From: an uncultured Gammaproteobacteria bacterium
GTDB taxonomy: Bacteria; Patescibacteriota; Microgenomatia; Levybacterales; GWA1-39-11
Length of the DNA stretch: 64,000 nt
Direction of reading: 5' to 3'
Assembly: GCA_964651815.1 (NCBI GenBank)
Contig: CAZYWG010000003.1
Span: forward strand, 52,531 to 116,530
Within the stretch, counting starts at the first letter, position 1, and each line of letters opens with the position of its first letter. The translations under genes and the position numbers were made by a program. Under the pieces are notes generated by a model. The model was given only the letters and a program-made list of their open reading frames with translations, did no database searches and was not told where the DNA came from. This document shows, piece after piece, positions 1-64,000 of this stretch.

Positions 1-223
1 TCACCTATAGAAAACTTTACAACAAACGCTCAAGCAGATGAAGTCGAATCTTTTTTTAAAAAAAACACAGCGCCCGGAATAGAGCGCACCACGGCCCAGG
101 CACTTGAACAGATAAGATCTAATGCAGCGTGGCTTTCACGTGACTCTAAAAAAATAAGTGAATTCCTCAAAAATTATGCCTGAACTCTAGTAAGTTTGTG
201 CTAATTTTGGTACAATTCAAGGT

Positions 224-778
224 ATGGTTTCAGTAAATGAGTTAAGAAACGGCGCTACATTTGAAGAAGACGGAAACATTTATAAAGTTCTTAATTTTGA
301 ACATATAAAAATGGGCAGGGGGTCTGCAAACATTAAAGTTAAAGTCCAAAATTTGCGGTCAGGCTCTACAACCGAAAAAGGGTATACCAACGGCGCGGTT
401 GTTCAAGACATCAACCTCATCAAGAAAGATTATCAGTTTTTATATAAAGATGTAGAATCTGCTTATTTTATGGACCCTATAAGTTTTGACCAAAAAAACA
501 TTCCTGTCAAAAGTTTGTTTGGGACTGAATATTTAAAAGAGGGTGAGACTGTTTCTCTCCAATTTTATGGGGATGAGGCGCTTGATCTTATTCTTCCGCC
601 AAAAATAACTCTCAAAGTTGCAGATACCGCACCCGGGGTTCGCGGAAATTCAGCATCAAATATGTATAAAGACGCGACTCTTGAAAATGGTGTTACAACG
701 CGCGTCCCACTTTTTATAAATGTTGGGGACAGCATAATTGTAGACACAAGGGACGGAAGCTACACAAAACGCGCTTAA
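224..778 (+). CDS. efp: elongation factor P
   Basis: 184 aa; N-terminus MVSVNELRNGATFEEDGNIYKVLNFEHIKMGRGSANIKVKVQNLRSGS is the classic EF-P KOW/OB pattern and the length fits. Confidence 0.9.
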   Translation: MVSVNELRNGATFEEDGNIYKVLNFEHIKMGRGSANIKVKVQNLRSGSTTEKGYTNGAVVQDINLIKKDYQFLYKDVESAYFMDPISFDQKNIPVKSLFGTEYLKEGETVSLQFYGDEALDLILPPKITLKVADTAPGVRGNSASNMYKDATLENGVTTRVPLFINVGDSIIVDTRDGSYTKRA

Positions 779-790
779 GCATACGCTCGC

Positions 791-2110
791 ATGAAAAAAA
801 TTCTTGGTAAACTTACTTCCAATCATTTCGCGCAGCTATTTGCATATCCTCCTTATTTATATTTTTCTCTTTCTGTTTTTTCTTCTCAAGTTGCGTTTAA
901 CATGTTCAACGTAGTATTGATATTCTTAGTTTTTTACCTAACTTCTTCAAATTTTGCTGTAGCCATTCTTTTATTTGTGATACTTATACCCCAAATTTTA
1001 ATAAGTTTTATTGGTGGTGTAGTTGCCGACTATGCAAATAAAAAAGTAATTTTGGTTTTAGGCAATCTTTTGCGTGCTGGTGTTTTAATCTTATTGTTCC
1101 TTAATTTTAAGTCAATTTATCTGGTTTATTTTGTAACTCTTATTATTTCTATAATAACTCAATTTTACGTACCCGCAGAAGCTCCCTTAATTCCCTCCCT
1201 TGCCCCCCGTGATAAATTAGTTGCTGCCAACTCAATATTTGGTGTGAGCCTTTTCGGGTCCATTTTAATAGGATATGTAATTGCAGGACCTGCTATAGGG
1301 ATTTTGGGGCGTGCTAATATTTTTCTACTTCTTGCTGGTTTATTTTTGGTTGCTACTTTTTTTGCTGCAATCATTCCTCAAGAAAAAATTGCAGAAAACA
1401 TAGAGAAAATTGACCCTCAGCGTATAAGAAAATCACTAAAAACCGAATTTAGTGAAAGCTACCATTTACTTAAAAAAACAAAAGAAGTATCTGATTCATT
1501 TTTTCTTTTGATTTTTTCTCAAGTTGTAGTATTTATTTTGGCGACTCTTATTCCAGGATACGCAAAGAGTATACTTCAAGTCCCGGCGGAAGATTTGTCA
1601 ATTATTTTATTTGCCCCCGCCGCACTTGGAATGGTGATTGCAGCAATTCTGATTGGAAGCATTTTTCTTAAAACTTCCAAAAAAAAGTTGACTAGTACAG
1701 GCGTTTTTATATCCGGTTTAGCTCTAATTCTACTTCCTTTCACGTCACGAATATTGTCAGGTAGCATTGCACATTTATTAAATCTTGTACTACCCAAGGC
1801 AATTGAATTAAACGCATTTAATTTTGTTATCTTAATAGCTTTTTTGGCGGGTGCAGCAAACGCATTAATTTTTGTTCCGAGCCAAGCAACAATTCAAGAA
1901 GTGGTTCCTGAGAATTTTAGGTCAAAAATTTACGGTTTACTTTTTGCACTCATTGGAGTTTTTTCGCTTATTCCAATAATGATTGCCGGTGGGGTAGCGG
2001 ATATTATCGGAGTTGGCGCCGTGTTGTTTTTTATTGGTGTTTTGATCGTTCTTGTAGGATTGGCCAGAGAAAACGTTATAAAAAATTTAATGTTTGTAAT
2101 TAAAAAATGA
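791..2110 (+). CDS. MFS-type transporter (12-TM membrane protein)
   Basis: 439 aa, highly hydrophobic with many predicted TM segments and a central charged loop; major facilitator superfamily-like architecture. Confidence 0.6.
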   Translation: MKKILGKLTSNHFAQLFAYPPYLYFSLSVFSSQVAFNMFNVVLIFLVFYLTSSNFAVAILLFVILIPQILISFIGGVVADYANKKVILVLGNLLRAGVLILLFLNFKSIYLVYFVTLIISIITQFYVPAEAPLIPSLAPRDKLVAANSIFGVSLFGSILIGYVIAGPAIGILGRANIFLLLAGLFLVATFFAAIIPQEKIAENIEKIDPQRIRKSLKTEFSESYHLLKKTKEVSDSFFLLIFSQVVVFILATLIPGYAKSILQVPAEDLSIILFAPAALGMVIAAILIGSIFLKTSKKKLTSTGVFISGLALILLPFTSRILSGSIAHLLNLVLPKAIELNAFNFVILIAFLAGAANALIFVPSQATIQEVVPENFRSKIYGLLFALIGVFSLIPIMIAGGVADIIGVGAVLFFIGVLIVLVGLARENVIKNLMFVIKK

Positions 2111-2763
2111 TAATAGAATTTGTTTTGTTAATACCCGTGCTTTTTTTATGTTTTTTTCTTTTATTTATTTTTTCAAAACACGATTTTGTATTGCTTCGCC
2201 AAAACATATCTTTATCAGAAGTGTTTGATCTTGCAGTAATATCTCTTTTAATAGCGCTTATCACAGGCCGAGTTTTTTATATAATTAACAATTTTAATTT
2301 TCAACTTTTTTACATTCTTTCTTTTTTCCATCTCTTCAAATTTCCGGGGGTTTCGTACATTGGTTTTTTTACTGGTGGAGCAGTGGGAATATATTTATTG
2401 TTTCGCAAAAAAAAAGGTCTAACTCGTATTTTTGACATATTCTCACTTTCTTTTTTCCCTCTTTTTGTGTTTTTCTTATCTACCCAGCTTTTTTTATTAC
2501 ATATATGGTATATCTTGTTAATCGCGATTTTTCTATTATTTTTGTTATTAACTTTTTTTATGAAGTCACATAGAAAATACATCTTGAAAGACGGAGGAAT
2601 TTCACTTATTTTTTTCATTCTAATATGTCTTACTACTTTTATGCTTCAATTCGTTCTAAAAACAGGGCATGTTATGCTTCTAAATTTTTCCTTCGTACAA
2701 CTCATTAGTATTCCACTCATACTATTTTCATGTGGCGCTTTATACTCAAATCAAAAAAAATAA
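2107..2763 (+). CDS. integral membrane protein (weak Lgt-like GR..Y...N motif)
   Basis: 218 aa polytopic membrane protein; start overlaps the upstream stop (ATGA); motif LITGRVFYIINNFNF resembles the Lgt signature but the protein is short. Confidence 0.35.
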   Translation: MIIEFVLLIPVLFLCFFLLFIFSKHDFVLLRQNISLSEVFDLAVISLLIALITGRVFYIINNFNFQLFYILSFFHLFKFPGVSYIGFFTGGAVGIYLLFRKKKGLTRIFDIFSLSFFPLFVFFLSTQLFLLHIWYILLIAIFLLFLLLTFFMKSHRKYILKDGGISLIFFILICLTTFMLQFVLKTGHVMLLNFSFVQLISIPLILFSCGALYSNQKK

Positions 2764-2769
2764 AAATTA

Positions 2770-3507
2770 ATGCAAACACCTCAAATTCTTTTTGAAGACC
2801 AAGATTTACTCTTAATAGACAAGCCGGCCGGAATGATTGTAAATAAAGCCGATACAACACGAAACATGCTTACTGTACAAGAGTGGGCAGAGAAATTTTT
2901 AAACATCAAAATAGGAAAGATAATAAATGAAATGTCTGAATTTGAGAAAAGAGGTGGAGTAGTGCATAGATTAGATAAGGAAACATCCGGCGTTTTAGTT
3001 TTAGCAAAAAATGAGAGCGCATTTGTTAATCTTCAAGCACAATTCAAAGGAAGGAATGTTAAAAAAACGTATATAGCACTTTGTCATGGGAAAATTGTTC
3101 CGGAAGAGGGTCAGATAAATGTCCCCATAGGTAGGCTTCCGTGGAATAGGACAAGATTTGGATTTTTAACAGAGGGGAGAGAAGCAAGTACTCACTACAA
3201 AGTTGTAAGCGTAAAAAAGCTGGAATTAGACAAGAAAAGCGAGTTGTTAAGCCTTGTTGAAGTTTACCCGCAAACAGGAAGAACACACCAAATAAGGGTC
3301 CATATGAGGTATATTGGCCATCCTATCTTTGCCGATGAACTTTACGCTGGACGCAAAAATGCAAAGCGTGACAGGAAGCTTCTTCCTCGCCATTTCCTAC
3401 ATGCAATAAAAATCACATTCACACACCCGTCAAGTGGAGAAGTTTTGACATTTGAATCTCTTCTTCCTCCTGATCTTTCGGATTTTCTCGCAACCCTTCT
3501 AGACTAA
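2770..3507 (+). CDS. RluA-family 23S rRNA/tRNA pseudouridine synthase
   Basis: 245 aa; catalytic motif HRLDKETSGVLVLAKN (conserved Asp of the RluA/RluD family) and C-terminal HQIRVH motif. Confidence 0.85.
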   Translation: MQTPQILFEDQDLLLIDKPAGMIVNKADTTRNMLTVQEWAEKFLNIKIGKIINEMSEFEKRGGVVHRLDKETSGVLVLAKNESAFVNLQAQFKGRNVKKTYIALCHGKIVPEEGQINVPIGRLPWNRTRFGFLTEGREASTHYKVVSVKKLELDKKSELLSLVEVYPQTGRTHQIRVHMRYIGHPIFADELYAGRKNAKRDRKLLPRHFLHAIKITFTHPSSGEVLTFESLLPPDLSDFLATLLD

Positions 3508-3552
3508 TAAAATTTCTTGCTTTTGCCAACGCTTATAGGCTAAACTCTATAT

Positions 3553-5259
3553 ATGCCTAATGCTTTTCTATCAGAGATAATTCTTATCATTACGGCTGCC
3601 TTTTTAGGAGGATTTGTTGCGAGGACTATTAAGCTTCCACCTGTTGTTGGTTACATTGTTTCCGGGGTCATATTTGGGATTGTTGGCCACAATTTTTTTG
3701 CGTCGTATGACACTTTAGTTACTCTTTCACAATTTGGTGTTTCTCTTCTTTTATTCACTTTAGGTTTTGAAATAAACATTGAAGATATTAAAAAAATCAA
3801 TAAGAAAATAATCTTAGTTGGAGTTCTTCAGGTTTTACTCACTTCAATTGCCATATTCCCGCTTCTGTATTTATTTGGAATCGAGTTAAAAACTTCAATA
3901 CTTTTTTCTGTATTATTTTCTTTTTCTTCAACTGCTGTAATAGTTAAGATTCTTGAAGAGCGTGGTATGTTAAATGATTTTCCTGGGAATAATGTATTCA
4001 TATTCCTTTTAATTCAAGATTTATTTATTGTCCCAATAATTTTTTTACTACCAATTTTATTTTCAAAAACACCTCTTAGTTTACCCCTCGTCATAAATTT
4101 TCTAGTAGCTGCTATAAAACCGCTTTTAATATTTGTAGCAATATTTATAGCCGCCCGTTTTTTTCTCTCTCGCACAATAAATTTCCTTTTTCGATATCCA
4201 TCCCATGAACTTTCTATCCTTGCATCAATATTTACGGCAAGCGTTTCAATAATGCTTTTATCCTCTGTTGGATTACCAGGCTCAATAGCAGCTTTTCTTG
4301 CCGGCGTTTTAATTTCTGATCAGGGAAAAAATCTAACACCGCTTACAGAAATCAGGCCGTTTAGAGATCTTTTTCTGGTTCTGTTCTTTGTAGTTACAGG
4401 AATGCTTTTAAACTTTAATTTTTTCATAAACAATATAGTTTTGATTTTAGTCATATCCGGTTTAGTTATAATGATTAAATTCTTTATAGTATACGTTCTG
4501 CTTAGATTTTCGAAATATTCTCCTTCGTCTTCAGTATTTGTTTCGTCTTATCTTTCAAATGTTGGGGAGTTTGCTGTAGTTCTCACACAAATTGCGTATA
4601 TAGCATTTTTTATCTCACAAAAAGATTACAACCTTGCGCTTTCCGTATTTATTCTGAGTCTAATCCTCATTCCGGTTTTGACTACACACGCAAGGACTCT
4701 TACTGAAAAACTTGCAAGAATTGGATTGCTGGGTAAGTTATTGGAAGAAAAAAAAGAATCCGATAAAATGCCACTTCAAGCTCTGAAATTTGAAAAACAT
4801 GTCGTTATTTGTGGACACGGTAGAGTAGGCCGCGAAACTCGTAGCATGCTCGAGTTAGCAGGTATTCCTTATGTGGTAATTGATTTTAATAGAAAAGTAA
4901 TAAATGAGCTTCTTACTGCTTCAAAATATGCAATTTATGGAGATCCAACAGATCAAGAAATTTTAAAAGCGGCTTTTATTGAGTCTGCACGGGCACTAGT
5001 TATTGCAGTTCCAGACACGTTCTCGCAAAAAAGAATAATAGATTTCGCCTTGAAATTAAACCCCAAGATTAGCATTTTATGCCGTTCCCATATTGAGGCA
5101 GACCGTTACGACTTAATAAATATGGGAGTAAATGCAATAATTATGCCCGAGTTAGAAGCAGGTTTAAGAATAGGGGCTGAGGTTTTAGACATTTTTGACA
5201 TAGAGGAGAATGACATAAGTTCATACACTAAACGTCTGAGACGGCAACACCTCATTTAA
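3553..5259 (+). CDS. CPA2 monovalent cation:proton antiporter with C-terminal RCK/TrkA-N domain (Kef-like)
   Basis: 568 aa; about 12 TM N-terminal region followed by a Rossmann-like VVICGHGRVGRETRSMLELAGIPYVVID segment (GxGxxG TrkA-N). Confidence 0.8.
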   Translation: MPNAFLSEIILIITAAFLGGFVARTIKLPPVVGYIVSGVIFGIVGHNFFASYDTLVTLSQFGVSLLLFTLGFEINIEDIKKINKKIILVGVLQVLLTSIAIFPLLYLFGIELKTSILFSVLFSFSSTAVIVKILEERGMLNDFPGNNVFIFLLIQDLFIVPIIFLLPILFSKTPLSLPLVINFLVAAIKPLLIFVAIFIAARFFLSRTINFLFRYPSHELSILASIFTASVSIMLLSSVGLPGSIAAFLAGVLISDQGKNLTPLTEIRPFRDLFLVLFFVVTGMLLNFNFFINNIVLILVISGLVIMIKFFIVYVLLRFSKYSPSSSVFVSSYLSNVGEFAVVLTQIAYIAFFISQKDYNLALSVFILSLILIPVLTTHARTLTEKLARIGLLGKLLEEKKESDKMPLQALKFEKHVVICGHGRVGRETRSMLELAGIPYVVIDFNRKVINELLTASKYAIYGDPTDQEILKAAFIESARALVIAVPDTFSQKRIIDFALKLNPKISILCRSHIEADRYDLINMGVNAIIMPELEAGLRIGAEVLDIFDIEENDISSYTKRLRRQHLI

Positions 5260-5268
5260 AGTTAAAAA

Positions 5269-6093
5269 ATGGAACGTCCAGAGCAAACACTCAACTATAT
5301 AAAATTTTTTTTATTAGTTATTTTTTTTGCAGCAATGGTTTCGATAGCCTATAAAATAACTATGTCTTTTAAAAACAGCACTTTTAAATATGGATCGTTT
5401 AATTTATTAGTTCTTACTCATGACGCTTATCTCGTGCATATTGATGAGCTTCAAAAAAAAATGTCGGTGTTTAAAATCAATAATGGGGTAGGGTATTTAA
5501 TAAACAAGAGTCGTCTTTATGAAACTCTAAAAATCGGTATCCCAGTAGACGGCCAAGTATTTGTCAAAAATAATTCAACTTTCAGTGTTGAAAGAAATTT
5601 TTTGAACGAGCAAGAATTATTGTCATTACTTCTAATGCCCGCAAATTACAAAAATGATCATTTGGATAACGTAGATATTCTAAAAATCTACCTGTTAACA
5701 AAGCAAATTTCTCCCGCCGATAGAAATGTTAATATAGTGCCTAATCTTACAGATAGACCCGTAATACAACAGAACACTACTTCAAACATTTCCGATCCTC
5801 AAATATTCAACGATAACCAGAGTGTGCAAATAATTAACGCAACGGGTGCTGATGGGGTAGGTGGGGCGTTGGCAACGGCCCTTAAAAATCTTGGATACAA
5901 TGTTGTTTCTGTTGGCACAGGGGATAGCAAAAAATCAGCCATTTTGTCAGATAACCCAACGTCTGAGTCAGTCGTGCGTTTAAAAGATTATTTAGATTTT
6001 CCAATTTTTTTAAAATCCTCAAATTCAGTTGCCGATATAACAATAGTTTTGGGTAGTGATCTTGAAAAACAGTTGGAAGATTTTAATCAGTAA
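5269..6093 (+). CDS. LytR_C (LytR/CpsA/Psr C-terminal) domain membrane-anchored protein
   Basis: 274 aa; N-terminal TM; C-terminal QIINATGADGVGGALATALKNLGYNVVSVGTGD...ITIVLGSDL matches the LytR_C fold pattern. Confidence 0.5.
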   Translation: MERPEQTLNYIKFFLLVIFFAAMVSIAYKITMSFKNSTFKYGSFNLLVLTHDAYLVHIDELQKKMSVFKINNGVGYLINKSRLYETLKIGIPVDGQVFVKNNSTFSVERNFLNEQELLSLLLMPANYKNDHLDNVDILKIYLLTKQISPADRNVNIVPNLTDRPVIQQNTTSNISDPQIFNDNQSVQIINATGADGVGGALATALKNLGYNVVSVGTGDSKKSAILSDNPTSESVVRLKDYLDFPIFLKSSNSVADITIVLGSDLEKQLEDFNQ

Positions 6094-6270
6094 TTATAAA
6101 CTCGGATTTTTGTGTTAAGATAAATCATGATTTGGTTTTACGTTGTGGGAATATTCATTATATCTTTTCTTTGGGCGCTCGTTTCAACAAGGAGAGAATT
6201 TACGCACCCAAAAGCAATAAAGACAGCCAAGAAATTGTTGGCACGGGAGAAAATACTCTTCAAAAAATAA

Positions 6271-6930
6271 TTACTTCTCGCCTGTTGCAGAACCCATTGT
6301 GGGGGATTGTACAAATGATTGTTGGTTTTTAAATTTCGCCATTTTCTTGGTCTCCTTAACAAAAACTGTAACAGAGTTATCTCCGACTGCTTTAATGCAA
6401 GCTGAATATTCGTTACCACCATTAATAAATGTTATCATTCGCATACCAATATTATCAGGGAGAACACCAATATATGTTTTATCATTCATTTGTACAAACA
6501 CTTTAGATCTTTTCACTGAAAGCATCATATTATCTCCGGGTTGAATAATTGAAAGAGTTTTACGGTCGGCAACATTTTTTAGTTCAATTGTTTTTGTTTT
6601 GCCGGCTTCTTCTATGAATACGTCTTGCAGGTTCATATTTTGGGTAGAGGAGGGTATGTTTATTCCTTTTTTTGAGATATTTTCAAGCCTTTTACTGTTT
6701 TTTAAAGCGATAGGATTAGTTTTGTCGAGTTTTATTACTTGTTGATAAAATTCGCGAGCTTTTCTAAACTTTCCGAGCTTAATCAAGGCATATGCGATTC
6801 TATTCAAAGAGTCAATGTCTTCTGGGTTTTCCAGTAGAAGTCGCCTGTTTTCTTCATATGCTTCTTTCCATTTGTTTTCGAGCGCGAGCTTTACGGCCAA
6901 GTCTTTTGATGGGGGAGTGAGGTTGATCAT
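6271..6930 (-). CDS. TPR-repeat protein
   Basis: 219 aa; N-terminal half has tetratricopeptide-like repeats (WKEAYEENRRLLLENPEDIDSLNRIAYALIKLGKFRKAREFYQQVIKLD). Confidence 0.55.
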   Translation of the reverse strand: MINLTPPSKDLAVKLALENKWKEAYEENRRLLLENPEDIDSLNRIAYALIKLGKFRKAREFYQQVIKLDKTNPIALKNSKRLENISKKGINIPSSTQNMNLQDVFIEEAGKTKTIELKNVADRKTLSIIQPGDNMMLSVKRSKVFVQMNDKTYIGVLPDNIGMRMITFINGGNEYSACIKAVGDNSVTVFVKETKKMAKFKNQQSFVQSPTMGSATGEK

Positions 6931-7007
6931 TTTTAATTGAGCCTTGAGCCATCATGATATCCAAATTTATTGAAAATGTCAATACAGATTCGGTATAATA
7001 TAGCGTT

Positions 7008-7736
7008 ATGTCAGGACATAGTAAATGGGCGACGATAAAAAGGCAAAAAGGAGCAAATGATGCAAAACGCGGCCAGCTATTCACCAAACTTTCAAATGCC
7101 ATAACTATAGCCGTGCGTCAGGGTGGCGGGACTGCGGATCCGGAATTCAATTTTAAACTGAGACTTGCTATTGATCGCGCGCGAGCTTCAAATGTTCCAA
7201 AAGACAATATTGACCGGGCAATTCGTAAAGCGTCTGGAGAAGGTAGTGTGGATGTTGCTGAACTTCTTTATGAAGGTTTTGCTCCCGGAGGCGTTGCTGT
7301 AATTATTGAAACTGTAACCGACAACAAGCAGCGTACTTTTTCTACTGTAAAAAATGTTTTTGAGAAAAACGGTGGTTCATTAGGTTCTCAAGGGGCTGTC
7401 GCATATATGTTTGTAAGGAGAGGTGAAATAGTTGCCGAGAAAAATGGGATAAGTTCTGATGAGTTACTTGCAAAGGGTATTGAAGCAAATGTCACCGACA
7501 TGGAAGAGGAGGGTAATTCTGTTTATTACTTTGCGGATCCGCAAGATCTTCAAATTACAAAAAAAGGTCTTGAGGAGCAGGGGCTTAAAATTGAAAGTAC
7601 CAGATTAATATATGCACCTCTAAATTACGTAACTGCTGATAAGTCTGTACAAGATAAAATTATAAATCTTGTCGAAAAATTAGAAGAACTTGACGATGTA
7701 CAAGAAGTTTATACAAACTTGACGCTCGATTCTTAA
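7008..7736 (+). CDS. yebC: YebC/PmpR family DNA-binding transcriptional regulator
   Basis: 242 aa; N-terminus MSGHSKWATIKRQKGANDAKRGQLFTKL is the hallmark of the YebC/TACO1 family. Confidence 0.9.
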   Translation: MSGHSKWATIKRQKGANDAKRGQLFTKLSNAITIAVRQGGGTADPEFNFKLRLAIDRARASNVPKDNIDRAIRKASGEGSVDVAELLYEGFAPGGVAVIIETVTDNKQRTFSTVKNVFEKNGGSLGSQGAVAYMFVRRGEIVAEKNGISSDELLAKGIEANVTDMEEEGNSVYYFADPQDLQITKKGLEEQGLKIESTRLIYAPLNYVTADKSVQDKIINLVEKLEELDDVQEVYTNLTLDS

Positions 7737-8533
7737 TGAAAAAAATTTTCAAACTTTTCTCTCTCTCCAAAAGACAGAAATTTGTTACTGCTGTATTGAT
7801 TTTATCTTTTGGAATCTTTGTCTCTGAATTTTCAACGGGGTTGTATCTCGTTGCTTATGCAGTAGTACTGAGCCTGCTTACTATAGTTTTTCTTTATTTT
7901 GCGCTGCGTGAAGATATTTCCGATACTTTTTTTTATCCTATATTCATACTTCCTTCATTGTTTACTTTATCTTTCATTTTGTTTTATCCGCTTGTACCTG
8001 CACGTTTCCTAACAAGGATTTTTATAACTTCAGTTTACGCGTTTGGCTTATATTCATTATTTTTGACACAAAACATATTCGCCGTTTCAGCAATCAGGAC
8101 GATTAACTTAATGCGCTCAGCTAGAATTGTTTCGTTTGTGTTAACAATTATTGTTCTATTTTTGCTTTCTAATGTAGTTTTTTCAATAAGACTGCCTTTC
8201 TATGTCTCGTTTTTAATTGTATTTTTGGTAACTTTCTTTTTGAGTTTCCAATCTTTGTGGTCTTACAATACAAGTAAAGTAGCAGCATCACATATCTCAG
8301 GACTTTCGCTCCTTATATCTCTTGCCTTGGCAGAACTTTCACTTGCGCTTGCCATGTGGCCAATTAATGCGTCAATATATGCAATATTTATCACAGGAAT
8401 TTTCTATTCATACTCAGGACTTTGCCACGCGTGGGCAGAGAAGAGGCTATTTAAAGGAGTCCTTTGGGAGTACCTTTGGGTTGGCTTCTTAGCCATTTTA
8501 ATACTCATTTTCTTTTCTCGCTGGGGAATTTAA
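7736..8533 (+). CDS. polytopic membrane protein of unknown function
   Basis: 265 aa, very hydrophobic; start overlaps the yebC stop (TAATGA). Confidence 0.45.
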   Translation: MKKIFKLFSLSKRQKFVTAVLILSFGIFVSEFSTGLYLVAYAVVLSLLTIVFLYFALREDISDTFFYPIFILPSLFTLSFILFYPLVPARFLTRIFITSVYAFGLYSLFLTQNIFAVSAIRTINLMRSARIVSFVLTIIVLFLLSNVVFSIRLPFYVSFLIVFLVTFFLSFQSLWSYNTSKVAASHISGLSLLISLALAELSLALAMWPINASIYAIFITGIFYSYSGLCHAWAEKRLFKGVLWEYLWVGFLAILILIFFSRWGI

Positions 8534-9566
8534 GATTATTTATAACTTATAATTTATTGTTTATTATTTAAAGAACTTTAACAAGGGGCAGGGGAGTGAG
8601 GCGAAAATTTCAGTTTAGCAAGAAATATCAATCTAAATTGATGATAAGGTTTGATATAGTTAGTATCCTATAATAATTATTTTTGTGGATAAGTTTTGTT
8701 TTGTCCAACTTTAAGAAGCGAAGTTATTAGCGTTTCACAGGCCTCAATTTAGCCTCGATATTCTTCACTCAAATTGACGTGACTTTTCACGCTTCTCATG
8801 CTCCTTGGAGCTCTCTGCCCGAGTAGTTGAATAAAACCTCGTGCGTAAATCGTGCGTAATTAGCCTCAAAAAGTAGGACAAATGAAAAAAATACGAAACC
8901 CTCTTGGCTTATTAAGCCTCTACTGAAGAATAATAATCCTAAATTTACTTAATTTTAGCCTCAAAAATGCATATTTAGATTGATATTTCAACCTAAATTA
9001 ACATATTCTTACAATTACCGGTCGAGCAAAGGCAGTGCCAAAGGACTTCCTTTAAGGCTTATCTCCAGAGGATGGGCTTATGACGACTAACAATTAGATT
9101 TAGCAATATTAATTATGTAATTTAAAAAAAATTGAAGAGCTTATCTACTTATTGGGATACTTCTATTCTCGGTGTGTTTGGGGTTTTTATTTGTGGGGCA
9201 AAAAACAGGTGCAAATAAGAGGCAGGGAATGGGTATGACTTATGTCGTACAATAATACTTTTACGACATGGACGAGTGACTTGAGAGTGTGCCTGGCTAG
9301 CCTTAAATACTCTTAATATATCTAATTTATTGTTATAATTATTACATTCTCTTATTCTATAAAACACTTGGTTTTCCCTACTGACTACCTTTAAGCTTTT
9401 TATTTGCACTACCCTACTATAGGACTATATAAATTTTTAAATTTGAAATTTTTAATTTTTTAAAAAGGTTGCACAAATTCGTACACATCGTTTAAAACAA
9501 AGAAGAGATGACTAAGTGATGGTTCTTTATATCCAAGTGGCTTAGAATCTCATCCTGAGAGGTCTT

Positions 9567-10967
9567 TTAATGAGGTATGGAGAGTTTGAATGGGGGTTCC
9601 TCAGATTTGGGTTCTACATAAATATTCGGGTTTTTATCAATAGCGTCAAGGATCTGGACAAATCGGTAAAATATGGCGTTTGTCCATCCAAAACCGGATT
9701 GGTTTGTATAATGATAATCTTTGGTGCGATCGCCGGTAACGCCATTAACTTTTTCAAAGAATGTTGCGTACCTTTTAAAAATTTGAGATTGTGTTTCCAA
9801 AGATTTTTTCATAATACGTACGGCATCATTAACAAATCCATATTTTAAAAGTCCAATAACGGTTAAATATTCAAGAGGCGGCCAAATGTTGGGATAATCC
9901 CATTGTTTGGGTTTTAAAATTTCTTCTATAGCGGGTATATATCTATGAGGAATTTTAGATAAGGATACTTTTGGTGCAAGAGAACTCTTTGCATCAATAA
10001 CGAGTCCATGGTCAGTCTCAAATATTGATAGCTTTTTAACCATTTTTTCAGATTGTGAACGAGTTGCCATTCCTGCCCATAGAGGAGTAAAGCCGGCAAG
10101 GGATAAAAAGTCGCTTTGGGTTTTATGTTTGTATTCATAATCAAAGAAAAAGCCTTCTTTCTCGTTCCACAGCAATTTGTTTATTTCGTCTTTGCGCTTA
10201 GTAGCAATTTCCTTCCAGTATTTCTGTTCTTCAGAATCCCCATTAATTGATGAAATCTTTGCAAAATCCCGCTCATATTTAAATAAATAAACATTTAAAT
10301 CAATCGGCAAAAAATCATTACACCTGTTATAAAATCTTGATGTAAAATCCCAGCCGGATTCAAGTTCTGCGGAATGAGCATATCCAATATCCCGGTCACC
10401 ATAGCGGCTTAATCCAAAGCCATCTACCTTGTGATGAAAGAACCCGTCTATATCCATCCAGACGCGCCAATATTCATGCTTTGCAACCTCGGAAGCGTGA
10501 ATAAGCCATCTTTTGTAATATTCCAACTCATACACCATTTTTTTAAAAGGGTTGGCTCCACGCCAGGCAAAATAATAGCCGTTGTATGCATCAAGTATCA
10601 TTGATGTTAAGAAAGGAGGCTGAGACCGGCCGGTGGAAGCAGGAGAATTAAAATTTGGGATAATTCCATAGCGCTCGTATAAGTAGATAAAATTGTCTAC
10701 CATAGAACGAGTAAGTTTTTCGCGTTTTGTGCGAATTAAGCCGCGAAACATAAAAAAAGTATCCCAATAATACATGTGTGTAAATTTTTTGTCGTTGGGT
10801 ACAATAAACGCTTTGGGCATATTAAGAACATTTTTATGCATCATTTTGGTAGATTTTTTCAAAACAACATTAAGAAGACGGTCTCGTCTGCGGGGTTTAA
10901 CCGTGACTTTGTCCCAAAAGTGGTCAATATATTCCAATTCGTCTTTGTATTTTTCGGCGTTTGTCAC
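9567..10967 (-). CDS. alpha,alpha-trehalase (glycoside hydrolase family 37)
   Basis: 466 aa; contains both GH37 trehalase signatures: THMYYWDTFF (cf. PGGRFxExYYWDxY) and KQWDYPNIWPPLEY (cf. QWDxPxGWAPxQ). Confidence 0.8.
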   Translation of the reverse strand: MTNAEKYKDELEYIDHFWDKVTVKPRRRDRLLNVVLKKSTKMMHKNVLNMPKAFIVPNDKKFTHMYYWDTFFMFRGLIRTKREKLTRSMVDNFIYLYERYGIIPNFNSPASTGRSQPPFLTSMILDAYNGYYFAWRGANPFKKMVYELEYYKRWLIHASEVAKHEYWRVWMDIDGFFHHKVDGFGLSRYGDRDIGYAHSAELESGWDFTSRFYNRCNDFLPIDLNVYLFKYERDFAKISSINGDSEEQKYWKEIATKRKDEINKLLWNEKEGFFFDYEYKHKTQSDFLSLAGFTPLWAGMATRSQSEKMVKKLSIFETDHGLVIDAKSSLAPKVSLSKIPHRYIPAIEEILKPKQWDYPNIWPPLEYLTVIGLLKYGFVNDAVRIMKKSLETQSQIFKRYATFFEKVNGVTGDRTKDYHYTNQSGFGWTNAIFYRFVQILDAIDKNPNIYVEPKSEEPPFKLSIPH

Positions 10968-11077
10968 GAATAAATCTTAGCGCTTTATGCTTTTTTGTTC
11001 AAGAGGAAATTTTATTCTGACAGAAACAGGAATATTGACAAATCATTTTCTATGTCGTTTAATATTTTTACTGCCTT

Positions 11078-12031
11078 ATGGAACAAAAAAAACGATCCGA
11101 ACTCAGGGACTATATTCAAATGTTTCTTGAATACCTTGAAATTGAGAAAAATTCCTCAAAATTGACTATCCGTAATTATCGTTTATATTTGAATAGATTT
11201 GCCGATTGGTATGAAAATAATTATGCGGGTCTTGGAATTAAAGATATAAATATAGACAAGGTCAGGCGTTACAGATTATTTCTTTCCAATTGGGTAGATG
11301 AAAAGGATATGACTTTAAAACGCGTTACGCAGTCATATTACATAATTGCGTTAAGGTCAATGCTTAGGTTTTTAGTCAGGAATGATTATGACACGCTAAC
11401 TCCCGACAAAATTGATTTACCAAAGTCCGAAAGTAAATCTTTAAAATTTCTTGAGAAAAATCATTTGCAAACTTTATTTGATTCGGTTGATGTTTCAACC
11501 AACAATGAAAAAAACTTGCGTGACCGCGCAATTTTAGAATTGTTGTTTTCAACCGGGCTGCGTGTCTCAGAATTGACAAGACTCAATCGTGAAAATATAA
11601 ATTTTGACACACGTGAATTTGGGGTAATTGGGAAAGGTGGACGCGCGCGGGTTGTTTTTCTTTCTGATTCTGCAGCCCACTGGCTCAGGATTTATTTTGA
11701 TATTAGGGAAGACCCTTGGAAGCCCGCTTTTATTCGTTATTCAAAAGAAAAGAATTTTGAGAATGGTGGCGAGAAAATGCGTCTTACCCCGCGCTCAATT
11801 GAAAGACTTTTGGAAAAGTACGTAAGGCTCGCGAGAATTCCTGTAAAAGCAACACCTCATACCCTACGCCATTCGTTTGCAACAGATCTTCTTTATAATG
11901 GAGCAGATTTACGCTCAGTTCAGGAGATGCTTGGGCATAAAAACATTTCAACTACCCAAATTTACACCCACGTAACTAACCCTCAATTAAAAGAAATTCA
12001 CAAGAAATTTCATCAAGGGAACAGGAGGTAA
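11078..12031 (+). CDS. tyrosine site-specific recombinase (XerC/XerD family)
   Basis: 317 aa; C-terminal catalytic region HTLRHSFATDLLYNGADLRSVQEMLGHKNISTTQIYTHV carries the R..HxxR..Y tyrosine-recombinase motif. Confidence 0.85.
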   Translation: MEQKKRSELRDYIQMFLEYLEIEKNSSKLTIRNYRLYLNRFADWYENNYAGLGIKDINIDKVRRYRLFLSNWVDEKDMTLKRVTQSYYIIALRSMLRFLVRNDYDTLTPDKIDLPKSESKSLKFLEKNHLQTLFDSVDVSTNNEKNLRDRAILELLFSTGLRVSELTRLNRENINFDTREFGVIGKGGRARVVFLSDSAAHWLRIYFDIREDPWKPAFIRYSKEKNFENGGEKMRLTPRSIERLLEKYVRLARIPVKATPHTLRHSFATDLLYNGADLRSVQEMLGHKNISTTQIYTHVTNPQLKEIHKKFHQGNRR

Positions 12032-12100
12032 TCTCATAATAATCATTCGATTATATACTATGGGATGTAATGTGCAGAATTGATCCTCTTTTCAAACAAC

Positions 12101-13028
12101 TTATAATGTTAAAACCCACTTTTTAAATTCTTTTTCCTCTTTATAGTCCGCGTCCGGTTTGAAAGATTCGTCTGAAAAGCCGCCTATGGCGCGGGATGCG
12201 AGGACGGTTTGGAGTTTGTTTTTGTCATAACCACGTTCGACAAGTTGGTCGAATATCTGAATTGCCAGCTCGGGTTTTTCTAAAACACTGTGTACGCGCT
12301 GTATGAAATAAGCAATATCGTAATACTCTACCCCATGAGAATGGGCGTGTTCTCCGTCAATAAGTGCAATTGCTTTTTCATCAGTAATAATCATATGCCA
12401 CGGAGTGAAATCTCCGTGTCGCGGCTTTTTCCGAAAGATTATTAGCACCTTCCTTTACAAGATCGAAAAGCTGTTCTAGCTTATACCGCTTGATTATTTC
12501 ACCTGGTATAGTATCGAGCCAGGATTTTGTTTTCTCAACAAACCATTCTTGGTGATTGGGGGACTGAATAGCATCGTTTATAGGAATCTTTAAAGGAAGG
12601 TCTTGAATGAATTCGGAGAAATCTATAATTTGGTTTATATACTGGCCAATGAAATTGTATTTTTGATCAATAGCTGCTATTTGTGGACCGGTGTATTCTT
12701 CAATCAGTATGTAATATAAACCTTTATAGTATCCGCCTTCGTAAAATTTTGGGACAAGATAGTATTCGTTTATTGACAATTTGTTAAATTCCTCGCACCA
12801 AATTCTTTCCGTTTCAAGACGGGCGCTTATTCCAGGAGTCGTCGCCATTTTTATGAAGTATTCGCGATATTCATCCCTGACTTTTCCTAAGACGTGTCTG
12901 CAGCCTTGCCAAAGCCTAATCACTTTGTAATTCTTCTGGAGAAATGACTTCACGCTTTTAAGATCAAGTGTCTCTCCCACTCTATAATCCAGCAGTTTCC
13001 CATTCTTTTGAACTTTGAAAGCATCCAT
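12101..13028 (-). pseudogene. protein-kinase-like phosphotransferase (APH/choline-kinase/CotS fold) split by a frameshift
   Basis: Two overlapping minus-strand ORFs, 12381..13028 and 12101..12448. The catalytic Brenner-like motif RHGDFTPWHMII and IALIDGEHA...YYDIAYF sit at the very start of the second ORF. The frame change maps to a T5/A5 homopolymer at about 12426-12430, and removing one A gives a continuous ...NNLSEKPRHGDF... reading. Confidence 0.5.
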
Positions 13029-13046
13029 GGTGCAATTATATCAGGG

Positions 13047-14024
13047 TTATTCTAGCTTTCCGAGGATTTGTGCAAGAAGTGCCATTCGTATGTACATGCC
13101 TGATCTAATTTCAGAAGTTAAGTAGACTGCTCGTGGATCTGAGTCAACTTCTTCAAGGATTTCTCCTACTCTGGGCAAAGGATGCATAAGAATTGTATTT
13201 TTACCCGCATATTTATCCATTACTTCCTTTGTAACAACAAACCTGTTGTTTACCTTTTTGTAGAGCTCTTCATTTTTGAATCTTTCTTTCTGGACACGTG
13301 TCCAATACCAAAAATCACAATCTTTTGGAATCTCGTCGATGGAATTTATTTCGTGAAGTTTAATCTTATCTTTATATTTGTTAAAGTCGGTCTTTGAAAG
13401 TTTTAGTTCGTCAGGTGCCAATAAATAGATTTCGTTTCCCGGAAAAAATGCAAGCCCGTCTAAAAGAGAATGTACGGTCCTACCGTTTAATATGTCCCCT
13501 GCCATAACTCCTTTAAGACCAGTTAGTTTTTTTTTCTTTTCCCAAATAGTATATAAATCCAAGAGCGCTTGTGTAGGATGTTCTCCAGGCCCATCACCCG
13601 CGTTGATAATTGGTACAAACTTTGCAGTTTCCGCGGCGCGCTTGGCAGCACCTAACTCCGGATGCCTTAATACTATTATGTCGCAATATGCTTCAAATAC
13701 CCTGATTGTGTCTTCAAACGTTTCGCCCTTTGAGACGGACGAGAATTGTTGAGGATTTTCAACCACAATTGTTTGTCCCCCAAGTTGCTTGGCAGCCGCG
13801 TCAAAAGAAGATCTTGTGCGAGACGAAGGCTCATAGAAAAGTAAAACTATTATTTTTCCATCCAGAAGCGGTAATGGTAGACCCTTCTGCCCTGCTTCTT
13901 TAACAGAAGCAACAGAATTGAACAGTTTTAATATGGAGTCTTGATCAAATTGGGAAATGGAGACAATATCTTTACCTAGATAGTTTGACTCGATGGGTAA
14001 AATAGCCTTACTTTTTTGTGCCAC
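13047..14024 (-). CDS. pyrB: aspartate carbamoyltransferase catalytic subunit
   Basis: 325 aa; carbamoyl-phosphate binding motif SSRTRSSF (STRTR), and HPLPRV near the C-terminus rather than the OTCase HCLP. Confidence 0.8.
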   Translation of the reverse strand: MAQKSKAILPIESNYLGKDIVSISQFDQDSILKLFNSVASVKEAGQKGLPLPLLDGKIIVLLFYEPSSRTRSSFDAAAKQLGGQTIVVENPQQFSSVSKGETFEDTIRVFEAYCDIIVLRHPELGAAKRAAETAKFVPIINAGDGPGEHPTQALLDLYTIWEKKKKLTGLKGVMAGDILNGRTVHSLLDGLAFFPGNEIYLLAPDELKLSKTDFNKYKDKIKLHEINSIDEIPKDCDFWYWTRVQKERFKNEELYKKVNNRFVVTKEVMDKYAGKNTILMHPLPRVGEILEEVDSDPRAVYLTSEIRSGMYIRMALLAQILGKLE

Positions 14025-14051
14025 TTGAAGGATTTTATTATTAATTGGTGA

Positions 14052-15098
14052 TTATTTCAAGTACTTGTCAAAAAAGGCAACGGAGCGTTGAAGCGCAATG
14101 TTAAATACTTGTGATAGGTTGTGGTCTGCATTTTGGTAAGAGTAATAGTCAATAATTTTTCCGTTTTTTTGAAGCGCGTTGCGTAAATGTTCTGCAAAGC
14201 TTGGCGGAACGTCTTCATCGGTCATGCTTTGGTGAATTTGCACAGGTGCTCCGACACTTTGAATATATGTATAAGGATCTATAGAGCTCCAAAAAGACGG
14301 ATTGGTTTGCGGAGTACCAAAGTGATCAACCAGATTTTGCCTAATAGATGTCAAATGCTCACGGATATTGGCAGCGCCTTGGGGTGTGTATCTGTTTGGG
14401 TGCCAATGATTTAGCAAATCATCATAAGTCCCTACAACTCCGCTCCAAATAACCGCCACTTTTATGCTGTTTGGTTCTACAACTAGCACCCTTAGCGTAA
14501 TATTTCCGCCCATTGAATGTCCCCACATGCCAATTTTGTCAACGTTAACATACGGCAATTTTTTTATGGAGGCAAGCGCGTTTAAAACATCAATTGTGTA
14601 ATCCGGAGAAAAATACGCGCCTTCTGCTTGACCCTCAGAGCGTCCATTGCCGCGATAGTCTGATTTAAAAGTAACGTAACCTGCCCTTGCAAATCCGTCT
14701 TGATACGCAACGTAACGTTCTGTCGTTTGATACTCATTAGGGGGAATATAGCCGTGATTAAATATAACAACTGGAACGCGGCTTGAGGCGCTTGCGCTAT
14801 CAGGAACAGTAAGAAGACCATAAATTTTAAAGTTATCCGAAACATAAGAAGCGATATATCTTTTATAATTTGAACCTGCATCAAGCGTTTGTTCTATTTT
14901 AATGTCGCTCCCAGGATATGAACGCGCACGGAGCGCAGCTATCTCAAGTTGACTTTTAAATTGCTGAGTACTGGGAGTTGTAGTTATTTCAGAATTTTGA
15001 TTATCGGTGGTTGATTTTTGTGTTTTAACAGATTTGTAAATCAGCAAAATTGCGATAAGAAATCCAATAAAAATGAGAAGCAAGACTATTTTTCGCAC
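14052..15098 (-). CDS. secreted/membrane-anchored alpha/beta hydrolase (S9 peptidase / dienelactone hydrolase-like)
   Basis: 348 aa; N-terminal TM/signal; nucleophile elbow GHSMGG. Confidence 0.7.
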   Translation of the reverse strand: MRKIVLLLIFIGFLIAILLIYKSVKTQKSTTDNQNSEITTTPSTQQFKSQLEIAALRARSYPGSDIKIEQTLDAGSNYKRYIASYVSDNFKIYGLLTVPDSASASSRVPVVIFNHGYIPPNEYQTTERYVAYQDGFARAGYVTFKSDYRGNGRSEGQAEGAYFSPDYTIDVLNALASIKKLPYVNVDKIGMWGHSMGGNITLRVLVVEPNSIKVAVIWSGVVGTYDDLLNHWHPNRYTPQGAANIREHLTSIRQNLVDHFGTPQTNPSFWSSIDPYTYIQSVGAPVQIHQSMTDEDVPPSFAEHLRNALQKNGKIIDYYSYQNADHNLSQVFNIALQRSVAFFDKYLK

Positions 15099-15154
15099 CC
15101 AAAAATTTTACACTCATTTAAAATTATCGTCAAGGAAATTGCAGAATTAATGGA

Positions 15155-15355
15155 TTAGTATTGAGGTGCTGCCTGGGATTGTGCGGGTTGTGCGCCGAGG
15201 ACTTGATCAAGTCTTGCAACAATTGAGTTATATGTAATTACATATGCGATAACCGCAACAATTGTAACTATTATTGTGAAGACAAAAATATCTTTGTTAA
15301 TTATAGAAGAATTTTTAGGGGAAATTTTAGCTATTCTCTTTCGTCGGGCAGCCAT
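15155..15355 (-). CDS. small single-TM protein
   Basis: 66 aa; basic N-terminus then one hydrophobic helix; lies between flanking genes with little spare intergenic space. Confidence 0.3.
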   Translation of the reverse strand: MAARRKRIAKISPKNSSIINKDIFVFTIIVTIVAVIAYVITYNSIVARLDQVLGAQPAQSQAAPQY

Positions 15356-15386
15356 GAAATTATTGTTTCAAAATTATAAATTTTTG

Positions 15387-16226
15387 TCAAGCGTTTTTTA
15401 TTTGTGCTTCTGCGGCCTCCACAAGATTTTGAAAAAGATAAGAGAGATTGACGGGTCCAACTCCACCCGGGGTTGGCGTATAGCTCCCCGCTAAATTTTC
15501 AATTTCCGATTCTTCATAATCCCCGTGGAGTTTTCCATCTTCATTTGCTACATGTGTCCCGACGCCAATTAAAATTACACCGGGCTTAATATTGCTTTTG
15601 TTAATTACCCTACTCTTCCCAACGCTTGTTATAACAATGTCTGCATTTTTGATTAAATCATTGGGATTGCGAGTTTTGCTGTCTATAACCATTGGTTCTG
15701 CGCCCAGTTTCTTTAAGGCTTTTATTGCCGGCGCGCCGGCTGTCTCACCTTTCCCTAATATTACGAAATTAAATTCGCTCCATTTCTTCTTGGTTCCTAG
15801 TTCTGCAAGAGATACTTCAATTAATCTTTTTGTTGCGAGCCAGACAGGTACTTCAAATTTTGAATTTTCTTGAAAACCATCAACATCTTTTTCTGGTGCG
15901 ATTGCGTCAGTTACGGTTTTTTTATTGATAACACCAGGCATTGGGCGTTGGACAATCATTCCGTGAAAGCTTTTATCTTGGTTTATTTCTTCAATTTTTT
16001 TAAGTAGAGATTTTTCGTCAGCTCCGCCTAAAGGAATAAATACAGCTTCAATTCCAAGTTCTGTTGCAACCTTTAGCTTTTGTCTTACATAAGTTTCCCA
16101 CGCGCCTTCAGGGCCGAGCGTAATTATTGCGATTTTAGGTTTTATATTTTTTTTTCTTAAGTCTTCAATCCTAAGAATTAAGTCTGCTTTAATTTCATCA
16201 GCTACTTTTTTGCCGGATATTCTCAT
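15387..16226 (-). CDS. folD: bifunctional methylenetetrahydrofolate dehydrogenase/cyclohydrolase
   Basis: 279 aa; FolD pattern MRISGKKVADEIKADL...GMIVQRPMPG, C-terminal NAD(P) binding, and length. Confidence 0.9.
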   Translation of the reverse strand: MRISGKKVADEIKADLILRIEDLRKKNIKPKIAIITLGPEGAWETYVRQKLKVATELGIEAVFIPLGGADEKSLLKKIEEINQDKSFHGMIVQRPMPGVINKKTVTDAIAPEKDVDGFQENSKFEVPVWLATKRLIEVSLAELGTKKKWSEFNFVILGKGETAGAPAIKALKKLGAEPMVIDSKTRNPNDLIKNADIVITSVGKSRVINKSNIKPGVILIGVGTHVANEDGKLHGDYEESEIENLAGSYTPTPGGVGPVNLSYLFQNLVEAAEAQIKNA

Positions 16227-16231
16227 TTAAT

Positions 16232-18787
16232 TTATGGGGAAACGGTTGTGGCACCTGCAACTCTATCATTTTTATCAGAAAAACGCATGAGTATCACGCC
16301 CTGAGCATTTCTTGAAAGAAGAGGTGTAGCATCAAGCGGAATTTTTACAACTTGCCCTTTTTCTGAAGTTATAATTACTTCAGTTGCGTCTTTTTCAAGT
16401 ACACCTGCAAAGACAATTTTTCCCGTTTTTGCGTTAATATTTTGAATTCTTACTCCTTGGCCATTCCGTCTTTGGTTGCGGACTTCAGACACTCGGCTTC
16501 TTTTTCCAAGTCCATTCTCTGCAACTACAAGAAGCGTTGCGGCTTTGTCGCCACCTGAGGCTACATCCATTCCAATAACCCGGTCATCCCCAACGAGTCT
16601 TATTCCGCCAACTCCTTGACTAGATCGGCCTGTTGACCTAATTTGAGACTCCTTAAAGCAAATAATTTTACCGTTCTTGGTTATGAGCACAACATCATTC
16701 TCACCGCTTGAAAAATTAACCCATTGCAAGGAATCACCATTCTCAAGCTTTATGGCGATAATTCCGCCGCGCCTTATATTTGCAAATTCGGAAATAGAAG
16801 TTTTTTTAATAATTCCCTTCTCTGTTGCCATGACAATATGTTTGTACTTATCTTTTTCCTTGGGGTTGTAAGTCAGAATAGATTGAATTTTTTCGCCGGC
16901 ATTTATATCAATTAGATTAACAATTGCTGTCCCTTTTGAAACGCGAGAAGCCTCTTCCATTTCAAATACGCGTGTTTGGTAAACTTTTCCAAGGTTTGTG
17001 AAGAAGAGAATATAATCGTGTGTTTGGGCATATAATATTTTGTCTATTGAATCTTCATCTTTGGTCCTCATCCCCATAACTCCTTTGCCGCCCCTTGCCT
17101 GTGTTCTAAAGGACGTCATGCTTTGGCGCTTAACGTAGCCTGTTTGCGTCAAAGTAATGACGGTTGGTTCATTTTGGATAAGGTCCTCTTCTGAAAATTC
17201 ATCAACTTTTGATTTGTAAACACGGGTCCTTCTTTTGTCTTCATATTTTTCTTTGACTTTCGCGAGCTCATCCCCAACAACTTTTAACATTTTTTTAGGG
17301 TCGGAAAGTAAACTCGTTAAGTAATCGATTGTCTCTTTAACCATGTCCCATTCGTCTTGAATTTTTTCGCGTTCTAGAGCTGCCAAGCGCCTAAGCTGCA
17401 TATCAAGAATTGCTATAGCCTGAATTTCAGAGAGCTTAAATTTTGTCATCAGGTTTCCGCGTGCCGCGTCGGCACTTTCAGATTTTTTAATAGTATCTAT
17501 GACTTCATCAATGTTATTTACGGCAATTAAAAGCCCATCAAGTATGTGTAGTCTGGCACGCGCTTGTCTGAGTTCAAATTCTGACCTTCTGGTAATAACC
17601 GTAAATCTGTGTGTTATATATTCTTCAAGGATTGTTTTAAGATTAAGCGTTCTTGGAATACCGTCCACTAGAGCTACAATATTGGCAGGAAATGAGGTTT
17701 GTAAAGAAGTTAATTTGAACAAATTATTAAGAACTTTTCTTGGTGAAGCATCACGTTTTAATTCTGCAACCACCCGGATTCCATGTCTATCTGATTCGTC
17801 CCTAAGGTCAGTCAACCCTTCAAGCTTTTTGTCTTTTGCAAGCTCTGCTATTTTTGCAACTAAAGCTGCTTTATTCACTTGATATGGGACCTCGCGAATT
17901 ATAATTGCAGATTTTCCTTGCCCTATATCTTCAATCTCAGCAATCCCGCGGACAATGATTTTTCCGCGCCCAGTGCGGTAAACATTTTTAATTTCATTAA
18001 TATCATAAATCGCGCCCCCTGTTGGAAAGTCTGGACCTTTAATATATTCAAGTAGCTCGTCCACTGTAACTTCCGATCCTAATTCAAACGCCGGTTTTAG
18101 CGAGTGTATTTCTTCGTCAGTTAGTTCGACTCCCTCGGGGTGAATTTTATATCCTACTCTAGGTTTATAAGTTATTTTATCTATCATGTATTGAACCGCG
18201 TCGATTACTTCTCCTAAGTTGTGGGGAGGAATTTTTGTTGCCATTCCAACAGCAATACCCTCTGCCCCCATGAGAAGTAAATTAGGAAGTTTTGATGGAA
18301 GATACATAGGCTCGTTGTGTGTCCCGTCAAAATTCGGCATGAGTTCTACTGTCCCTTTATCAATGTCAAAAAGCATTTCCATAGCCAGCGGTGCAAGCCT
18401 GGCTTCCGTGTAGCGCATAGCCGCTGCAGAATCTCCATCCATGGATCCAAAGTTACCCTGCCCGTCAACAAGTGGGTAGCGCATTGCAAAATCTTGGGCA
18501 AGGCGAACGAGCGTGTCATAAATTGACATGTCGCCGTGAGGATGGTATTTTCCCATTGTTTCTCCAACAATGGTGGCTGATTTTGCGTATTTTGAAGTTG
18601 GATAAAGATTTAGCTCGTACATTGCAAAGAGGACTCTACGATGTACTGGTTTTAAGCCGTCGCGGACATCAGGTAAGGCACGCGAAACAATAACGGACAT
18701 TGCATAATCGAGGTATGCTTTTTTCGCCTCAGTTGTAATGTCGACTTGGTGAAGCCGGCCTATTGCATTTTTTTCTTCTGGTTCCAT
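16232..18787 (-). CDS. gyrA: DNA gyrase subunit A
   Basis: 851 aa; YAMSVIVSRALPDVRDGLKPVHRR with the active-site Tyr region, and C-terminal beta-pinwheel repeats. Confidence 0.95.
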   Translation of the reverse strand: MEPEEKNAIGRLHQVDITTEAKKAYLDYAMSVIVSRALPDVRDGLKPVHRRVLFAMYELNLYPTSKYAKSATIVGETMGKYHPHGDMSIYDTLVRLAQDFAMRYPLVDGQGNFGSMDGDSAAAMRYTEARLAPLAMEMLFDIDKGTVELMPNFDGTHNEPMYLPSKLPNLLLMGAEGIAVGMATKIPPHNLGEVIDAVQYMIDKITYKPRVGYKIHPEGVELTDEEIHSLKPAFELGSEVTVDELLEYIKGPDFPTGGAIYDINEIKNVYRTGRGKIIVRGIAEIEDIGQGKSAIIIREVPYQVNKAALVAKIAELAKDKKLEGLTDLRDESDRHGIRVVAELKRDASPRKVLNNLFKLTSLQTSFPANIVALVDGIPRTLNLKTILEEYITHRFTVITRRSEFELRQARARLHILDGLLIAVNNIDEVIDTIKKSESADAARGNLMTKFKLSEIQAIAILDMQLRRLAALEREKIQDEWDMVKETIDYLTSLLSDPKKMLKVVGDELAKVKEKYEDKRRTRVYKSKVDEFSEEDLIQNEPTVITLTQTGYVKRQSMTSFRTQARGGKGVMGMRTKDEDSIDKILYAQTHDYILFFTNLGKVYQTRVFEMEEASRVSKGTAIVNLIDINAGEKIQSILTYNPKEKDKYKHIVMATEKGIIKKTSISEFANIRRGGIIAIKLENGDSLQWVNFSSGENDVVLITKNGKIICFKESQIRSTGRSSQGVGGIRLVGDDRVIGMDVASGGDKAATLLVVAENGLGKRSRVSEVRNQRRNGQGVRIQNINAKTGKIVFAGVLEKDATEVIITSEKGQVVKIPLDATPLLSRNAQGVILMRFSDKNDRVAGATTVSP

Positions 18788-18855
18788 ATTAAAAATTATT
18801 TACTAACAACTGACGACGAATCTGTTCCTCAAATTCATCGCCATGCGTAAGTAAA

Positions 18856-19371
18856 TTATTTATAAGATGCCATCCCCTTCTTAATTTCCTCAATTGCCTC
18901 ATCTCTTCCCTTCCACCCGCTGACTTTAACCCATTTTCCAGGTTCATTCTTTTTGTAATTCTCAAAGAAATATTTAATTTTCTCGGTAATTTCTTTTGGG
19001 AGTTCACTTATGTCGTTATACTTTCCAAACTCGGGATTTACTTTTTCAGGGGGAACAGCAACCAATTTTGCATCCATTCCTTTTTCATCTTCCGTCTCAA
19101 GCATTCCTATAGGTTTTGCTACCATGACAACTCCCGGGACTACAGGAAGTGGCGACAAGACTAAAACGTCAACCGGGTCGCCGTCTCCTGACAAAGTATT
19201 TGGAATAAATCCATAATTGGCCGGATACCCTTTGTCGAAAAAGAGAAAACGATCGACAAAAATCATATTTGTATCATGATCAAGTTCGTACTTTACCCGA
19301 CTGTCCTGCGGTACTTCAATTATTACGTTTACAATTTCTGGGGCTTTTTCCCCCGCTGTTAAATTTTTCAT
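18856..19371 (-). CDS. ppa: inorganic pyrophosphatase (family I)
   Basis: 171 aa; metal-binding signature [10 protein letters not shown]. Confidence 0.9.
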
Positions 19372-19476
19372 TTAATAAAGTCACCTCCCTAAATATCAAG
19401 TTCTACGAGCCTTGCACTTCGCAGTTTGTTTTCGAACAGAAACAAACTACTCAGTACTTCGACTAGCCTCCTTTAT

Positions 19477-21444
<1,968 letters not shown>

Positions 21445-21519
21445 TTAGATTATCTATTGTAGCAGAACCGAACGGAGTAATTCAAGCTGCCGAAAAAGGA
21501 CAATTTTCACATCTCAATT

Positions 21520-22716
21520 CTATTGGATTTGCGAAATTAATGCATAAATTGGAGTTATAACCGAGAGTATTAAGAATCCAACGGAAATACCTAGTGAAAT
21601 TATCAAAATAGGCTCAATCGCAGTTGTAAGAGTTTTGATTCTTACATCCAAATCACGTTCAAAATATTCTGATATTTTATTTAAACTGTCATCAATTTTT
21701 CCTGTTGATTCACCAACTTTAGCCATTTGGATAAGCATCGAGGGAAAAATATTTGTACTTTGCATAGCATCAGACAAAGAAATACCTTTTTCAACTAGCT
21801 CGCTTGTTGAAAGAATTGCAGTTTTGTACCAATAATTGTCCGCTACATTTGCAACAATATGAAGACTTTCAATTATAGATGCACCTGAAGCAACAAGTAG
21901 AGACAGAGTCCTTGATATTTCATTTAACGTGGAAAGCCTAATTATTTGTCCAAAAACTGGTAGTCTTAACTTGACTTTGTCAATTATTTTGATACCTTCT
22001 TCTGTTTTTTTAAATCTTTTATACAAAAAAACACCTACAACACCAAAAAGTATTCCGGGGATATAAAATGTTGTGAAGAATTTAGAAAAACCAAGTACTA
22101 TTCTAGTTGTGAGTGGAAGATTTAAATTTAAGTTTTGATACAAGCTCCCAAGTTGCGGAATAACAAAAACATTCATGATAATAATTACTACAATAACTCC
22201 CGTTATAACTATGGCCGGGTAAACAAGTGCCGACCTAACTTTCTTTTGGAGGTCATCTGATTTTTCAAGGTTATCAGCGAGTCTGCCTAGTACTTTATCA
22301 AGTAATCCGCCCTTTTCTGCGGCCTTAATAAGCGCTATATAAAGATTTGAAAAATAGGGCCTATGTATAGACAAGGCGTCAGAAAATGAAGTCCCTTCTG
22401 AAATTTGCACTATTAAATCATTTATTATTTCCTGCATTCCTTGACTTTGAACTTGGTCTTTGAGTATTTTCAATGACTCCATAAGCGTGAGGCCCGTTAG
22501 CGCCATAGATGAAAGCTGACGCGTGAAAATAATGATATCCGAGTTTTTAACTTTTTTAAAAAAGAGAAATCCCGAAGTATCATCTATTTTTCTTACGGAC
22601 AAAGGGGTGATGTTGGCAGTGCGTAAAAAATCTATAACCTCACGCTCGTTATTTGCTTCAATTTTTCCTTTTGCTTTGAGTGAATTTTTGTCAACTCCTG
22701 TGTAGATAAATTGCAT
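21520..22716 (-). CDS. pilC: type IV pilus inner-membrane platform protein PilC (GspF family)
   Basis: 398 aa; two T2SSF-type repeats with TM segments; adjacent to pilT and pilB. Confidence 0.85.
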   Translation of the reverse strand: MQFIYTGVDKNSLKAKGKIEANNEREVIDFLRTANITPLSVRKIDDTSGFLFFKKVKNSDIIIFTRQLSSMALTGLTLMESLKILKDQVQSQGMQEIINDLIVQISEGTSFSDALSIHRPYFSNLYIALIKAAEKGGLLDKVLGRLADNLEKSDDLQKKVRSALVYPAIVITGVIVVIIIMNVFVIPQLGSLYQNLNLNLPLTTRIVLGFSKFFTTFYIPGILFGVVGVFLYKRFKKTEEGIKIIDKVKLRLPVFGQIIRLSTLNEISRTLSLLVASGASIIESLHIVANVADNYWYKTAILSTSELVEKGISLSDAMQSTNIFPSMLIQMAKVGESTGKIDDSLNKISEYFERDLDVRIKTLTTAIEPILIISLGISVGFLILSVITPIYALISQIQ

Positions 22717-22719
22717 AAG

Positions 22720-23784
22720 TTAGCCGAGAAGTTGCATAAATGTATCCATCCTTAGAGCATAGGTGCGTGCCGTTTCGAGGGAAATTCTTCCTTCTCTAAC
22801 TAAAATTGCAAGAGAAGATTCAAGAGGAATCATGCCGATGTCTTGAGACGTTTCTATTATAGAATCAATAAGATGAGTTTTTGACTCACGAATGTTAGAC
22901 CTAACGGCGTTGTTTGCAATTAACACCTCGCATGCCGCTACCCGCCCGCCGTCAATTCTAGGTATTAGGCGCTGGGAAATAATCCCTCCAAGAGACGCGG
23001 CAAGCTGCGTCCTTATTTGATTTTGTTGTCTGTCAGGGAATGAATCAATTATTCTATCAATACTTTGCGCGGCAGAATTTGTGTGAAGTGTTGAAAAAAC
23101 CAAGTGACCTGTCTCGGCCACAGTAATTGCTGACGCAATACTTTCAGGATCTCTCATTTCACCAATTAACAAAACGTCAGGATCTTCACGCAAGGAACTT
23201 TTGAGCGATTCCCCCCAGGAAAGAGTATCTATGCCTACTTCTCTTTGAGAAATAATGCTTTTTCCCTTTGGGTAAACATATTCAATAGGATCTTCAACAG
23301 TTACAATGTTTCTTGCATCTGTTGTATTAATTTCATTAATTATTGAGGCAATGGTAGTTGATTTGCCGTGTCCTGTGGGTCCTGTGACTAGAATAAACCC
23401 TTGTCTCAACTTAGCAAATTCATGGCAAATTTGCGGAATATTGAGTTCTTCAATGGTTTTGACGCGCGCCGGCAATAAACGGAAAGCCCCGGCAATTGTT
23501 CCCCTCTGGTAATAAAGATTTATTCTGAAACGCCCTAATGCCCCATAATCTCCTCCACCGTAGCCGTAAGAAAAATCTATACATCTATTAACGGCAAGCA
23601 TTTCTTTTTGTGCAGGACTTATTATCGAAAAAACAAGCTCCTCAATGTCTTTTTCTGTCAAAGGTTGGTAATTAAGTGAAACGAGTTTGCCATCAACTCT
23701 TATTGTTGGTACAACACCAACAACAAGGTGCAAATCCGACGCGTTTGCCCCAATAGTTTTATCGAAAAGTTCACTTATAGTCAT
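22720..23784 (-). CDS. pilT: twitching-motility retraction ATPase PilT
   Basis: 354 aa; Walker A GPTGHGKSTT, and the PilT-specific C-terminal AVRSNIRESKTHLID (AIRNLIRE motif). Confidence 0.85.
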   Translation of the reverse strand: MTISELFDKTIGANASDLHLVVGVVPTIRVDGKLVSLNYQPLTEKDIEELVFSIISPAQKEMLAVNRCIDFSYGYGGGDYGALGRFRINLYYQRGTIAGAFRLLPARVKTIEELNIPQICHEFAKLRQGFILVTGPTGHGKSTTIASIINEINTTDARNIVTVEDPIEYVYPKGKSIISQREVGIDTLSWGESLKSSLREDPDVLLIGEMRDPESIASAITVAETGHLVFSTLHTNSAAQSIDRIIDSFPDRQQNQIRTQLAASLGGIISQRLIPRIDGGRVAACEVLIANNAVRSNIRESKTHLIDSIIETSQDIGMIPLESSLAILVREGRISLETARTYALRMDTFMQLLG

Positions 23785-23834
23785 AAATAGTTATTAATAG
23801 TTTAATGTCTTTTAACTTATCTCTTACTTCTTAA

Positions 23835-25667
23835 TTACTCCTGCGCCACTCTCAAAATTTCATCCATAGTCGAAATTCCTTCCAGAACCTTAAGATATCC
23901 ATCCTGTTTCATTGTTACCATTCCCTCCGCTTTTGCTTGATTCTCTATCTCTGTCGCATCGCTTTTGTTTAAAATTAACCTTGCAACTTTTTCGCTCACC
24001 TGTAAGACTTCAAAAATCCCTACCCTTCCAATATAACCCGTATGCCCGCAAATATCACATCCCTGACCTTGGTAAAGCCTTATCTCCGATTCGGGTATAG
24101 TCAAAAGACTCCCCAAATTTTTTTTGAGTTCTTCAATCAAAGCGCGAGCAGGTAGATAGTCTTTTTTACAATTTTGGCAAACCTTTCTTGCAATTCGCTG
24201 CCCTACAATTGCGTTCATTGTGGATGCAATCAGGAAAGGTTCTGCGCCCATGTCAATCAAACGCGGGAGCGCGCCTGAAGCGTTTGAAGTATGGATTGTT
24301 GAAAATACTAAATGTCCGGTAAGTGAAGCCTGAATAGCAAGATCTGTCGTTTCTTTATCACGAATTTCACCAACAAGTATGATATTTGGATCTTGTCGTA
24401 AAAAAGAGCGCAATCCTGTTGCAAAAGTGAGACCTACATCAGGATTGATTTGGACTTGGTTTGCCCCCGAAATTTGATATTCCACAGGGTCTTCAAGTGT
24501 GACAATGTTGACTCGTGTTGTATTGAGTTTTGATAACACAGAGTACAAGCTGGTGGTTTTCCCAGAACCTGTTGGTCCACAAACAAGAATTATACCGTGC
24601 GGTCTTAAGATTGAGGCTTCAAGTGACCGCAGCCCTGTTCCTCGCAATCCAAGCTCGGCAAGCGTTGGGACTCCTCCTGATTTTTTGAGAAGTCGCATAA
24701 CAATTTTTTCACCAAATGAAATAGGCAATGTGCTCACGCGGAGATCTACCTCTTCATTCCCAAATTTAAAATTGAAACGTCCATCTTGGGGTATCCTATG
24801 TTCGTCAATTTTCATGTCGGAAAGAATTTTAATTCTCGAAAGTACTGCTTCTTTTACGGCAAGAGGTAACGCAAGCCTTTCATACAATATTCCGTCAATT
24901 CTGTATCTTACGCGAATTCTGTCTTCTTGAGGCTCCAGATGTACGTCTGACGCCTTACTTTTTATTGCATATTCAAGAATTGTTGAAACAATTTTTGCAA
25001 TTGGAGCCTCTTTAATTACGTCACTTATCGAGTTTTTATCAAATGTTTTTACTCCTGTTATTTCTTCCGTTTCTTTAAGCGCGGCTTTTACATCTCCAAC
25101 AAGTCCAAACGTATACTGATTCTGTATGGCAGTTTTGATTTCGCCCGGGATAGCCTGAAATGTTAAGATAATCTTGTTTGTTTTTTGCTTAAGAAAGTTA
25201 ACTGTTTCAAGGTCAAGTGGATCCCCCATTGCAATAGACAACGTATTTTTTTCTTTGTCATATGCAAATGGAATAATATTAAATCTGTCTGCAACTGCTT
25301 TATTTACATAACTCATTGATTCCGGGGAAAAAGGAAGATTTGCAACTGAAACAAACGGTATTCCAATTAATTTTGCCCGGGTTTCATAAAAAATTTCATC
25401 ACTTACAAATTTTGAATCAAGCAAGACTTTATCAACGGGTAATTCTTTTTGGACTGCCGCGAATTTAACCTTATCGTATTGTTCTTGATTAATTGCTCCA
25501 TCATGGAAAAGTATGCCGGCAATGTCTTTCCCCTGCGCCTGAGAGGAAGCTCCGGCAGTCTGAGCTTGCGAAGTTTGATTTGAAATTGGATTGTTTTGGG
25601 CAGGATCCATAATTTTTGCTACTCGTTTTTCGTCATTTGTTTTTTTGTGCCTAAACTCACAACACAA
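23835..25667 (-). CDS. pilB: type IV pilus assembly ATPase PilB (GspE family)
   Basis: 610 aa; Walker A GPTGSGKTT, tetracysteine Zn motif CQNCKK...CDICGHTG, and an N-terminal GspE_N-like domain. Confidence 0.85.
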   Translation of the reverse strand: MCCEFRHKKTNDEKRVAKIMDPAQNNPISNQTSQAQTAGASSQAQGKDIAGILFHDGAINQEQYDKVKFAAVQKELPVDKVLLDSKFVSDEIFYETRAKLIGIPFVSVANLPFSPESMSYVNKAVADRFNIIPFAYDKEKNTLSIAMGDPLDLETVNFLKQKTNKIILTFQAIPGEIKTAIQNQYTFGLVGDVKAALKETEEITGVKTFDKNSISDVIKEAPIAKIVSTILEYAIKSKASDVHLEPQEDRIRVRYRIDGILYERLALPLAVKEAVLSRIKILSDMKIDEHRIPQDGRFNFKFGNEEVDLRVSTLPISFGEKIVMRLLKKSGGVPTLAELGLRGTGLRSLEASILRPHGIILVCGPTGSGKTTSLYSVLSKLNTTRVNIVTLEDPVEYQISGANQVQINPDVGLTFATGLRSFLRQDPNIILVGEIRDKETTDLAIQASLTGHLVFSTIHTSNASGALPRLIDMGAEPFLIASTMNAIVGQRIARKVCQNCKKDYLPARALIEELKKNLGSLLTIPESEIRLYQGQGCDICGHTGYIGRVGIFEVLQVSEKVARLILNKSDATEIENQAKAEGMVTMKQDGYLKVLEGISTMDEILRVAQE

Positions 25668-25732
25668 AAAAACGACGAGCGAATCGCGGTTAGCTAATTC
25701 AATCGTACGAAATATATTGATATAATGTCAAT

Positions 25733-26371
25733 ATGCGTGCATATGTTTTAATTGGTGGTCAGTCTCAAAAAGAAAAGTACATTTCCGAATTCGTTCAAAA
25801 AAACCATGTTATGCCCTACTATATATATAGATATACTGAGTCATTGAAAATATTGGAGGCAAAAGATATAAAGAAAAAACTCGCCGTGAGTTCTTCGAGC
25901 CAGAAATTATTCATTATAGAATCAGTTCCCACACTTGAATCGCAAAATGCATTACTTAAAACTATTGAAGAATTGCCAGAGGACGCTGACTTTATGTTTT
26001 TAGACGGATCAGGACTTTTGCCGACTGTTGTATCAAGATGCACAATTATAAATTTAGAGCCTGAGCAAATACTTTCGTCGGGGGAATTGGAAACATTGCT
26101 TTCAAATTTATTGGAAAGCAATGCAAGCTATAATTTGCCTTCGGTTATGTTATTTGTTGATAAATTTTCTGAGAAAGATTTTGAAATTGAAGAAATAGAA
26201 CGTGCAATGAGAGAAATAATGTTTAAATTTATAAATACCAAAAATTACTCCTCTGCCCTTTTGGCAGAAAAATTACTGAAAAAATTAATTGATAAAAATT
26301 TGCTTATCAAATACAATAATTTAAACAAACGACTTGTCTTGGAAACGATCTTTCTAAATAATCTTCGATAA
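25733..26371 (+). CDS. hypothetical soluble protein (no recognised motif)
   Basis: 212 aa ORF divergent from pilB and immediately upstream of the pilin array; no TM and no recognisable motif. Confidence 0.4.
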   Translation: MRAYVLIGGQSQKEKYISEFVQKNHVMPYYIYRYTESLKILEAKDIKKKLAVSSSSQKLFIIESVPTLESQNALLKTIEELPEDADFMFLDGSGLLPTVVSRCTIINLEPEQILSSGELETLLSNLLESNASYNLPSVMLFVDKFSEKDFEIEEIERAMREIMFKFINTKNYSSALLAEKLLKKLIDKNLLIKYNNLNKRLVLETIFLNNLR

Positions 26372-26391
26372 ATCAAGGCTAAATTGCCCTA

Positions 26392-26420
26392 TTGACAATG
26401 TATTATGTTTATGGTTATTA
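26392..26420 (+). promoter_or_regulatory. candidate sigma70-like promoter for first pilin (TTGACA -35; weak TTATTA -10)
   Basis: Canonical TTGACA at 26392-26397 with 17-bp spacing to TTATTA at 26415-26420, about 12 bp before the probable pilin ATG at 26432. Confidence 0.3.
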
Positions 26421-26431
26421 TTAATTACAAC

Positions 26432-26956
26432 ATGAAAACTGCTCAATTCGCTAAAGCAAATCTTCGCAAAGGATTCACTCTTATTGAACTTCTTGTAGTC
26501 ATTGCAATCTTAGCTGTTTTGGCAGTAATAGTTTTGACTGTAATAAACCCGGGTAACAGAATTGCATCTGGTAAAAATGCAAGAGTTAGGGCAGATCTTG
26601 CGTCAATTGGACGAGGTGCTACTCTATTTTACTCTGATACTAGCTCTCCTCAGAGTCCTGCTTGTACTCTCCCCGGTTCATATCCTGACGCATTTGGAGT
26701 TACCGCTGCAGGATGTACACAGATTGCATTTCAGGCAACCGTGAATGATCCTGATGGATCTGCATATGTTATAAATAAAACTCCTCCAACTTGTACCGCT
26801 GGTGGAACTACTGCTTGCACAGGATTTGCAATAGCAGGTCCGGCATACACTGACAACGTAATAAACGCAGGTTCACTTAAGGCATGGTGTTGGCAAGCTA
26901 AGACCGGAACAATAACTCAAGTAACAGATAAAACAACTACAAACTGCGCCCCATAA
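26432..26956 (+). CDS. type IV pilin (major pilin candidate A)
   Basis: Class III signal MKTAQFAKANLRKG|FTLIELLVVIAILAVLAV with Glu at +5. The ORF track starts at 26405, but the in-frame ATG at 26432 gives a 14-aa leader. C-terminus has 6 cysteines, 4 in the shared tail. Confidence 0.8.
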   Translation: MKTAQFAKANLRKGFTLIELLVVIAILAVLAVIVLTVINPGNRIASGKNARVRADLASIGRGATLFYSDTSSPQSPACTLPGSYPDAFGVTAAGCTQIAFQATVNDPDGSAYVINKTPPTCTAGGTTACTGFAIAGPAYTDNVINAGSLKAWCWQAKTGTITQVTDKTTTNCAP

Positions 26957-26980
26957 ATAATTGGAGTTGATAAAGAGTCA

Positions 26981-27004
26981 AGCCGGGTTTGCCCGGTTTT
27001 TTTA
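26981..27004 (+). terminator. rho-independent terminator after pilin A
   Basis: CCGGGtttgCCCGG hairpin followed by TTTTTTTATTT, 25 bp after the pilin stop. Confidence 0.55.
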
Positions 27005-27269
27005 TTTGCAAGAAAAATATTTGGTGCGATGCTTTCCATAAATAAGAAAGTTGGAATCAGACTTATACTTCACAATGAAAAACTTTTTATTTTAAATTTT
27101 GAGTTTTTCAGTAAATTAAACCTTGAGAGTAATTTCTAAGTCACAAAGTACAAGCAAAATAGTTCTTGGATTAATTTTATAAGCGCAGGTACCTTCAGTT
27201 TCTTATGGAGCTTGACACCTATCTTGATTTATGTTTTGCTTATTGTAGGTATTAAATATGTAACTTACA

Positions 27270-27833
27270 TTGGTTATGGAATTTATGGGATTTGCACAAA
27301 AGAAAAAGTATTTATCATTTCTTAGTTCTCATTTCTTAGTTGCCAAAGGATTCACCCTTATTGAACTTCTTGTAGTCATTGCAATATTAGCAGTATTGGC
27401 AGTAATAGTTTTGACAGTAATAAATCCGGGTAAAAGAATTGCATCAGGTAAAAATGCAAGAGTTAGGGCAGATCTCGCGTCAATTGGCCGTGCGGCTACA
27501 CTCTTTTACACCGATACTGCTTCGCCTCAAAACCCCACTTGTACTACCCCAAGTTCATATCCAGAAGCATTTGGAGTTACTGCTGGAGGATGCGGTACAA
27601 AGGTTGCATTTCAGGCAACTGTAAATGACCCTGATGGATCTGCATATACTATAAATGTTCCTACTGGGTGTTCTGCTAGTGGAGCAACAGCCTGCACAGG
27701 ATTTGCAATTGCAGGTCCGGCATACACTGACAACGTAATAAACGCAGGTTCACTTAAAGCATGGTGTTGGCAAGCAAAGACCGGAACAGTAACTCAGGTA
27801 ACAGATAAAACAACCACAAACTGCGCCCCATAA
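27270..27833 (+). CDS. type IV pilin (paralog B of pilin A)
   Basis: KG|FTLIELLVVIAILAVLAV prepilin motif. N-terminal about 60 aa and C-terminal about 50 aa are near-identical to pilin A (...TGFAIAGPAYTDNVINAGSLKAWCWQAKTGT[I/V]TQVTDKTTTNCAP) with a divergent middle. Confidence 0.8.
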   Translation: MVMEFMGFAQKKKYLSFLSSHFLVAKGFTLIELLVVIAILAVLAVIVLTVINPGKRIASGKNARVRADLASIGRAATLFYTDTASPQNPTCTTPSSYPEAFGVTAGGCGTKVAFQATVNDPDGSAYTINVPTGCSASGATACTGFAIAGPAYTDNVINAGSLKAWCWQAKTGTVTQVTDKTTTNCAP

Positions 27834-27920
27834 ATATCAAACGTTTTCTTGACAACATATTAAGTTCTTGTTTAAACTTATTAAGATCTTGCTTAAACTA
27901 AAAGAAGGTACGTACAATTT

Positions 27921-28496
27921 ATGAAATCGCCTAAAAAACTCTCATCTACTATTTCTCATTTCTCACCTCAAAAAAGATTTGTCCTGAGCTTGCCTGCGGG
28001 ATTCACCCTTATTGAACTTCTTGTAGTCATTGCAATCTTAGCAGTATTGGCAGGAATGGTTTTATTAATAATAAATCCTGGCAAAAGAATTGCTTCATCA
28101 AAAGATGCAAATGTTAAATCTGACATCACAACCCTAGCTGTTGCTTTGCAAGGTTATTACACGGCTCAAGCTTCCACGCAATATACCACCACTTTAGATG
28201 GTTTGGTAACGTCAGGTGAATTAAAATCGGTGCCGAAACAGCAATCAGGAAATATTACTTGTCCTGCTGCTGCTGCTGGTTCTACGCTGAATGTTTCTGG
28301 GACGGCGGGTACGACTGGTTATTATTATTGCTATTATACGGTTACCGTGTCGGGCGCTGTGACTTCTGTAGCTGTCATGGGTAGTCTTTTCAACGTTGCT
28401 TCAAACACATGGCATTGTTGGGATTCAAATACCGGTGCATATAAATCTTCAACCACCGCTGCCCCAACAGTTGCCTCAAGCCAGCTAAGCTGTTAA
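27921..28496 (+). CDS. type IV pilin-like protein (S/T-rich)
   Basis: 27-aa leader then AG|FTLIELLVVIAILAVLAGMV; Ser/Thr/Gly-rich C-terminal domain with a Cys pair. Confidence 0.75.
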   Translation: MKSPKKLSSTISHFSPQKRFVLSLPAGFTLIELLVVIAILAVLAGMVLLIINPGKRIASSKDANVKSDITTLAVALQGYYTAQASTQYTTTLDGLVTSGELKSVPKQQSGNITCPAAAAGSTLNVSGTAGTTGYYYCYYTVTVSGAVTSVAVMGSLFNVASNTWHCWDSNTGAYKSSTTAAPTVASSQLSC

Positions 28497-28554
28497 ATCA
28501 TAACCTTGTTATACCGCGTATAAACAGGATAGGCGGATATATCAGCCAAACCAA

Positions 28555-30633
28555 TTGATTTCCCCTAATCCTACATATAGAATGGTAGATATTATAAAAG
28601 CACTTAAAAGCAACCGATGGTACTTAGAGTATTTGGCGATATTAATATTCTTAATTTTGGTGGGAATATTATACATTTTTAACTTAACACGAGATGTATG
28701 GGGGGATAGCGGAGACTTAGTTACTGCCGCTTACGTTTTTGGAGTTGCACACCCCTCCGGATACCCCCTGTTTACATTTCTTGGATACTTTTTTTCTCAT
28801 CTTCCACTACCTCAGCCTCCAGTATTTAGAGTTGGTTTGATTTCTGTATTTTCTTCCCTCTTAACTCTTTTTATTTTATTTAAACATTCGTTTAGGGTAA
28901 CTAAAAATATTGCAATGTCGCTTCTTACAGTATCAATACTCGCCTTTTCTTATTTATTTTGGTTTTATACAGAAGTACCCGATGTATTTGCTTTAAATAG
29001 TCTGTTTGCAGTGTTACTTATATTTCTAGCGACCCTTTTTTATCAGGAAAAAAAGATGAAATATCTATACCTTTTAGTATTCTTCTCTGCCCTATCGCTC
29101 ACACACCAGGAAACAATTATTCTGATATTCCCTTCCATAATATTTCTTGTTTTAAAAAGAACTGGCATCATAATCAAAAACAAACGTAACATAATCATTA
29201 TGTTTTTGTCGGCTTTATTGGGTTTTACTCCATTTCTTTATATACCAATTGCAGCAAGTCACAACCCAGTTATCAACTGGGATCACGCCTCAAACATCTC
29301 TAACTTTTTGTATTTAATTTTACGTAAAGATTACGGATCGGCCCCCGGAATTACAAGTAATTTTCCACTTTTTTATAAACTTTTTTTTATAAAGCACTAT
29401 TTTCAGTCAACTATAGAATCATTGACCCTACCAACTATTCTTATTTGCGTGGCTGGTGCTTTAAAGTTATTCAAGAAAGACAAGGGCTTATCCTTAAGCC
29501 TTGTGTTTGCGTTTATTTTGTCAGGACCTCTGTTTGCTCTTTATTTTTTTGTGTTTTATATACCTTATACCAATATACTTTATTGGCTGGGAGCGATTGA
29601 AAGATTTTATATATTGCCAACTTTAGTCCTTATGTTTTTCTTCCCTTACGGACTGATTTATGTAAATGAATTGCTGGATTCTAAGTTTTCCGAAATGTTT
29701 GGTAAATTTATATTTCTTGTATTATTTTTTATCCCATTGTTCTTATTAATAACCAATTATAAAACAGCCACGCTTTCATCATCACAAATTGGAAATAATT
29801 ATGCTAAAGATGTTCTTACTCCAGTTCCTAACAAAACTGCACTTTTAGTGGCAGGAGATAATCCTACCTTCAATTTGTGGTACTTGCATTTTGTTTTAGG
29901 TAAAAGAGCTGACGTAGATTTTATTCATGAGGGTGGCGTTGGAGGAGGGAGCATTATTTGGTTTAATGCTATGCAAGAATTTTTTAGACGTAAAGGTATT
30001 CAATCAGTTAATCTAAGTGACATATATAAATATAAAATAGACATATTTAAGCAGCTCGCAAGCAACAGACCCGTTTTAAGTACTGGAATTATAGATCTAG
30101 GAAATTCTGATTTGATTTGGGTTCCACTTGGGGTTACTTACATTCTTACAAAAAAATCTGATATTCCTTCTGAGAATGACTTCACTGCAGAAGTAGAAAA
30201 GGCTTGGAAAAAGATAAATTCTCCTACAAGAGATAATCTCCTGCCCTCAGAGCAAAATTTTATGATTGCTAAAATCGTAGAATATTATTCATCCGTCCTG
30301 TTTGACACCGGCAATTTTTACAAACTAGTTTTTAAGGATTATAAGATGGCCCAAAAGTATTATAAAAAAGCCGTTGAAATTGACCCAGAAAATCCGGATG
30401 CCTATAGTGAATTAGGTCTTGCATCATTTGAGTTAACAAAGAATTGTCGAGAAGCTGAAGAAGCCGAAAAAACAGCTATAGATCTTAGCTATAGTATCTT
30501 AAGTTCACCAAAACAATATTATGCAAATTTATATCTTATTTATAAAGCATGTAAGGACCAAAAAGGAATGAACCCGCTAATAAATGAATATAATTCAGCC
30601 TTCCATGAAGATATTAAAAAGAATTTTAAATAA
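28555..30633 (+). CDS. GT-C fold membrane glycosyltransferase-like protein (DUF2723/PMT-like) with C-terminal TPR domain
   Basis: 692 aa. About 11 TM helices; acidic first-loop motif DVWGDSGD similar to the DE/DD motif of GT-C (PMT/ArnT/TMEM260-like) enzymes. Soluble C-terminal TPR-like repeats (AQKYYKKAVEIDPENPDAYSELGLA). Lies between pilin genes and pilD. Confidence 0.55.
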   Translation: MISPNPTYRMVDIIKALKSNRWYLEYLAILIFLILVGILYIFNLTRDVWGDSGDLVTAAYVFGVAHPSGYPLFTFLGYFFSHLPLPQPPVFRVGLISVFSSLLTLFILFKHSFRVTKNIAMSLLTVSILAFSYLFWFYTEVPDVFALNSLFAVLLIFLATLFYQEKKMKYLYLLVFFSALSLTHQETIILIFPSIIFLVLKRTGIIIKNKRNIIIMFLSALLGFTPFLYIPIAASHNPVINWDHASNISNFLYLILRKDYGSAPGITSNFPLFYKLFFIKHYFQSTIESLTLPTILICVAGALKLFKKDKGLSLSLVFAFILSGPLFALYFFVFYIPYTNILYWLGAIERFYILPTLVLMFFFPYGLIYVNELLDSKFSEMFGKFIFLVLFFIPLFLLITNYKTATLSSSQIGNNYAKDVLTPVPNKTALLVAGDNPTFNLWYLHFVLGKRADVDFIHEGGVGGGSIIWFNAMQEFFRRKGIQSVNLSDIYKYKIDIFKQLASNRPVLSTGIIDLGNSDLIWVPLGVTYILTKKSDIPSENDFTAEVEKAWKKINSPTRDNLLPSEQNFMIAKIVEYYSSVLFDTGNFYKLVFKDYKMAQKYYKKAVEIDPENPDAYSELGLASFELTKNCREAEEAEKTAIDLSYSILSSPKQYYANLYLIYKACKDQKGMNPLINEYNSAFHEDIKKNFK

Positions 30634-30721
30634 ATCATAAGGGGCGTTTTTTACTACTTGCTTTTATATATTGTTTTTGGCTGGGGTTTACATTTACAAA
30701 ACATTATCTTAAACTTTTAAA

Positions 30722-31516
30722 GTGCAAATATATCTAGGTTTTATTTTCTTTATAATTGGCACCGCAGTCGGGAGTTTTTTAGGGGTTGTTATAGACCGCC
30801 TACCTAGGAAAAAATCAATATGGGTTGGACGGTCTGTTTGTGACTCTTGCCACAAAAAGCTTACGCCAATCGAACTTGTACCCGTCGTTTCATATATAGT
30901 CCAGGGTGGTAAGTGCAGAAAGTGCCATGCTAAACTTCCGCTTAAGCTTCTCATTTGCGAGGTTTTAACAGGCCTGGCTTTTGTTTTAGTGTATCTTGTT
31001 TTTCCCCTTTCAGCCTTCCATTTTCAACCCACTCTTTTTACGTTCTTCACTATTCTTTATCTACTTCTCGTGATGTGTCTTAATATTGTTATCTTTTATA
31101 TAGATCTGGATTTTGGGATTATTCCAGACGAATTAATAGGAGTTTTTGTTATTACGGCCCTGCTTTACAACTTTATTTTTTTCAGAGTTGGTTTTATTGT
31201 TCACATTTTCTCGGGCTTAGGAGCTTTTTTACTATTCTTATTCCTATATCTTATAACGCGAGGCCGTGGAATGGGTTTTGGGGACGTAAAATATGCTCTT
31301 GCAATTGGTCTGTTTTTGGGATTTCCAGCCATAATAGTAAGTCTTTACTTTGCTTTCTTGACAGGCGCGGCAATTTCACTAATACTTATAGTATATGGGA
31401 ATAAACATCTTAAAAGCTCCATTCCGTTTGGTCCGTTCTTGGCTGCTGGGACTATCTTTGCCTGTTTTTGGGGAGAAAGCGCAATTAAATTTATTTTCAA
31501 AGTTTTCAATTGGTAA
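30722..31516 (+). CDS. pilD: prepilin peptidase PilD (A24 family)
   Basis: 264 aa; N-terminal Zn-binding CDSCHKKL...CRKCHAKL tetracysteine motif, polytopic, conserved GFGDVKYALAIG region around the catalytic Asp. Confidence 0.85.
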   Translation: MQIYLGFIFFIIGTAVGSFLGVVIDRLPRKKSIWVGRSVCDSCHKKLTPIELVPVVSYIVQGGKCRKCHAKLPLKLLICEVLTGLAFVLVYLVFPLSAFHFQPTLFTFFTILYLLLVMCLNIVIFYIDLDFGIIPDELIGVFVITALLYNFIFFRVGFIVHIFSGLGAFLLFLFLYLITRGRGMGFGDVKYALAIGLFLGFPAIIVSLYFAFLTGAAISLILIVYGNKHLKSSIPFGPFLAAGTIFACFWGESAIKFIFKVFNW

Positions 31517-32033
31517 AAATAACTTTTTTGCCCCTCGCCTCTTATCTTCCCAGGGTTTCACCCTCATTGAACTTCTTGTAGTCATAGCAATTCTCGGAAT
31601 TCTCTCTTTCGTTTTAACAACTACAATCAATCCACTTGATAAAATTAACGCTGCAAATGACGCAAGAGCCATTTCCACAATAACTCAACTTGGCAAGGCA
31701 ATGGATTCATGCGAAACATTTCATGATGATGCAAAACCATCTCCTGCCGGGAATTCGTTCTTTCCTGACTCTATATGTGACTTAAACACTGTTGAGGAAG
31801 TTAAATTTACTACAATTGCCGCAATAAATAATTATACATTTTACTATTTTGTAACGCCCGCAACCTGCAAAAACAATAAGTCAGTCAAATGTACGGGCTA
31901 CCTATTTGGTATTGGTACGCTAGCGTCAAAAAAATTCATAGCTAAGCCCTACTTTGTTTATACGAACGGAAAAGGTTGTTACATTGGTAATATTCCATCT
32001 TTGTCAAGTATTGGAGCCACATCTTGCCCATAG
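31395..32033 (+). CDS. type IV pilin-like protein (start uncertain; 5' end overlaps pilD)
   Basis: Contains QG|FTLIELLVVIAILGILS. The only ATG in frame (31395) lies 120 bp inside pilD and gives a 51-aa leader; the true start is probably a non-ATG codon nearer 31520-31545. Confidence 0.6.
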   Translation: MGINILKAPFRLVRSWLLGLSLPVFGEKAQLNLFSKFSIGKNNFFAPRLLSSQGFTLIELLVVIAILGILSFVLTTTINPLDKINAANDARAISTITQLGKAMDSCETFHDDAKPSPAGNSFFPDSICDLNTVEEVKFTTIAAINNYTFYYFVTPATCKNNKSVKCTGYLFGIGTLASKKFIAKPYFVYTNGKGCYIGNIPSLSSIGATSCP

Positions 32034-32089
32034 AAAAAGTCTTTATCAACAACAGAATCCATTTTATTGGTTTTTAAAATCACATTTTC

Positions 32090-32629
32090 TTGACAGCACC
32101 CCATAATTATTTCATACTAAGTGTAATGCATAAAAAAGGATTTACATTAATCGAATTGGTTGTTGTAATTACAATACTCAGTATTCTTGCAGTTGTTCTT
32201 GTTACGCTTCTCAATCCAGTTACCCAATTTCAAAAGACTAACGATACACAGAGGAAAAGTGATTTGTATCAAGTCCAGAAGGCTTTGGAAACATATTATG
32301 CCGACCATGGTAGTTATCCAATAAGCACGGGTGCCTACACTATAAGTGACAGTAATGGAGCGCACGCCTGGGGTACTAACTGGCCTTCTTATATGGATGT
32401 ATTGCCGCAGGATCCCAAAACAGCGTCTGGTAAAACATACATTTATTATTCTCTCGATGGGCAGAGCTATAAACTTTATACAAATCTTGAGCGCGGCGGC
32501 AATGACCCTCAGGCATGTAATGTCAGTGGTACGGATTGTCCCCACGTCCCGGGAAATCCAGGGTCAAACTTGTGTGGTGGTGGCAGCTCATGTAATTATG
32601 GGCTTTCAAGTCCAAACGTATCGCCGTAA
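32090..32629 (+). CDS. GspG/PulG-like pseudopilin
   Basis: KKG|FTLIELVVVITILSILAVVLVTLLNPVTQFQKTNDTQRKSDLYQVQKALETYYADHGSYP matches the T2SS-G/minor pilin N-domain consensus. Confidence 0.75.
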   Translation: MTAPHNYFILSVMHKKGFTLIELVVVITILSILAVVLVTLLNPVTQFQKTNDTQRKSDLYQVQKALETYYADHGSYPISTGAYTISDSNGAHAWGTNWPSYMDVLPQDPKTASGKTYIYYSLDGQSYKLYTNLERGGNDPQACNVSGTDCPHVPGNPGSNLCGGGSSCNYGLSSPNVSP

Positions 32630-32668
32630 GAGATTGATTAAATATTAGATATTATATATTATAAAAAT

Positions 32669-33157
32669 ATGCCCAAAGCTATCCTAAAAAAGTCCACGGT
32701 CCGTGGTCCACAGTCTACTGCTTCCGGCTTTACGCTTATCGAATTACTAGTTGTTATTAGTATAATTTCTATTCTAGCGTCTCTGCTTTTGGCAAATTTT
32801 GTTGGAATAAGGCAGCGAGCGCGCGACGGACAAAGAAAATCAGACCTTCGCCAAATCCAAGGCGCACTCGAGTTATACCGCGCTGACAATGGTGCCTATC
32901 CTACTCCCGCAAGCGGAATTACACTAGTTACTTGTAATTCAGCTTTTAGTAACGGTACTACGGTGTATATGTCCAAAGTTCCGTGTGATCCTTTATCATC
33001 AACGGGTTACAACTCCGCCAATTACGGATATTCATCAGCTGGCACTACCTATAATTTGTGTGCTTGTTTGGAAAACGCAAACGATCCTGATATTAATACT
33101 ACAAACGGCACTCTTGGCTGCACCAGCACAAAATTTATCTGTTACACCAACCCATAA
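32669..33157 (+). CDS. GspG/PulG-like pseudopilin
   Basis: SG|FTLIELLVVISIISILASLLLANFVGIRQRARDGQRKSDLRQIQGALELYRADNGAYP. Confidence 0.75.
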   Translation: MPKAILKKSTVRGPQSTASGFTLIELLVVISIISILASLLLANFVGIRQRARDGQRKSDLRQIQGALELYRADNGAYPTPASGITLVTCNSAFSNGTTVYMSKVPCDPLSSTGYNSANYGYSSAGTTYNLCACLENANDPDINTTNGTLGCTSTKFICYTNP

Positions 33158-33168
33158 AACTCTAAGAA

Positions 33169-33738
33169 ATGAAAAATGAAAGAAAGATTAATTCCCAGGT
33201 ATTATCAGCCTCAACAGAAAGCAACAAAAAGGGTTTTACCCTAATCGAGCTTTTAGTCACTTTTTCTATACTTTCAGTTTTAGCTTCAATTGGGTTTCTA
33301 TCTTTTGTAACTTATAGCAGAAAACAAATCATTCAACAGTCTGCCTCAGATTTAAAACAAGCAATTGACATTGCAAGGAATAATTCACTCTCAGTGGTAA
33401 AACCAGCGGGCTGCCCTGCAAACAGCGAGCTGTCTTCATATATAGTCAGCATTTGCGTAGGGGGTAATCCTACATGTAATGTTGGCGGAACTATTTATAC
33501 AGGCAACAATTATTATGAAACACGTGCTAATTGTCAACCAACGCAAGTCGTATCACTTCAAAAAAAGCTTCCACAAAATGCTTCATTTGGAGGCAGCAGT
33601 CCATGTCAAAATATTACGTTTGCAAGTGTCCGTCCGCAGACAACCGGGGTTCCATGTGCTGTTAATATAACGCTTAACGGTCAAACTTTAACAGTTTCAG
33701 TAGATTCACAAGGATACGTATCATTTCCTACAAACTAG
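33169..33738 (+). CDS. minor pilin-like protein
   Basis: KKG|FTLIELLVTFSILSVLASIGFL prepilin motif, 23-aa leader. Confidence 0.65.
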   Translation: MKNERKINSQVLSASTESNKKGFTLIELLVTFSILSVLASIGFLSFVTYSRKQIIQQSASDLKQAIDIARNNSLSVVKPAGCPANSELSSYIVSICVGGNPTCNVGGTIYTGNNYYETRANCQPTQVVSLQKKLPQNASFGGSSPCQNITFASVRPQTTGVPCAVNITLNGQTLTVSVDSQGYVSFPTN

Positions 33739-33751
33739 TATTAAAAATTTT

Positions 33752-34249
33752 TTGTTTTTGGATATGTTTATGAAAAAGAATTGGTCATTTATAGTTGGTT
33801 CTGAAGGGCAAAGCATAATAGAAGCGCTTGTTGCGCTTTCTTCCATTTTAATTTCACTCGCAGCAATTTCTGTTGCAATAATAACAAGTGTCAACAACAC
33901 ACAGTTCATAAAAGACCAATCTATCGCTTCAAAATACGCACAACAAGGCATGGAATACATAAAATATATTAGGAATAATGACCCCGCGACTTTCTTTTCT
34001 TACAATGGCATAAAATGTATGAACCAGGACGATTCCTTTTTAAATACATCATGTTCCAGTGCAAACATAGCTGGAGCATATAAGAGAGAGGCTGAATTTA
34101 GTCAAAATGATTCTCAATGTGTCGCAGCAACCAAGGTAACCGTCACAGTTTACTGGACAAGTACTAAGTGTCAAAGTGGATCTTTTTGTCATTCCTCATC
34201 ACTAATATCCTGTTTTTCAACAATACCCGTTTCTCTTAAATCCTTATGA
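33752..34249 (+). CDS. minor pilin-like protein (PilV-like)
   Basis: GQS|IIEALVALSSILISLAAI: degenerate class III signal with Glu+5 retained; Cys-rich C-terminus. Confidence 0.5.
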   Translation: MFLDMFMKKNWSFIVGSEGQSIIEALVALSSILISLAAISVAIITSVNNTQFIKDQSIASKYAQQGMEYIKYIRNNDPATFFSYNGIKCMNQDDSFLNTSCSSANIAGAYKREAEFSQNDSQCVAATKVTVTVYWTSTKCQSGSFCHSSSLISCFSTIPVSLKSL

Positions 34250-34803
34250 CAAAACACAAAATAAATCAGAAAATTTTTGGATATACGGTTATAGAACTTC
34301 TGGCAGTTGTTTCAATTTTGGTTATAATAGCCGGTGTAGTATCAGGTATTTTGTATTCAACTCTACGTGGAAGCGGCAAGGTGAAAGTTACTGGCGAAAT
34401 AATTCAAAATGGCCAATATGCTATATCTGTTGTTAGGTCTATTATTGACGACTCACGTAATGTTACGCTTATTGATGGCGTTGCGCCTGATTGTACGCAG
34501 CCTATTCCTACTCCTGGTGCATCTTCAATCACATTTAAACGATTAGATAATACTACGACTACAATTTCGTGTGTAGGACCACCTTCCTATGCTATTGCTT
34601 CAAACAGTGCGTCGCTTGTTAACACCCAAAGTGTTAAGATACAAAACTGCATATTTTCGTGTGCTCAGCTAGTAAGCGATCCTTACTCCGTGCCAATAAT
34701 TAACGTTACATTTACAGTTTCAGACCGTGGTACGGGATTATTTGAAAGTCGTGCTTCCTCAGTATTTACAACCTCCTCTTCTCTTAGGAGTTATTCCCCG
34801 TAA
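34246..34803 (+). CDS. minor pilin-like protein (PilW-like)
   Basis: FG|YTVIELLAVVSILVIIAGVV; start overlaps the upstream stop (ATGA). Confidence 0.5.
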   Translation: MTKHKINQKIFGYTVIELLAVVSILVIIAGVVSGILYSTLRGSGKVKVTGEIIQNGQYAISVVRSIIDDSRNVTLIDGVAPDCTQPIPTPGASSITFKRLDNTTTTISCVGPPSYAIASNSASLVNTQSVKIQNCIFSCAQLVSDPYSVPIINVTFTVSDRGTGLFESRASSVFTTSSSLRSYSP

Positions 34804-34874
34804 AAATTCCGGGCACAACTGTCCGTTTCGAGCGAGGGTTGACACGCTCATTCATTTTTATTTATGATAGATAT

Positions 34875-35699
34875 ATGGTAAAAAACCCAAATTCAGGGCA
34901 AATGCTTCTTGTTGTGGTTTTGACAATGATTGTTGCGCTCACTGTGGGTTTATCAGTCGCCTCAAGAACGGTTACCAACCTCAAACTTTCACGCCAAAAT
35001 GATGAGTCAGAACGCGCTTTTCAAGCAGCAGAGGCTGGGGTTCAGCAAGTTTTACAATCGGGAAGCGCACTTAACAACCCAAATTTTCAAAATAACGCTA
35101 CATATAATATCGGATCCGTTTCTCATTTAAACGGCGCGAGTATTGGGCTTAATGGTGGAGAGATTGTTGACCAGGATTCTGGGCTTGATGTCTGGCTTTC
35201 AAATTATCCCGATTTTAGTAGCACTATGGGAAACGGTAGTGCTGCTAGCATTACGTTGTATTGGGGTACAGATAATCAGACTACATGCAATACAGGTGGT
35301 TTATCAAACGTTAAATCCGCTCTTGAAATTGCCATACTTTCAGGAAACAAGCTGAATCCCACATTTACTAAAAATTTATATGAGGCAAACACTTGTGGAA
35401 GAATTGCCGGCGCTCTTGCTCCAACCGGTGGGAACGTTACTCCAAGCGGCACAAGCGTTCACTACCAAAATTACGTGACTTTTACAGTTACAAACGGTTT
35501 GATTATGAAAGTAATTCCCATTTATAATTCTTCAAAGATTTTTGCGATATCAAATACAGGGGGCGTAACTTTTCCTCCACAAGGGACCCTGGTGCAGGCA
35601 ACTGGGACTGCCGGAGATACAGTCCGCAAAATAACATATTTTGCTTCTTACCCTCAGATACCTGTTGAAATGTTTCCATATGCACTTATTACACAATGA
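34875..35699 (+). CDS. PilX-like minor pilin (PilX_N domain)
   Basis: MVKNPNSGQMLLVVVLTMIVALTVGLSVASRTVTNLKLSRQNDESERAFQAAEAGV matches the PilX N-terminal pattern (..ALVVALL..LG..S.....AGN....AF.AAEAG). The ORF track starts at 34839; the internal ATG is preferred. Confidence 0.55.
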   Translation: MVKNPNSGQMLLVVVLTMIVALTVGLSVASRTVTNLKLSRQNDESERAFQAAEAGVQQVLQSGSALNNPNFQNNATYNIGSVSHLNGASIGLNGGEIVDQDSGLDVWLSNYPDFSSTMGNGSAASITLYWGTDNQTTCNTGGLSNVKSALEIAILSGNKLNPTFTKNLYEANTCGRIAGALAPTGGNVTPSGTSVHYQNYVTFTVTNGLIMKVIPIYNSSKIFAISNTGGVTFPPQGTLVQATGTAGDTVRKITYFASYPQIPVEMFPYALITQ

Positions 35700-36727
35700 A
35701 AACAAAAACAATTGGCCTTGATATAGGAAGCACCTCTATCAGGGTTGCACACTTAAGGCATGAAGGAAATTCCTTTACCCTCGACTCTATTGCATCTATG
35801 CCGCAAAATACAAACGGATTGATATCCGATTCATTACTTGACCAGCAAGGGCTTGCAGATTCGATAAAAAAACTTATTTCTTCAGCAAATATTCACACCA
35901 AGGAAGTTGTGCTTTCAATTCCTGATAGCATGGTTTATACCAAAATAATACAAATGCCACAGCTTTCAGACCAAGAATTATCTGCAGCTTTAAAATTTGA
36001 AATGGAACAATACATACCTCTCCCAGTTGATCAGGTAAAGACAGATTGGGAAGTGCTTAGTAGGAATGAAACAAGTGGGAAAAAGACAATGAATGTCATG
36101 ATTGTTGCGGCCCCTCTCTCACTTCTTTCAAAATATGAAAAAATTATGGACATGGCGGGCTTGCTACCTGATGCAATTGAGACTGAGATTGTATCTGCCC
36201 ACCGTTCATTATTACCGCTAATTAACAATCCCGAGGCAAATATGATTGTGCATATTGGAGCCATAACTACAAGCATTGCAATAGTTAAAGAAGGTAAAAT
36301 AAAAATGATTTTTTCGCTAGGGCTTGGTGGGGCAGCTATGACTCGCTCAATATCAGTTGATCTTGGTATAGATATATCGCAAGCTGAAAATTACAAAAAA
36401 GCTTATGGACTTTCACAATCGGCATTTGAAGGGAAGATCGCAAAAGTCCTTGACCCTGTTTTGACATCTATAGTAGCAGACGTTAAAAAAGCAATGCTAT
36501 CTTACCATGAAAAAAATAACAACGAAAATATTAAACAATTGGTTTTGTCGGGCGGCTCCTCTCTCCTCCCAGGACTTGATGTTTATCTAACAAACGCATT
36601 ATCCACTCAAGTAGTTTTGGGTCGTGCTTGGTCTGCTTATAACATTTCAAATATACCTGATGAGTTACAGTCCCAAGCACCCGCATACAATGTAGCGATT
36701 GGTTTGGCTCTACGTAATTTAGTATGA
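35696..36727 (+). CDS. pilM: type IV pilus assembly protein PilM (actin-like ATPase fold)
   Basis: 343 aa; N-terminal IGLDIGSTSIRVAHL phosphate-1 motif and ...VLSGGSSLLPGL adenosine motif; start overlaps the pilX stop. Confidence 0.8.
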   Translation: MKTKTIGLDIGSTSIRVAHLRHEGNSFTLDSIASMPQNTNGLISDSLLDQQGLADSIKKLISSANIHTKEVVLSIPDSMVYTKIIQMPQLSDQELSAALKFEMEQYIPLPVDQVKTDWEVLSRNETSGKKTMNVMIVAAPLSLLSKYEKIMDMAGLLPDAIETEIVSAHRSLLPLINNPEANMIVHIGAITTSIAIVKEGKIKMIFSLGLGGAAMTRSISVDLGIDISQAENYKKAYGLSQSAFEGKIAKVLDPVLTSIVADVKKAMLSYHEKNNNENIKQLVLSGGSSLLPGLDVYLTNALSTQVVLGRAWSAYNISNIPDELQSQAPAYNVAIGLALRNLV

Positions 36728-37263
36728 AAGAAGATATAAACCTAGTCCCTCAAAAAAAAGAAGAACGAAAAATGTTAAACAACTATTTTTATGCTTCTTT
36801 GGGATTTTTTTCAGTGATGTTTTTGTTAGGTGCACTGCTTATCGCTTATTCATTAATAATTAGGGCTGGACTTGGGGGACTTACAAATGAGGAAGCAAAT
36901 GTCCGTTCACAGCTCACTGCACTATCTGGGAGAATAGGTAAAATTGCTTTGGTAAATGAACGTACGGACTCTATAAAAAATATTATTTCAAATCGGGATA
37001 AATTGACTATTTTGACTTCAAATCTTCTTGCCGCAATCCCTAATACTTTCACAATATCTTCACTAGTTGGGACAGATAAAGCAATACAACTTGCAATATC
37101 ATCAAATAGTTTAGCCGATTTTGACAATTTCTTTGAGCAAATCGTTCCTAAACTTGCAAAAAATAAGCTTTCAAGTATTTCCTCGGTAGAAATTAGTTCG
37201 TTTAGCCAGGATGGGGATGGGTACTCACTATCTGTGAGTTTTTTATTAAGTCAGCCTAAATAA
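36724..37263 (+). CDS. pilN: type IV pilus assembly protein PilN
   Basis: 179 aa, bitopic (cytoplasmic N-terminus, one TM, periplasmic coiled-coil/ferredoxin-like domain); 4-bp overlap with pilM (ATGA). Confidence 0.6.
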   Translation: MKEDINLVPQKKEERKMLNNYFYASLGFFSVMFLLGALLIAYSLIIRAGLGGLTNEEANVRSQLTALSGRIGKIALVNERTDSIKNIISNRDKLTILTSNLLAAIPNTFTISSLVGTDKAIQLAISSNSLADFDNFFEQIVPKLAKNKLSSISSVEISSFSQDGDGYSLSVSFLLSQPK

Positions 37264-37267
37264 TTAT

Positions 37268-37918
37268 ATGAAGTATAAAATTCCGGAAATTATTATTAAA
37301 CATAAAAAAATATTAACTCCACTGCTTTTTATAGTATTGGGTATATTTGTGTTGTTGTTTATAATAATACCTCAATTTTCAACTATTTCTGATTTAAATA
37401 ATCAGGTTGCTGCAGAAAATGATAAAGTAAATACACTTAAAAATTCTCTGCAAGTTGTTTCATCCCAAGATGACCAAGACTTAAACGCAAAAGTGGGAAT
37501 TGCAACGGATGCATTGCCTACAGCAAAAGATGTATCAAGAATTTTTTCGGCGCTATCCCAAGCTTCTGATGCTTCCCAAACAGTACTTGGAGAATTTTCT
37601 TTGAACGTTGGAGCAATATACGGTCGTGCTCAGCAACTGGAAGGAAAAATACAAGGGACCCCGTCAATTACCGTAAATGTACGTGTTGAAGGTAATGGTG
37701 CTCGGGAGCTTTCTGATTTTGCAAAAGACTTGCAAAAAGCACTTCCTCTTTCGGAAATTAGACAAATGGGAATTTCTGACAATTCAGCTTCTTATCAAAT
37801 CAACTTTTTTTATAAGCCTGTAGATTTATCGGTTATATCAAAACAAGACAAGGTTGTTCTTCCAAATCAGAATGCCGTGAATTTGCTTAATGAGCTTAAA
37901 ACTTGGGAAAGCCAATAA
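37268..37918 (+). CDS. pilO: type IV pilus assembly protein PilO
   Basis: 216 aa bitopic protein with coiled-coil (NQVAAENDKVNTLKNSLQ) immediately after pilN. Confidence 0.55.
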   Translation: MKYKIPEIIIKHKKILTPLLFIVLGIFVLLFIIIPQFSTISDLNNQVAAENDKVNTLKNSLQVVSSQDDQDLNAKVGIATDALPTAKDVSRIFSALSQASDASQTVLGEFSLNVGAIYGRAQQLEGKIQGTPSITVNVRVEGNGARELSDFAKDLQKALPLSEIRQMGISDNSASYQINFFYKPVDLSVISKQDKVVLPNQNAVNLLNELKTWESQ

Positions 37919-37921
37919 GAT

Positions 37922-38611
37922 CTATTTATTTAGGGTAAGATCTGGTCTTTTCTTTTTTGTCAATTCACGGGCTTTTTCTTTTCTGTAGACTTCAATGGTT
38001 TTAAAATTTCCTGACAATAGCTCTTTTGGAACCCTTCTATTTTTGTAAATTGCAGGACGAGTATAATGTGGATGTTCAAGAATTCTATTTCCGTCAACAT
38101 CTGAAAAAGATTCAAATGCAGTTGCTTCACTGTTTTTTAAAACGCCCGGTACAAGCCTCACAACTGATTCCGCTATTGCGGCAGCTGCTATTTCTCCGCC
38201 AGAAAGGACAAAGTCGCCAATAGAGATTTCCAAGTCAACAAGTTTTCTAATTCGTTCATCAAATCCCTCATAATGGCCACATACGAGAATTAAATGATCG
38301 AGTTTTGAAAATTTTTCAGCCGTTTTTTGTTTGTAAACCTCCCCTTTTGGGTCAAGAAGTGCTACTTTCTCACGTCCTTTTTTTAGTCTTACTGAATTTA
38401 TGGCTTGGTCTAATACATCTACCCTAAGAACCATCCCTACTCCCCCACCGTAAGGTTTGTCATCAACTGTTTTGTGGCGCCCAATCCCAAAATCCCGTAA
38501 GTCTACTATGTTTATTTTGATTTGGCCTTTTCTTTGGGCACGGCGAATTATAGAGTATGCAAAAATGGATTCAAACATTGAGGGGAAAAGCGTAATGATA
38601 CTTATCTGCAT
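37922..38611 (-). CDS. trmD: tRNA (guanine37-N1)-methyltransferase
   Basis: 229 aa; MQISIITLFPSMFESIF...SPOUT knot, GGG..M; synteny with rpsP. Confidence 0.9.
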   Translation of the reverse strand: MQISIITLFPSMFESIFAYSIIRRAQRKGQIKINIVDLRDFGIGRHKTVDDKPYGGGVGMVLRVDVLDQAINSVRLKKGREKVALLDPKGEVYKQKTAEKFSKLDHLILVCGHYEGFDERIRKLVDLEISIGDFVLSGGEIAAAAIAESVVRLVPGVLKNSEATAFESFSDVDGNRILEHPHYTRPAIYKNRRVPKELLSGNFKTIEVYRKEKARELTKKKRPDLTLNK

Positions 38612-38847
38612 TATGCCACGTTCGCTTCGTTGACTTGAATGTCAATTCGTACGTTGTCGCGAATAGCGCGAATCTTGAGGACATTCTTTAAGGCATTAAT
38701 GGTTTTGCCACCTTTTCCAATTACCATTCCAACATTGTCTTTTGGAACATTAACAAAAAAAGTGGTAAAGTCTTCATTTGCTTCTTCTGAGACTTCAACT
38801 TCTTCACCCAAAATTCCATTAAGCATGTAGGCGAGTAAATCTTTCAT
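38611..38847 (-). CDS. KH-domain RNA-binding protein (KhpA/YlqC-like)
   Basis: 78 aa; GMVIGKGGKTINALKNVL is a KH GxxG loop; conserved position between rpsP and trmD. Confidence 0.7.
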   Translation of the reverse strand: MKDLLAYMLNGILGEEVEVSEEANEDFTTFFVNVPKDNVGMVIGKGGKTINALKNVLKIRAIRDNVRIDIQVNEANVA

Positions 38848-38856
38848 AGGATATTA

Positions 38857-39114
38857 TTACGCGGCAAGCCCTTCTTTTTCATTTTTGAAGGTAAGCATTT
38901 TCTCAACGGCCGGAGTCATTTGTGCTCCACGGGATTGCCAGAGCTTTAGTTTTGCAGCATCAATTCTTTTTACAATTTTGGTGTTTGAAACCTTTTCATA
39001 TGACCCGATTGTGTCAACAGCGTCACCATCACGTTTGGAGCGCTTTTCTTTTACTACAACGCGATATTTGGCTTCACCTTTTCTTCCGATTCTTGAAAGT
39101 CTAATTACTAACAT
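38857..39114 (-). CDS. rpsP: 30S ribosomal protein S16
   Basis: 85 aa; MLVIRLSRIGRKGEAKYRVVV. Confidence 0.9.
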   Translation of the reverse strand: MLVIRLSRIGRKGEAKYRVVVKEKRSKRDGDAVDTIGSYEKVSNTKIVKRIDAAKLKLWQSRGAQMTPAVEKMLTFKNEKEGLAA

Positions 39115-39170
39115 GTAAAGGCTATTTTACCATTTTTAAGTATTAAGAGTCAATCAATGTGGAAATGGTG

Positions 39171-39827
39171 TTAAAGAGAAGTTTCGAGGGCCGCGCGGGC
39201 GGCTGCTTTTTCAGCTTCTTGCTTTGAAGAACCCACACCCTCTGCTAGCAATTTTTCATCAATATAAACCCCGACTGTGTAAGATTTATCGTGATCCGGT
39301 CCTTCTTCTTTTATAATTTTGTAGAGTGGGGACATTTTATGGGTTTCCTGGATTTTTTCTTGAAGTGCTGATTTAGGATCTTTTAAGCCTTGTTCTTCAA
39401 TAATTTTTTCAGAACGGCTTATTATATTGTCCTCAATAAATTTTTTGGCTGCGTCAATCCCTTGATCTATATACAAACCTCCAATTAGCGCTTCTAGAGT
39501 ATTTGCAAGTATGGTTTTATTTTGACGGCCGCCGCTAGTCTCTTCTCCTTTTGACAATTTTAGGTGCTCACCAAGCTCGAGTTCTTTTGAAATTTCATAT
39601 AGTGTTTCAGTATTTGTCAAAACGGATCTAATGCTTGTTAACTGTCCCTCTTTTAAATTTACATGCTGATTAAATATATGGGAAGAGACTACAAAGGACA
39701 GGATGCTGTCTCCTAAAAATTCTAGCCGTTCGTTTGATTCGAGGCCCTCACCCATTTCATTTAAGTATGACCTGTGAATAAAAACCTTCTCTTTTAGTTT
39801 TTGATTTTTAAATTGTGGAAGTATCAT
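39171..39827 (-). CDS. rnc: ribonuclease III
   Basis: 218 aa; catalytic signature ERLEFLGDSIL plus C-terminal dsRBD (GVGSSKQEAEKAAARAAL). Confidence 0.9.
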   Translation of the reverse strand: MILPQFKNQKLKEKVFIHRSYLNEMGEGLESNERLEFLGDSILSFVVSSHIFNQHVNLKEGQLTSIRSVLTNTETLYEISKELELGEHLKLSKGEETSGGRQNKTILANTLEALIGGLYIDQGIDAAKKFIEDNIISRSEKIIEEQGLKDPKSALQEKIQETHKMSPLYKIIKEEGPDHDKSYTVGVYIDEKLLAEGVGSSKQEAEKAAARAALETSL

Positions 39828-40180
39828 GATAAATCTTTTACTAATTTTCCAAGAGCGCCGTTTATAAATGCCGAGGATGAGTCATTGCCGAATTCTTTTG
39901 CAAGCTCAATTGCCTCATCAATTACTACTTTTTGCGGTATATCATTTTCAGTCATGAGTTCGTAAACCCCAAGCCTGAGAATTGCAAGATCTACTCTATT
40001 TATTTTTTCTATTGGAAATTCCGGTGCAATCATTCTTATTTTATCATCAATTGACTCTTTATTTTCAAGGATTAATTTGACTGTGGCGTTTTTGGAACTT
40101 TGTTTTTTAAAACTTTGCGCAAACAAGTCTTTCACTATTTCTTGGCGATTTTTGTGTCTGGGGTCAAGTGCGGTTTTCAT
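39824..40180 (-). CDS. nusB: transcription antitermination factor NusB
   Basis: 118 aa all-helical; start overlaps rnc; NusB-like pattern (NRVDLAILRLGVYEL..DIPQKVVIDEAIELAKEFG). Confidence 0.75.
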   Translation of the reverse strand: MKTALDPRHKNRQEIVKDLFAQSFKKQSSKNATVKLILENKESIDDKIRMIAPEFPIEKINRVDLAILRLGVYELMTENDIPQKVVIDEAIELAKEFGNDSSSAFINGALGKLVKDLS

Positions 40181-40262
40181 TTCTGAAGTTTAGAAGTTTT
40201 GTTGCTTTGAGGCTTTGATTTACGAAGCTTCCAAGTAACCAAAATTCTAAGTGTCTTAATTA

Positions 40263-40433
40263 TTATACTACTTTCTTTCCTTTGTAATATCCACACGCAG
40301 GGCAAACGGTATGCGGTGCGACCGCGGACCCGCAATTGCGGCAAACTGTAACTGTTGGCATTGCGAGAGAAATTGCAGCACGGCGCTTTCCCTGACGGGC
40401 GCGAGAATGTCTTTTTTTAGGTTCGTGTGGCAT
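40263..40433 (-). CDS. rpmF: 50S ribosomal protein L32
   Basis: Not in the ORF track (56 aa). Manual translation of the minus strand gives MPHEPKKRHSRARQGKRRAAISLAMPTVTVCRNCGSAVAPHTVCPACGYYKGKKVV: basic N-terminus plus CxxC...CxxC zinc ribbon typical of L32. Confidence 0.7.
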   Translation of the reverse strand: MPHEPKKRHSRARQGKRRAAISLAMPTVTVCRNCGSAVAPHTVCPACGYYKGKKVV

Positions 40434-40447
40434 GGTTAAATGTTAAA

Positions 40448-40550
40448 AATACTACCAATGCCACAAATACTATAAATTTTTAAATGATGAAAAATCGAAA
40501 TCATTTAACTATTTGATATTGGTAGTATTGGTACTGTATTGGTAGTATTA
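40448..40550. repeat. inverted repeat AATACTACCAAT ... ATTGGTAGTATT plus tandem GGTAGTATT / GGTACTGTATT / GGTAGTATTA units upstream of rpmF
   Basis: Read directly: 40448-40463 aaatactaccaatgcc is the reverse complement of attggtagtatt inside 40515-40550 atattggtagtattggtactgtattggtagtatta. Confidence 0.5.
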
Positions 40551-40582
40551 TATCTGATTTTGCCTCAAATCGCAATATTTAC

Positions 40583-42625
40583 CTAGTCTTTTGCTATTTT
40601 GGGTGTGTCGGTTTGTTCTACTCTTTCAATTAATTCCGGATAATCTTTAAGATTTGGAAAGATCTTATCAGCTGCATTTTTTGATTTTTGTATTATTTCA
40701 ACATCGGAAAGATTAGCAATTTTTAGATCTGGAATTCCGTGCTGCATAGTCCCAAACATTTCACCGGGTCCTCTGAGCTTGAGATCAATCTCCGCAAGCT
40801 CCGCACCGTTGGTAATAGTTTGTAGAAAACCTAATCTTTCGCGAATCTTATCACTTTTTGAATCGGTAAAAAGTAAACAATATGATTCTTTCTCACCCCG
40901 CCCTACGCGTCCTCGTAATTGATGGAGTTGTGCAAGGCCAAACCTTTCTGAAGCTTCAATTAAAATTATGTCAGCACTCGGAATATCAATTCCCACTTCA
41001 ATAACAGGCGTTGCCACCAAAATATTAATTTCCCCGCTTCTGAATTTTTTAATAACATCGTCTTTTTCCTTTCCCTTCATTTTTCCGTGTAAAAGTCCGA
41101 GATTAAATTTAGGAAAAATGTCCTGTCTTAGCCGCTCAAACTCTTCTTTCACAGCTTTGACAGTTGACAATGTTTCAGAGGGTTCTATAAACGGGCAGAC
41201 AATAAATACTTGGCTATTTTCCGTCTTAATCTTTTTAGTAATCCATTCGTACCCACTCTCTCTTTTTTCTTCCGGAACGAGCCATGTTTTAATTTTTTTC
41301 CTACCTGCTGGAAGCTCGTTTAAATAAGACAATGCAAGATCTGCATATATAGTCAAAAATATTGTTCTTGGGATGGGGGTTGCCGTCATTGTTAATAAAT
41401 GCGGATTCAGTGTTGCGCTTTTCTCTTTAAGAATTGCGCGCTGCTCTACGCCAAACCGTTGTTGCTCATCAATTACAATTAGTCCGAGTTTTTTGAATTC
41501 TGCCCTTCCGTGGAGAAGTGCATGAGTTCCAATAGCAACATCGAATTGTTTATCGTTTACGGTTGATAACTTATGGCTTTTAGTCGAGCCGGTGAATAAT
41601 TCCACTTTTACGCCAAGTGGCTCGAGTAGCTTAGAGACAGTAGCAAAGTGTTGATTTGCCAAAATTTCAGTTGGTGCCATGAGAGCCGTTTGAAAACCGT
41701 TTAAAAAAGCAGAATAAATAGCAATTGCAGCAACAATTGTTTTTCCGGATCCAACATCTCCTTCTAGTAGCCTATTCATTGGAATTTGAAGCTTCAAATC
41801 TTTGAATACGTCCTCAATTGCTCTTTTTTGAGAATCGGTTAGCTCGAAAGGCAAATTTTTTATAAGTTTTGCGATTTTGTGTTTGTGCTTTTCAATTTCA
41901 AAACTAATTGCTTTTTGTTTTTTCTCCCATTCCTCACGTCTAATGGTACTCGCCAAGTGTTTGAGAAAAAGTTCATCAAAAGAGAGCCTTTTTCTGGCTT
42001 CTTCTGCTTGGGCAAGACCTTCCGGGAAGTGAATTTTATGTAGTGCGTTTGATAAAGCGAGTAAACTATTTTCTGTAATTACGCTTTTTGGAAGATAGTC
42101 ACTAATTTCAAACGGAAGATCAAGAACGGTTTTGATTCTTCCCCTAATCCATTTTGAGGAAAGGCCTGCGGTTTCAGAATAAATAGGTACAAAGCCGGTA
42201 GTGTGAATTGCCGCCGCGTCTTCAGTCTTTAAAACTTCATAACTCCTGACAGATAATGTCCTTTTACTTCCAAATAAATCCACTCGCCCAGCGGCTGACA
42301 GAAAATCTCCCTCATGAACATTCTTTAAAATAAATCTTTGGTTGAAAAAAACGCAATCAATTTTTCCGGTCTCGTCATTTACGGTCACTCTTTGGATGGT
42401 TAGTCCGCGTTTAGTAAAATTATTCGTAACCTTTGTTACTTTGCCTTGAATTGTTACTATTTCCCCGGCTTGAGTTATTCCGATTTTTGAAACCAGAGTT
42501 TTTTCGTATCTAAAGGGCGTATATAACAGCAAATCTTCTACAGTTAAAAGACCAATCTTTGATAGAATTTTTCCTTTCATGCGGAACACCGGACCGAGTG
42601 TTACCAGCGGAGTTTTTAAATCCAT
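40583..42625 (-). CDS. recG: ATP-dependent DNA helicase RecG
   Basis: 680 aa; N-terminal wedge/OB domain, helicase motif I GDVGSGKT, DEQQRFG (DExH), and a C-terminus typical of RecG. Confidence 0.9.
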   Translation of the reverse strand: MDLKTPLVTLGPVFRMKGKILSKIGLLTVEDLLLYTPFRYEKTLVSKIGITQAGEIVTIQGKVTKVTNNFTKRGLTIQRVTVNDETGKIDCVFFNQRFILKNVHEGDFLSAAGRVDLFGSKRTLSVRSYEVLKTEDAAAIHTTGFVPIYSETAGLSSKWIRGRIKTVLDLPFEISDYLPKSVITENSLLALSNALHKIHFPEGLAQAEEARKRLSFDELFLKHLASTIRREEWEKKQKAISFEIEKHKHKIAKLIKNLPFELTDSQKRAIEDVFKDLKLQIPMNRLLEGDVGSGKTIVAAIAIYSAFLNGFQTALMAPTEILANQHFATVSKLLEPLGVKVELFTGSTKSHKLSTVNDKQFDVAIGTHALLHGRAEFKKLGLIVIDEQQRFGVEQRAILKEKSATLNPHLLTMTATPIPRTIFLTIYADLALSYLNELPAGRKKIKTWLVPEEKRESGYEWITKKIKTENSQVFIVCPFIEPSETLSTVKAVKEEFERLRQDIFPKFNLGLLHGKMKGKEKDDVIKKFRSGEINILVATPVIEVGIDIPSADIILIEASERFGLAQLHQLRGRVGRGEKESYCLLFTDSKSDKIRERLGFLQTITNGAELAEIDLKLRGPGEMFGTMQHGIPDLKIANLSDVEIIQKSKNAADKIFPNLKDYPELIERVEQTDTPKIAKD

Positions 42626-42746
42626 AGGTCATATTATAAAGAAGTTAGGAAAGGAATGAGCGCTGAAATTAGAATTGCAATACAGGCAATTGCCAAAATT
42701 ACTTTAAACATCCATTTATTGCGTCTAATTGTTTCCATATTTTTTA

Positions 42747-44060
42747 TTATACAATATTTTGCCTAATCCTTTCGACGTCGCGCCAGCCTATATCTGTTCT
42801 GAAATGTAAATTGTTTCCTTCAATGTATAATAATGAGAGCGCTTCATATGCTTTTTGGCGAGCTTCAATTACATTTTTTCCTTCTGCAACAACATGAAAA
42901 AGCCTTCCTGATGAAACAAAGTAGCGGTTTTTTTCTTCTGTGACCCTGGTACCAAAAAACATTACGCCAGGAAGTTTTAATAGATCATTTACTCCAAAAA
43001 GTTCTCGCTTTTTGCTTTCTGCCCCAGAGCGGAGTGAGCCTGTAACCACAATTCTTGCTTTTCCGTCGAGTGTGATCTTTTCTTTTGTTAACATTTGATT
43101 TGCCGCAGCGAGTGAAAGTTGATATAAATCATTTTTAATTCCCGGGACTAATACTTCCGCTTCAGGATCTCCCCATCTGGCATTGAATTCAATAACATAA
43201 ACTTTTTCTTCAACAACTATTGCTCCTAAATATAAAATCCCGCTGTATGGGCGGTTTTCTTTTGCCAGGCCTATCACCGTTTTTTTTATAATATCTTCAG
43301 CCTGATTGTATATGGACTTATTTACAATTAGTGCAGGGGTACTACAGCCAATTCCGCCGGTATTGGGGCCTAAGTCTCCATCAAATAATCTTTTGTGGTC
43401 CTGCGCACTTCCAATAATCTGAAAAGTTTTGCCGTCCGCTAGCGCGAACATTGAAAATTCTTCTCCAATAAGCCATTCTTCTATAACAAATGTTTTACCC
43501 GCTTCACCAAATTTTGACATTTGATCAATCGCGGCAAATGCCTCCGCCTTTGTCTCGGCCGGGAGTGCTCCTTTTCCTTCCGCAAGGCCAGATGCTTTCA
43601 CAAAAAATTTCTTTCCAGGATTTTTATTTATAAATTCAACTGCTCTCTTTCTGGAATCAAACACTTTGTATAAAGGTGAGGGAATTCCGTACTTTTTCAT
43701 AAAGTCACGGGCCCATGCTTTGTCCCATTCAATTTGTCCCGCTGCGCGAGTTGGCCCAATCACTTTAAATCCCTGTTCGATAAGTCTGTCAACAAGTCCT
43801 GCCTCAACGGCGTTATCCTGAGCAACATCAATTAAATCTACTTCAAACTTTTTACAAATTGCAAGAATTTCAGGGATACTCGTGGTTTTTAGCTCGGGGA
43901 AAATTTTGACAAGCTTCTTGGAATTTAGGGCCATCAAATCGTTGCCTGGTATGGCAATTATCTGCCCCACTAGATTACTCTCTGAATATTTTTGTATAAG
44001 GACGGCTCCACGTCCGCCTGAATCTATTACAACAACGGTTTTCTTGTTAAGACCTGCCAT
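42747..44060 (-). CDS. purD: phosphoribosylamine--glycine ligase
   Basis: 437 aa; ATP-grasp with GARS signature HKRLFDGDLGPNTGGIG. Confidence 0.9.
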   Translation of the reverse strand: MAGLNKKTVVVIDSGGRGAVLIQKYSESNLVGQIIAIPGNDLMALNSKKLVKIFPELKTTSIPEILAICKKFEVDLIDVAQDNAVEAGLVDRLIEQGFKVIGPTRAAGQIEWDKAWARDFMKKYGIPSPLYKVFDSRKRAVEFINKNPGKKFFVKASGLAEGKGALPAETKAEAFAAIDQMSKFGEAGKTFVIEEWLIGEEFSMFALADGKTFQIIGSAQDHKRLFDGDLGPNTGGIGCSTPALIVNKSIYNQAEDIIKKTVIGLAKENRPYSGILYLGAIVVEEKVYVIEFNARWGDPEAEVLVPGIKNDLYQLSLAAANQMLTKEKITLDGKARIVVTGSLRSGAESKKRELFGVNDLLKLPGVMFFGTRVTEEKNRYFVSSGRLFHVVAEGKNVIEARQKAYEALSLLYIEGNNLHFRTDIGWRDVERIRQNIV

Positions 44061-45291
44061 CTGAAATTTTTATTCTTATAAAATTCCTTTTTCCAGCTTT
44101 TATTATCATATTGTCTTCAGGGATTATTTCTTGATTTGACGTACCTACGAGTTCGTCATTAACTAGCACTCCGCCCTGTTCAACCAGCCTTTTTGCTTCC
44201 GATTTACTTTCTGCCAAATTTAATTTCACGAGTAAATCGGAGATAGGAATATGATCGGCAGCACTTAATTCCGCTGTTGGAATATCCTCAGGCATTTCTT
44301 TTTTCTGGACCGTTTTCTCAAAAAAATCTTGAGCTTCTTCAGCAGTCTTGTTGTCGTAGAGTTCGGTAACAACAGTAAGAGCCAAATCTTTCTTAATGTT
44401 TATTGGATTTTCTTTATTTTTTAATTTCTCATCGAACTCGTCAATTTTTTCGAGTGGCAAATTGGTTGCAAGCGTGAAATACTGAATAATTAATCCATCA
44501 TCAACGGACATTATTTTCCCAAACATATCATTCGGTACATCATCAAGCCAGATTGCATTTCCCCATGATTTGCTCATCTTACGGCCATCAGTCCCCATAA
44601 GGAATTCAGTTGCAAGTACAAACGACTCTTTATCCCGCATTAGCTTTTGTAGAGTTCGTCCTGCCTGCATATTAAATGTTTGGTCTGTTCCACCAATTTG
44701 TAAATCCGTATCGAGGTAGTAACTATCGTATCCTTGCATAACCGGATAAAGAACTTCATGAAGTCCAATTCTTCCACCACCGGACAATCTTTTTTTAATA
44801 AGCTCGCGGCTTATAAAATCTCCAACAGAAAACTTTTGTGTCAGTTTTACAACATCTTCAAATCCGAGTTTTGACAGCCACTCGCTATTGTGTACAACTT
44901 TTATTTTTGAGAAATCTAAAACTTTTTCCGCCTGTTTTTTATAAGTTTTAAAATTTTCCTCGATTTGTTGGTTTGTTAAAATAGGGCGCTCAGAATCTTT
45001 ATCGGAAGTGTCTCCTATTAAAGCAGTAAAATCCCCAATCAAAAATGTAACATTGTGACCAAGATCTGAAAGTTTTTGCAAGATTCTTAACGGAACCGCA
45101 TGTCCCAGGTGTATTTTTGTAGCCGTTGGGTCAATGCCAAGATAGATGTTTAATTTTCTTTCAGAAAGTGCATTTTTAAGTTCTTCTTTTCCGGGAATTA
45201 TATTTGCAACTCCTCTTGTTAAAATTTCCTCTATATCATTCATAGAGCTATTATACGTATTTTGAACTGAAATTGTAAACCCCGTTTTCAA
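44047..45291 (-). CDS. tyrS: tyrosine--tRNA ligase
   Basis: 414 aa; class I HIGH (KIHLGH) and KMSKS motifs, C-terminal S4 domain; 14-bp overlap with purD. Confidence 0.9.
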   Translation of the reverse strand: MKTGFTISVQNTYNSSMNDIEEILTRGVANIIPGKEELKNALSERKLNIYLGIDPTATKIHLGHAVPLRILQKLSDLGHNVTFLIGDFTALIGDTSDKDSERPILTNQQIEENFKTYKKQAEKVLDFSKIKVVHNSEWLSKLGFEDVVKLTQKFSVGDFISRELIKKRLSGGGRIGLHEVLYPVMQGYDSYYLDTDLQIGGTDQTFNMQAGRTLQKLMRDKESFVLATEFLMGTDGRKMSKSWGNAIWLDDVPNDMFGKIMSVDDGLIIQYFTLATNLPLEKIDEFDEKLKNKENPINIKKDLALTVVTELYDNKTAEEAQDFFEKTVQKKEMPEDIPTAELSAADHIPISDLLVKLNLAESKSEAKRLVEQGGVLVNDELVGTSNQEIIPEDNMIIKAGKRNFIRIKISDGRS

Positions 45292-45331
45292 AGACTAGCG
45301 TCTTGCGGGGTGAAGCTGATATAATGTTTTT

Positions 45332-47734
45332 ATGCTCAAGTATTCTTCGAGATATTCTTCTCGTCTGAACAGAGTTAGGCGCACCCGCTCGCTCACTAAT
45401 GTTTTGGTTCTTTCAAAATTAGCCAGATGGGCTTTCTTTGGACTAATAGGCGTCATTGTGATCTTCTTTATTTATTTTCTTTGGGTTTCGCGCGACCTTC
45501 CAACGCCAGGTAGACTTGCCAACGGGAATATAAAAGATTCAACAAAAATTCTGGATAAGAATGGTGTTATTCTCTACTCTATTTATAAAGACTACAATAG
45601 GATTTATGTCCCGGTTGCGGAGATCCCAAAATATTTACAAACCGCAACAATTTCAACTGAAGACAGGACTTTTTACACTAATCAAGGGTTTTCAGTGACT
45701 GGGCTTTTAAGAGGTGTAATTTTAGATCCAATTTTACGTAGCCGCGCTTCGGGAGGTTCAACAATAACACAACAGCTTGTCAAAAATACTCTCTTGACGC
45801 CGGAGCGCAGCGTCACAAGAAAAGTAAAAGAGTTGATTTTAGCGATTGAAGTGGATAAGAAATTTTCCAAAACCCAGATTCTAGAAATGTATTTAAATAA
45901 CGCGCCTTACGGGGGAACGGCAGTTGGTGTTGAAGCCGCGTCAAACCTGTATTTTGGAAAACATGCAAAAGAACTTGATCTTGCACAGTGTGCATTTCTT
46001 GCAGGACTTCCGCAGCTGCCATCAGTTTATTCTCCTTATGCAGGGCATGGCAAAGCATACATTGCACGCACTCAACAAGTACTTGACGCTATGCATAGGG
46101 ATGGAGCTATTTCAAGCGACCAAGAAAAAAATTCCATGAAAGAAGTAAACGCGTTTGTATTTATGCAAGATCCCGGAAATCTTAAAGCGCCTCACTTTGT
46201 GCAATATGTTAGGGATCAACTTGTAAAACTTTACGGTGACGCGGTTGTTGAGAGCGGTAATTTAACTGTCCAGACAACTCTTGATTACAGCATAGAAAAG
46301 CAAGCTGAGGATATTGTAAATCGCGAAGTCGCGGGGCTTAAAACGTATAACGTTGGAAACGGCGCTGCCATTATTATGGACCCAAAAACAGGCGCAATTT
46401 TGGGTATGGTAGGAAGTCACGATTACTTTGACACAAAAAATGAAGGAAATTTTAATGCTGCTACCGCGCTTCGTCAGCCCGGTTCTTCTTTAAAACCTGT
46501 CATGTATGCAACGGCTTTCCAAAAAGGTTACACGCCGGCAACTTTAATTATGGATGTGGCAACCAGTTTTCCGAGTAATGTCCCGGGGCAATCGGATTAT
46601 ACGCCGGTTAATTATGATGGGAAATTCCGCGGTCCAGTACAGTTACGTTTTGCGCTTGGCAATTCCTTAAATATTCCGGCCGTCAAAATGCTTGCAAATG
46701 TTGGAATTAAGCCGGTCATGCAGCAAGCGTATAACATGGGGATTGAGAATTGGAAGCCTACTACATCAAATCTTGCGAGTGTAGGTTTGTCGCTTGTTTT
46801 GGGAGGACGCGAAACAACTCTTGTTCAAGAAGCTACGGCGTATTCTGTTTTTGCGGACCAAGGTGTAAAGCATGACCCGTTTGCCATTGTTTCTGTAAAA
46901 GATGCAAACGGCAAAACAATTTACAAACATGAGGATTCTGCGGGTAACCAAGTTCTGCCGTCAGAAATTGCGTTTTTGATATCACATATTTTGCTTGATG
47001 ATAACGCGCGGTCTGATGCTTTTGGAAAATACTCTCTTCTCAATATTCCCGGCAAAACCGTATCGGTCAAGACAGGTACAACGGATTCAAAACGTGACAA
47101 CTGGGCAATAGGTTACACACCATCTTATGTGGTAGGTGTTTGGGTAGGAAATAATGATAATACTCCTATGAATCCAAGGATTGCCTCGGGAATAACAGGT
47201 GCCACACCAATTTGGCATGACATTATGGCGGCAATTCTCAAAGGCAAAAAAGCCGAGCAACCCGCAGTCCCCGGTGGGGTTAGTGCAATCCAAGTGGATG
47301 CTTTTTCAGGCGGAATTGCGCATAACGGGCAATCTACAAGAACGGAATACTTTATGAAAGGGACAGAACCAACGGCTGTCTCACCTATTTATGCACAAGT
47401 TAAAATTTCAAACCACCAAGATGGAAAACTTGCAAATGGGGACGAAATTTCTCATGGGGATTACCACGCAAAAGAATACGTTATATTTATGGAAAAAGAT
47501 CCGGTGTCAACAGACGGGAAAAATCGCTGGCAGGATGGGATAAATGCGTGGGTTGATAAAAATCATAAAGATGATGTGCTCTACCACCCGCCAACCGACA
47601 CGTCCGATTACAAATATGACTCGAACCAAAATAATAATTCTAATAATAATTCACCAACGGATACGCCAACGCCTACTCCACCCGGTAATCCAACGCCGAC
47701 GAGTGTTGTTCCATCAATTCAGATAACCCCATAG
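45332..47734 (+). CDS. class A penicillin-binding protein (bifunctional glycosyltransferase/transpeptidase, PBP1A-like)
   Basis: 800 aa; N-terminal TM, GT51 motifs (EDRTFYTNQGFS, GGSTITQQLVKN), transpeptidase SxxK (PGSSLKP) and KTGT; C-terminal N/S/T/P-rich low-complexity tail. Confidence 0.9.
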   Translation: MLKYSSRYSSRLNRVRRTRSLTNVLVLSKLARWAFFGLIGVIVIFFIYFLWVSRDLPTPGRLANGNIKDSTKILDKNGVILYSIYKDYNRIYVPVAEIPKYLQTATISTEDRTFYTNQGFSVTGLLRGVILDPILRSRASGGSTITQQLVKNTLLTPERSVTRKVKELILAIEVDKKFSKTQILEMYLNNAPYGGTAVGVEAASNLYFGKHAKELDLAQCAFLAGLPQLPSVYSPYAGHGKAYIARTQQVLDAMHRDGAISSDQEKNSMKEVNAFVFMQDPGNLKAPHFVQYVRDQLVKLYGDAVVESGNLTVQTTLDYSIEKQAEDIVNREVAGLKTYNVGNGAAIIMDPKTGAILGMVGSHDYFDTKNEGNFNAATALRQPGSSLKPVMYATAFQKGYTPATLIMDVATSFPSNVPGQSDYTPVNYDGKFRGPVQLRFALGNSLNIPAVKMLANVGIKPVMQQAYNMGIENWKPTTSNLASVGLSLVLGGRETTLVQEATAYSVFADQGVKHDPFAIVSVKDANGKTIYKHEDSAGNQVLPSEIAFLISHILLDDNARSDAFGKYSLLNIPGKTVSVKTGTTDSKRDNWAIGYTPSYVVGVWVGNNDNTPMNPRIASGITGATPIWHDIMAAILKGKKAEQPAVPGGVSAIQVDAFSGGIAHNGQSTRTEYFMKGTEPTAVSPIYAQVKISNHQDGKLANGDEISHGDYHAKEYVIFMEKDPVSTDGKNRWQDGINAWVDKNHKDDVLYHPPTDTSDYKYDSNQNNNSNNNSPTDTPTPTPPGNPTPTSVVPSIQITP

Positions 47735-47755
47735 CCGTGATATAATTTTACGAAT

Positions 47756-48412
47756 ATGAAATTGCTTTTGACATCTTCCGGTATTACTAACATGTCTATT
47801 GAAAATGCGCTGCTTGGACTTCTTGGAAAGCCTTTTAGAAAGTCAAACATTACTTTTGTCCCAACTGCTGCAAATGTTGAAGAGGGGAATAAGAGTTGGC
47901 TAGTGGACGATATGTATAATTTCAAGAAGCTCGAATTTGCCACGTTCGACATAATAGATATTGCGGCCGTTCCAAAAGAAATTTGGCTTCCTAGTTTTAC
48001 AAAAGCAGACATTATTGTTTTTGGAGGTGGGAATACACAATATTTAAGGGATTGGATAGAAAAATCAGGCCTCGAAAAAGAACTTCCGGATCTTCTAAAG
48101 ACAAGAGTATACGTGGGGATCTCTGCAGGCAGCATGGTTACTGCAAAAAAGATATCTCTTTCTTATGCCGATATTTTATATTATGAAAAAACTGGAAAGT
48201 TTCAGGATATAGATGGTCTAGGATTTGTAGATTTTGAAATTAGACCACATTTAAATTCCGATTATTTTGAAAAAGTAAAAATACCCTATCTTGAAGAAAT
48301 TGCCGGAAAAAATAAAAATACTTTCTACGCACTCGACGACAACTCAGCAATAAAAGTCGAAAACGAAAATATCTCAGTCATCTCCGAAGGTGAATGGAAG
48401 AAATTTAATTAA
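47756..48412 (+). CDS. peptidase S51 family (dipeptidase E / cyanophycinase-like)
   Basis: 218 aa; MKLLLTSSG...FVPTA...IIVFGGGNTQYL...GISAGSMV matches the S51 catalytic Ser region. Confidence 0.7.
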   Translation: MKLLLTSSGITNMSIENALLGLLGKPFRKSNITFVPTAANVEEGNKSWLVDDMYNFKKLEFATFDIIDIAAVPKEIWLPSFTKADIIVFGGGNTQYLRDWIEKSGLEKELPDLLKTRVYVGISAGSMVTAKKISLSYADILYYEKTGKFQDIDGLGFVDFEIRPHLNSDYFEKVKIPYLEEIAGKNKNTFYALDDNSAIKVENENISVISEGEWKKFN

Positions 48413-48423
48413 GATTCACAGAT

Positions 48424-49554
48424 TTATCTATAAATCTTAGAACTTCTTATTATTCCGTGGTGGTCAACGTAATCTTTTGTTCTCGCAACCGAATCATGTA
48501 GTGAAACTCTGTGGTTATGCCCCAGAACAGTTTCCGCTTTTTCCGAGCTATACCTATTGCTACTCTTTAAAAAACTTCTTGCGTTTCCTAAAGACTTTAG
48601 TCCAAAGCCTTCAAGCATTCCCATGACTGCATCAACCGCTTTGAGCACCGGTTCTGTAGCATGTGGCGAGAATTTATAAGTTTTTTGATTGAACAATCCT
48701 TTTGCGTATGCGTTAAGTATATTTGCATATGTTGAATTATCGTCCACTGCATTGAATGCTTGTCCAGCGCCCGCCGGATTTTGAGAAGATTCAATTGATA
48801 AATCGATTACATTTTCTATATCAACATAAGGGAAAACAGCATTTGTTACTGCGTATGCAATAAGCGGTTCCGGAATTCTAGCCCGTGTTAGAAAAGGCAA
48901 ATAGGGGGAAAATTTAGACGCTAGTTCTCTTACCGTATCGGATTTTACATTTGTTAGATCAACACCGCTTAAAAAGTTTAAGATCAGGTGCGTGTAAACA
49001 TCTATTTCAGAACCTATAACGTTTACAGGTCTGACTGCAGACGCCTCAAATTTGTTAGACTTGTCAAAGAAAATTTCTTCTTCTTCAACTTTTGTTCTTC
49101 CGTAAGAAGTGGTAGGATTTTTGGGTGAGTCTTCAGTAATAATATCATCGCTTTCTTGTTTTCCGTAGACGCTCACTGAGCTAAGGAAATGGACGTGTTT
49201 TACTCCGTTTATGTTGGCAGCTTCTGCCAAATTTTGGCTTCCTAAAACATGAACTCTTTTATTTGCTTCTTCATCATTTAAAGAAAGATTTCCTGCAACG
49301 TTAAAAACCGTACTCACGTTTTCTGTTACTCGTCTCATTGAGTCTTTATCTGTGAGGTCTCCTTTTACACCTATGACGTTCTTCATTCCGGATAATACAT
49401 TAACGTCGCGGTCTGATCTTGCCATCGCAATAACCGGACCAAATCTAGCAAGCCTTCTGACATAAATCTTTCCCATAGAACCGGTTGCACCTATTATTAG
49501 GGTTTTCCGCCCATTTGGGTCTGGAAGAAAGATTGGAGCCTCAGATCTTGCCAT
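48424..49554 (-). CDS. NAD-dependent epimerase/dehydratase family (extended SDR) protein
   Basis: 376 aa; N-terminal Rossmann LIIGATGSMGKIYVRRL (GxxGxxG). Confidence 0.7.
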   Translation of the reverse strand: MARSEAPIFLPDPNGRKTLIIGATGSMGKIYVRRLARFGPVIAMARSDRDVNVLSGMKNVIGVKGDLTDKDSMRRVTENVSTVFNVAGNLSLNDEEANKRVHVLGSQNLAEAANINGVKHVHFLSSVSVYGKQESDDIITEDSPKNPTTSYGRTKVEEEEIFFDKSNKFEASAVRPVNVIGSEIDVYTHLILNFLSGVDLTNVKSDTVRELASKFSPYLPFLTRARIPEPLIAYAVTNAVFPYVDIENVIDLSIESSQNPAGAGQAFNAVDDNSTYANILNAYAKGLFNQKTYKFSPHATEPVLKAVDAVMGMLEGFGLKSLGNARSFLKSSNRYSSEKAETVLGHNHRVSLHDSVARTKDYVDHHGIIRSSKIYR

Positions 49555-49590
49555 AAATATATTATAGGATAGGCTAGATTTAAATGCAAC

Positions 49591-51543
49591 CTATGCCGGG
49601 TCGGCTTTGAAGGACTTCTTGAGTGAGGAGATTATTTTTTCGCGTATCGGAGTTATATCCTCTGCAGTCAGGTTTTTTTCATTGCTTTGATAAACAATCC
49701 TGAAGGTTTTTTTATTTTGATAAATATCAAGTAGCGATACATCTGTAATCAGTTCGCTCTGCTCTTTTATAGTTTTAACTATTTTTTCATAAGTTACTTT
49801 AGGGTCAATTTCAAACCTTAAATCTTCAATTGCCTCAGGAAATATGGACTTTGGCTTATAGATTTTTGCGGAGCTGGCATTTTTGAAGAGAATATCAAAA
49901 TCAAGCTCAAAATCAACTATGTTAGCCTCAAGCTGTTCTATCTCGCCTGCCTGAGTCTTTCCTATATATATATCAGTCCCCTGGCCTCCACTTTTAGCTT
50001 CTTTGAATTCATAATCTTTGATTCCTAGGTCTTGCAAAATACCCTCCATAATCCCTTTTGCCTCAAAAAAAGAAACTTTTTCATGCTTTAAAACCGCAGC
50101 AAGCATTAGTTTTTCCTCCGGTAAATCTTTTTCTCGTTTAATATATACATTTGCTAGCTCAAACAGTTTAAGCTCGTTCCTGTTTTTATTTTCTCGTGAG
50201 GCCTCTAGAATGCTTGGGATTAATGTAGTTCTCATGTAGATATGATCTTCAGTCAGAGGATTTTTTATAGTAACCGCTTCTCCCGGCGCCACTTCAAGTA
50301 AATTTTCTGAGACCATGGGGTATGTGTAGATTTCAGTAAAACCCCAATATTTCATGCTACTTCGTACACGCTTCTCCCAATAAAAAATATCTTTTGCTTG
50401 ATTGTATATTTGAATCTCAGAACTCTGAGGCAAAACACTTGGAAGTCTAAAATATCCATAAACACGGGCTATTTCTTCTACTAAATCTTCCGGAATTTCA
50501 ACGTCATTTGAGCGCCAGGAAGGAACTTTTGTCTTAATTTCATTCTTTTCAATTGTGGCTTCAAATCCCAAATCTGAAAGAATTTTTTCGCAAGTAATAA
50601 GAGGAATGTCTATTCCTATTACCGAATTTATTTTTTCTTCTGCTACGCTTACGGTTTTAGTTTTTACTTTATTTGGATAAACATCATGAATCTTAGAAAT
50701 GACTTTTGCATCCGCAATTTCTTTCAGAAGTTGCACGCCTCGGCGTATCGAATCAAATGCTTTTTCAGGATCTACTCCTTTTTCATTAAGGATTGCAGCG
50801 TCTGTGCGAATTCCAAGCGACATGGAAGTTTTTCTGATTTTGTGTTGGTTATCATTATCAACAAATAACATAACTTTTTTTGTGTTATCATCAACTGCAG
50901 AATTTTGTGTCCCCATAATTCCCAAAAGGTCAATTATTATTCCTGTTCCATCGTCTGCGATAATATCTCCACCTTTCAGAGTATATTCATCTCCGTGTAG
51001 GTCAACAATTTTTTCGCATGCCGCGGCTTCTCTGATAATAAATTTACCAAACCCCAAAAGCTTGTCATAATCAAATGCGTGCATAGGGTGCCCTATCTCA
51101 CGCATGACGTAATTTGTAACGTCAATTAAGTTGTTATGTGGATTAATTCCGGTTGCCTCGAGTCTTTTTTTGATATAGTCAGGAGATTCTTTGAGTGTTA
51201 TGTCAAGCGCAACAGCGCAAATTCTGTTTACAAGATTTGCATCAATTTTAATTTCTATCTCGAGCGGATTTTTATTTGCTATATTTTGAAAATCAGGTTC
51301 TATAAATTTTGCTTCAATACCAAACTGGGGTAGAATGGTTGCCGCCTCTCTTGCCAATCCGATAATCGACATTAAATCCGGACGGTTTGTAGTGATTTCA
51401 ATGTCATAAATAAAATCTTTTTCCAACGGTTCGATTCTTTCAACCGAGACACTTGTCAAAGAAAGTTTCTCGGCAATTGTGTGAGCCGATGCTTCCGTTT
51501 TTAAATATTCTTTTAACCAACTGTGCAAAATTCGTATGTTCAT
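49591..51543 (-). CDS. pheT: phenylalanine--tRNA ligase beta subunit (short form)
   Basis: 650 aa; B3/B4 and B5 domains plus a C-terminal anticodon-binding-like domain; lies downstream of pheS. Confidence 0.85.
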   Translation of the reverse strand: MNIRILHSWLKEYLKTEASAHTIAEKLSLTSVSVERIEPLEKDFIYDIEITTNRPDLMSIIGLAREAATILPQFGIEAKFIEPDFQNIANKNPLEIEIKIDANLVNRICAVALDITLKESPDYIKKRLEATGINPHNNLIDVTNYVMREIGHPMHAFDYDKLLGFGKFIIREAAACEKIVDLHGDEYTLKGGDIIADDGTGIIIDLLGIMGTQNSAVDDNTKKVMLFVDNDNQHKIRKTSMSLGIRTDAAILNEKGVDPEKAFDSIRRGVQLLKEIADAKVISKIHDVYPNKVKTKTVSVAEEKINSVIGIDIPLITCEKILSDLGFEATIEKNEIKTKVPSWRSNDVEIPEDLVEEIARVYGYFRLPSVLPQSSEIQIYNQAKDIFYWEKRVRSSMKYWGFTEIYTYPMVSENLLEVAPGEAVTIKNPLTEDHIYMRTTLIPSILEASRENKNRNELKLFELANVYIKREKDLPEEKLMLAAVLKHEKVSFFEAKGIMEGILQDLGIKDYEFKEAKSGGQGTDIYIGKTQAGEIEQLEANIVDFELDFDILFKNASSAKIYKPKSIFPEAIEDLRFEIDPKVTYEKIVKTIKEQSELITDVSLLDIYQNKKTFRIVYQSNEKNLTAEDITPIREKIISSLKKSFKADPA

Positions 51544-51779
51544 TTTTTAGGCATAATCTTATTTATAGAAAATTTATAAACCAGAAAAGTAAGAACTATG
51601 GACACGACCATTATTAATAGTGTTTGAGGCCATAGATTTACAGGTTTAAAGCAAACCATCATGCAGGGAGGGAAAAGAGCTTGGTTTACGTTAATAAGTA
51701 TTACAAAGAAAATAACAAAAACAACGAGAGCAAAAAATATTTTTATTGTAATTTTTCCCATAAGATCAAAACTGCTCAA
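51540..51779 (-). CDS. small two-TM membrane protein between pheS and pheT
   Basis: 79 aa hydrophobic ORF overlapping both neighbours by a few bp; could be genuine or a chance ORF. Confidence 0.3.
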   Translation of the reverse strand: MSSFDLMGKITIKIFFALVVFVIFFVILINVNQALFPPCMMVCFKPVNLWPQTLLIMVVSIVLTFLVYKFSINKIMPKK

Positions 51780-52827
51780 GAAAGTCTAAATTATTTGAAT
51801 ACAAAATTCTGAGATCATCAAGCTCTAAGCCTTCGCGCATCATGAGAACTCGTTCTACTCCCCAGCCGGAGGCAAAGCCCGTATATTTTGCCGGATCAAT
51901 ACCGCAAGCTTTTAGAACATTAGGGTGGACCATTCCGGCGCCTCCAATTTCAAGCCATCCTTCTTTACAAAGCCTGCATTTTTCACCGTTTATTTTGCCT
52001 GTGCCGTTGCAAACTCCGCAGGAAACGTCTGTTTCAAAAGATGGTTCCGTAAACTGAAAATGATATGGCCTTAATCTTGTTTTTCTGTTCTCGCCAAACC
52101 ACGATTTTACAAAATAATCGAGCGTTCCTTTTAAATTTGTTACGGAGATTTTTTTGTCAACTACAAGCGTCTCAAACTGGTGAAAGATTTGGGAATGGGA
52201 GACATCTGATTGCCTTCTATAGCACTTTGCAATATTTAGCATTTTAATCGGTAACTTTCCTTTTGTCATTTCCCTGATTTGGCCGCTTGATGTGTGGGGA
52301 GTTAAAATCATGGGACCCATTTTTGTATCAGGCACGGACGCGTGATCAATAAAAAATGTTTCCCAGTCGTCCCTGGCCGGGTGATTTTCCGGAAAATTCA
52401 GAGCGCCAAACGCGTACCAATCCCACTCTACTTCAGGGTGCCGGACGCGGGTAAAGCCGATACGTGAAAAAATATCCGAAATTTCTTCAATCGCCTGACT
52501 TATTAGATGTAAATGTCCAAGTGGTGGTTTTTGGCCGGGAAGAGTTATATCAAGAAATTCTTTTTTAAATGCTTCGCGTTTTACTCCCTTAAATTCAGCA
52601 ATCCTTCTTTCAAGAAGCTCCGCGACACTATTAAGAATTTCATTTGCAAGTTTTCCTATTTCAGGACGTCTGTCTTCCGGAATATTTTTGAGACCTTTTA
52701 CAAGCTCAGTTAACTTTCCTGACTTCCCCAAGAAGTTAAGCTTAATTTCGTTCAGCTCTGTCTCGTCCTCCGCCGCGATAATAAGTGAGCTTGCGTCATT
52801 TTTAAGTTTTATTAAATCTTGTTCCAT
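51766..52827 (-). CDS. pheS: phenylalanine--tRNA ligase alpha subunit
   Basis: 353 aa; class II motifs (FRPSYFPFTEPS-like HFQFTEPSFE, GAGMVHPNVL..GWGVERVLM). Confidence 0.9.
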   Translation of the reverse strand: MEQDLIKLKNDASSLIIAAEDETELNEIKLNFLGKSGKLTELVKGLKNIPEDRRPEIGKLANEILNSVAELLERRIAEFKGVKREAFKKEFLDITLPGQKPPLGHLHLISQAIEEISDIFSRIGFTRVRHPEVEWDWYAFGALNFPENHPARDDWETFFIDHASVPDTKMGPMILTPHTSSGQIREMTKGKLPIKMLNIAKCYRRQSDVSHSQIFHQFETLVVDKKISVTNLKGTLDYFVKSWFGENRKTRLRPYHFQFTEPSFETDVSCGVCNGTGKINGEKCRLCKEGWLEIGGAGMVHPNVLKACGIDPAKYTGFASGWGVERVLMMREGLELDDLRILYSNNLDFLEQF

Positions 52828-52904
52828 CAGTTAGCAACTAGCAACAATATGCCAGCTAATAGTTAGGATACCATAATTAGGCTCGATTTGAAACGAGTAT
52901 GTGG

Positions 52905-54050
52905 TTAAGCGAAGTATTCATTGATGCCCGTGATATTAGATGAGAAACAGACTCTGACATAATTTCTGCCGTTTTTGCCAAACGCGCTTCCGGGAGCGAG
53001 CAATATTTGTTGTTCTTCAAGAAGCTTCATACAATATTCTTCCGATTCAATACCTCCCGGAATTTTTGCCCAAATATATAGCCCTCCTTTTGGAAGTTTG
53101 AAATTAAGCCCCAAAACCTTAAGTTTTTCAGCAATTATGTCACGTCTTTCAACATAACTCTTAATCATTTTTCTACTCCAAGCAAGATCCGGATGTGTCA
53201 ACGCATATGCTCCGGTTTTTTGAAGCGGCATCCACATGCCAGAATCAAGTTGTGATTTTACTTTGGCAAGAGCCCCAACTACTTCAGAATTTCCAACAAG
53301 CCACCCCATACGGTCTCCTGCAAAAGAATGACTTTTTGAAAAAGATCCGAGTTCGCAAGCCACATCTATGGCTCCTGGAATTTCAAGAATACTCGGTGCG
53401 ACAAACCCGTCATACGTAATTTCAGCATACGCATTATCATAAATAATTATTATGTTGTGTTTTTTGGCAAATGACACAAAAGGTTTAAGGTTGGATAGTT
53501 TGGCAACAGCGCCAGTTGGGTTGGATGGAAAATTTACCCAGATGTAGCGAGTTTTTTTAGTGACTTTTTTTTCAAGTTCTGCCATATCCGGCATGAAGTT
53601 ATTTTTTTCGAGAAGATTATAATAAACGGGCTTTACATCAAATATTTGGGCTGGTCCTGAAAAACCAGGGTATCCGGGATCAGGAACTAAAGCCTCGTCT
53701 CCAGGATCGGCCAGCGCTAAAGGAAGGTGTGCTACTCCATCTTTTCCACCAAGAAGTGGAAGTAACTCGTTTTCTTTTAATGTCACGCCGAAGCGAGTTT
53801 TATACCAAGAAATTAAAGCATCAGAAAATTCGCCGCCAGCGCCAAACCCTGGATACAAATGGGAATCTGAATCATCTATAAATTTTTTTAATTTATCTCT
53901 GTATTTTTTGCTGGGTGGAAAATCCGGTGTACCCATGCTCATGTCAAGCACACGTCTACCAGATGTTTTTTCAACTTCACGTTTTTTCCTCCCTAGACGT
54001 GAAAAAACGTATTCTGGAAATTTATCCAATCTCTTTGCAGTACTAATCAT
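52905..54050 (-). CDS. PLP-dependent class I/II aminotransferase
   Basis: 381 aa; NPTG and the PLP-lysine region SFSKSHSFAGDRMGW. Confidence 0.8.
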   Translation of the reverse strand: MISTAKRLDKFPEYVFSRLGRKKREVEKTSGRRVLDMSMGTPDFPPSKKYRDKLKKFIDDSDSHLYPGFGAGGEFSDALISWYKTRFGVTLKENELLPLLGGKDGVAHLPLALADPGDEALVPDPGYPGFSGPAQIFDVKPVYYNLLEKNNFMPDMAELEKKVTKKTRYIWVNFPSNPTGAVAKLSNLKPFVSFAKKHNIIIIYDNAYAEITYDGFVAPSILEIPGAIDVACELGSFSKSHSFAGDRMGWLVGNSEVVGALAKVKSQLDSGMWMPLQKTGAYALTHPDLAWSRKMIKSYVERRDIIAEKLKVLGLNFKLPKGGLYIWAKIPGGIESEEYCMKLLEEQQILLAPGSAFGKNGRNYVRVCFSSNITGINEYFA

Positions 54051-54076
54051 TTAATTAAGAATCTTGAGGAAAAAAA

Positions 54077-54421
54077 TTACTTAACAGTTTCAACTATATT
54101 TTTGAAAGTTGCAGGGTCGTTTAGGACTAAATCAGCAAGAATTTTTCTGTCAACTTTAATGTTATTTTTGGTGAGTTTGTCAATAAAGCGGCTGTATGAG
54201 ACGCCTTCTGCTTTTGATGCGGCAGAAATTCTTGTAATCCATAGTCTTCTAAAGTCGCGCTTTTTATTCTTACGTCCAGCAAACGCGTATTCTCCTGCGT
54301 GAAGAGCGGCTTCGTGTGCTACTCTTACGAGCTTGCTTTTTGTTCCGCGGTAGCCTTTGTTAAGGCCTAATAATTTTTTATGGCGTCTTCTAGAAACTAT
54401 TCCTCTTTTAACTCTTGTCAT
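54077..54421 (-). CDS. rplT: 50S ribosomal protein L20
   Basis: 114 aa; MTRVKRGIVSRRRHKKLLGLNKGYRG. Confidence 0.95.
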   Translation of the reverse strand: MTRVKRGIVSRRRHKKLLGLNKGYRGTKSKLVRVAHEAALHAGEYAFAGRKNKKRDFRRLWITRISAASKAEGVSYSRFIDKLTKNNIKVDRKILADLVLNDPATFKNIVETVK

Positions 54422-54424
54422 ATT

Positions 54425-54622
54425 TTAGACTCCTCCAATCATCTGTTTAATTTTTATTGCAAATTTACCTGTAAGCTGTCCCGGGATTTCTTTTCTCCTG
54501 AGATTGCTACCCTTATTTTTGCGCCTTTTGTGCCTCGCCATTTGATGCGCATACAAAACTTTACCCGTTGAGGTTATCTTAAATCTCTTTGCTGCTGATT
54601 TTCTTGTTTTTAACTTTGGCAT
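54425..54622 (-). CDS. rpmI: 50S ribosomal protein L35
   Basis: 65 aa; [22 protein letters not shown]. Confidence 0.9.
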
Positions 54623-54625
54623 ATT

Positions 54626-55216
54626 TTATATATTTACACTTTCTGTACCTGCTTCATTATTTGTTTTTTGCGACTCGTGTTTTGCCCCTTTTGTCATTAC
54701 CATGACAAGTTGTCGTCCTTCCATATGCATTTCTTTTTCAACTTTTGCAATTTCTTCAAGTTGCTCAATTACCCTATTAAGTACCTTTCTTCCCAAATCC
54801 TGCTTAGTCATCTCACGCCCCCTAAACTTGACAACAAATCTTACTTTATCCCCGTCCGCAATAAACTCTTTTGCGCGTGCAAGTTTTATTCCCAAATCAT
54901 GATTGTCAATAAATGGCCCAAATTGCACTTGCTTAGTTTCCGATGCATGTGTATGCTTTTTTTCCTCCTGTTTTTTCTTTTTTAATTGGTACAAAAATTT
55001 ATTGTAGTCAATTAGTTTTACAACAGGCGGCACGGCAAGTGGCGCAACCTCAACCAAATCTAGAGATTTTTCTCCTGAGATAGCTAAAGCTTCCTGGAAA
55101 GGAATAATTCCAATCTGAACTCCTTCATCATCAAGAAGGCGGACAGTTTGTGCTCGTATCTGATGGTTAATCCTATACGATACTCTTTCTTGTTTGAATT
55201 TATTTCCTTTTCTCAA
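54626..55216 (-). CDS. infC: translation initiation factor IF-3
   Basis: 196 aa; RINHQIRAQTVRLL..GEQLGI-like N-domain and C-domain; overlaps the thrS 3' end by 17 nt (IF-3 genes often use atypical starts, so the true start may be downstream). Confidence 0.9.
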   Translation of the reverse strand: MRKGNKFKQERVSYRINHQIRAQTVRLLDDEGVQIGIIPFQEALAISGEKSLDLVEVAPLAVPPVVKLIDYNKFLYQLKKKKQEEKKHTHASETKQVQFGPFIDNHDLGIKLARAKEFIADGDKVRFVVKFRGREMTKQDLGRKVLNRVIEQLEEIAKVEKEMHMEGRQLVMVMTKGAKHESQKTNNEAGTESVNI

Positions 55217-56972
55217 TATGCGCTTTTTGCTCTTTCAGAAAATCGCTCAATTTTTGTATTCCTAGGTCATTACCTTCACCGGATCTAACGGACACAAATA
55301 ACTCTCCGCCAACACCCGCCTGAGCTTTCTCTTTCTCGCCTATTATACAGGCATAGGGTATCTTTTGTAAAGTAGCCTCGCGAATTTTGGCGCCAATGGG
55401 TTTATTGGAGTCATCAATTTCTGCGCGTAGTCCTTCTTTTTTAAGCTTTTGGTAAACTTCCTGGGCATAATCCGCAACTTTTTCGGAAACCGGTAAAACA
55501 GCCACTTGGACAGGCGCAAGCCATAATGGAAACCTTCCCACAAAATGCTCGGTAAGGATTCCAATAAATCGCTCAAAAGACCCGTAAATTGCTCTGTGAA
55601 TTGTAGCAGGAGTCACTTCTACTCCATTTTGGTCAGTATATACGAGTTTAAAATTTTTGGGCTGTTGAAAATCAAGTTGTATTGTCCCGGTTTGCCATTC
55701 GCGTCCTAGAGAATCTTTCATTAAGATGTCAACTTTTGGTCCGTAAAAAGCTCCTTCCCCTTCTTCTTTAACATATTCAATGCCACTCTCGTCCAGAATT
55801 TTTTGCAATGAAGCTTCTGCTTGGTCCCAGTCTTTTTTCTCACCCATAAACTTTTCCGGGCGGGTTCCAAATCTTAACCTGTATATTAGGTCAAAAGCGG
55901 AATAAAAAATTTCTATCATTTCCATAATTTTTTCAAATTCCTCTTTCAGTTGATCCATAGCAATAAAAATATGTGCGTCGTCCTGGTGAAATTCTCGGGT
56001 TCTAAAAAGCCCATTGAGAGTGCCTGACAGTTCAAACCTGTGTAAAGCTGAGGTTTCTGAAAGACGCATTGGGAGATCCCTATAAGAACGCGTGACTAAA
56101 GAAAAAATAGTCATAGCATTTGGACAATTCATAGGTTTCACTCCAAAAGTTTCCGTCCCGGCGAGCGCGTCTTTTGAATCGCCCCGGAGAAATGACATTG
56201 GAGAGACAAACATATCGTCCCTGTAGTGGTACCAATGCCCGGAAGTCTCATATAATTCTTTTTTACTTAAAATTGGGGTTGCAACTTCTTGGTATCCAAA
56301 TTGTTTGTGGACAATACGCGAGAAATTCAACAATTCGTTGTATAAAACTAATCCTTTAGGAAGCCAATAAGGCATGCCAGGGGACGTCTCATGAAAAATG
56401 AATAACCCAAGTGCTTGTCCTAGCTTTTTGTGGTCGCGTTTTTTTGCCTCTTCAAGCATTAAAAGATAATCGTCGAGTTCGGATTTTGTAGGAAAACACG
56501 TCCCATAAATACGAGTTAACATTGCGTTTTTTTCACTCCCCCGCCAATAAGCACCCGCAACGGACAAAAGTTTAAAATGCTTTAGTTCCTCAGCAGGGTT
56601 TTCACAATGTCCCCCCTTACACAAATCCCAGTAACTACCGGATTTATAAAAGGTAACCTTTTCTACGTTTTTGGTAAATTCTTCAATTAATTCGTGTTTG
56701 TAAGGATTTCCGGGATATTCTTTCTTGGCCTCTTCTGCCGTTAGCTCGCTTTTTTCAAAACCCTTCCAAGTTTTAACCAACTCATGCATTTTATTTTCGA
56801 TTTTGGCAAAATCATCCTCTGAAATTTTTTTATCTCCAAAATCAAAGTCAAAATAAAACCCGTTTTCAATAGATGGCCCTATTGCACGTTTTGCATCAGG
56901 ATATAGTTCAATTATTGCCGCAGCAAGCAAATGCGCACACGAATGCCGTAAATTATCAAGTGATGAAGACAT
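55200..56972 (-). CDS. thrS: threonine--tRNA ligase (lacks N-terminal TGS domain)
   Basis: 590 aa; begins directly in the editing domain (RHSCAHLLAAAI with the His pair); class II catalytic core and C-terminal anticodon-binding domain. Confidence 0.9.
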   Translation of the reverse strand: MSSSLDNLRHSCAHLLAAAIIELYPDAKRAIGPSIENGFYFDFDFGDKKISEDDFAKIENKMHELVKTWKGFEKSELTAEEAKKEYPGNPYKHELIEEFTKNVEKVTFYKSGSYWDLCKGGHCENPAEELKHFKLLSVAGAYWRGSEKNAMLTRIYGTCFPTKSELDDYLLMLEEAKKRDHKKLGQALGLFIFHETSPGMPYWLPKGLVLYNELLNFSRIVHKQFGYQEVATPILSKKELYETSGHWYHYRDDMFVSPMSFLRGDSKDALAGTETFGVKPMNCPNAMTIFSLVTRSYRDLPMRLSETSALHRFELSGTLNGLFRTREFHQDDAHIFIAMDQLKEEFEKIMEMIEIFYSAFDLIYRLRFGTRPEKFMGEKKDWDQAEASLQKILDESGIEYVKEEGEGAFYGPKVDILMKDSLGREWQTGTIQLDFQQPKNFKLVYTDQNGVEVTPATIHRAIYGSFERFIGILTEHFVGRFPLWLAPVQVAVLPVSEKVADYAQEVYQKLKKEGLRAEIDDSNKPIGAKIREATLQKIPYACIIGEKEKAQAGVGGELFVSVRSGEGNDLGIQKLSDFLKEQKAHIEKRK

Positions 56973-57007
56973 GAAGCTATTGTATCAAGCGGTAAGAGCT
57001 TTGTAAA

Positions 57008-57571
57008 TTACAAGCCTAACTCGCCCGCAATTTTCTGCATTGAGGAGAGGATTATTTCCACAAATTTTGAAAGCGGAATATTCAGTTTTTCTTCGCATAG
57101 TTTTATTACTTCACGGTCCGCGCCTTTCGCAAACGATTTTTCGCCGAAGCGTTTTAGCACAAAATCAGGCGTTATATCGGATAGTTTTTTTGACGGTGAA
57201 ATTAACGTTGCAGCAACAATAAGACCTGTCAATTGGTCGCACGTAGTAATTGCCCAATCCATAGGAGTTACGGGTGTGACTTTTGTGTTCTGAAAGTTGT
57301 GAGAATTAATGGCGTGTCCTATATCTTCTGGGAGATTTTCTTTTTCAGTTATTACCATTCCATGTCTAGTCGGATCGTCTCCGTACATTTCATAATCCGC
57401 GTCGTGTAAAAGTCCGGTTATTCCCCAGGTTTCAACCGTTTGTTCGTTTACATTCGGATCGAGATATTTACAAATACCCATCATTGCTGCTTCACACGCA
57501 AGACAATGCTTAATGAGATTTTTATTCTTAAGATACTTGTTTAAAATTTTATCTGCGTCTTCTCGTATCAT
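57008..57571 (-). CDS. HD-domain phosphohydrolase
   Basis: 187 aa; H...HD (GLLHDADYE) metal-binding pattern. Confidence 0.7.
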   Translation of the reverse strand: MIREDADKILNKYLKNKNLIKHCLACEAAMMGICKYLDPNVNEQTVETWGITGLLHDADYEMYGDDPTRHGMVITEKENLPEDIGHAINSHNFQNTKVTPVTPMDWAITTCDQLTGLIVAATLISPSKKLSDITPDFVLKRFGEKSFAKGADREVIKLCEEKLNIPLSKFVEIILSSMQKIAGELGL

Positions 57572-57767
57572 GGTCTAATGGTTCAATGCTTTGATTTTTC
57601 ACTTCCCTATCAGACACGCTTCCACCTATTGGAGCGTCTCTTAATGATTCCGGAATAATTGTTGATACCCTAATATTTCTTACGGTACCACCTATTTTCT
57701 TTTTTAATGAGTAGGAATCTTTAGCTACTTCAGTTAATGGTTCGAATTTTTGTCTTCTTGATGACAT
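57549..57767 (-). CDS. hypothetical small protein
   Basis: 72 aa ORF, basic; weak support. Confidence 0.2.
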   Translation of the reverse strand: MSSRRQKFEPLTEVAKDSYSLKKKIGGTVRNIRVSTIIPESLRDAPIGGSVSDREVKNQSIEPLDHDTRRRR

Positions 57768-57770
57768 ATG

Positions 57771-58400
57771 TTATTTTGAGCCTGAGAGCGCAACTTTTAT
57801 TCCTAGTCCAATTAAAACAACACCGATAAATTTCTCAGCATAATGCTGAATTTTATGAATTCTTGCTTGAATCAAATGATGGGAAAAAACGTAAGCAATT
57901 AATGCAAACCAAAGAGTTGTTACAACAGACATTTCTCCACCCATAATTAATTTTACAAAAAGCGGGGTTTTAGGGCTTATTACAAGAGTAAAAAGGCTTA
58001 AAAAGAATAAAGTTGCCTTTGGATTAAGAGCATTTGTCAGAAAGCCAATTTTGACTGCATGCCATTTTGGAATATCTATTTTTTCCACTATTCTGCTCTC
58101 ATCACGCTTGGACTGCTTTGAAGTTAACGATTTAAAGCCGATATAAATAAGATACGCGGCGCCTAAATATTTTATGAAGTTAAAAAGCAGAATTGATTTT
58201 GAAATAATGTACCCTATTCCTATTAGTGAATAAGTAACATGGACAAGTATCCCAAGGCCAAGTCCCAATGCAGAATAAATTCCGGTTTTTCTTGAATAAA
58301 TTAAGCTGTTGCGGGTTATCATCATAAAATCCGGCCCAGGGCTTACAACTGCCAAAAAATGGACTAAAGCAACTGTTAAAATGATTGATAGATAAGGCAT
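57771..58400 (-). CDS. LysE/RhtB family amino-acid exporter
   Basis: 209 aa, 6 TM; N-terminal ...VVSPGPDFMMITRNSL resembles the LysE/RhtB signature. Confidence 0.7.
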   Translation of the reverse strand: MPYLSIILTVALVHFLAVVSPGPDFMMITRNSLIYSRKTGIYSALGLGLGILVHVTYSLIGIGYIISKSILLFNFIKYLGAAYLIYIGFKSLTSKQSKRDESRIVEKIDIPKWHAVKIGFLTNALNPKATLFFLSLFTLVISPKTPLFVKLIMGGEMSVVTTLWFALIAYVFSHHLIQARIHKIQHYAEKFIGVVLIGLGIKVALSGSK

Positions 58401-58467
58401 AGTTTAATTATAACATTCCGTCAGATTGTTAATTAATGATATTTCTGATAAAATTTGAACCTAACCG

Positions 58468-58541
58468 GGACCCATAGCTCAGTTGGTTAGAGCGTTACAT
58501 TGACATTGTAAAGGCCAGTGGTTCGAGTCCACTTGGGTCCA
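58468..58541 (+). tRNA. tRNA-Val (anticodon GAC)
   Basis: Hand-folded cloverleaf: acceptor GGACCCA/TGGGTCC (7 bp), U8, D stem GCTC/GAGC with AGTTGGTTA loop, anticodon stem TTACA/TGTAA with loop TTGACAT (GAC), T arm AGTGG-TTCGAGT-CCACT, discriminator A; CCA not encoded. Confidence 0.85.
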
Positions 58542-59621
58542 CTAGACCAATACGATTTGCTCACAAAATTCCGCTGCTTTTACCATGTCTGAAATTTTTA
58601 CAAATTCTCTCTTTGTATGAGCTTCATAATCTCCTATTCCTACGGCAACGGCTTGAATTCCATTTGTGTGAAATATGTTGACGTCTGTCCCTCCTCCCGA
58701 TTCATGAAAGTTAGGCTTTAAATTCAATTTAGCAAAAGCTTTTTTCATTTTGTTTAAAACAGGATGTTGCTCGTCAAGTCTGTAAGGATCAAATTCCCTT
58801 TCGATTTTTAAGTCAATTTGTACTTCGGGATTTATTTTCATGACGGAATCAAATACATCTTCAAAATGCTGCGTGTGTTTTATAAGTTTTTCAATATTTC
58901 TGCTTCTTATTTCTCCTTTAAAATGAATGGTTTCTGGGACTGCGTTGCGGGCGCTTCCGCCCTCAATTAAACCTATATTTGCAGTTGTCTCTTCGTCAAT
59001 TCTCCCAAGTTTCAAACCTGAAATAATTTCGGAACCAATTTGAATAGCGGAGATTCCTTTTTCAGGTTCCGCTCCTGCGTGCGCACCTCTACCTGTTATT
59101 GTAACGTCTACTCTATTATATCCGGGTGCAGCAATGTCAACCGTTGCTACATCATCGTCTCCATCAAAGGTTACGCCTGTTTTGGCCCTTATTTTTCTAT
59201 AATCCAAATTCATAGCGCCTATCAAACCCGTTTCTTCTTGTCTTGTAATTACTACATCTATTGGAGCATGTGTTTTCTTCTTTGTCGCAAGGGATGTTAG
59301 CGCTTCGAGAATTTCAGCAATTCCAGCCTTTGGGTCTCCACCGAGAATTGTTGTTCCGTCAGAAGTTATTATGTCTCCGTCGATTTTTGGCATTATTCCT
59401 CTTCCGGGTTCAACTGTATCCATATGTGCAGAAAGCATGAAAGGGTCACCCACTCCATCAAAAAATCCGTATACATTTCCATAAAGGTCAGTATCAGTTT
59501 TTGCGCCAAGCTTTTTGAGACGAAATATCAATTCTTTAGCAATTTCATCCTCATATCCCGAAGGGCTGTCTATTTTAACGAGATCTACGAAAGTTTTTAT
59601 GAGTCGATTTTTATTAATCAT
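58542..59621 (-). CDS. M20-family metallopeptidase (peptidase T-like)
   Basis: 359 aa; SAHMDTV metal ligand region and TGRGAHAGAEPEKGISAI (GxxAHxxxPxxGxxAI) typical of M20 enzymes. Confidence 0.7.
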   Translation of the reverse strand: MINKNRLIKTFVDLVKIDSPSGYEDEIAKELIFRLKKLGAKTDTDLYGNVYGFFDGVGDPFMLSAHMDTVEPGRGIMPKIDGDIITSDGTTILGGDPKAGIAEILEALTSLATKKKTHAPIDVVITRQEETGLIGAMNLDYRKIRAKTGVTFDGDDDVATVDIAAPGYNRVDVTITGRGAHAGAEPEKGISAIQIGSEIISGLKLGRIDEETTANIGLIEGGSARNAVPETIHFKGEIRSRNIEKLIKHTQHFEDVFDSVMKINPEVQIDLKIEREFDPYRLDEQHPVLNKMKKAFAKLNLKPNFHESGGGTDVNIFHTNGIQAVAVGIGDYEAHTKREFVKISDMVKAAEFCEQIVLV

Positions 59622-59638
59622 ACAAAATTATACTAAAA

Positions 59639-60589
59639 TTATTTTTTCTTTCTTAACAATGTAAGAAAGTGACGTTTGTGTTCTGCTTCCCTTACTATTT
59701 GAGCAATATCGATCGATTTTCCCACATCTCCTCTACCGGCTGCAAAAAGTGCCGGTCCAATTTCCGCTCTTCTTTCTCGCGAAAGCTCTTTGAGCACAGG
59801 ATAGTTTTGCACTGCATCAAAAACTTCCTGTACCTTGCCTTTGTCACCGTAAAAGTTTGTAAGTATGTTTATTACGCGAGGATCTGCGTGCATGCCAATC
59901 AAAAATGCAGCGGATTGTTCGCTAAAATCACTATCTAAAAGAAATCTCCTTATTGATTCATAAGATCTAAAATCAAGAGGTATTTCATATTTTGGAAAAC
60001 TATCAAGTTCCTCTCTGTGTTGTTCGCGAAGATCTTTGTTTACAAATTCTTGCGCCCAGCCTTCATCGTGAGTTGTAACAGCAATTGGGACAGACAAGTT
60101 AACAGCCGCGTCAATTATTTCACTTGTTCTAATTCGTTGTGTAGCAAGAGGGATTGTCCTATGTCTGCTCGAACCCATAAATAAATAGTCAAAGCTGTCA
60201 AAAAAAACGGCGACTTTCAAGCGATCAGCTGAACGTAATGCGTCAGTTACTACGCCGTATGGTACTTCTTGGTGATGTCCATCGATAAAAACATAACCCC
60301 ACCCTTCTTTTTGACAAATCTCGGAAAGTCCAAAGAGAATTGTTCCTTTACCACTTTGGGGTTCACCAATAACGTTTACTTTTCCATGTTCAAATAAAAG
60401 TTGTGCTGCTTCAACTGTTTCTTCAGGTCTCCAAACCTTCATTTCATCTCTGAGTTGGTTTGCGGTTACTTCTTTATACATTCTAGCCACAACTGACCTA
60501 TCGGGAAGGGGATTTCCTCTAAAGAATTTTATTCCATTGTAGCTTGCGGTTCTCTCATTTCTAGGAGTTCCGGTTTCATTTATAGTCAT
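59639..60589 (-). CDS. P-loop NTPase of unknown function (RecA/KaiC-like Walker A/B)
   Basis: 316 aa; Walker A GEPQSGKGT, Walker-B-like VAVFFDSFD; no other recognisable domain. Confidence 0.5.
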   Translation of the reverse strand: MTINETGTPRNERTASYNGIKFFRGNPLPDRSVVARMYKEVTANQLRDEMKVWRPEETVEAAQLLFEHGKVNVIGEPQSGKGTILFGLSEICQKEGWGYVFIDGHHQEVPYGVVTDALRSADRLKVAVFFDSFDYLFMGSSRHRTIPLATQRIRTSEIIDAAVNLSVPIAVTTHDEGWAQEFVNKDLREQHREELDSFPKYEIPLDFRSYESIRRFLLDSDFSEQSAAFLIGMHADPRVINILTNFYGDKGKVQEVFDAVQNYPVLKELSRERRAEIGPALFAAGRGDVGKSIDIAQIVREAEHKRHFLTLLRKKK

Positions 60590-60598
60590 AATTATTGC

Positions 60599-61681
60599 CT
60601 ACATGTTTGTGGAAGTTGAAAAACTTGTTCCTTTAAAATCTTTATAGCTCGAATAATCAACATTCCACGCATCTCCCTCAGGAAGAGGGATTTTCCCATA
60701 TCCTCCAGGCACGTCAATTACAAAACGAGCTGTGGCTGCAACTCCCGAAAGTCTGGGCCGCAAACTTTTCCAAATATCAACACTCTCTTCCAGAGGCACA
60801 GTGAAATGTCTTGCCCAATACACAGGGTCATTTTGATACAGATAGTAAGGGACAATTCCCTCTTTTGCAAGCTTTGAAAACAAATCAGCCAGAATGTCAA
60901 CGGAATCATTTACTCCTTTCAAAAGTACAGATTGACTCATAACCACCGCGCCCGATTCCCTCCTGAATCGTTTTAAAACATCCTTTGTATCGTCCGTGAG
61001 TTCCGCAGGATGGTTTATGTGAACCATAAGCCTGGGGTTCTCAAGTTTTGAAACCGCCTCAAAGTGTGCCTCTTTAATTGCCTTAGGATTATGTACTGGC
61101 AAACGTGTTCCTATACGGACAATATCTAATTTTCCATCTTTTTGCATTTCTCCTAAATTGCTTAGCGCGTAGTTTAGGACGTCGGGCCGTACAGTTAATG
61201 GGTCCCCGCCGGATAAAATTACCTCGTTTAATCCAGGCTCTTGTCTTATAAAGGAAAGTGTGGTGTCCATGTCCTCTTTGGTCAAACTAGGATTGTGGGC
61301 AAGAAAACCGCTACCTTGGCCGTCATGTCCTTTTGCAATACCCACTTCTCTACCTCTTGTGCAGAATCTGCAATATGCTGCACAGCCACGAGTAATAGTC
61401 CATAAAGCTCTTCCATTATCTTTTCCACTTGCTGTATATTTATAGACTAATCCTGGAGCTACTTCGTGTTCGTCTTCCATCAGAGGGTCGCTCGATTCCA
61501 TATCATATTTGGCACTTTCTAATTCGGGCTGTGCCACAAACTGAATTCCTATTGGTCCTCTAACCCCACCGGTTGATGCAATAAGGCTCTGAAGGTGTAC
61601 AGGAATTACCTCCGGTAGTCCACCGGATGGAAGAGTGACATCTGCCCCTCTTGGTACGAATGGCCGTGTTTCGCTGCTCAT
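60599..61681 (-). CDS. KamA-family radical SAM aminomutase-like protein (lysine 2,3-aminomutase / EpmB family)
   Basis: 360 aa; radical-SAM cluster motif CAAYCRFCTRG (cf. KamA CxxYCRxCTR), followed by the LSGGDPL SAM-binding motif and a PLP-region-like sequence. Confidence 0.8.
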   Translation of the reverse strand: MSSETRPFVPRGADVTLPSGGLPEVIPVHLQSLIASTGGVRGPIGIQFVAQPELESAKYDMESSDPLMEDEHEVAPGLVYKYTASGKDNGRALWTITRGCAAYCRFCTRGREVGIAKGHDGQGSGFLAHNPSLTKEDMDTTLSFIRQEPGLNEVILSGGDPLTVRPDVLNYALSNLGEMQKDGKLDIVRIGTRLPVHNPKAIKEAHFEAVSKLENPRLMVHINHPAELTDDTKDVLKRFRRESGAVVMSQSVLLKGVNDSVDILADLFSKLAKEGIVPYYLYQNDPVYWARHFTVPLEESVDIWKSLRPRLSGVAATARFVIDVPGGYGKIPLPEGDAWNVDYSSYKDFKGTSFSTSTNM

Positions 61682-63294
61682 AAAAATGCTACAGGCATAC
61701 TGGGAGCGTTGTAGCCGCCGTGGGTTTTTTTACCGGGACGTATAGTAACCATTACGTCCGACATTTCTATCCCGTTTTCGGTGATGTAGTAGAATGGTGT
61801 AAATCGTCCTCTAATAACTTCATTTCCCGCTTTGTATATCTTTGTTACATCTTCATCAGGAAAGTAAATTGGATGCTCCAGCGATTTTCCTTCAGCATAC
61901 TTTTGCATTACGCTAACACCGCCTGAGTCAGCTAGTAATGCATCCATTTGTTGCTTGAACCCGTTTTTACTCTTGTCCTGAGCAAAAGAAACGCTTCTTG
62001 CGCCCCAGGCGTCAGGAGCTGCTCCGGACTTTTTGATTACAAGTTCTCTATCTTTTCCTGAAAGATTTATTAAATCCTCCCATGTATTTGCGATAGGTTG
62101 AGGGGCAAGTTCTGGTGTTATTACCACCGTAGGTGGAATTAACGTTTTTAAAATGTCAATTTCTTCTTCAGTAAAATACTCTTTCCAGTGTCTATCGAAA
62201 TCAGGGTGGTGTAGAAATGCCAGAATTGCTTTTTCTTCAAGGTAAGCGTGTTGCAATGTGGGTACAACATCTATTCCGGACCCGTTTCTCATTTCATCTA
62301 GAATTGGTTCTACTCCGGCATCATATCTGGCAACAACAGCTCCCTCTTTGTTTGTCATCTCAAACCCAGGATCTATTTCGTAAGTTTCGAAAAATCTATC
62401 TATACCTACCACGGGAATTCCGGCCGGTTTTCCAGCAACAAAAATATCTCCTCCTGCTTTGCTTATTGCGTTTGATGGACGAAAAACCATCTTGCCGTTC
62501 TCCTTTAAAAGTTCACCTTCATCATTTGTCCACACGGGTACACCTTGCATTCTGCTTCTTTCAGCAAGTAGTTTAAGTTCTGGCTTGAAATCCCTGCTAT
62601 CTTCATAAGAAATAATAACTACAGCGTTATTTTCGTTGGCTCCACGTGCTTTCCACATTTTGGCATAACCTTTTTCCGAACCCTCCGGTTTAACAATCTG
62701 AGGGTCTTCAACCACATCTTTATACATAGTGCTTAAAGATGAACTTATTCCGCGACCACCAATCATTAGTTCAAGTTCGGTTAGTCTGAATCCTTCTGTG
62801 GTAAGACAAAGATCAGGCCTAAACATGCTAGAAGAATATGGCATGTCACCGGACGCATCTATGAAGTCAAGTGTAGCCTGGTTTTTCCCCCTCCTCACCA
62901 CTTCTTTAACAACATCACTTTTGCCATATAAATCTGAAGCAGCATGAACGAATCTATCTAAAAGCTTGCCCATTACACGCATTCCTTCTTGTGTAGGCTT
63001 TGGAAGGTAAAAGTAATCAGGGCTCACTCCCATCCATGGGAGTTGTCCCTCTCCGTTGCTGTAAAATAAGTGATCTTTTTTAATTTGCTCAGCAATTGCG
63101 CGCCCGTTTGTATTGTGGACTTCATTTTCAACATTTCTTTTTGGAGTTTCGATAGGTGACAAAACTCCATTTCTTATTGCACCTATCTCGTCAGGCGTTA
63201 AAGGCACAATAGGATTGCGAGAAAATTCGCCGCCACGTTGCGCTTGAAATTTTGCTTGAGCTTCTCCGTTATTAATAAATTCTGGTTTTGTCAT
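61678..63294 (-). CDS. large uncharacterised protein (possible ligase/ATP-grasp-like; unassigned)
   Basis: 538 aa soluble ORF translationally coupled (4-bp overlap) to the KamA-like gene; no motif could be assigned by eye. Confidence 0.4.
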   Translation of the reverse strand: MTKPEFINNGEAQAKFQAQRGGEFSRNPIVPLTPDEIGAIRNGVLSPIETPKRNVENEVHNTNGRAIAEQIKKDHLFYSNGEGQLPWMGVSPDYFYLPKPTQEGMRVMGKLLDRFVHAASDLYGKSDVVKEVVRRGKNQATLDFIDASGDMPYSSSMFRPDLCLTTEGFRLTELELMIGGRGISSSLSTMYKDVVEDPQIVKPEGSEKGYAKMWKARGANENNAVVIISYEDSRDFKPELKLLAERSRMQGVPVWTNDEGELLKENGKMVFRPSNAISKAGGDIFVAGKPAGIPVVGIDRFFETYEIDPGFEMTNKEGAVVARYDAGVEPILDEMRNGSGIDVVPTLQHAYLEEKAILAFLHHPDFDRHWKEYFTEEEIDILKTLIPPTVVITPELAPQPIANTWEDLINLSGKDRELVIKKSGAAPDAWGARSVSFAQDKSKNGFKQQMDALLADSGGVSVMQKYAEGKSLEHPIYFPDEDVTKIYKAGNEVIRGRFTPFYYITENGIEMSDVMVTIRPGKKTHGGYNAPSMPVAFL

Positions 63295-63302
63295 AAGTTA
63301 AA

Positions 63303-63347
63303 CACAAAAAAACCTCCCCATTTCTGTGGGAGGTTTCGTTTTTTGTC
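63303..63347. terminator. bidirectional rho-independent terminator
   Basis: AAACCTCCC-catttctgt-GGGAGGTTT hairpin flanked by A-run on the 5' side and TCGTTTTTTG on the 3' side. Sits downstream of the minus-strand 128-aa gene and upstream of the 538-aa gene. Confidence 0.55.
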
Positions 63348-63485
63348 TTAATTTGTTTTTACGATTCCTCCATAAATTACTCAGTCCAATAAAGGACGAA
63401 GCAAATAATGTGAAGGAACTTCTGATTCATAAAAGATATTTTAAACGAGACTGTGAAAATTTGTCAAGAGGGGAAAACGTATTAC

Positions 63486-63578
63486 CCAGTTTGAGTAGCG
63501 GTTGTTCGCTTGGTCGCAGCAAGTGCGACATTTCGCTCACAACAGGTCATCCAGTTTGAGTAGCTGTTGTTCGCTCAC
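63486..63578. repeat. 25-bp direct repeat CCAGTTTGAGTAGC[G/T]GTTGTTCGCT (x2) flanking a GTCGCAgcaaGTGCGAC palindrome
   Basis: Copies at 63486-63510 and 63551-63575; TTCGCTCAC also repeated (63532-40, 63570-78); the second copy encodes the last 9 aa and stop of the 128-aa ORF. Confidence 0.5.
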
Positions 63579-63933
63579 CAGATAGTCCGAAAGATGTCCC
63601 GTGTGTTTTGTAAGAGCTCCAGTATTTGCTTTGTTGTTTTTTGCTTTGGAATAATGAGCCGTACGCTGCGCCATCTTCTAGCTTGCGGGTTGCATCGCGA
63701 ATAACTGACAATACAAACTCAAAGAAATTAAGGTGGTATTTTCCGGGTTTGATAGGCGCTTTGTCGGCAGTTGCATCTTTTACAGTCATTTCAACAACCT
63801 TAGAAGTTGCAATTAGTCTTTTAATTTCCATTCGGATTTCATCAACGCTGCGCTTAATTTGCATTTCCATGTGGGTCTCGCCGGTCCCATCAGCATTCTC
63901 AACTGTTGACCTAAAGTAATTCATGTGTTCCAT
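63547..63933 (-). CDS. hypothetical protein
   Basis: 128 aa ORF, no recognisable motif; followed by the terminator at 63303-63347. Confidence 0.3.
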   Translation of the reverse strand: MEHMNYFRSTVENADGTGETHMEMQIKRSVDEIRMEIKRLIATSKVVEMTVKDATADKAPIKPGKYHLNFFEFVLSVIRDATRKLEDGAAYGSLFQSKKQQSKYWSSYKTHGTSFGLSGERTTATQTG

Positions 63934-64000
63934 TGATACTTGGGGTTTTTCTTCATTTTGTTGAGCGGGTGCCTGGTCGTGCTTTTTGGATAGTGAAACA

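Follow-up and report, generated by a model that had tools for sequence, protein, structure and literature searches.

A probable monoderm-type retractile pilus locus in a Levybacteria-related CPR bacterium, with a GT-C/TPR glycosyltransferase gene beside its pilin genes

Type IV pilus genes that come without a secretin raise the question of which machine they build: a retractile pilus leaving a cell built as in single-membrane bacteria, a diderm pilus whose secretin is encoded elsewhere, a DNA-uptake apparatus, or a secretion system. This question is posed by positions 21520-37918 of the window, as the whole 64-kb stretch of analysed DNA is called here. The best reading of the locus, with a probability of about 85%, is a type IVa-like pilus system that is chromosomal, has been inherited vertically in a Levybacteria-related CPR bacterium and is built as in single-membrane bacteria.

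Gene content, order and lineage

The minus strand carries pilC, pilT and pilB, and the plus strand ten prepilin-like genes, a GT-C/TPR glycosyltransferase gene, pilD and pilM-pilN-pilO; all the named components were located at the following coordinates, with E-values or bit scores of the matches in brackets.

21520..22716, minus strand: pilC, inner-membrane platform protein (Pfam T2SSF in two stretches, E 1.6e-59)
22720..23784, minus strand: pilT, retraction ATPase (TIGR01420 PilT/PilU family, 431 bits, cut-off 319.1)
23835..25667, minus strand: pilB, extension ATPase with N-terminal MshEN (T2SSE 6.5e-129, MshEN 3.2e-10)
25733..26371, plus strand: holB-like gene, DNA polymerase III delta' (Pfam DNA_pol3_delta2 2.1e-12; TIGR00678 holB 5e-12, below cut-off)
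26405..26956, plus strand: pilA1, major-pilin candidate (N_methyl 6.1e-9)
27270..27833, plus strand: pilA2, tandem paralogue of pilA1 (N_methyl 2.8e-7)
27921..28496, plus strand: pilA3, third, divergent pilin, directly upstream of the GT-C gene (N_methyl 1.8e-7)
28555..30633 (called start 28582), plus strand: GT-C-fold glycosyltransferase, TMEM260-like/DUF2723, with C-terminal TPR (TMEM260-like 9.4e-24, PMT_2, TPR_11)
30722..31516, plus strand: pilD, prepilin peptidase/N-methyltransferase (A24_N_bact 1.5e-28, Peptidase_A24 6.1e-14)
31395..32033, plus strand: pilin 4 (N_methyl 1.6e-7; G|FTLIEL)
32090..32629, plus strand: pilin 5, GspG-like (N_methyl 3e-8; T2SSG 6e-5, 23.5 bits, cut-off 21; TIGR01710 GspG 1.6e-14, below cut-off)
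32669..33157, plus strand: pilin 6, GspG-like (T2SSG 2.3e-7; N_methyl 1.1e-6; TIGR01710 7.9e-18, below cut-off)
33169..33738, plus strand: minor pilin 7, FimU/GspH-like (N_methyl 1.7e-8; position kept in relatives)
33752..34249, plus strand: minor pilin 8, putatively PilV/GspI-like (non-canonical G|QSIIEAL with Glu5; kept in relatives)
34246..34803, plus strand: minor pilin 9, in the PilW/GspJ-like position (weak N_methyl, E 0.0077; G|YTVIELL with Glu5; kept in relatives)
34839..35699, plus strand: minor pilin 10, PilX-like, the largest, without Glu5 (PilX_N 17.6 bits, below cut-off for the single protein)
35696..36727, plus strand: pilM, actin-like cytoplasmic alignment protein (PilM_2 4.9e-55; TIGR01175 210 bits, cut-off 133)
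36724..37263, plus strand: pilN (profile of relatives to Myxococcus xanthus PilN, 3jc8, E 2.1e-6)
37268..37918, plus strand: pilO (profile of relatives to M. xanthus PilO, 3jc8, E 1.3e-11, and to Pseudomonas aeruginosa PilO, 2rjz, E 6.3e-5)

Domain, family or profile matches thus bear out the strands and identities that the preliminary description had given to pilC, pilT, pilB, pilD, the GT-C/TPR gene and pilM-pilN-pilO. Its view of a complete pilus locus holds as far as every machinery part was matched, but has to be amended at 25733-26371, where the predicted product is holB-like and unrelated to the pilus system, though the gene is kept beside pilB and adjoins it in most related loci.

The nearest relatives of PilB (60-75% identical) belong to Patescibacteria/CPR, mostly Candidatus Levybacteria, and the locus has no compositional anomaly. 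The operon structure is conserved in related genomes: across Microgenomates the genes are the same and stand in the same order, gyrA-ppa-gyrB-(holB)-pilBTC-pilin-(GT-C)-pilD-minor pilins-pilMNO-trmD. In the window, pilBTC has the opposite orientation to the pilin/pilD/pilMNO block, a layout shared only by L003 and L004, its two closest relatives. Several true gene starts probably lie downstream of the mechanical ORF starts, judging from the gene calls of L081 and, for pilA1, from a promoter-like site.

Motor, platform, peptidase and alignment proteins

The PilT sequence contains AVRSNIRE, which resembles the PilT motif AIRNLIRE; with 354 aa only, it is devoid of the N-terminal MshEN/GspE-N domain. 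The retraction ATPase noted in the preliminary description is therefore present, TIGR01420 being matched above its curated cut-off. PilB contains a CxxC...CxxC tetracysteine; its translation probably begins at the ATG near 25610 (MDPAQ...), and alignments with its relatives set in only at about residue 13-50. The pilC gene is kept after pilT in all CPR loci compared, and PilD displays both CxxC...CxxC and GFGDVK motifs.

PilN, whose gene overlaps pilM by 4 nt, has an N-terminal INLVP motif and a single TM helix. As single sequences, PilN and PilO gave zero Pfam or NCBIfam matches, and they were identified by profiles built from relatives, which were matched to the Myxococcus PilN and PilO of PDB entry 3jc8. 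The locus hence contains the constituents of a type IVa pilus (T4aP), namely a PilB/GspE-family extension ATPase, PilT, PilC and PilD, pilins with class III signals, and PilM-PilN-PilO.

Ten prepilin-like proteins

The preliminary description had counted ten pilins with the class III signal G|FTLIEL. Ten prepilin-like ORFs are indeed found, all with a class III-type signal whose cleavage is predicted from the motif, but the canonical G|FTLIEL occurs in 7/10 only, the others having G|QSIIEAL, G|YTVIELL and G|QMLLVVV. Glu5 is found in nine of them and is absent only from the PilX-like pilin (G|QMLLVVV), the N_methyl cut-off is passed by seven of the ten, and the cysteine count is even in every mature pilin.

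The three genes at the major-pilin position differ in their relatedness. PilA2 and PilA1 share 86.5% identity over 163 residues but differ in leader and upstream DNA, while PilA3 resembles PilA1/2 (about 55% identity) only in its N-terminal 65-83 residues; Ser and Thr make up 25% of mature PilA3. PilA1 has six cysteines, among them two at the C-terminal end that lie about 20 aa from each other; its real start is likely the ATG at 26432, giving the leader MKTAQFAKANLRKG|FTLIEL. Of the promoter-like sites in the region, the best (TTGACA-18-TATTAT, 26392-26421) lies by pilA1 and a terminator-like hairpin (26980-26999) follows it, both being consensus matches only. The PilA1 structure prediction, with a pLDDT of 46, was too poor for use.

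Downstream of the glycosyltransferase gene, pilin 4 likely starts at the TTG at 31458, with a 59-nt overlap with the end of pilD; this later start is suggested by a 191-aa gene call in identical DNA (L081) and by sequence reading. Likely starts were also placed at 32126 for pilin 5 (MHKKG|FTLIEL) and at 34875 for minor pilin 10 (MVKNPNSG|QMLLVVV). Pilins 5 and 6, which are 45.5% identical, both match T2SSG, in agreement with the two GspG-like pilins of the preliminary description. Its PilV/W/X-like pilins stand in part: PilX_N is matched by 11/13 members of the minor pilin 10 family (best E 1.8e-7), a gene kept just upstream of pilM in relatives, while the names PilV and PilW derive from gene order and from motifs or faint matches. 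Minor pilin 8 gave zero Pfam matches and faint NCBIfam ones (PilV E 0.036, GspI E 0.048), so that its putative name follows gene order and motif, and minor pilin 9 is tentatively named from gene order alone. Among NCBIfam models, minor pilin 7 scores best on prepilin peptidase-dependent protein (2.6e-8) and on GspH (4.2e-8), reaching the cut-off in neither case.

The number of pilins had been considered high for a small, compact genome; this judgement is not upheld, a large pilin repertoire per genome being a described hallmark of CPR bacteria (PMC6744442).

A pilus system without a secretin

As the preliminary description had stated, PilQ and PilP are missing: among the 56 ORFs of at least 150 aa within the 64-kb window, none has a Secretin, Secretin_N, PilP or GspD-type domain. 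PilP and PilQ are absent after pilO because a convergent trmD ends 4 nt downstream, where their genes would sit; in relatives, too, trmD comes straight after pilMNO. PilT, PilM-PilN-PilO, the CPR lineage and the absence of a secretin from the 64 kb therefore fit the monoderm-type retractile pilus that had been proposed for this locus, and not a diderm T4aP or a type II secretion system (T2SS). CPR loci with PilB/T/C/M/N/O/D and no PilQ have been reported in CPR generally (Meheust et al. 2019, PMC6744442) and in Microgenomates Ch65 (Kadnikov et al. 2020, PMC7143001), so this reading is supported but already known.

It could be argued that the locus belongs to a classical diderm T4aP, with PilQ and PilP encoded elsewhere in the genome, since the contig is at least 161 kb long, of which the window covers 64 kb, and pilQ lies apart from the other pil genes in some bacteria. 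This is highly improbable, the least probable of the alternatives: besides the position of trmD, outer-membrane protein families were not seen in the window, and a large genome survey of CPR bacteria did not detect PilQ, their envelope being apparently not Gram-negative (PMC6744442, PMC7143001). As 64 kb were examined, a secretin outside them is excluded by this lineage literature and not directly; the missing secretin is real, but already published for CPR and not unusual for the lineage. Only slightly less improbable is a type II secretion-like pseudopilus machine that exports proteins and forms no surface pilus. PilB does score equally on the PilB (TIGR02538) and GspE (TIGR02533) models, with 550 bits each, the best NCBIfam model for PilC is GspF (1.4e-97, against 2.7e-87 for PilC), and to the two GspG-like pilins are added minor pilins that follow the GspH-I-J-K pattern. 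However, the PilB score is below both cut-offs, PilC is below both equivalog cut-offs and the GspE/F/G scores are all under theirs; moreover, the PilT-family ATPase is encoded between pilB and pilC, PilM/N/O stand in place of GspL/M/C, neither GspD nor GspC nor GspL/GspM was detected within the 64-kb window, and CPR cells bear pili that have been characterised genetically (PMC11623550).

A dedicated DNA-uptake (competence) pilus, reeling in extracellular DNA for a nucleotide-starved symbiont and serving neither adhesion nor motility, deserves more attention, but is still unlikely. CPR bacteria are reported to have type IV pili and widespread competence components, and uptake has been proposed for them (PMC6744442, PMC7143001); uptake by a T4aP needs PilT-driven retraction, and one GspG-like pilin faintly matches ComP_DUS (E 0.006, below cut-off). 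Against this, comEC, comEA and dprA are absent from the locus and from the 64-kb window, and the ComGA (251.7, cut-off 300) and ComGB (155.4, cut-off 240) scores are well below both these thresholds and the scores of the PilB/PilC-type models. The "competence-like" label of the preliminary description is thus conjectural. A ComG pilus, with ComGA/GB/GC-type parts, is devoid of PilT and PilMNO, both of which are present here, and experiments in Saccharibacteria tie such pili to host binding and twitching, some pilin genes proving impossible to delete (PMC11623550). The functions of DNA uptake and of adhesion or motility can coexist and are not mutually exclusive.

Comparison with known pili and proposed mechanism

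The monoderm-type retractile pilus proposed here shares with the described CPR loci (PMC6744442; Ch65, PMC7143001; TM7x T4P locus one, PMC11623550) PilB/T/C/D/M/N/O, major and several minor pilins in a single locus, pilins weakly similar to T2SS pseudopilins, the absence of PilQ, a small genome and a PilX-like protein as the largest minor pilin. It differs from them in the inverted orientation of pilBTC, in the number of genes at the major-pilin position (three, of which two are near-identical) and in a GT-C/TPR glycosyltransferase inside the locus, which is unmentioned in those three reports. The single-membrane model Streptococcus sanguinis also has a secretin-less T4aP-type machine, with highly similar tandem major pilins, PilE1 and PilE2, whose heteropolymeric fibre can power twitching (PMC10628169). 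PilA1 and PilA2 parallel this pair and might likewise form a co-polymer; however, S. sanguinis belongs to an unrelated phylum, and its minor pilins PilA, PilB and PilC have adhesin modules, unlike the GspH-I-J-K-like set of the window.

In the mechanism that we infer, the ten prepilins would enter the cell membrane, where PilD would cut them after the conserved Gly and probably N-methylate them. The GT-C/TPR enzyme would most likely act on the outer side of the membrane, moving a sugar from a polyprenyl-phosphate donor to the pilins before these are assembled. The four minor pilins (FimU/GspH-, PilV/GspI-, PilW/GspJ- and PilX-like) would prime assembly and end at the tip, while PilB, acting via the PilC platform and held by the PilM-PilN-PilO scaffold, would polymerise the putative major pilins PilA1/PilA2 and perhaps PilA3. 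The fibre would exit through the wall without a secretin because, as proposed, an outer membrane is absent, and PilT would depolymerise it, leading to retraction. Host-cell attachment and twitching are the likely uses, DNA uptake a possible one.

A GT-C/TPR enzyme beside the pilins

Since the loss of the secretin is already published, the only fresh lead from this locus is the glycosyltransferase gene, which sits between the major pilins and pilD; no report of such a TMEM260-like (DUF2723) GT-C/TPR enzyme encoded beside pilin genes was found in the literature searched. The protein belongs to PF11028 (84.6 bits, cut-off 24.2). Its AF2 model has a pLDDT of 93.4 and retrieved with Foldseek PglB, DPY19, STT3, ArnT, ALG9/12, Emb and Pmt1-2, as well as the TPR domain of OGT. 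After TM1, in the first outer loop, the enzyme has an acidic GDxGD motif that is at least 90% conserved.

Among the closest known systems is TfpW, the pilin arabinosyltransferase of P. aeruginosa Pa5196/PA7 (bioRxiv 10.1101/2020.04.19.049825). Both proteins are membrane GT-C enzymes that measure about 650-690 aa and have about 11 TM helices. Their first outer loop contains an acidic motif, their C-terminal part is a large TPR domain outside the cytoplasm, and both genes lie immediately downstream of a pilin gene; the likeness drawn here is one of architecture and position. Unlike TfpW, the window enzyme belongs to the TMEM260-like/DUF2723 Pfam family and has no pathway for arabinose or another donor nearby. 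As its architecture and position mirror those of TfpW, it is a candidate pilin O-glycosyltransferase, and the chances that it glycosylates the pilins of this locus may be put at about even.

We know of no bacterial member of the TMEM260 family with a demonstrated function. The human protein is a protein-specific O-mannosyltransferase, whose C-terminal TPR repeats are thought to select the protein substrate (PMC10214176), and it shares with the window enzyme PF11028, a GT-C module followed by a C-terminal TPR, and a conserved Asp in the first luminal or outer loop. The identity between the two is, however, very low, the donor would be a bacterial polyprenyl-phosphate and not dolichol-phosphate, and the proposed clients are pilins and not the IPT domain.

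The association extends beyond this locus: the GT-C gene is directly beside a pilin gene in 8/8 PilB-anchored CPR loci that carry it, a GT-C homologue has pilin or pilus-machinery genes no more than a few kb away in all nine independently sampled contexts, and the adjacency to pilin genes persists through three different gene arrangements. A dedicated pilin O-glycosyltransferase in many CPR pilus loci is accordingly a tentative suggestion, held with a little less than even confidence. If true, it would be the first function assigned to bacterial members of the family of human TMEM260, and the enzyme would be the CPR counterpart of TfpW; glycosylated pili could then influence how episymbiotic ultra-small bacteria recognise their hosts or escape phages.

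Against glycosylation of the pilins, no donor-synthesis gene (GT2) was found within the 64-kb window, and pilins adjacent to a GT-C gene are not richer in Ser/Thr than pilins without such a neighbour (p = 0.36). The pilins of the window also differ in C-terminal type from the GT-C-adjacent pilins of the closest relatives.

Pilus Locus and Machinery

The type IV pilus locus extends from the 3′ end of pilC at 21520 to the stop codon of pilO at 37918, as obtained from the ORF listing and translation, and these ends coincide with those of the preliminary description. The pilC, pilT and pilB genes are on the minus strand; the plus strand carries, in order, a holB-like gene, pilA1-pilA3 at the major-pilin position, a gene for a GT-C/TPR membrane protein, pilD, seven further prepilin-like genes, pilM and two genes for small single-TM proteins.

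Genes of the pilus locus other than pilins (window positions)
Minus strand: PilC, two T2SSF domains (Pfam, E 1.6e-59)
Minus strand: PilT, 354 aa, TIGR01420 at 431 bits against a curated threshold of 319
23835-25667, minus strand: PilB, T2SSE (6.5e-129) and N-terminal MshEN (E 3.2e-10)
25733-26371, plus strand: holB-like DNA polymerase III delta′, 212 aa, not a pilus gene, between pilB and the pilins
28555-30633, plus strand: GT-C/TPR membrane protein, 692 aa, TMEM260-like/PMT_2 and TPR matches
Plus strand: PilD, both A24 N-terminal and peptidase domains
Plus strand: PilM, PilM_2 (4.9e-55), TIGR01175 above cut-off

Searches with Pfam, NCBIfam and profiles thus confirmed, with minor corrections, the gene content and strands described earlier, to which the holB-like gene, not mentioned before, has to be added. 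A holB-like gene lies beside pilB in most Microgenomates loci examined, and therefore this replication gene is stably embedded in the pilus neighbourhood. The MshEN fold, present at the N-terminus of PilB, binds cyclic-di-GMP in other bacteria.

The two small single-TM proteins following PilM matched no family model individually in Pfam or NCBIfam. Their assignment came from profiles built on homologues from related loci and compared with PDB sequences: the PilN profile retrieved Myxococcus PilN (E 2.1e-6), while the PilO profile retrieved the Myxococcus (E 1.3e-11) and Pseudomonas (E 6.3e-5) PilO. The putative PilN has INLVP at its N-terminus, which resembles the PilM-binding INLLP motif. Scans for tRNAs and Rfam families returned nothing related to the locus. 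The result is a cleanly annotated Levybacteria-type locus with every part assigned, including PilN, PilO and a PilX-like tip pilin, which are overlooked by standard models.

Pilins

A class III-type signal is found in all ten pilins, as first described; the canonical G|FTLIEL, which had been attributed to all of them, occurs in seven only. Two others have the variants G|QSIIEAL and G|YTVIELL, which retain Glu5, and the largest pilin has G|QMLLVVV, without Glu5; cap-type minor pilins lack Glu5. The cysteine count is even in every mature pilin.

Two pilins score above the threshold of the Pfam GspG model, in agreement with the two GspG-like proteins originally recognised. Taken singly, the largest pilin matches PilX_N below threshold, whereas 11 of the 13 members of its family match this model (best E 1.8e-7); the family profile gave chance-level matches only (E 0.16 or worse) against PDB sequences. 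The last four pilins follow the usual FimU/PilV/PilW/PilX or GspH/I/J/K order; for pilins 8 and 9 the names are putative, drawn from gene order and faint matches. In Saccharibacteria, minor pilins resemble T2SS pseudopilins (PMC11623550).

The pilA1 and pilA2 genes (26405-27833) form a tandem pair of paralogues: their mature parts share 86.5% identity, but the leaders and the DNA upstream are unrelated. The pair is reminiscent of PilE1/PilE2 of the monoderm model Streptococcus sanguinis, whose heteropolymeric pilus is formed from two near-identical tandem major pilins, a close parallel to the arrangement found here (PMC10628169). The region's best promoter-like site and a hairpin with a T-run flank pilA1, suggesting that this gene may have regulatory signals of its own; these are consensus matches only, since the overall counts were no higher than in shuffled sequence (promoters, 27 vs 24.3; terminators, 6 vs 5.5). 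Structure prediction of PilA1, for which the seven pilin paralogues of the window were aligned, had low confidence (pLDDT 46, pTM 0.27), and the model is suggestive only of a long N-terminal helix followed by strands. The fourth pilin gene apparently starts at a TTG within the 3′ end of pilD, with a 59-nt overlap (31458-31516) in a different frame; a comparable pilD/pilin overlap is seen in a related locus, L011.

Nature of the Pilus and Absence of a Secretin

The NCBIfam models do not discriminate PilB from GspE, which tie at 550 bits for the window protein, nor PilC from GspF, and therefore the type IV pilus assignment rests on PilT and PilMNO. A T2SS-like machine, which would be suggested by the GspE-, GspF- and GspG-like scores, is contradicted by the presence of PilT and PilMNO and by the absence of GspC, GspD, GspL and GspM from the window. 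Membership in the ComG-type competence pili is likewise excluded, since PilT and PilMNO occur in the locus and neither the ComGA nor the ComGB model reaches its cut-off. The T4aP-like pilus may still function in DNA uptake; no comEC, comEA or dprA gene occurs near the locus. In Saccharibacteria, such pili serve in host binding and twitching, and attempts to delete some of the pilin genes failed (PMC11623550).

No Secretin, Secretin_N, PilP or outer-membrane biogenesis domain was found by Pfam in any of the 56 window ORFs of at least 150 aa, which bears out the earlier statement that no PilQ or PilP is recognisable in the window. Moreover, only 4 nt separate pilO from the end of the convergent trmD gene, which leaves no room for pilP and pilQ at the position that they occupy in diderm operons. 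A secretin encoded elsewhere in the genome, unlinked to the locus, is unlikely, as the lineage argues against it. Indeed, Meheust et al. 2019 reported that PilB, PilT, PilC, PilM, PilN, PilO, PilD and an expanded pilin family are co-localised and enriched in CPR, in which they did not detect PilQ, in keeping with an envelope that is not Gram-negative (PMC6744442); the same single-locus system without pilQ was described in a closed Microgenomates genome by Kadnikov et al. 2020, whose conclusion matches that of the preliminary description (PMC7143001). The monoderm-type retractile pilus proposed there, with PilT as the retraction component, is therefore supported, although it is not novel: the system belongs to the well-described CPR kind of secretin-less T4aP-like pilus, of which it is one further instance, a published hallmark of Patescibacteria that opens no new question. 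The number of pilins, considered high for such a small genome, proved typical of the lineage, given the expanded pilin family of CPR (PMC6744442), and not surprising.

Lineage and Synteny

In a PilB scan with one genome per species, the best matches (60-75% identity) were MAGs labelled Patescibacteria group or Candidatus Levybacteria/Levyibacteriota, followed at 49-59% by Gottesman-, Woyke-, Davies-, Roizman-, Blackburn- and Pacebacteria; matches outside CPR appeared only at about 40%. When all window genes were compared by tblastn with the PilB-matched loci, the order gyrA-ppa-gyrB-(holB)-pilB-pilT-pilC-pilin(s)-(GT-C)-pilD-minor pilins-pilM(NO)-trmD was found to be widely kept in Microgenomates, so that the operon structure is conserved in related genomes. 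The only departure is an inverted pilBTC block, which the window shares with L003 and L004, its two closest relatives by synteny. The conserved order, together with a GC content that is ordinary relative to the window, indicates that the locus is a core feature of the clade, passed on vertically; horizontal acquisition was rejected on the same unremarkable GC content and on the synteny of the flanking gyrA, gyrB and trmD genes across the clade.

Many TPA MAG records titled “uncultured Gammaproteobacteria” (L003, L004, L006, L007, L011-L014 and others) display CPR-type synteny and a PilB 57-67% identical to that of the window; judging from these sequences, their labels look wrong.

The GT-C/TPR Gene and Its Linkage to Pilins

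The only element of these loci beyond the literature found is the GT-C/TPR gene, the rest being already described; no link between the TMEM260-like/DUF2723 family and pili was found in the literature searched, and pilin glycosylation in Patescibacteria has been explicitly termed unexplored (PMC11623550). The predicted structure of the protein is of high confidence (pLDDT 93.4), and its best structural matches are GT-C enzymes using lipid-linked donors, i.e., PglB, DPY19, STT3, ALG9/12, ArnT, Emb and Pmt1-2, while the C-terminus resembles TPR domains, including the one in OGT. Among 71 aligned homologues, a GDxGD motif is conserved to at least 90% directly past the first TM helix, the position where GT-C enzymes including TMEM260 have their catalytic Asp (PMC10214176). 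The detectable homologues, 184 in number, all appear CPR-derived.

Linkage to pilins was recorded in two samples. Among about 48 CPR loci anchored on PilB, a choice blind to the GT-C gene, eight carry it, in every case beside a pilin ORF; in seven the adjoining pilin is the one after pilC and immediately precedes the GT-C gene, and in L003 the sole detected pilin ORF lies beyond pilD. In contexts anchored on the GT-C gene and picked solely by length of the assembled piece, pilin genes or pilus machinery occur within a few kb in nine out of nine, in three different arrangements, often together with GT2, GT4, methyltransferase or YfhO genes.

Loci with GT-C/pilin linkage
Window 28555-30633; L003, L004, L011, L012, L015, L022, L025, L031, L082-L091

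The Pseudomonas pilin arabinosyltransferase TfpW is likewise a GT-C enzyme, with about 11 TM helices and a periplasmic TPR domain, whose gene is directly downstream of pilA (bioRxiv 10.1101/2020.04.19.049825). The window gene matches TfpW in architecture and position, features on which the two are likened, and not by sequence; on this analogy O-glycosylation of pilins is proposed for the GT-C/TPR enzyme, at about even odds. The proposal is weakened by the lack of a donor-synthesis gene in the window, and by the Ser/Thr content of GT-C-adjacent pilins, which is no higher than that of first pilins in loci without the GT-C gene (0.181 vs 0.171, Mann-Whitney p = 0.36). It is also weakened by the C-terminal type of the window pilins, which differs from that of pilins adjoining the GT-C gene in the nearest relatives. 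The recurrent linkage of a TMEM260-family GT-C gene to pilins is nevertheless the part worth pursuing, as a concrete, testable candidate for pilin glycosylation in Patescibacteria.

A “C-aromatic-aromatic-C” C-terminus, present in 6/7 GT-C-adjacent pilins and in 5/20 pilins from loci without the GT-C gene, was set aside as a mark of GT-C association, owing to this latter occurrence and to its absence from the window's own pilins.

Other Features of the Window

A stretch of about 1 kb (8534-9566), located between the genes for a DUF5656-like membrane protein and a trehalase, contains no ORF of at least 150 aa and has no tRNA or Rfam match. A tyrosine recombinase gene (11078-12031), with Phage_integrase and N-terminal SAM-like domains, is probably of the XerC/D type and not evidence of a mobile element; no further genes of phage character were seen in its surroundings. 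On the minus strand, at 59639-63294, a trio of genes codes for two proteins of 316 and 538 aa without Pfam match and for a radical-SAM protein, whose CxxxCxxC motif (C-AAY-C-RF-C) is, by eye, lysine-2,3-aminomutase-like.

Follow-up and report, generated by a model that had tools for sequence, protein, structure and literature searches.

Conserved ends and a variable core in two tandem pilin genes of a Patescibacteria type IV pilus cluster

The window, as we call the whole 64-kb stretch of DNA that was analyzed, contains a pil gene cluster of the Patescibacteria (CPR, Microgenomates-like) in which two closely similar pilin genes, A and B, lie side by side upstream of a third pilin gene, C. The features on which the analysis is based are the following.

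[quoted passage not shown]
22720-23784, minus strand: pilT, ATPase of the type IV pilus machine
23835-25667, minus strand: pilB, ATPase of the type IV pilus machine
26392-26421, plus strand: promoter-like site 5′ of pilin A; a consensus scan gave 11 of 12 matches (TTGACA-18 nt-TATTAT)
26432-26956, plus strand: pilin A prepilin gene, with a 13-aa leader MKTAQFAKANLRK and then a 161-aa mature pilin from 26471
26611-26815 (A) and about 27488-27692 (B), plus strand: variable core, encoding the last part of alpha1 and both the alpha-beta and the beta1-beta2 loops
26980-27009, plus strand: intrinsic-terminator-like hairpin directly 3′ of pilin A (8-bp stem with 5 GC pairs, then the T-run TTTTATTT)
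27270-27833, plus strand: pilin B prepilin gene (ORF from TTG 27270, mature pilin from 27348)
27921-28496, plus strand: pilin C, third tandem pilin, of a different globular-domain family
28555-30633, plus strand: GT-C-type glycosyltransferase (Pfam: TMEM260-like/DUF2723, PMT_2, C-terminal TPR repeats)
30722-31516, plus strand: prepilin peptidase PilD (A24 family; PF06750, PF01478)
31395-33738, plus strand: four further minor pilin genes, D to G
35696-36727: PilM homologue, beyond uncharacterised ORFs that follow pilins D to G

The pilins are therefore encoded together with a prepilin peptidase (PilD) and assembly machinery (pilB, pilT, pilC and PilM), the association that characterizes type IV pilins, and two ORFs without Pfam matches occupy the usual PilN and PilO positions after the PilM homologue. 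The pilC/pilT/pilB block together with holB is inverted relative to related loci; the orthologues of pilC, pilT and pilB in L001, L002 and L089, which have T2SSF, T2SSE and MshEN Pfam matches, have the opposite orientation with respect to the pilin gene. In the relatives L001 and L002, in which the synteny ppa-gyrB ... trmD is conserved, a single family pilin lies between pilC and pilD. A degenerate C-terminal pattern matched only two loci in a scan of metagenomes, L084, which is identical to P0005, and L085, and each of them has a single family pilin. Searching the assemblies index for an exact copy of pilin A gave no match. On sequence comparison, pilin A is the ortholog of the single major pilin of these relatives and pilin B is a lineage-specific paralogue of A. 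Specifically, the promoter and leader of pilin A align with those of the relatives' orthologues, the promoter-like site aligning with sequence 5′ of the orthologous single-copy pilin genes of L001, L002 and L003. This site ends 10 nt 5′ of the ATG, so that a near-leaderless pilin A mRNA is predicted. Upstream of pilin B there is a -35 element (TTGACA) at about 27213 with a poor -10, and translation of B likely starts at ATG 27276 or ATG 27285. The spacers between A and B (313 nt) and between B and C (87 nt) are both unique, and an Rfam search of the former returned no match.

The preliminary description of this DNA placed tandem pilin paralogs at 26432-26956 and 27270-27833, and both ORFs are indeed found there; the peptide strings that it quoted are also correct. 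Both are intact, have the same orientation and contain the G-1/F+1/E+5 motif. The class III signal motif of A and B is K-G↓FTLIELL (the arrow marking cleavage), and all three of A, B and C have the class III signal peptide pattern K/A-G↓FTLIELLVVIAIL. Matches to PF07963 (E=6e-9 for A, 2.8e-7 for B) and to TIGR02532 were obtained, and the six cysteines are all common to A and B. The GAST content of A and B is 43-45% (43% for A), which is inside the range of major pilins (PMC11623550). This content, together with the promoter-like site, the terminator and the orthology with the relatives' pilin beside pilC, suggests that A is a major subunit.

The two genes are 87.2% identical over 483 gap-free aligned nt, with 62 differing sites, and the mature proteins are 86.5% identical over 163 aa with the first 29 mature residues the same. 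Identity amounts to 159 of 180 nt (88.3%) directly after the cleavage Gly, with 93% over the first 120 nt, to 125 of 159 nt (78.6%) in the middle segment and to 134 of 141 nt (95.0%) at the end. The conserved ends that had been reported are thus present, although the figures given for them (roughly 90% over the first 180 bp and 96% over the last 140 bp) were slightly high. The central core has diverged, as was also reported, but not strongly, as it retains about 72% protein and 79% DNA identity, and the supposed different insert that follows NDPDGSAY consists of substitutions and an indel of one codon. In a two-breakpoint maximum chi-square test with permutation, breakpoints were placed at aligned nt 143 and 345, with 47 differences in the 202 nt inside versus 15 in the 281 nt outside (p≤0.003), so that the divergence along the gene pair is not uniform but uneven beyond chance. 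The longest exact run shared by A and B is 47 nt (p=0.075).

The AlphaFold2 model of pilin A (pLDDT 83.3) has a lollipop fold with the alpha1 helix at residues 17-71, a long loop at 72-112 and four strands. The 22 amino acid differences between A and B are distributed as 4 in the helix, 17 in the predicted loops (residues 72-130) and 1 from beta2 to the C-terminus, and the core, which had been described as exposed, is variable and probably also exposed. A Foldseek search against the PDB gave only weak pilin matches, the best of which was full-length PAK pilin 1oqw (E=0.04, TM 0.39-0.46), and the match of a sequence profile against the PDB was confined to the N-terminal helix. The columns that differ between A and B vary among orthologues as well, and the changes are symmetric with respect to outgroups, in that A matches them at 7 sites and B at 9, with 6 ties.

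The value of dN/dS is 0.04 in the N-terminal, 0.25-0.35 in the middle and 0.06 in the C-terminal segment, and it reaches about 1 in the beta1-beta2 loop only. Two sequences cannot test positive selection, and the ratio in the core is compatible with relaxed constraint, which fits these values in place of the diversifying selection previously suggested. Nor do the data fit a very recent duplication, as silent sites have diverged considerably (dS about 0.38) and the flanks and leaders have diverged beyond alignment. By segment, pS is 0.22 at the N-terminus, 0.43 in the core and 0.15 at the C-terminus. A scan for silent-site heterogeneity at codons for identical amino acids gave p=0.28, another conservative silent-site test gave p=0.36 and an a priori partition based on structure gave p=0.18; a scan of third positions gave p=0.019, with a local hot spot at codons 47-63 and not two clean ends. 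The silent sites could all be of one age (p=0.28; p=0.18) and, to judge from these comparisons, the unevenness of A/B identity comes mostly from amino acid changes. Because heterogeneity at silent sites is weak, gene conversion of the ends, which had been put forward as an explanation, is not demonstrated.

The homology between A and B starts at the Lys-Gly-Phe codons of the cleavage site and stops 3 nt after the stop codon, and outside these limits the alignment of leaders and flanks is no better than chance (p=0.22 for the upstream side and p=0.77 for the downstream side). The leader of pilin B (..KKKYLSFLSSHFLVAK) is homologous to part of that of pilin C (27 matches in 38 nt, p about 0.001), which contains a relic cleavage motif, KRFVL. 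Relatives have orthologues of pilin C (P0121 and P0122) in the interval from the major pilin to PilD. The first 57 mature nt of C are 93-96% identical to A and B, and where A and B differ within the first 120 nt, B is the same as C at 7 of 8 sites. Among mature codons 1-40, 71-84% of those for identical residues are shared between A, B and C, compared with 19-39% between them and the minor pilins E to G, and this low sharing with E to G argues against codon bias as the cause of the alpha1N nucleotide identity in A, B and C. It should be noted that the alpha1N codons are also unusually conserved in comparison with another organism, L002 (pS 0.32-0.40, against 0.74-0.84 for PilT, PilB and PilC), so that constraint at the nucleotide level could mimic conversion. 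An unequal crossover between A and C was considered as the origin of B and set aside, as the downstream flank of B should then resemble that of A and it does not (p=0.77); such an origin is a possibility that would need later deletions. Taken together, there are signs of some 5′ recombination among the three pilins, and the mosaic proposed in the preliminary description is in this respect partly borne out, at the 5′ ends of A, B and C but not at the location that it named.

Tandem pilin paralogues, defined as those with globular parts at least 40% identical, occur in about 11 of 86 surveyed loci. This background survey included 80 unrelated pilin loci picked up by a family-alignment scan of genome contigs via generic GFTLIELL/VIAIL patterns, and no close strains were among the 80 loci returned. 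In L064, another Patescibacteria MAG, a tandem pilin pair is 77% identical, with the leader and about 100 nt being 100% identical and the rest 58-82%; by this profile the pair demonstrates that tandem pilins in this phylum do undergo homogenisation at the 5′ end. The tandem pilins of L086 share their N-terminal protein sequence but only 22 of 44 codons.

We now put forward what we regard as the probable explanation, namely that A and B are an ordinary duplicated major pilin with a constrained filament core, free surface loops and some 5′ recombination among A, B and C. Pilin A would be the ancestral gene, with its promoter, short leader and position as in the relatives, and B a lineage-specific extra copy whose homology to A is exactly the mature-pilin coding sequence and whose leader is of the pilin C type. 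Since their separation, both copies would have been kept under purifying selection. The alpha1 helix, as the filament core, would be almost frozen, and so would the beta2-beta4 sheet and C-terminal tail that pack the subunit; amino acid changes would have gathered in the alpha-beta and beta1-beta2 surface loops of both. The pattern would thus be mainly the footprint of uneven constraint on the pilin fold. We propose that A and B are cleaved by the adjacent PilD and assembled by one PilB/PilC/PilT machine, with A as the principal, strongly expressed subunit. The outcome would be either mixed filaments, as with PilE1/PilE2 of Streptococcus sanguinis, or alternative filaments of different surface chemistry, which could affect host adhesion, recognition by phage or predators, or the glycosylation pattern. 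Several observations count against duplication and constraint as the complete explanation. The edges of homology are abrupt, yet silent sites are only about 30% different, which is unlike simple duplication and divergence, so that recombination or conversion would have played a part at some stage. The C-terminal third has the lowest silent divergence, the third-position hot spot is local to codons 47-63, and the -10 of B is poor, its expression being a prediction.

These same observations bear on an alternative in which the two paralogues are older and gene conversion, anchored on the alpha1N and C-terminal sequences, has periodically homogenised their mature-coding sequence or at least its ends, with the core escaping or re-diversifying. 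Such concerted evolution overlaps partly with the duplication and constraint explanation and we consider it possible but rather unlikely. The sharp ends of homology at the cleavage motif and stop codon with flanks at chance level, the course of pS along the gene and the third-position scan all speak for it, as do the codon sharing of A, B and C, the agreement of B with C near the 5′ end, the leader that B has in common with C, and the identical 5′ segment of the L064 pair. On the other hand, none of the three conservative silent-site tests is significant, identity extends over no more than 47 nt at a stretch, the alpha1N codons are also conserved against L002, and L086 shows that the N-terminal protein can be shared with half of the codons differing. 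A more far-reaching reading, which we think doubtful, combines a recombining A-B-C array with a heteropolymeric pilus, loops that are substrates of the glycosyltransferase, and 5′ exchange between lineages. It is prompted by the C-type leader on an A-type body in B and by the relic cleavage motif in the leader of C. Short-tract gene conversion would shuffle and homogenise leader and alpha1N segments, the A-type bodies would diverge in loops modified by the adjacent TMEM260-like enzyme, and the silent-site conservation of alpha1N between organisms would reflect exchange of 5′ pilin segments. If true, a CPR episymbiont would have a heteropolymeric pilus, glycosylated differentially, with which to recognise hosts or evade phages.

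Much further from the data is programmed variation of the Neisseria (pilE/pilS) or Moraxella (invertible) type, in which one copy would be a donor cassette or part of an inversion switch and which we regard as very improbable. In Neisseria, the pilS copies are promoterless and without the 5′ constant region, and their use needs a G4 structure and RecA-mediated non-reciprocal transfer. The likeness is a general one, to a constant N-terminus and variable exposed segments between conserved sequence in neighboring, related pilin copies, and the cassette-like antigenic or phase variation that had been envisaged is not supported. A and B are both full-length, each with its own start codon, leader, cleavage motif and at least one -35-like element (the -10 of B being poor), and neither is a silent donor without promoter, start codon and 5′ constant region. 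No silent or truncated copies of the core or 3′ end were detected elsewhere in the 64-kb window by blastn or tblastn, no G-quadruplex motif (G3+N1-7 x4) was present on either strand at 25001-29000, including upstream of the pilins, and neither A nor B contains a homopolymer or repeat tract. The two genes are co-oriented and so do not have the opposed 3′ segments of a Moraxella Piv-type switch with its inverted repeats and invertase; the inverted repeats flanking A/B are only weak AT-rich ones (75-84% complementary) and no recombinase gene was found at the locus or among the neighboring genes. An error of assembly, either a mis-resolved repeat or the joining in tandem of two strain alleles of one pilin gene, was raised in the preliminary description as an objection and is equally hard to credit. 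An independent Logan assembly of SRR9179560, a run in which the locus is present at 100% identity, breaks inside the shared alpha1N repeat of pilin C (L091, corresponding to window 28013-40165), so that these repeats do perturb short-k assembly, and neither A nor B is on record in an independent assembly. Against this, the 62 differences, the unrelated leaders and flanks, the unique spacers and the terminator that A has of its own are not expected of such an error, and the longest exact repeats (47 nt for A/B, 38 nt for B/C) would be spanned by reads of at least 100 nt, the read length being assumed. Moreover, the downstream 12 kb are reproduced at 100% identity by the independent assembly, and tandem pilin pairs are common in other genomes.

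The closest analogue of the duplicated major pilin that we propose is the PilE1/PilE2 pair of S. sanguinis, full-length major pilins whose genes lie next to each other in the pil locus and in one orientation. The two have about 78-80% protein identity, an identical N-terminal helix and the alpha1-beta1 loop as their main difference, and were found by experiment to co-assemble in one filament in a 4:3 ratio (PMC6497953). A and B are likewise adjacent, co-oriented and full-length, with 86.5% identity, the same alpha1N and differences that sit in the alpha-beta and beta1-beta2 loops. Their co-assembly, in contrast, is a prediction, they carry six cysteines whereas the C-terminus of PilE1 is flexible, the N-terminal motif is the only sequence relationship detected, and the organism is a CPR bacterium and not a firmicute. 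A second comparison is with Nanosynbacter lyticus TM7x, whose attachment to its host centres on type IV pili and whose major pilins are small, highly expressed, GAST-rich and of lollipop form (PMC11623550). Occurrence in a CPR organism, GAST-rich composition and lollipop fold are thus shared with PilA1 and PilA2 of TM7x; however, each of these has its own pilus system and locus and they are not closely related paralogues, whereas A and B are near-copies in tandem that a single machine would serve. Almost all Patescibacteria have type IV pili, and the few members in cultivation need them to attach to host cells (PMC11623550). Two major-pilin genes with the same filament core and different surface loops are a candidate for mixed or alternative filaments, which would broaden or change surface recognition. 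Nevertheless, the A/B duplication itself is a modest, incremental observation, as tandem paralogues are common and the pattern is explained by ordinary constraint. The linkage of the pilins to the GT-C gene, together with the signs of 5′-end recombination among co-resident pilins, provides more useful leads than the A/B pattern, and that linkage, which is conserved, may mark a pilin glycosylation system in CPR.

In the group IV pilin system of Pseudomonas aeruginosa, the gene of the GT-C glycosyltransferase TfpW is directly downstream of the pilin genes. The locus described here resembles it in having a GT-C-fold gene downstream of pilins whose loops are rich in Ser, Thr and Pro, and the product of 28555-30633 is a candidate pilin O-glycosyltransferase; unlike TfpW, it is of the TMEM260/DUF2723 type with TPR repeats, and glycosylation of the pilins is putative. 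Enrichment of Ser/Thr was considered as a glycosylation signal and rejected, as 12 of the 22 A/B differences involve gain or loss of Ser or Thr, about as the 27% Ser/Thr content predicts. Homologues of the TMEM260-like glycosyltransferase adjoin a pilin gene in all three contexts examined.

The conserved ends and divergent core of the tandem pilins A and B are real and have an ordinary mechanism: uneven constraint has let the loops of a lineage-specific, duplicated major pilin diverge, and the tandem pilins have in addition recombined at their 5' ends in the past. The pair lies in a complete type IV pilus (T4P) locus, in a window of 38% GC from a Patescibacteria/CPR host that we infer to be among the Microgenomates, and for both the pilins and the adjoining glycosyltransferase the nearest named homologues are in Candidatus Levybacteria, Woesebacteria and 'Patescibacteria group' MAGs. 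The locus is arranged as follows, and the class III signal motif G|FTLIEL is present in 7/7 of its pilins (A, B, C and the minor pilins D-G).

21520-25667, strand -: pilC, pilT and pilB of the T4P locus
25733-26371: holB-like gene
26432-26956: pilin A, tandem pilin gene
27270-27833: pilin B, tandem pilin gene
27921-28496: pilin C, tandem pilin gene
28555-30633: GT-C glycosyltransferase, 692 aa
30722-31516: prepilin peptidase PilD
31395-33738: four more pilin genes
between these four pilins and the PilM homologue: uncharacterised ORFs
35696-36727: PilM homologue
36724-37918: two ORFs without a Pfam match, directly after the PilM homologue

The holB-pilBTC block (21520-26371) is inverted by comparison with the related loci L001, L002 and L089, which are syntenic with the window in other respects, and this holB-pilB-pilT-pilC inversion has one breakpoint immediately 5' of the promoter of pilin A.

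In a global alignment, A and B are homologous from the cleavage site, at its Lys-Gly-Phe codons, to 3 nt past the stop codon, with 62 differences in 483 gap-free aligned nt (87.2% identity). Identity is 88.3% over the first 180 nt (93% over the first 120), 78.6% with two single-codon indels over the middle 159, and 95.0% over the last 141, and a two-breakpoint maximum chi-square scan bounds the divergent block by aligned nt 143 and 345 (202 nt with 47 differences, versus 15 in the other 281 nt; permutation p≤0.003). Since the segment identities and the scan agree with it, the preliminary description of conserved ends around a divergent core is correct save for small numerical differences; the core is indeed the divergent block, although 'diverged strongly' overstates a segment that is still 79% identical, and the 'different insert' reported there is actually a one-codon indel.

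A and B are an intact paralogous pilin pair with constraint on the helix and C-terminal sheet and changes in the loops. By Nei-Gojobori estimates, dN/dS is 0.04 in the N-terminal 40 codons (pS 0.22), 0.25 in the core (pS 0.41-0.43), 0.06 in the C-terminal 45 codons (pS 0.15) and 0.20 for the whole gene (dS about 0.38); within the core it is 0.35 in the central part and about 1 in a 15-codon window over the beta1-beta2 loop. An AlphaFold2 model from the 14-sequence family alignment (pLDDT 83, pTM 0.69) predicts a lollipop fold with alpha1 at residues 17-71, a long loop at 72-112 and strands at 113-117, 131-137, 151-155 and 160-164 (prepilin numbering). In an independent partition based on this model, the 22 amino acid differences fall in 4 of 59 helix columns, 17 of 60 loop columns and 1 of 44 columns from beta2 to the C-terminus: constraint is strong on the helix and on the beta2-beta4/C-terminal segment and leaves the two loops free to vary. 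Silent differences occur in 29 of 139 degenerate codons with identical amino acids (breakpoint scan, p=0.28); their unevenness gives p=0.36 by Fisher test under the partition of the preliminary description, and the structure-based partition gives 12/55, 12/43 and 5/41 codons (p=0.18). From these tests and the longest identical A/B run, 47 nt (p=0.075), the mosaic is therefore mainly nonsynonymous. A third-position scan (p=0.019) flags not two clean ends but a 17-codon hot spot (codons 47-63, 11/17 differ), which lies at 26612-26665 in A and 27489-27542 in B, where alpha1 ends and the alpha-beta loop begins; third positions are near-saturated in this patch, its flanks are much more similar, and it may be a short tract of different history. 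The columns that differ between A and B are also variable among orthologues, and when the 22 differences are polarised with 12 family members, the outgroup state is found in A at 7 and in B at 9, with ties at 6, which shows that both copies have changed since the split. Both keep six of six cysteines, and their GAST content of 43-45% falls inside the range quoted for major pilins (PMC11623550).

The suggestion of antigenic or phase variation found no support in the window. Searches with A, B and C (blastn and tblastn) returned no other copy of the core or 3' segment there beyond the shared N-terminal pilin part, homopolymer and short-repeat tracts are absent from A and B, and we found no convincing inverted repeats around the pilin genes, no recombinase among the neighbouring genes and no G-quadruplex motif on either strand of 25001-29000. 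A and B are both complete and co-oriented, A having a strong promoter-like site and an intrinsic terminator and B keeping a -35 TTGACA with a poor -10. Within the window, these results argue against a pilE/pilS-type cassette system as well as a Piv-type invertible switch. The sole short tandem repeat of the three pilin genes is CTG x5 (Ala5) at 28264-28278 in pilin C; it is in frame, so that a change in length would add or remove alanines and not switch pilin C off. The spacers and leaders are unique, and the longest exact repeats are 47 nt (A/B) and 38 nt (B/C). An independent Logan assembly of run SRR9179560 is identical (100%) to 28013-40165, which confirms that the downstream sequence and repeats are real in the reads, over that interval and not the A-B junction. 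The Logan contig starts inside the repeat in pilin C formed by the shared alpha1N (the N-terminal part of the alpha1 helix), a point at which one would expect a k=31 graph to be broken.

The ancestral state is single-copy. The pilin family is small (about 14 full-length members), and the nearest members outside this genome are 57-61% identical. Related loci have flanking synteny in common (ppa, gyrB ... pilM, trmD); L001 and L002 have a single family pilin between pilC and pilD, with pilD starting about 110 nt past the pilin stop, L003 begins just upstream of the pilin, followed by pilD, and L085 has a single-copy family pilin preceded by a larger unrelated pilin, with one unrelated gene before pilD. 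Relative to these loci, B, C and the glycosyltransferase are extra genes. A is the ancestral gene, since the sequence 5' of it aligns with the corresponding part of the orthologous loci (TTGACA-18 nt-TATTAT, ending 10 nt ahead of the ATG of an MK... leader). The pilin promoter, TTGACA-18 nt-TATTAT/TAATTA, is kept at 26392-26434 of the window, 7210-7255 of L002 and 1-36 of L003; it ends about 10 nt 5' of the ATG in A and the orthologues, with no Shine-Dalgarno, a spacing that would imply a leaderless or near-leaderless major pilin mRNA.

The 5' end of B is chimeric. Its leader (the prepilin peptide 5' of the cleavage site) is unrelated to that of A, and 27315-27352 within it matches a segment of the C leader (27942-27998) at 27/38 nt ungapped (shuffle p about 0.001); the leaders end in ..SSHFLVAK|GFTL in B and ..ISHFSPQKRFVLSLPA|GFTL in C. 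The match lies inside the 26-aa C leader, which thus seems to hold the remains of an older cleavage motif: KRFVL, to be compared with KGFTL, stands 21 nt 5' of the functional G|FTLIELL. Such a relic in a leader homologous to that of B suggests that C received a new alpha1N segment through recombination. Over the first 57 mature nt the identity among A, B and C is 93-96%, and within the first 40 codons these three use the same codon at 71-84% of identical residues, versus 19-39% between any of them and the minor pilins E-G. Of the 8 sites in the first 120 nt at which A and B differ, 7 have the same base in B and C, and B resembles an A-type body to which a C-type 5' end has been attached; similarity is lost abruptly at both ends of the A/B genes. 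The shared 5' codons, the B/C leader match and the abrupt ends of homology therefore indicate that the tandem pilins took their present form partly through recombination with one another, which speaks to their origin and not to present-day upkeep of the A/B ends. Over the first 45 or so mature codons, alpha1N of A and B (26471-26605 and 27348-27482) shares 27-29 of 38-39 codons with the pilin of L002 (7286-7420), a different organism, at pS 0.32-0.40, despite saturated silent sites in PilT, PilB and PilC of the same two organisms (pS 0.74-0.84); alpha1N may therefore be under nucleotide-level constraint or have been exchanged between lineages. L003 and L001 are both at baseline, with no alpha1N codon excess.

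Tandem pilin pairs (at least 40% identity in the globular part) occur in about 11 of the 86 loci surveyed for pilin ORFs. Those of L064 (another Patescibacteria MAG, 2293-3531) are 77% identical, with the leader and first approximately 100 nt 100% identical and the remainder 58-82%; gene conversion at the 5' end of these tandem pilins appears clear, and 5' homogenisation is much more evident than in A/B. Selection alone can also keep co-resident alpha1 helices alike, since the tandem pilins of L086 share 44/50 N-terminal residues but only 22/44 codons. The best-studied analogue of the A/B pair is PilE1/PilE2 of S. sanguinis, two 78%-identical pilins from adjacent genes, with most of their differences in the alpha1-beta1 loop, that form one filament together at a ratio of about 4:3 (PMC6497953). 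Because the filament-contact parts of A and B are identical, we propose that PilD would process both and a single machine would polymerise both, with A as the probable dominant subunit; the outcome would be mixed or alternative filaments that differ only in exposed loops.

The 692-aa protein between pilin C and PilD (28555-30633) combines TMEM260-like (DUF2723) and PMT_2 GT-C domains with TPR repeats, and its homologues are widespread in Patescibacteria at 36-43% identity. This TMEM260-like protein may reasonably be put forward as a pilin O-glycosyltransferase candidate that is conserved within Patescibacteria. A homologue lies directly beside a pilin gene in 3/3 contexts inspected, at 5001-7046 of L087 and 1040-3037 of L090, where GT2 genes also adjoin it, and at 5001-7022 of L089, in the order pilB-pilT-pilC-pilin-GT; L088, which carries the same protein as L087 beside GT2 genes on a shorter contig, is counted with it as one context.

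Follow-up and report, generated by a model that had tools for sequence, protein, structure and literature searches.

The window, as we term the whole 64-kb stretch of DNA analysed, contains at 28555..30633 (+) a gene for a TMEM260-like (PF11028/DUF2723) GT-C glycosyltransferase, recognized by ORF translation, Pfam, alignment to TMEM260 and a fold search. Since such a gene lies between a pilin gene and pilD in about 30 relatives as well as in this ultrasmall bacterium, glycosylation of the pilus subunit is its most likely task. The product is probably an O-glycosyltransferase, which would take a sugar from a polyprenyl-phosphate carrier and attach it to a pilin outside the membrane. We accordingly favour its classification as a predicted active, accessory, pilin-modifying and inverting GT-C of the TMEM260-like family.

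The longest ORF opens with a TTG at 28555 and encodes 692 aa; a public protein of identical sequence (P0001) begins with the ATG at 28582 and has 683 aa. No obvious Shine-Dalgarno sequence was found ahead of either start, and the 9-residue gap between them is immaterial to interpretation. The gene begins 85 bp 3' of a pilin gene (27921-28496) and ends 88 bp 5' of pilD (30722-31516), which affirms the position that the sequence-only reading had given to a 692-aa protein between its third pilin-like gene and pilD.

The Pfam family PF11028 (TMEM260-like, formerly DUF2723) matched residues 51-201 with 84.6 bits against a cut-off of 24.2 bits (E=9.4e-24), and the same assignment is precomputed for P0001 and for all 120 homologues among the matches listed. 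Because this score comes from a 2-kb ORF with 184 database homologues, the observation is far beyond chance. A tblastn search of plasmid sequences gave no match to the gene product. Human TMEM260 (9rql) was matched by phmmer with E=1.8e-37 (query 35-458 vs chain 35-464) and by a profile with E=4.6e-79 (profile positions 16-502 vs chain 30-523); the TPR region gave no sequence alignment to TMEM260 past approximately residue 500. By sequence, this protein O-mannosyltransferase is the sole solved relative of the window protein. The AF2 model of the latter (pLDDT 89.5, pTM 0.90) had ArnT, AftA/B and Emb among its close structural neighbours, and GT-C oligosaccharyltransferases among its structural neighbours, in fold libraries without the solved TMEM260 entry. 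Thus, Pfam match, homology and model agree on the GT-C fold that had been suspected from the sequence.

Hydropathy scanning detected 11 hydrophobic segments, the number of TM helices that had been estimated, and by the positive-inside rule the N-terminus would lie inside and the C-terminus outside the cell. The transmembrane GT-C module, with predicted polyprenyl-phosphate-sugar donor binding, spans aa 1-396 (683-aa numbering, used for all domains; 28582..29769, +) and includes the first extracytoplasmic loop at aa 37-80 (28690..28821, +), which carries GDSGD...GVAHPSGYP with D42 and H57 by alignment to TMEM260. It is followed by an extracytoplasmic alpha/beta (Rossmann-like) domain at aa 403-545 (29788..30216, +), delimited by the AF2 model and the alignments, with model strands at 420-423, 446-449, 498-500, 511-516 and 519-524. 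The C-terminal TPR domain, presumed to form acceptor-binding ‘fingers’, occupies aa 560-682 (30259..30627, +). This domain had also been noticed before, and it is supported by TPR_11 (28.8 bits vs a cut-off of 26.8 bits, residues 598-625) and by helical repeats at 560-682 in the model. An NCBIfam scan returned just sub-threshold TPR noise, including PilW/Tgl-type TPR proteins at E 0.05-0.15. Pfam gave no Wzy_C match at E<=0.1, in keeping with the earlier distinction of this protein from the PglL/PilO enzymes, no match to PMT (PF02366), a MIR domain or YfhO, and a PMT_2 score of 22.4 bits, under the cut-off of 26.1 bits.

[quoted passage not shown] In the alignment their equivalents in the window protein are D42, H57, R248, Y251, R341 and D426 (683-aa numbering). 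Among 33 pil-linked proteins, D42, H57, R248 and D426 are each conserved in 33, and Y251 and R341 in 32. By the predicted topology, the aligned active-site residues and the C-terminal domains lie outside the membrane. D426, located in the Rossmann-like domain, is the proposed catalytic base and counterpart of TMEM260 D441. The sequence-only reading had likened an acidic first loop to the DE/DD motif of other GT-C enzymes. The string DVWGDSGD does occur, at residues 47-54 of the 692-aa ORF and within the first loop that faces outward, but its motif is GDxGD, with a first Asp that falls on the essential Asp52 of TMEM260 in the alignment, and neither a DD nor a DE dipeptide occurs anywhere in the protein. 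At the second acidic position of this loop, the pil-linked clade has Asp, while TMEM260 and most of the other bacterial homologues have Glu.

The gene is embedded in an array of pilus genes. A block of pilC (21520-22716, -), pilT (22720-23784, -) and pilB (23835-25667, -), identified by translation and by strong tblastn conservation beside the GT-C gene in relatives, diverges as a whole (21520..25667, -) from the pilin/GT-C operon. The latter side starts with a tandem pair of pilin genes: pilin 1 (26405..26956, +; Pfam) and its paralogue pilin 2 (27270..27833, +), which share 79% aa identity and 87% nt identity over 497 bp. Pilin 3 (27921..28496, +; N_methyl 1.8e-7), directly upstream of the GT-C gene, belongs as a divergent member to the pilin family that occupies this position in relatives. 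Directly downstream, pilD (30722..31516, +) encodes a prepilin peptidase/N-methyltransferase (A24_N_bact 1.5e-28, Peptidase_A24 6e-14). Seven minor-pilin-like genes follow (31458..35699, +), at 31458-32033, 32126-32629, 32669-33157, 33169-33738, 33770-34249, 34246-34803 and 34875-35699, based on class-III signal motifs, N_methyl/T2SSG matches and the gene calls of the related locus L081. The array continues with pilM (35696-36727, +), which has a PilM_2 Pfam match, a pilN-like gene (36724-37263, +) and a 216-aa ORF (37268-37918, +), all three conserved in relatives by tblastn. In total, the N_methyl/GFTLIEL class-III signal was present in 3 ORFs upstream and 5 ORFs downstream of the GT-C gene.

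The Ser/Thr/Pro stretches previously pointed out in the pilins (SPQSPACT, TTTLDGLVTSG and STLNVSGTAGTTGYYY) do occur in the translations. However, Ser and Thr make up 18-25% of the mature part, and since this is ordinary for type IV pilins the richness is no evidence by itself. A search of the partner pilins for a conserved Ser/Thr glycosylation sequon found none. A ‘G-G-x-N-x-V-T-x-C-F’ strand, similar to the acceptor of TMEM260 in some lineages, was considered as acceptor site and discarded, as Gottesmanbacteria-type pilins have Ala or Ser in place of its Thr.

The order pilBTC, pilin, GT-C, pilD, minor pilins, pilM is common to a Patescibacteria clade of 32 loci, and in a neighbour-joining tree the pil-linked proteins form one clade that includes the window protein. 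The relatives of the window locus belong to Levybacteria, Gottesmanbacteria and Woesebacteria. Pilus genes were present in 31 of the 32 clade loci, compared to 3/42 loci of non-CPR homologues from other phyla, so that the pilin linkage expected from the window recurs in its relatives. A pilin gene lay directly upstream of the GT-C gene in 20 of 27 evaluable clade loci and pilD at most 5.5 kb downstream in 20 of 25; the non-CPR figures set against these synteny counts are 3/42 and 0/27. Throughout the deep clade, with protein identity down to approximately 27%, the slot stays the one between pilin and pilD. It is retained with the GT-C gene inverted (L018, L024) and beside a second pilB/pilC system (L005), and an independent pilin-then-DUF2723 pair was found in the non-CPR bacterium L079. 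The upstream pilin itself varies in family, with L022/L030 and the window differing from the main one. Altogether, the gene order links the protein functionally to the pilus locus, but does not tell which molecule is its acceptor.

In a complementary survey of 38 related PilD loci only one carried the GT-C gene, leaving 37 clusters of the same gene order without it. This implies an accessory enzyme rather than a part of the machinery. In relatives the slot often hosts further glycosylation genes: most commonly one for a YfhO-like protein (17 loci), in 4 loci one for a PMT_2-like protein, and in L001, L018, L021, L030 and L041 genes for GT2, GT4, DegT aminotransferase or methyltransferase proteins. 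The 64-kb window contains no YfhO-like gene, no donor-synthesis genes (GT2, GtrA) and no other glycan genes, with the sole exception of a NAD-dependent epimerase/dehydratase gene at 48424-49554.

Comparison with characterized systems places the protein closest to human TMEM260 (PDB 9RQL/9RQM/9RQN; PF11028). Both share sequence homology, the 11-TM GT-C fold, all six essential residues and, on the non-cytoplasmic side, a Rossmann-like domain with a TPR domain after it; in the window protein these domains are taken from the AF2 model and their side from the predicted topology. They differ in donor, which is dolichyl-phosphate-mannose for TMEM260 and would be a bacterial polyprenyl phosphate sugar here, and in acceptor, namely the IPT domain of plexin/MET/RON receptors versus, presumably, a type IV pilin.

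In genetic setting the nearest parallel is TfpW, the arabinosyltransferase of Pseudomonas aeruginosa group IV pilin, on which the O-glycosylation of Ser/Thr in the pilin depends. The 646-aa protein starts in the cytoplasm and crosses the membrane in 11 TM helices; its periplasmic loop 1 contains an acidic motif, and its C-terminus forms a large TPR domain in the periplasm. The gene comes straight after the one for the major pilin and has a strain-specific distribution. For TfpW, ArnT was the best structural template, and the sugar is D-arabinofuranose from DprE1/E2-type genes. Judged from this published description, the window protein resembles TfpW in its 11 TM helices, outer C-terminal TPR domain, post-pilin gene position and accessory distribution. 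In contrast, the TfpW motifs DDX (loop 1) and YX6PFX7P (loop 4) are missing, loop 1 reading GDSGD instead, no DprE1/E2-type genes were seen here, and the host is a member of the Patescibacteria instead of a two-membrane proteobacterium.

PglL and TfpO (PilO), also located in the membrane, likewise use a lipid-linked donor to O-glycosylate pilins at the periplasmic face, and tfpO directly follows pilA. They differ in belonging to an unrelated fold and family (Wzy_C) and in transferring preassembled oligosaccharides from undecaprenyl diphosphate. PMT/POMT enzymes (GT39, including actinobacterial Pmt) carry a DE motif and MIR domains where the window protein has Rossmann-like and TPR domains, and the likeness is limited to a similar fold.

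From the solved TMEM260 mechanism and the gene order we infer the following pathway, in which acceptor, sugar, donor lipid and biological role are the predicted elements. A cytoplasmic GT2 encoded elsewhere in the genome would load a single hexose onto undecaprenyl or another polyprenyl phosphate, and the lipid-linked sugar would be flipped across the membrane. There, the 11-helix module may bind the lipid-phosphate-sugar, with R248 holding the phosphate and D42, H57, Y251 and R341 the sugar. The extracytoplasmic TPR ‘fingers’ would grip an extended segment of a pilin with a freshly translocated globular domain. The Rossmann-like ‘palm’ would then set a Ser or Thr beside D426, which would deprotonate it for attack on the anomeric carbon. 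As a result, the pilin would bear an O-linked sugar ahead of its entry into the fibre. Position favours the pilin encoded just upstream (27921-28496) as the most probable acceptor, perhaps together with its paralogues. The second membrane glycosyltransferase (YfhO-like or PMT_2-like) that many relatives encode in the slot probably lengthens the glycan or makes it more diverse. By analogy with TfpO and TfpW, the benefit is likely to be an altered pilus surface, e.g. for phage evasion or host recognition. Family, fold and pilin linkage thus support the dedicated pilin O-glycosyltransferase that had been proposed, while the pilin as its acceptor is drawn from gene order.

Alternatively, the protein might be a general O-glycosyltransferase of many secreted or surface proteins, comparable to PglL in Neisseria or PMT in actinobacteria, with pilins as at most one substrate and the pilus locus serving just for co-expression. 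TMEM260 recognizes a short extended peptide instead of a whole protein, which would allow several substrates (bioRxiv 10.64898/2026.03.17.711096), and both the changing family of the upstream pilin (L022/L030, window) and the missing pilus linkage of non-CPR homologues point the same way. Nevertheless, retention of the exact pilin-pilD slot over a deep clade, even after inversion, argues for a closer tie, and the known accessory genes directly after a major pilin gene (TfpO, TfpW) are pilin-specific. We therefore regard a general enzyme as unlikely. Another alternative is transfer to a non-protein acceptor on the outer face of the membrane, for instance a lipid or a polymer of the cell-wall or teichoic-acid type (compare ArnT, YfhO and Emb/Aft), a modification that could be required locally at the point where the pilus crosses the wall. 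ArnT, AftA/B and Emb are among the close structural neighbours, and the YfhO family, so often encoded next to the GT-C gene in relatives, is known for glycosylating teichoic acids, not proteins. The CsbB/GtcA/YfhO three-component system of Firmicutes follows the logic of the pathway proposed above: a GT2 synthesizes the C55-P-sugar, which is moved by a flippase and used by a GT-C for sugar transfer outside the membrane. It differs in the teichoic acid acceptors of YfhO, a family to which the window protein has no match. Moreover, the only solved relative by sequence modifies proteins, and the protein-acceptor apparatus of TMEM260 is kept, comprising the Rossmann-like domain, the catalytic-base Asp (33/33) and the TPR domain, which makes a non-protein acceptor quite improbable.

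A variant of pilin glycosylation would have the protein act as oligosaccharyltransferase or polymerase, building or transferring a multi-sugar glycan from lipid-linked precursors as does TfpW, which is proposed both to polymerize and to transfer, instead of adding a single hexose. GT-C oligosaccharyltransferases are among the structural neighbours, and the GT2, GT4 and DegT aminotransferase genes beside the GT-C gene in L001, L018 and L030 would suit the transfer of a whole oligosaccharide en bloc better than that of a single hexose. However, neighbouring genes of this kind are lacking in the window, the DDX and YX6PFX7P motifs of TfpW are absent from the protein, and all residues with which TMEM260 holds one phosphate and one mannose are conserved, so that we give this variant a very low probability. 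Finally, the TPR domain, the very weak NCBIfam similarity to PilW/Tgl-type proteins (far below cut-offs) and the location inside the pil operon could indicate a component of the pilus machine with a structural or assembly role instead of a catalytic one, e.g. a TPR scaffold like PilF/PilW. We rejected this possibility as extremely improbable, because all residues for catalysis and donor binding are invariant within the clade and a gene absent from 37/38 related pilus clusters cannot encode core machinery.

The sequence-only reading had further regarded the arrangement as undescribed for this kind of organism. This applies to the Patescibacteria and to the PF11028 family, for neither of which a literature search found an earlier description of a pilin-linked GT-C, but not in general, given that TfpW, a precedent which that reading had missed, is already a GT-C with a TPR tail that is encoded directly after pilA and O-glycosylates pilin. 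In the literature searched, DUF2723 appeared only in the work identifying human TMEM260, with bacterial homologues in passing. Type IV pili are central to attachment of Patescibacteria to host cells and to life on them, and a genetic study of Saccharibacteria pili predicted pilin glycosylation sites only, naming no enzyme. The clade-wide placement between pilin and pilD thus provides the first concrete, testable function proposed for the bacterial TMEM260-like branch. If confirmed, it would place a third class of pilin glycosyltransferase, distinct in structure, next to TfpO/PglL and TfpW, and supply a bacterial model for the split-active-site mechanism of the human disease gene TMEM260 (bioRxiv 10.64898/2026.03.17.711096). 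More tentatively, and in our view less likely than not, bacterial TMEM260-like proteins at large may be protein O-glycosyltransferases, of which a dedicated Microgenomates-type clade would O-mannosylate or hexosylate the major pilin on an extended segment emerging from the membrane, via the human-type split active site, and a second periplasmic GT-C (YfhO-like or PMT_2-like) would extend the glycan entirely from lipid-monophosphate sugars. Were this true, the pilus glycan would be a lineage-variable surface code of episymbionts for host recognition or phage evasion, and the animal TMEM260 pathway would descend from a bacterial system for glycosylation of surface appendages.

Promoter and terminator scanning of the region yielded sites no more numerous than in shuffled sequence, so that co-transcription of pilin 3, the GT-C gene and pilD is just plausible. 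The single convincing element was a hairpin at 26980-26999 after pilin 1, the only strong terminator-like hairpin of the region. The G+C content of the GT-C gene is 0.329 versus 0.38 for the window; recent transfer was considered and set aside, since the Phe/Ile/Leu/Tyr/Lys-rich composition of a membrane protein is the simpler cause.

The proposed GT-C gene at 28555-30633 (+) was present as an open reading frame of 692 aa with a TTG start, while an identical public protein (P0001, encoded on a 161-kb contig) starts at an ATG at 28582 and comprises 683 aa, the form used here for residue numbers. As the sequence-only reading had placed it, the gene occupies the slot between pilin gene 3 and pilD, 85 bp 3' of the former and 88 bp 5' of the latter. 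It is preceded by pilC, pilT and pilB (21520-25667, with divergent transcription) and by three pilin genes (26405-26956, 27270-27833 and 27921-28496; Pfam N_methyl). Downstream, pilD (30722-31516; Pfam A24_N_bact and Peptidase_A24) is followed by seven further pilin-like genes, pilM and a pilN-like gene. Taken together, these genes form a complete type IV pilus cluster.

Several features of this locus were observed in passing. Pilin genes 1 and 2 are tandem duplicates, 79% identical in amino acids and 87% identical in nucleotides over 497 bp. The sole convincing hairpin of intrinsic-terminator type in this region (26980-26999; 8-bp stem with 5 G-C pairs, T-run) lies 3' of pilin gene 1; because of it, pilin 1 may be the major subunit and strongly expressed, with transcription reading through into the remaining operon. 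The first pilin 3' of pilD has its longest open reading frame at 31395-32033, sharing approximately 120 bp with the 3' end of pilD; in the public gene call the start is later, at 31458, but this is still within pilD. The G+C content of the GT-C gene (28582-30633) is 0.329, compared to 0.415-0.422 in the three upstream pilin genes and 0.38 in the window. This difference probably reflects the composition of a membrane protein rich in Phe, Ile, Leu, Tyr and Lys, acquisition from elsewhere being a conceivable alternative.

The GT-C protein belongs to Pfam family PF11028, TMEM260-like (formerly DUF2723), with 84.6 bits against a cut-off of 24.2 bits. PMT_2 matched below threshold in Pfam and Wzy_C did not match, in agreement with the suggested distinctness from PglL/PilO. 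Among all solved structures, the sole non-TPR sequence match was human TMEM260, a protein O-mannosyltransferase (E=1.8e-37, residues 35-458; E=4.6e-79 with a 27-sequence profile). From that alignment AlphaFold2 gave a confident model (pLDDT 89.5, pTM 0.90), whose best structural matches were GT-C enzymes throughout, as anticipated for this fold, followed by TPR proteins covering the C-terminal part. Hydropathy gave 11 membrane segments, the number previously estimated, and the positive-inside rule predicted a cytoplasmic N-terminus, with the first loop, the loop at 223-277 and all 290 C-terminal residues outside. In the model, the last membrane helix is followed by an alpha/beta domain (403-545) and then by TPR helices (560-682), the latter also detected as a Pfam TPR_11 match near the C-terminus, which bears out the proposed TPR tail. 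The modelled membrane module, alpha/beta domain and TPR domain have the same 'wrist, palm, fingers' layout as TMEM260 (bioRxiv 10.64898/2026.03.17.711096).

Cryo-EM and mutagenesis of TMEM260 assigned D52 and H67 to the first luminal loop, R264 to phosphate binding, Y267 and R355 to mannose binding, and proposed D441 in the Rossmann-like domain as catalytic base (bioRxiv 10.64898/2026.03.17.711096). The equivalents in a HMMER alignment are D42, H57, R248, Y251, R341 and D426, which are conserved in the pilus-linked clade described below in 33/33, 33/33, 33/33, 32/33, 32/33 and 33/33 sequences, respectively. The DVWGDSGD loop, previously likened to a catalytic DE/DD pair, is in the right place, but it is a GDxGD motif whose first Asp corresponds to TMEM260 D52. 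Since the whole split active site is retained, these alignments argue for a catalytic rather than a purely structural protein.

Co-occurrence with pilins was examined in relatives obtained by a profile search restricted to one genome per species, which gave 553 homologues, the best 80 of which were fetched with 10-kb flanks (loci designated L001 onwards). The markers pilB, pilT, pilC, pilD, pilM and pilN were detected by tblastn with the proteins of the window, and pilins by the class-III signal motif. A neighbour-joining tree put the window protein into a clade whose 32 loci are all Patescibacteria-like. Its closest homologues were from Levybacteria, Gottesmanbacteria, Woesebacteria and other Patescibacteria. 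The expected linkage was found: at least one pilus marker was present in 31 of the 32 clade loci, a same-strand pilin lay directly upstream of the GT-C gene in 20 of the 27 with enough upstream sequence, and pilD followed within 5.5 kb in 20/25. The usual order is pilB, pilT, pilC, pilin, GT-C, 0-3 extra genes, pilD, 4-6 pilins and pilM. The upstream pilin is a conserved family across most of the clade (...IDPFEQLKKA...GELK...CF.P.SKS...CYWC), of which pilin 3 of the window is a divergent member. Moreover, the position of the GT-C gene survives rearrangement: in two Woesebacteria (L018, L024) it is inverted, yet lies between the pilC-proximal pilin and pilD, and in L005 it adjoins pilins of a second pilB/pilC system.

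Among homologues from other phyla (Verrucomicrobiota, Elusimicrobiota, Gemmatimonadota, Myxococcota and others), none of 27 loci had pilD and 3 of 42 had any pilus marker. One of these three, L079, carries in a row (1014-7970) pilM/N-like genes, a secretin-like gene, a pilin (5582-5959) and a DUF2723 gene running from 6027 to the contig end, and looks like an independent case of the pilin-then-TMEM260-like pairing. Its contig is GC-rich and derives from a non-Patescibacteria bacterium with an outer-membrane secretin.

In the reverse direction, a PilD profile was used to fetch 80 metagenome loci. The GT-C gene was present in 1 of 38 in which the sequence 5' of pilD was at least 4 kb long, and in 1 of 28 also showing pilC upstream; in the remaining loci the pilC-pilD interval of 0.5-2.5 kb holds pilins only. 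The PilD relatives were distant (27-44% identity), and 1/38 is not the frequency of the GT-C gene within its own order; the result marks the gene as an insertion specific to its lineage, in a slot that is itself widely conserved. This is how a pilin accessory gene behaves, not machinery.

Other candidate glycosylation genes share the slot. In 17 loci (L009, L016, L017, L019-L023, L026, L029-L032, L034, L035, L038 and L057) the gap between the GT-C gene and pilD holds a membrane protein of approximately 720-760 aa, usually convergent with GT-C (e.g. L016:11916-14171 (-)), with a weak Pfam YfhO match below cut-off (25.9 bits) and the conserved N-terminal motif 'PDFGRSDAWHFS'. This looks like a second, uncharacterised glycosyltransferase family of pilus loci. 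It is replaced in four Levybacteria-like loci (L004:12010-13161, L010, L012 and L013) by a 383-aa PMT_2-like membrane protein. Furthermore, GT2 enzymes are encoded in the slot in L041, L030, L018 and L001, among them one in L030 that, at 236 aa, has about the size of Dpm1. L001 also has a GT4 there and L018 a GT2-GT4 fusion; DegT-type sugar aminotransferases occur in both L001 and L030, and methyltransferases in L021, L030 and L041. The cytoplasmic glycan-building genes beside GT-C (L001:5170-10164, L018:7028-9996, L030:14146-17333), with their GT4, GT2 and DegT members, hint at amino-sugar-containing or multi-sugar glycans in these lineages. In the window, the slot holds no YfhO-like, PMT_2-like, GT4, DegT or methyltransferase neighbour, and no GT2 was found within the 64 kb; therefore, the donor must be made elsewhere in the genome.

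The human TMEM260 family member is well characterised and the bacterial ones are not; in the searched literature 'DUF2723' occurred only in the paper identifying TMEM260, which notes just 'distant homologs in bacteria'. The GT-C protein is unrelated to the Wzy_C-type PglL and TfpO. TfpW of P. aeruginosa, which is required for pilin arabinosylation and phage defence, is a protein of 646 aa with 11 TM helices, an acidic motif in loop 1 and a periplasmic TPR domain at its C-terminus, and its gene lies directly 3' of pilA. Judged by this published description, the window protein is alike on every anatomical point, but it lacks the TfpW signature motifs. An experimental study of a Patescibacteria pilus reported software-predicted pilin O-glycosylation and urged testing, naming no enzyme, and the GT-C-pilin linkage was found nowhere described in the literature on CPR/Patescibacteria pilins and glycosylation or glycosyltransferases. 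In this literature the arrangement is undescribed for Patescibacteria, as suggested, but TfpW is already a known example of a GT-C that has its TPR domain in the periplasm and is encoded beside a pilin.

Homology, the retained catalytic residues and the kept order of genes together support the protein as a candidate pilin glycosylation enzyme, with acceptor and sugar inferred. Based on the TMEM260 results and the anatomy found here, a cytoplasmic GT2 would make a polyprenyl-phosphate-hexose that is then flipped across the membrane; the class A PBP of the window, with transglycosylase and transpeptidase domains, implies that the organism uses undecaprenyl-phosphate carriers. The membrane module would bind the donor, its phosphate held by R248 and its sugar by D42, H57, Y251 and R341, while the TPR domain would capture an extended stretch of newly translocated pilin and the Rossmann-like domain present a pilin Ser/Thr to D426 for sugar transfer with inversion.

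We consider this inverting transfer of hexose from polyprenyl-phosphate onto pilin Ser/Thr fairly probable. The enzyme might instead serve a broader range of proteins than pilins; homologues outside Patescibacteria mostly lie apart from pilus genes, those of the clade beside a conserved pilin, and we judge this unlikely. A non-protein acceptor, as with ArnT or YfhO, is slightly less likely still for a protein whose sole non-TPR structural relative by sequence is a protein O-mannosyltransferase, the YfhO-like neighbours notwithstanding. En bloc or polymerising transfer onto pilin, as with TfpW, would fit the shared anatomy but not the missing signature motifs, and seems quite improbable. A non-catalytic scaffold is hardly credible with all six active-site positions retained. 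If confirmed, the GT-C protein would represent a third class, by structure, of glycosyltransferases associated with pilins and give bacterial TMEM260-like proteins their first functional context.

Outside the pilus locus, the 64-kb window (G+C approximately 0.38) encodes housekeeping functions including gyrA/B, recG, aminoacyl-tRNA synthetases, the class A PBP and EF-P. Five open reading frames of 215-538 aa had no Pfam match at E<=1e-4 (61678-63294, 59639-60589, 7736-8533, 12381-13028 and 2107-2763), the 538-aa one adjoining a radical-SAM gene (60599-61681). A trehalase-family glycoside hydrolase (9567-10967 (-); Pfam Trehalase, 3.4e-76) adjoins a tyrosine recombinase (11078-12031; Phage_integrase, 1.6e-40). 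Public titles of L001, L002, L004, L005, L007, L009, L010, L012, L013, L015 and others read 'uncultured Gammaproteobacteria bacterium'; by gene content and nearest relatives these contigs are clearly Patescibacteria, and the titles probably stem from mislabelling in the assembly project.

Follow-up and report, generated by a model that had tools for sequence, protein, structure and literature searches.

Beta-lysine is known as a modifier of EF-P, as a precursor of archaeal osmolytes and as a building block of antibiotics, and a different type of enzyme attaches it each time. In pyrrolysine biosynthesis, the radical SAM enzyme PylB rearranges lysine to a nonproteinogenic isomer and the ATP-grasp ligase PylC makes an amide bond. 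Ribosomal protein S6 is modified by RimK, also an ATP-grasp enzyme, and the LysW/LysX/LysK system pairs ATP-grasp and M20 enzymes. Cp1B, the beta-alanine-using homoglutathione synthetase and the peptide-spermidine ligases YgiC and YjfC all condense a carboxylate with an amine (PMC12568646).

Here, we analyzed a locus in a window of 64,000 nt (the whole stretch of DNA under study) from a small-genome (CPR/Patescibacteria-type), Microgenomates-like bacterium, where the first-pass annotation had marked a cluster of three minus-strand genes. The coordinates of the three genes, the 4-bp overlap (ATGA) between the 538-aa and 360-aa genes, the CAAYCRFCTR motif and the Walker A and B motifs were all found as described (Table 1). 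While the three genes are real, the unit comprises four, with the gene of a PepT-like M20 peptidase following on the same strand 17 nt beyond the NTPase gene, which itself lies 9 nt from the 360-aa gene. The M20 peptidase scored 297 bits with TIGR01883 (cut-off, 274) and also matched Pfam Peptidase_M20 and M20_dimer, and its gene is syntenic in a relative. With intergenic distances of −4, 9 and 17 nt, a single strong promoter-like site and synteny in the relatives L003, L095 and L096, the locus is most likely a native four-gene operon, with the ligase, aminomutase, NTPase and M20 peptidase genes in that order. The genes from 57008 to 63933 are HD, LysE, M20, NTPase, KamA, ligase and DUF5660.

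Table 1. Positions of the operon genes, leader elements and neighboring features in the window
Feature	Coordinates	Strand	Basis or remark
ATP-grasp acid-amine ligase, 538 aa	61678..63294	-	Eukaryotic GSH-synthetase / GSP-synthetase / YgiC / Cp1B fold; predicted activity
KamA-family radical SAM/PLP aminomutase-like enzyme, 360 aa	60599..61681	-	NCBIfam, 2A5H alignment; predicted activity
P-loop NTPase, 316 aa	59639..60589	-	Walker A/B; family seen here only in CPR-type bacteria
PepT-like M20 metallopeptidase, 359 aa, fourth operon gene	58542..59621	-	TIGR01883, Pfam
tRNA-Val(GAC), convergent to operon	58468..58542	+	ARAGORN and Rfam
LysE-type basic-amino-acid exporter	57771..58400	-	Pfam LysE 8e-34
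Promoter-like site TTGACA-18-TAAAAT	63438..63467	-	11/12 consensus matches, best in region
Leader element: putative 17-codon ORF MNQKFLHIICFVLYWTE*, also stable hairpin	63377..63430	-	Read from sequence; kept in L003
Terminator-like hairpin CCTCCCACAGAAATGGGGAGG + T7	63306..63333	-	End 12 nt before ATP-grasp start codon

The 538-aa protein, reported at first pass to carry no assignable domain, matched nothing in Pfam or NCBIfam, GSP_synth (PF03738), CP_ATPgrasp and GSH_synth_ATP of Pfam included. It shows the three-domain ATP-grasp fold of the eukaryotic GSH-synthetase/GSP-synthetase/YgiC class, which agrees with the earlier suggestion of a putative ligase of the ATP-grasp/GSP-synthetase type. 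Weak matches to GSP_synth and CP_ATPgrasp_2 were found for 4/67 and 3/67 of its relatives, respectively, and a profile of these 67 family members retrieved no PDB sequence. The invariant residues are R159-P-D161, E173, E353-E354-K355, R416, K421, S423-G424, Q464, R497 and H525, which, compared by their order along the chain, may correspond to the catalytic residues R316, D318, E330, N332, K498, Q582 and R598 of GspS. At 50% identity, the family falls into at least 1190 clusters; it has neither a name nor a profile model, and was not covered by any literature that we found. A set of 5.8 billion clustered proteins contains only two CPR sequences of it, although distant relatives are plentiful in other phyla, and these two alone carry an N-terminal extension of some 90 aa. 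Judged by sequence, these proteins are a separate, unmodelled ATP-grasp family.

The 360-aa protein had been placed in the KamA/EpmB family of radical SAM enzymes, and both its motif and its profile matches bear this out. Within CAAYCRFCTR, CAAYCRFC provides the equivalents of C125, C129 and C132 (CxxxCxxC, [4Fe-4S]/SAM) of Clostridium subterminale lysine 2,3-aminomutase (2A5H; 1e-42), and the protein matched Pfam Radical_SAM and every KamA-family NCBIfam model at 149 to 202 bits. Each of these scores fell below the respective NCBIfam cut-off: 173.4 versus 199.2 for TIGR00238, 195.6 versus 525 for AblA, 202 versus 396 for AblA_like_2, 159 versus 650 for the Glu model, 149 versus 600 for the Arg model and 173.6 versus 369.3 for the EpmB equivalog TIGR03821. 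On these scores, the protein is a divergent clade of the KamA superfamily. The equivalents of R134, D293, D330 and K337 are kept not only in the protein but also in 7 CPR homologues and 13 ligase-linked partners; in 2A5H, K337 is the PLP lysine and R134, D293 and D330 are substrate residues, of which D293 and D330 probably indicate specificity for lysine. The protein ends at residue 360, with Ser in place of the Zn ligand Cys268 and without the C-terminal cysteines of the Zn site or the C-terminal oligomerisation domain of the clostridial enzyme. We predict that it is a 2,3-aminomutase for lysine or some other basic amino acid.

The pairing of the two genes was surveyed in 80 loci that carry a gene for a relative of the ligase. 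In 13/80 of them, the next gene downstream, in the same orientation, belongs to the KamA family, namely in 7/7 assessable loci in Nitrospinota, 4/4 of the Nitrospirota type, 1/1 in Armatimonadota and 1/3 in Chloroflexota, and these partners come from different KamA sub-clades. Recurrence of the same enzyme pair in at least four other phyla strengthened the earlier proposal that an aminomutase forming a beta-amino acid feeds the ligase. For the majority of the family (Verrucomicrobiota, Latescibacterota), no KamA gene lies next to the ligase gene. A glutaredoxin gene lies between the ligase and KamA genes in Nitrospirota, and in Opitutae the ligase gene is flanked by a DsbD-like gene and adjoins a class I release-factor gene. 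Closer to the locus, the gene order in a relative genome is DUF5660 - ATP-grasp - X - NTPase - M20 - tRNA-Val - HD, at 64 to 81% protein identity, and in L095/L096 the M20 peptidase (73% identical) is syntenic and also lies beside tRNA-Val(GAC). In the closest relative, a ligase gene (product 64% identical) is followed by a DAP-epimerase-like gene in place of KamA, so the ligase does not strictly need a KamA neighbor.

The NTPase carries Walker A GEPQSGKGT (residues 75 to 83) and Walker B VFFDSFD (residues 128 to 134), which show little or no variation across 40 homologues. Its best Pfam matches, nSTAND3, ATP_bind_1 and AAA_16, were weak (E values of 0.05 to 0.1), nSTAND3 was matched by 4/40 homologues (best, 1.5e-6), and no relative was found in PDB or PADLOC. 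The NTPase is not specific to the trio in which the first-pass annotation placed it: in many genomes its gene comes after one for an amino-acid or peptide enzyme of changing type, and the slot directly upstream of it is occupied by DUF1177, S-Me-THD/DUF917, M20, DAP-epimerase-like or KamA genes. On the far side of the operon, the LysE gene lies between tRNA-Val and the HD gene, a position from which it is missing in L095/L096; this exporter is possibly an accessory gene that co-varies with KamA and may be linked to it in function.

Upstream of the ligase gene, both hexamers of the promoter-like site are kept in L003, and the site is likely the start of the operon transcript. The counterpart of the leader ORF in L003 is MNQKFLHITGFVLYWTE*, with 6/8 nucleotide differences at codon position 3, and the leader RNA folds gave z-scores of −4.3 and −4.8; the element may be either peptide-coding or a structured RNA. 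The 3′ arm and T-run of the terminator-like hairpin are identical in L003, and this hairpin was present at every simulated ribosome position, which implies that the downstream genes need read-through. Transcription would thus run from the promoter, about 145 nt upstream, via the conserved leader and then through the terminator-like hairpin.

We hold with moderate confidence that the operon is native and that its ligase/aminomutase core converts lysine via beta-lysine to an ATP-dependent amide with a partner compound. The aminomutase would most likely act on free L-lysine, or on a different basic amino acid, giving the 3-amino (beta) isomer, and the ligase would use ATP to form an acyl-phosphate before joining a carboxylate to an amine. 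One of these two ligase partners would be beta-lysine, in a role comparable to that of beta-alanine in homoglutathione synthetase or of spermidine in YgiC and glutathionylspermidine synthetase. We expect the resulting amide, with beta-lysine as a component, to be most likely a small molecule, and the M20 hydrolase could plausibly trim or recycle such amides. The fold, motifs, conserved residues, gene order and cross-phylum pairing are observations, and the substrates, the product and the parts played by NTPase and peptidase are predictions. Against this pathway stand the scores of the KamA-like protein, which lie under all NCBIfam cut-offs, the generic KamA subfamily included (173 versus 199), the five other sampled neighborhoods of its clade, which have neither ligase nor NTPase, the epimerase-like gene in the closest relative and the many family members away from any KamA gene.

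It is unlikely, in our judgment, that the two genes are mere neighbors in a compact genome, with a housekeeping-type CPR KamA gene sitting in a variable slot and having no pathway link to the ligase. The slot upstream of the NTPase does hold different enzymes in different genomes, the relative retains the ligase with an epimerase instead of KamA, and CPR KamA-like genes are otherwise solitary, the clade being common in CPR genomes and five other sampled neighborhoods containing neither ligase nor NTPase. However, the genes here are translationally coupled through the 4-bp overlap, four other phyla show the same order of ligase and then KamA, with divergent KamAs, which is much more than chance would give for genes present in one or two copies, and every occupant of the slot is an enzyme of amino-acid or peptide metabolism, so that the cassette seems themed rather than random. 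Acquisition of the cluster as a horizontally transferred genomic island integrated beside tRNA-Val appears very improbable. The first-pass annotation had set about 50% GC here against 25 to 40% elsewhere and had taken the tRNA-Val about 1 kb away for an integration hot-spot. The tRNA is indeed 1.1 kb from the NTPase gene, but the GC contrast was overstated: the cluster, at 41.9% versus 38.0% for the window, has the highest GC of same-sized windows (SD, 1.8%; top 1%, +2 SD), and its 200-nt stretches span 35.5 to 51%. Of the sliding-GC and codon-usage check proposed earlier, the GC half came out raised for the KamA-like gene, the sole unusual one (44.4%, z = +2.0; GC3 z = +1.1), while codon usage was ordinary; the NTPase (39.6%) and 538-aa (41.6%) genes lie within the gene-to-gene spread, with typical GC3 and synonymous codon usage. 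Moreover, the 21-nt 3′ end of the tRNA occurs once in the window with 3 mismatches allowed, no convincing repeat flanks the cluster, no integrase or recombinase is encoded among the genes from 57008 to 63933, and the single recombinase among ten window ORFs scanned, a tyrosine recombinase at 11078-12031, lies 47 kb off. The whole locus with its tRNA-Val(GAC) is common to L003, L095 and L096, and homologues of the NTPase and of KamA are typical of CPR genomes. Hence, a mobile island at tRNA-Val, with no att repeat in the window, no integrase nearby among the ORFs scanned and the same arrangement in a relative, was rejected, and the tRNA is a conserved landmark rather than an integration scar. 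The rarity of the ligase in CPR bacteria, set against its abundance elsewhere, would fit a transfer of its gene long ago.

Two further explanations are, in our judgment, very improbable. In one, the 17-codon leader ORF (...YWTE) would encode a precursor or carrier peptide, to the C-terminal carboxylate of which the ligase adds an amine (e.g., beta-lysine), with the M20 enzyme releasing or trimming the product. The LysW system is a precedent for pairing ATP-grasp and M20 enzymes, the leader ORF is conserved, most of its changes lying at third codon positions, and the hairpin that follows it must be read through. YgiC and YjfC are likewise cited as putting spermidine on peptides (PMC12568646). 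However, the comparison involves two sequences only, the same substitutions also preserve the RNA hairpin, the ATG coincides with or directly adjoins the predicted start of transcription and has no Shine-Dalgarno sequence, no comparable small ORF precedes the ligase gene in other phyla, and the conserved D293 and D330 argue for free lysine as the KamA substrate. In the other, which we consider equally doubtful, the ligase would be a nonhomologous analogue of EpmA that puts beta-lysine onto EF-P or another translation protein, for which the RimK precedent, the release-factor neighbor in Opitutae and the resemblance of the KamA-like protein to EpmB in length and in the missing C-terminal Zn domain can be cited. 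The efp gene noted at first pass is located at 224-778, and its product reads KMGR32G at the loop tip, where Arg32 probably corresponds to K34 of E. coli EF-P. A scan of the operon and of ten mid-sized window ORFs revealed no EpmA-like paralogue of class II synthetases, and PheS and ThrRS were the only synthetases seen. The earlier statements that an EpmA/PoxA partner is missing and that the locus is not an EpmA/EpmB module for EF-P beta-lysylation thus hold, given the ORFs scanned, the EpmB score and Arg32.

Returning to the small-molecule amide pathway, we propose tentatively that the unnamed ATP-grasp family and KamA form a widespread, undescribed two-enzyme route to a beta-lysine amide metabolite in Nitrospinota, Nitrospirota, Armatimonadota, Chloroflexota and the CPR lineage, and, as part of the same tentative proposal, that the CPR version sets this route in a cassette of variable amino-acid enzyme, NTPase and peptidase in which the aminomutase is exchangeable for an epimerase. 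From the glutaredoxin gene within the pair in Nitrospirota and the DsbD-like gene in Opitutae, the metabolite may be a redox or stress compound resembling glutathione or glutathionylspermidine. If true, beta-lysine would be handled by a ligase of the GSH/GSP-synthetase fold from a large family as yet without a name or model. The gene pair offers a directly testable hypothesis in Nitrospinota and Nitrospirota, major environmental phyla, and in CPR bacteria, of whose metabolism little is understood, and the aminomutase/epimerase exchange in an NTPase-linked cassette may show how reduced CPR genomes diversify amino-acid chemistry.

Compared with described systems, the locus resembles EpmB-EpmA in that a KamA-family enzyme, short because it lacks the C-terminal domain, stands beside an ATP-using ligase, with efp in the same window. 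In contrast to EpmA, however, the ligase is an ATP-grasp enzyme and not a class II aaRS paralogue, the KamA-like protein reaches 174 bits against the EpmB cut-off of 369, and EF-P has Arg rather than Lys at the modified position. From KamA/AblA (2A5H) the KamA-like protein keeps the CxxxCxxC motif, the PLP lysine and the lysine-binding Arg/Asp/Asp, while it scores 196 bits against the AblA cut-off of 525 and has neither the Zn cysteine nor the C-terminal domain. As in the AblA-AblB pathway to N-epsilon-acetyl-beta-lysine, beta-lysine would be made and then derivatised by the product of the adjacent gene, here an ATP-grasp ligase in place of a GNAT acetyltransferase. With the GSP synthetase/YgiC-YjfC/eukaryotic (homo)GSH synthetase/fungal Cp1B class the 538-aa ligase shares about 10 to 14% sequence identity; it has no amidase domain but does have the extra N-terminal stretch of about 90 aa, and the characteristic partner of its family is a KamA-family enzyme. 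In its logic, the pair is like PylB-PylC, with a radical SAM enzyme predicted to rearrange lysine to a nonproteinogenic isomer and an adjacent ATP-grasp ligase predicted to make the amide bond.

Inspection of the minus strand recovered the 538-, 360- and 316-aa reading frames exactly where the first-pass annotation had placed them, together with the 4-bp overlap it described between the first two genes and the radical-SAM motif of the second. The 360-aa gene is separated from the NTPase gene by 9 nt, and the operon proved to have a fourth gene on the same strand, encoding an M20 peptidase, which lies 17 nt past the NTPase gene and whose end abuts tRNA-Val(GAC). The strong GC enrichment claimed for the cluster turned out to be a small one (41.9% versus 38.0% for the window, with an SD of 1.8% among windows of the same length), and its richest 200-nt stretch reached 51% GC. 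Gene by gene, only the KamA-like gene was unusual (44.4% GC, z = +2.0; GC3 z = +1.1), while GC3 and synonymous codon usage were unremarkable for the NTPase and 538-aa genes. The window carries features of Microgenomates-type CPR/Patescibacteria, including the DUF5660 neighbor gene and many type-IV-pilin-like genes, and homologues of its proteins bear the names Roizmanbacteria, Gottesmanbacteria, Woesebacteria and Cerribacteria. At least eight of the pilin-like genes form a run, which is followed by a PilM-like gene; with the T2SSE ATPase gene, these make up a set typical of CPR bacteria.

Coordinates of the operon, its leader and other features (window positions unless a locus is named; L003 and L095 are contigs of a related organism, other L numbers are loci of homologues elsewhere)
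Feature	Position	Strand	Remark
EF-P gene	224-778	+	loop tip KMGR32G
T2SSE ATPase gene	22720-23784		
Type-IV-pilin-like genes	26405-34803	+	N-terminal GFTLIELLVV motif
PilM-like gene	35696-36727		
LysE-type basic-amino-acid exporter gene	57771-58400	minus	between tRNA-Val and HD gene
tRNA-Val(GAC)	58468-58542	+	tRNA
PepT-like M20 peptidase gene	58542-59621	minus	TIGR01883, 297 bits (cut-off 274)
316-aa NTPase gene	59639-60589	minus	ORF; Walker A and Walker B
360-aa KamA-like protein gene	60599-61681	minus	ORF; CAAYCRFCTR, Pfam Radical_SAM
538-aa protein gene	61678-63294	minus	ORF
Terminator-like hairpin, GC-rich, with T7 run	63333-63306	minus	ends 12 nt before ligase start codon
17-codon ORF, MNQKFLHIICFVLYWTE	63430-63377	minus	doubles as stable hairpin
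Promoter-like site, strong	63467-63438	minus	leader start
25-nt direct repeats	63486-63510; 63551-63575		96% identical, 65 nt apart
Leader in relative	L003 5795-6005		
DAP-epimerase-like gene	L095 864-1757; L003 7565-8134		counterpart of window 60599-61681
Glutaredoxin/GST_N gene	L053 7419-7664; L083 7301-7603		Nitrospirota
DsbD-like gene	L076 7366-9384		Opitutae
DsbA/thioredoxin-like gene	L014 8138-8953; L107 7445-8182		CPR
Release factor gene (PCRF/RF-1)	L076 4782-5927		Opitutae
Ligase homologue P0003	L006 2266-3982		beside DarT/Macro pair

No Pfam or NCBIfam model matched the 538-aa protein, and a word-indexed search returned only four relatives, one of them close (64% identity), while a four-sequence profile run against 1.84 billion representatives retrieved at least 1190 proteins at E ≤ 0.001. 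The AlphaFold model from the four-sequence alignment was useless (pLDDT 44), and the one from 67 sequences was confident (pLDDT 88.4, pTM 0.90). Judged by the latter, the initial guess of a putative ligase is right, as enzymes of the predicted fold class join a carboxylate and an amine. Pfam matches among the 67 relatives were to GSP_synth, weakly, in 4 and to CP_ATPgrasp_2 in 3, and the family profile matched nothing among PDB sequences. Fifteen residues are invariant in the family, including R159-P-D161, E173, K421, S423-G424, Q464 and R497, and they appear to agree in order and spacing with the Mg/ATP site of GspS. The ligase family is unnamed and undescribed, though the components of the operon belong to known kinds.

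The 360-aa protein matched Radical_SAM in Pfam as well as each of the NCBIfam models of the KamA family, the latter always with scores below the cut-offs, and aligned at 1e-42 to the lysine 2,3-aminomutase of Clostridium subterminale (2A5H, whose numbering is used here). R134, D293 and D330 are retained, as are the PLP-binding lysine K337 and the three cysteines of the cluster, but the zinc ligand Cys268 and the C-terminal domain of 2A5H are missing. In lysine 2,3-aminomutase, R134 presumably binds the substrate carboxylate, and D293 and D330 presumably bind the epsilon-ammonium group; this Asp pair is replaced in glutamate 2,3-aminomutase. The presence of all three residues makes free lysine, or else another basic amino acid, the most likely substrate. 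The clade of this protein spans hundreds of CPR genomes at 57-67% identity, and five of its neighborhoods that we sampled held no conserved partner, ligase or NTPase. The proteins encoded upstream of these CPR KamA-likes were considered as conserved ligases and rejected, being mutually unrelated and matching no Pfam model.

In a one-genome-per-species scan with the four-sequence ligase alignment, 531 loci contained ligase relatives, and the best 80 of these were retained, mostly from Verrucomicrobiota (Opitutae), with others from Nitrospinota, Nitrospirota, Latescibacterota, Chloroflexota, Armatimonadota and Poribacteria. A KamA-family gene followed the ligase gene immediately and on the same strand at 13 of these best 80 loci, with a spacing of -19 to about +365 nt. 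Such adjacency was seen at 7/7 assessable loci of Nitrospinota, 4/4 of Nitrospirota type, 1/1 of Armatimonadota and 1/3 of Chloroflexota, and at 0/7 of Latescibacterota and 0/about 55 of Verrucomicrobiota. The ligase-linked aminomutases scored 250 to 460 bits with the AblA model versus 196 for the window protein, and they fall in different KamA sub-clades, all with the same lysine-type residues. Our main evidence that ligase and aminomutase act in one pathway is that the pairing recurs across distant phyla and that the two genes overlap by 4 bp in the window; a conserved pairing of this kind was not found in the searched literature. As the best-supported reading, we consider it moderately probable that lysine is converted to beta-lysine by the aminomutase and that the ATP-grasp ligase then couples beta-lysine to a partner through an amide bond, in which case the M20 peptidase may hydrolyze the resulting amides and the NTPase may have an accessory or regulatory role.

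The whole leader, promoter-like site included, is strikingly conserved in the relative, being nearly identical in L003 although the proteins there are only 64-81% identical. Six of the eight differences in the 17-codon ORF lie at third codon positions, and the hairpin over this ORF is preserved despite the substitutions (z-scores -4.3 and -4.8). A classic leader-peptide attenuator, in which GGAGGAA could pair with either the ORF or the terminator arm, was rejected in the form modeled, as the terminator hairpin persisted at every simulated ribosome position, and no riboswitch or leader family of Rfam scored above threshold. The leader is a candidate lineage-specific regulatory or peptide-coding element. 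Just upstream of the operon promoter-like site, the two direct repeats lie on either side of the point where the DUF5660 gene has its 3′ end.

The tRNA-Val had been viewed as an integration hot-spot, and the operon might accordingly be a genomic island at that site. We regard this as very unlikely: the tRNA 3′ end is single-copy in the window, the only recombinase seen among ten scanned ORFs is 47 kb off, and the relative (contigs L003, L095 and L096) has the same order of DUF5660, ligase, a middle gene, NTPase, M20, tRNA-Val(GAC), HD protein and ThrRS, so that the locus is ancestral to both genomes. Identities between the two were 71% for DUF5660, 64% for the ligase, 81% for the NTPase, 73% for M20, 71% for HD and 51% for ThrRS. 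What changed between them is the middle enzyme of the operon, an in-place swap within an otherwise syntenic operon, since the relative has in place of KamA a 297-aa DAP-epimerase-like protein (PF01678, two cysteine motifs). It also lacks the LysE-type exporter between tRNA and HD gene, and the two lysine-related genes therefore co-vary. The ligase gene may have entered this CPR lineage by an old transfer, because CPR ligase sequences number only two and sit on a long branch.

The genes could also be unrelated neighbors within a variable cassette, an explanation that we hold to be improbable given the pairing across phyla. The annotated P-loop NTPase was borne out, Walker A and Walker B being invariant in 40 homologues; 50 homologues were found, every source-named one from a CPR-type bacterium, with weak similarities to STAND/AAA-type proteins and no match of the family profile to PDB sequences; PADLOC gave nothing meaningful. 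In other genomes its gene is always preceded by a variable amino-acid or peptide enzyme (DUF1177, S-Me-THD/DUF917 or M20 peptidase) and followed by peptidase S51, M20, Asp/Glu racemase or MR_MLE genes; the searched literature on DUF1177 yielded nothing relevant. The first gene of these cassettes (L007, L009, L011 and L098-L105) encodes a large protein of 650-1001 aa (or 393 aa); the large proteins, aligned as A4, showed no Pfam, PDB or ligase similarity, and BLASTP and hhalign excluded the 650-1001-aa ones as ligase homologues. A system for beta-lysylating proteins has a smaller chance still. EF-P is encoded in the window, but its loop tip has Arg32 where E. coli KPGK34G has the modified Lys34, and neither the operon nor ten other scanned ORFs contain an EpmA-like gene, which makes EF-P beta-lysylation unlikely and backs the first-pass view that this is not an obvious module of that type. 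Arginine at this position is the residue type rhamnosylated by EarP in other bacteria. Just as improbable as protein beta-lysylation is a pathway built on the leader peptide, whose ORF is conserved in the relative; in other phyla, the DNA ahead of the ligase gene contained no conserved small ORF of this kind.

Other neighbors recur at ligase and KamA loci. In Nitrospirota, the ligase and KamA genes flank a glutaredoxin/GST_N gene; in Opitutae, the gene after the ligase is DsbD-like; and a DsbA/thioredoxin-like gene is found beside or near CPR KamA-likes. These thiol-redox neighbors offer no more than a lead toward a glutathionyl-like conjugate. At L076 and 22 Opitutae loci, and on the P0004 contig, a gene for a class I peptide-chain release factor immediately precedes the ligase-family gene, whose neighbor on the other side is leuS or DsbD; the arrangement may reflect lineage synteny or a functional link. 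The distant homologue P0003 adjoins a DarTG-like toxin-antitoxin pair.

For the proposed coupling of beta-lysine to a partner, the closest known systems include enzymes sharing the modeled fold of the ligase. As predicted, this fold class includes the fungal E-64 ligase Cp1B (9cjn), E. coli YgiC (7uka), glutathionylspermidine synthetase (2io7) and trypanothione synthetase, and likewise the eukaryotic glutathione and homoglutathione synthetases. Enzymes of the class activate a carboxylate to an acyl-phosphate and then condense it with an amine: homoglutathione synthetase takes beta-alanine for this step, YgiC and YjfC take spermidine, and Cp1B takes an amino acid (PMC12568646).
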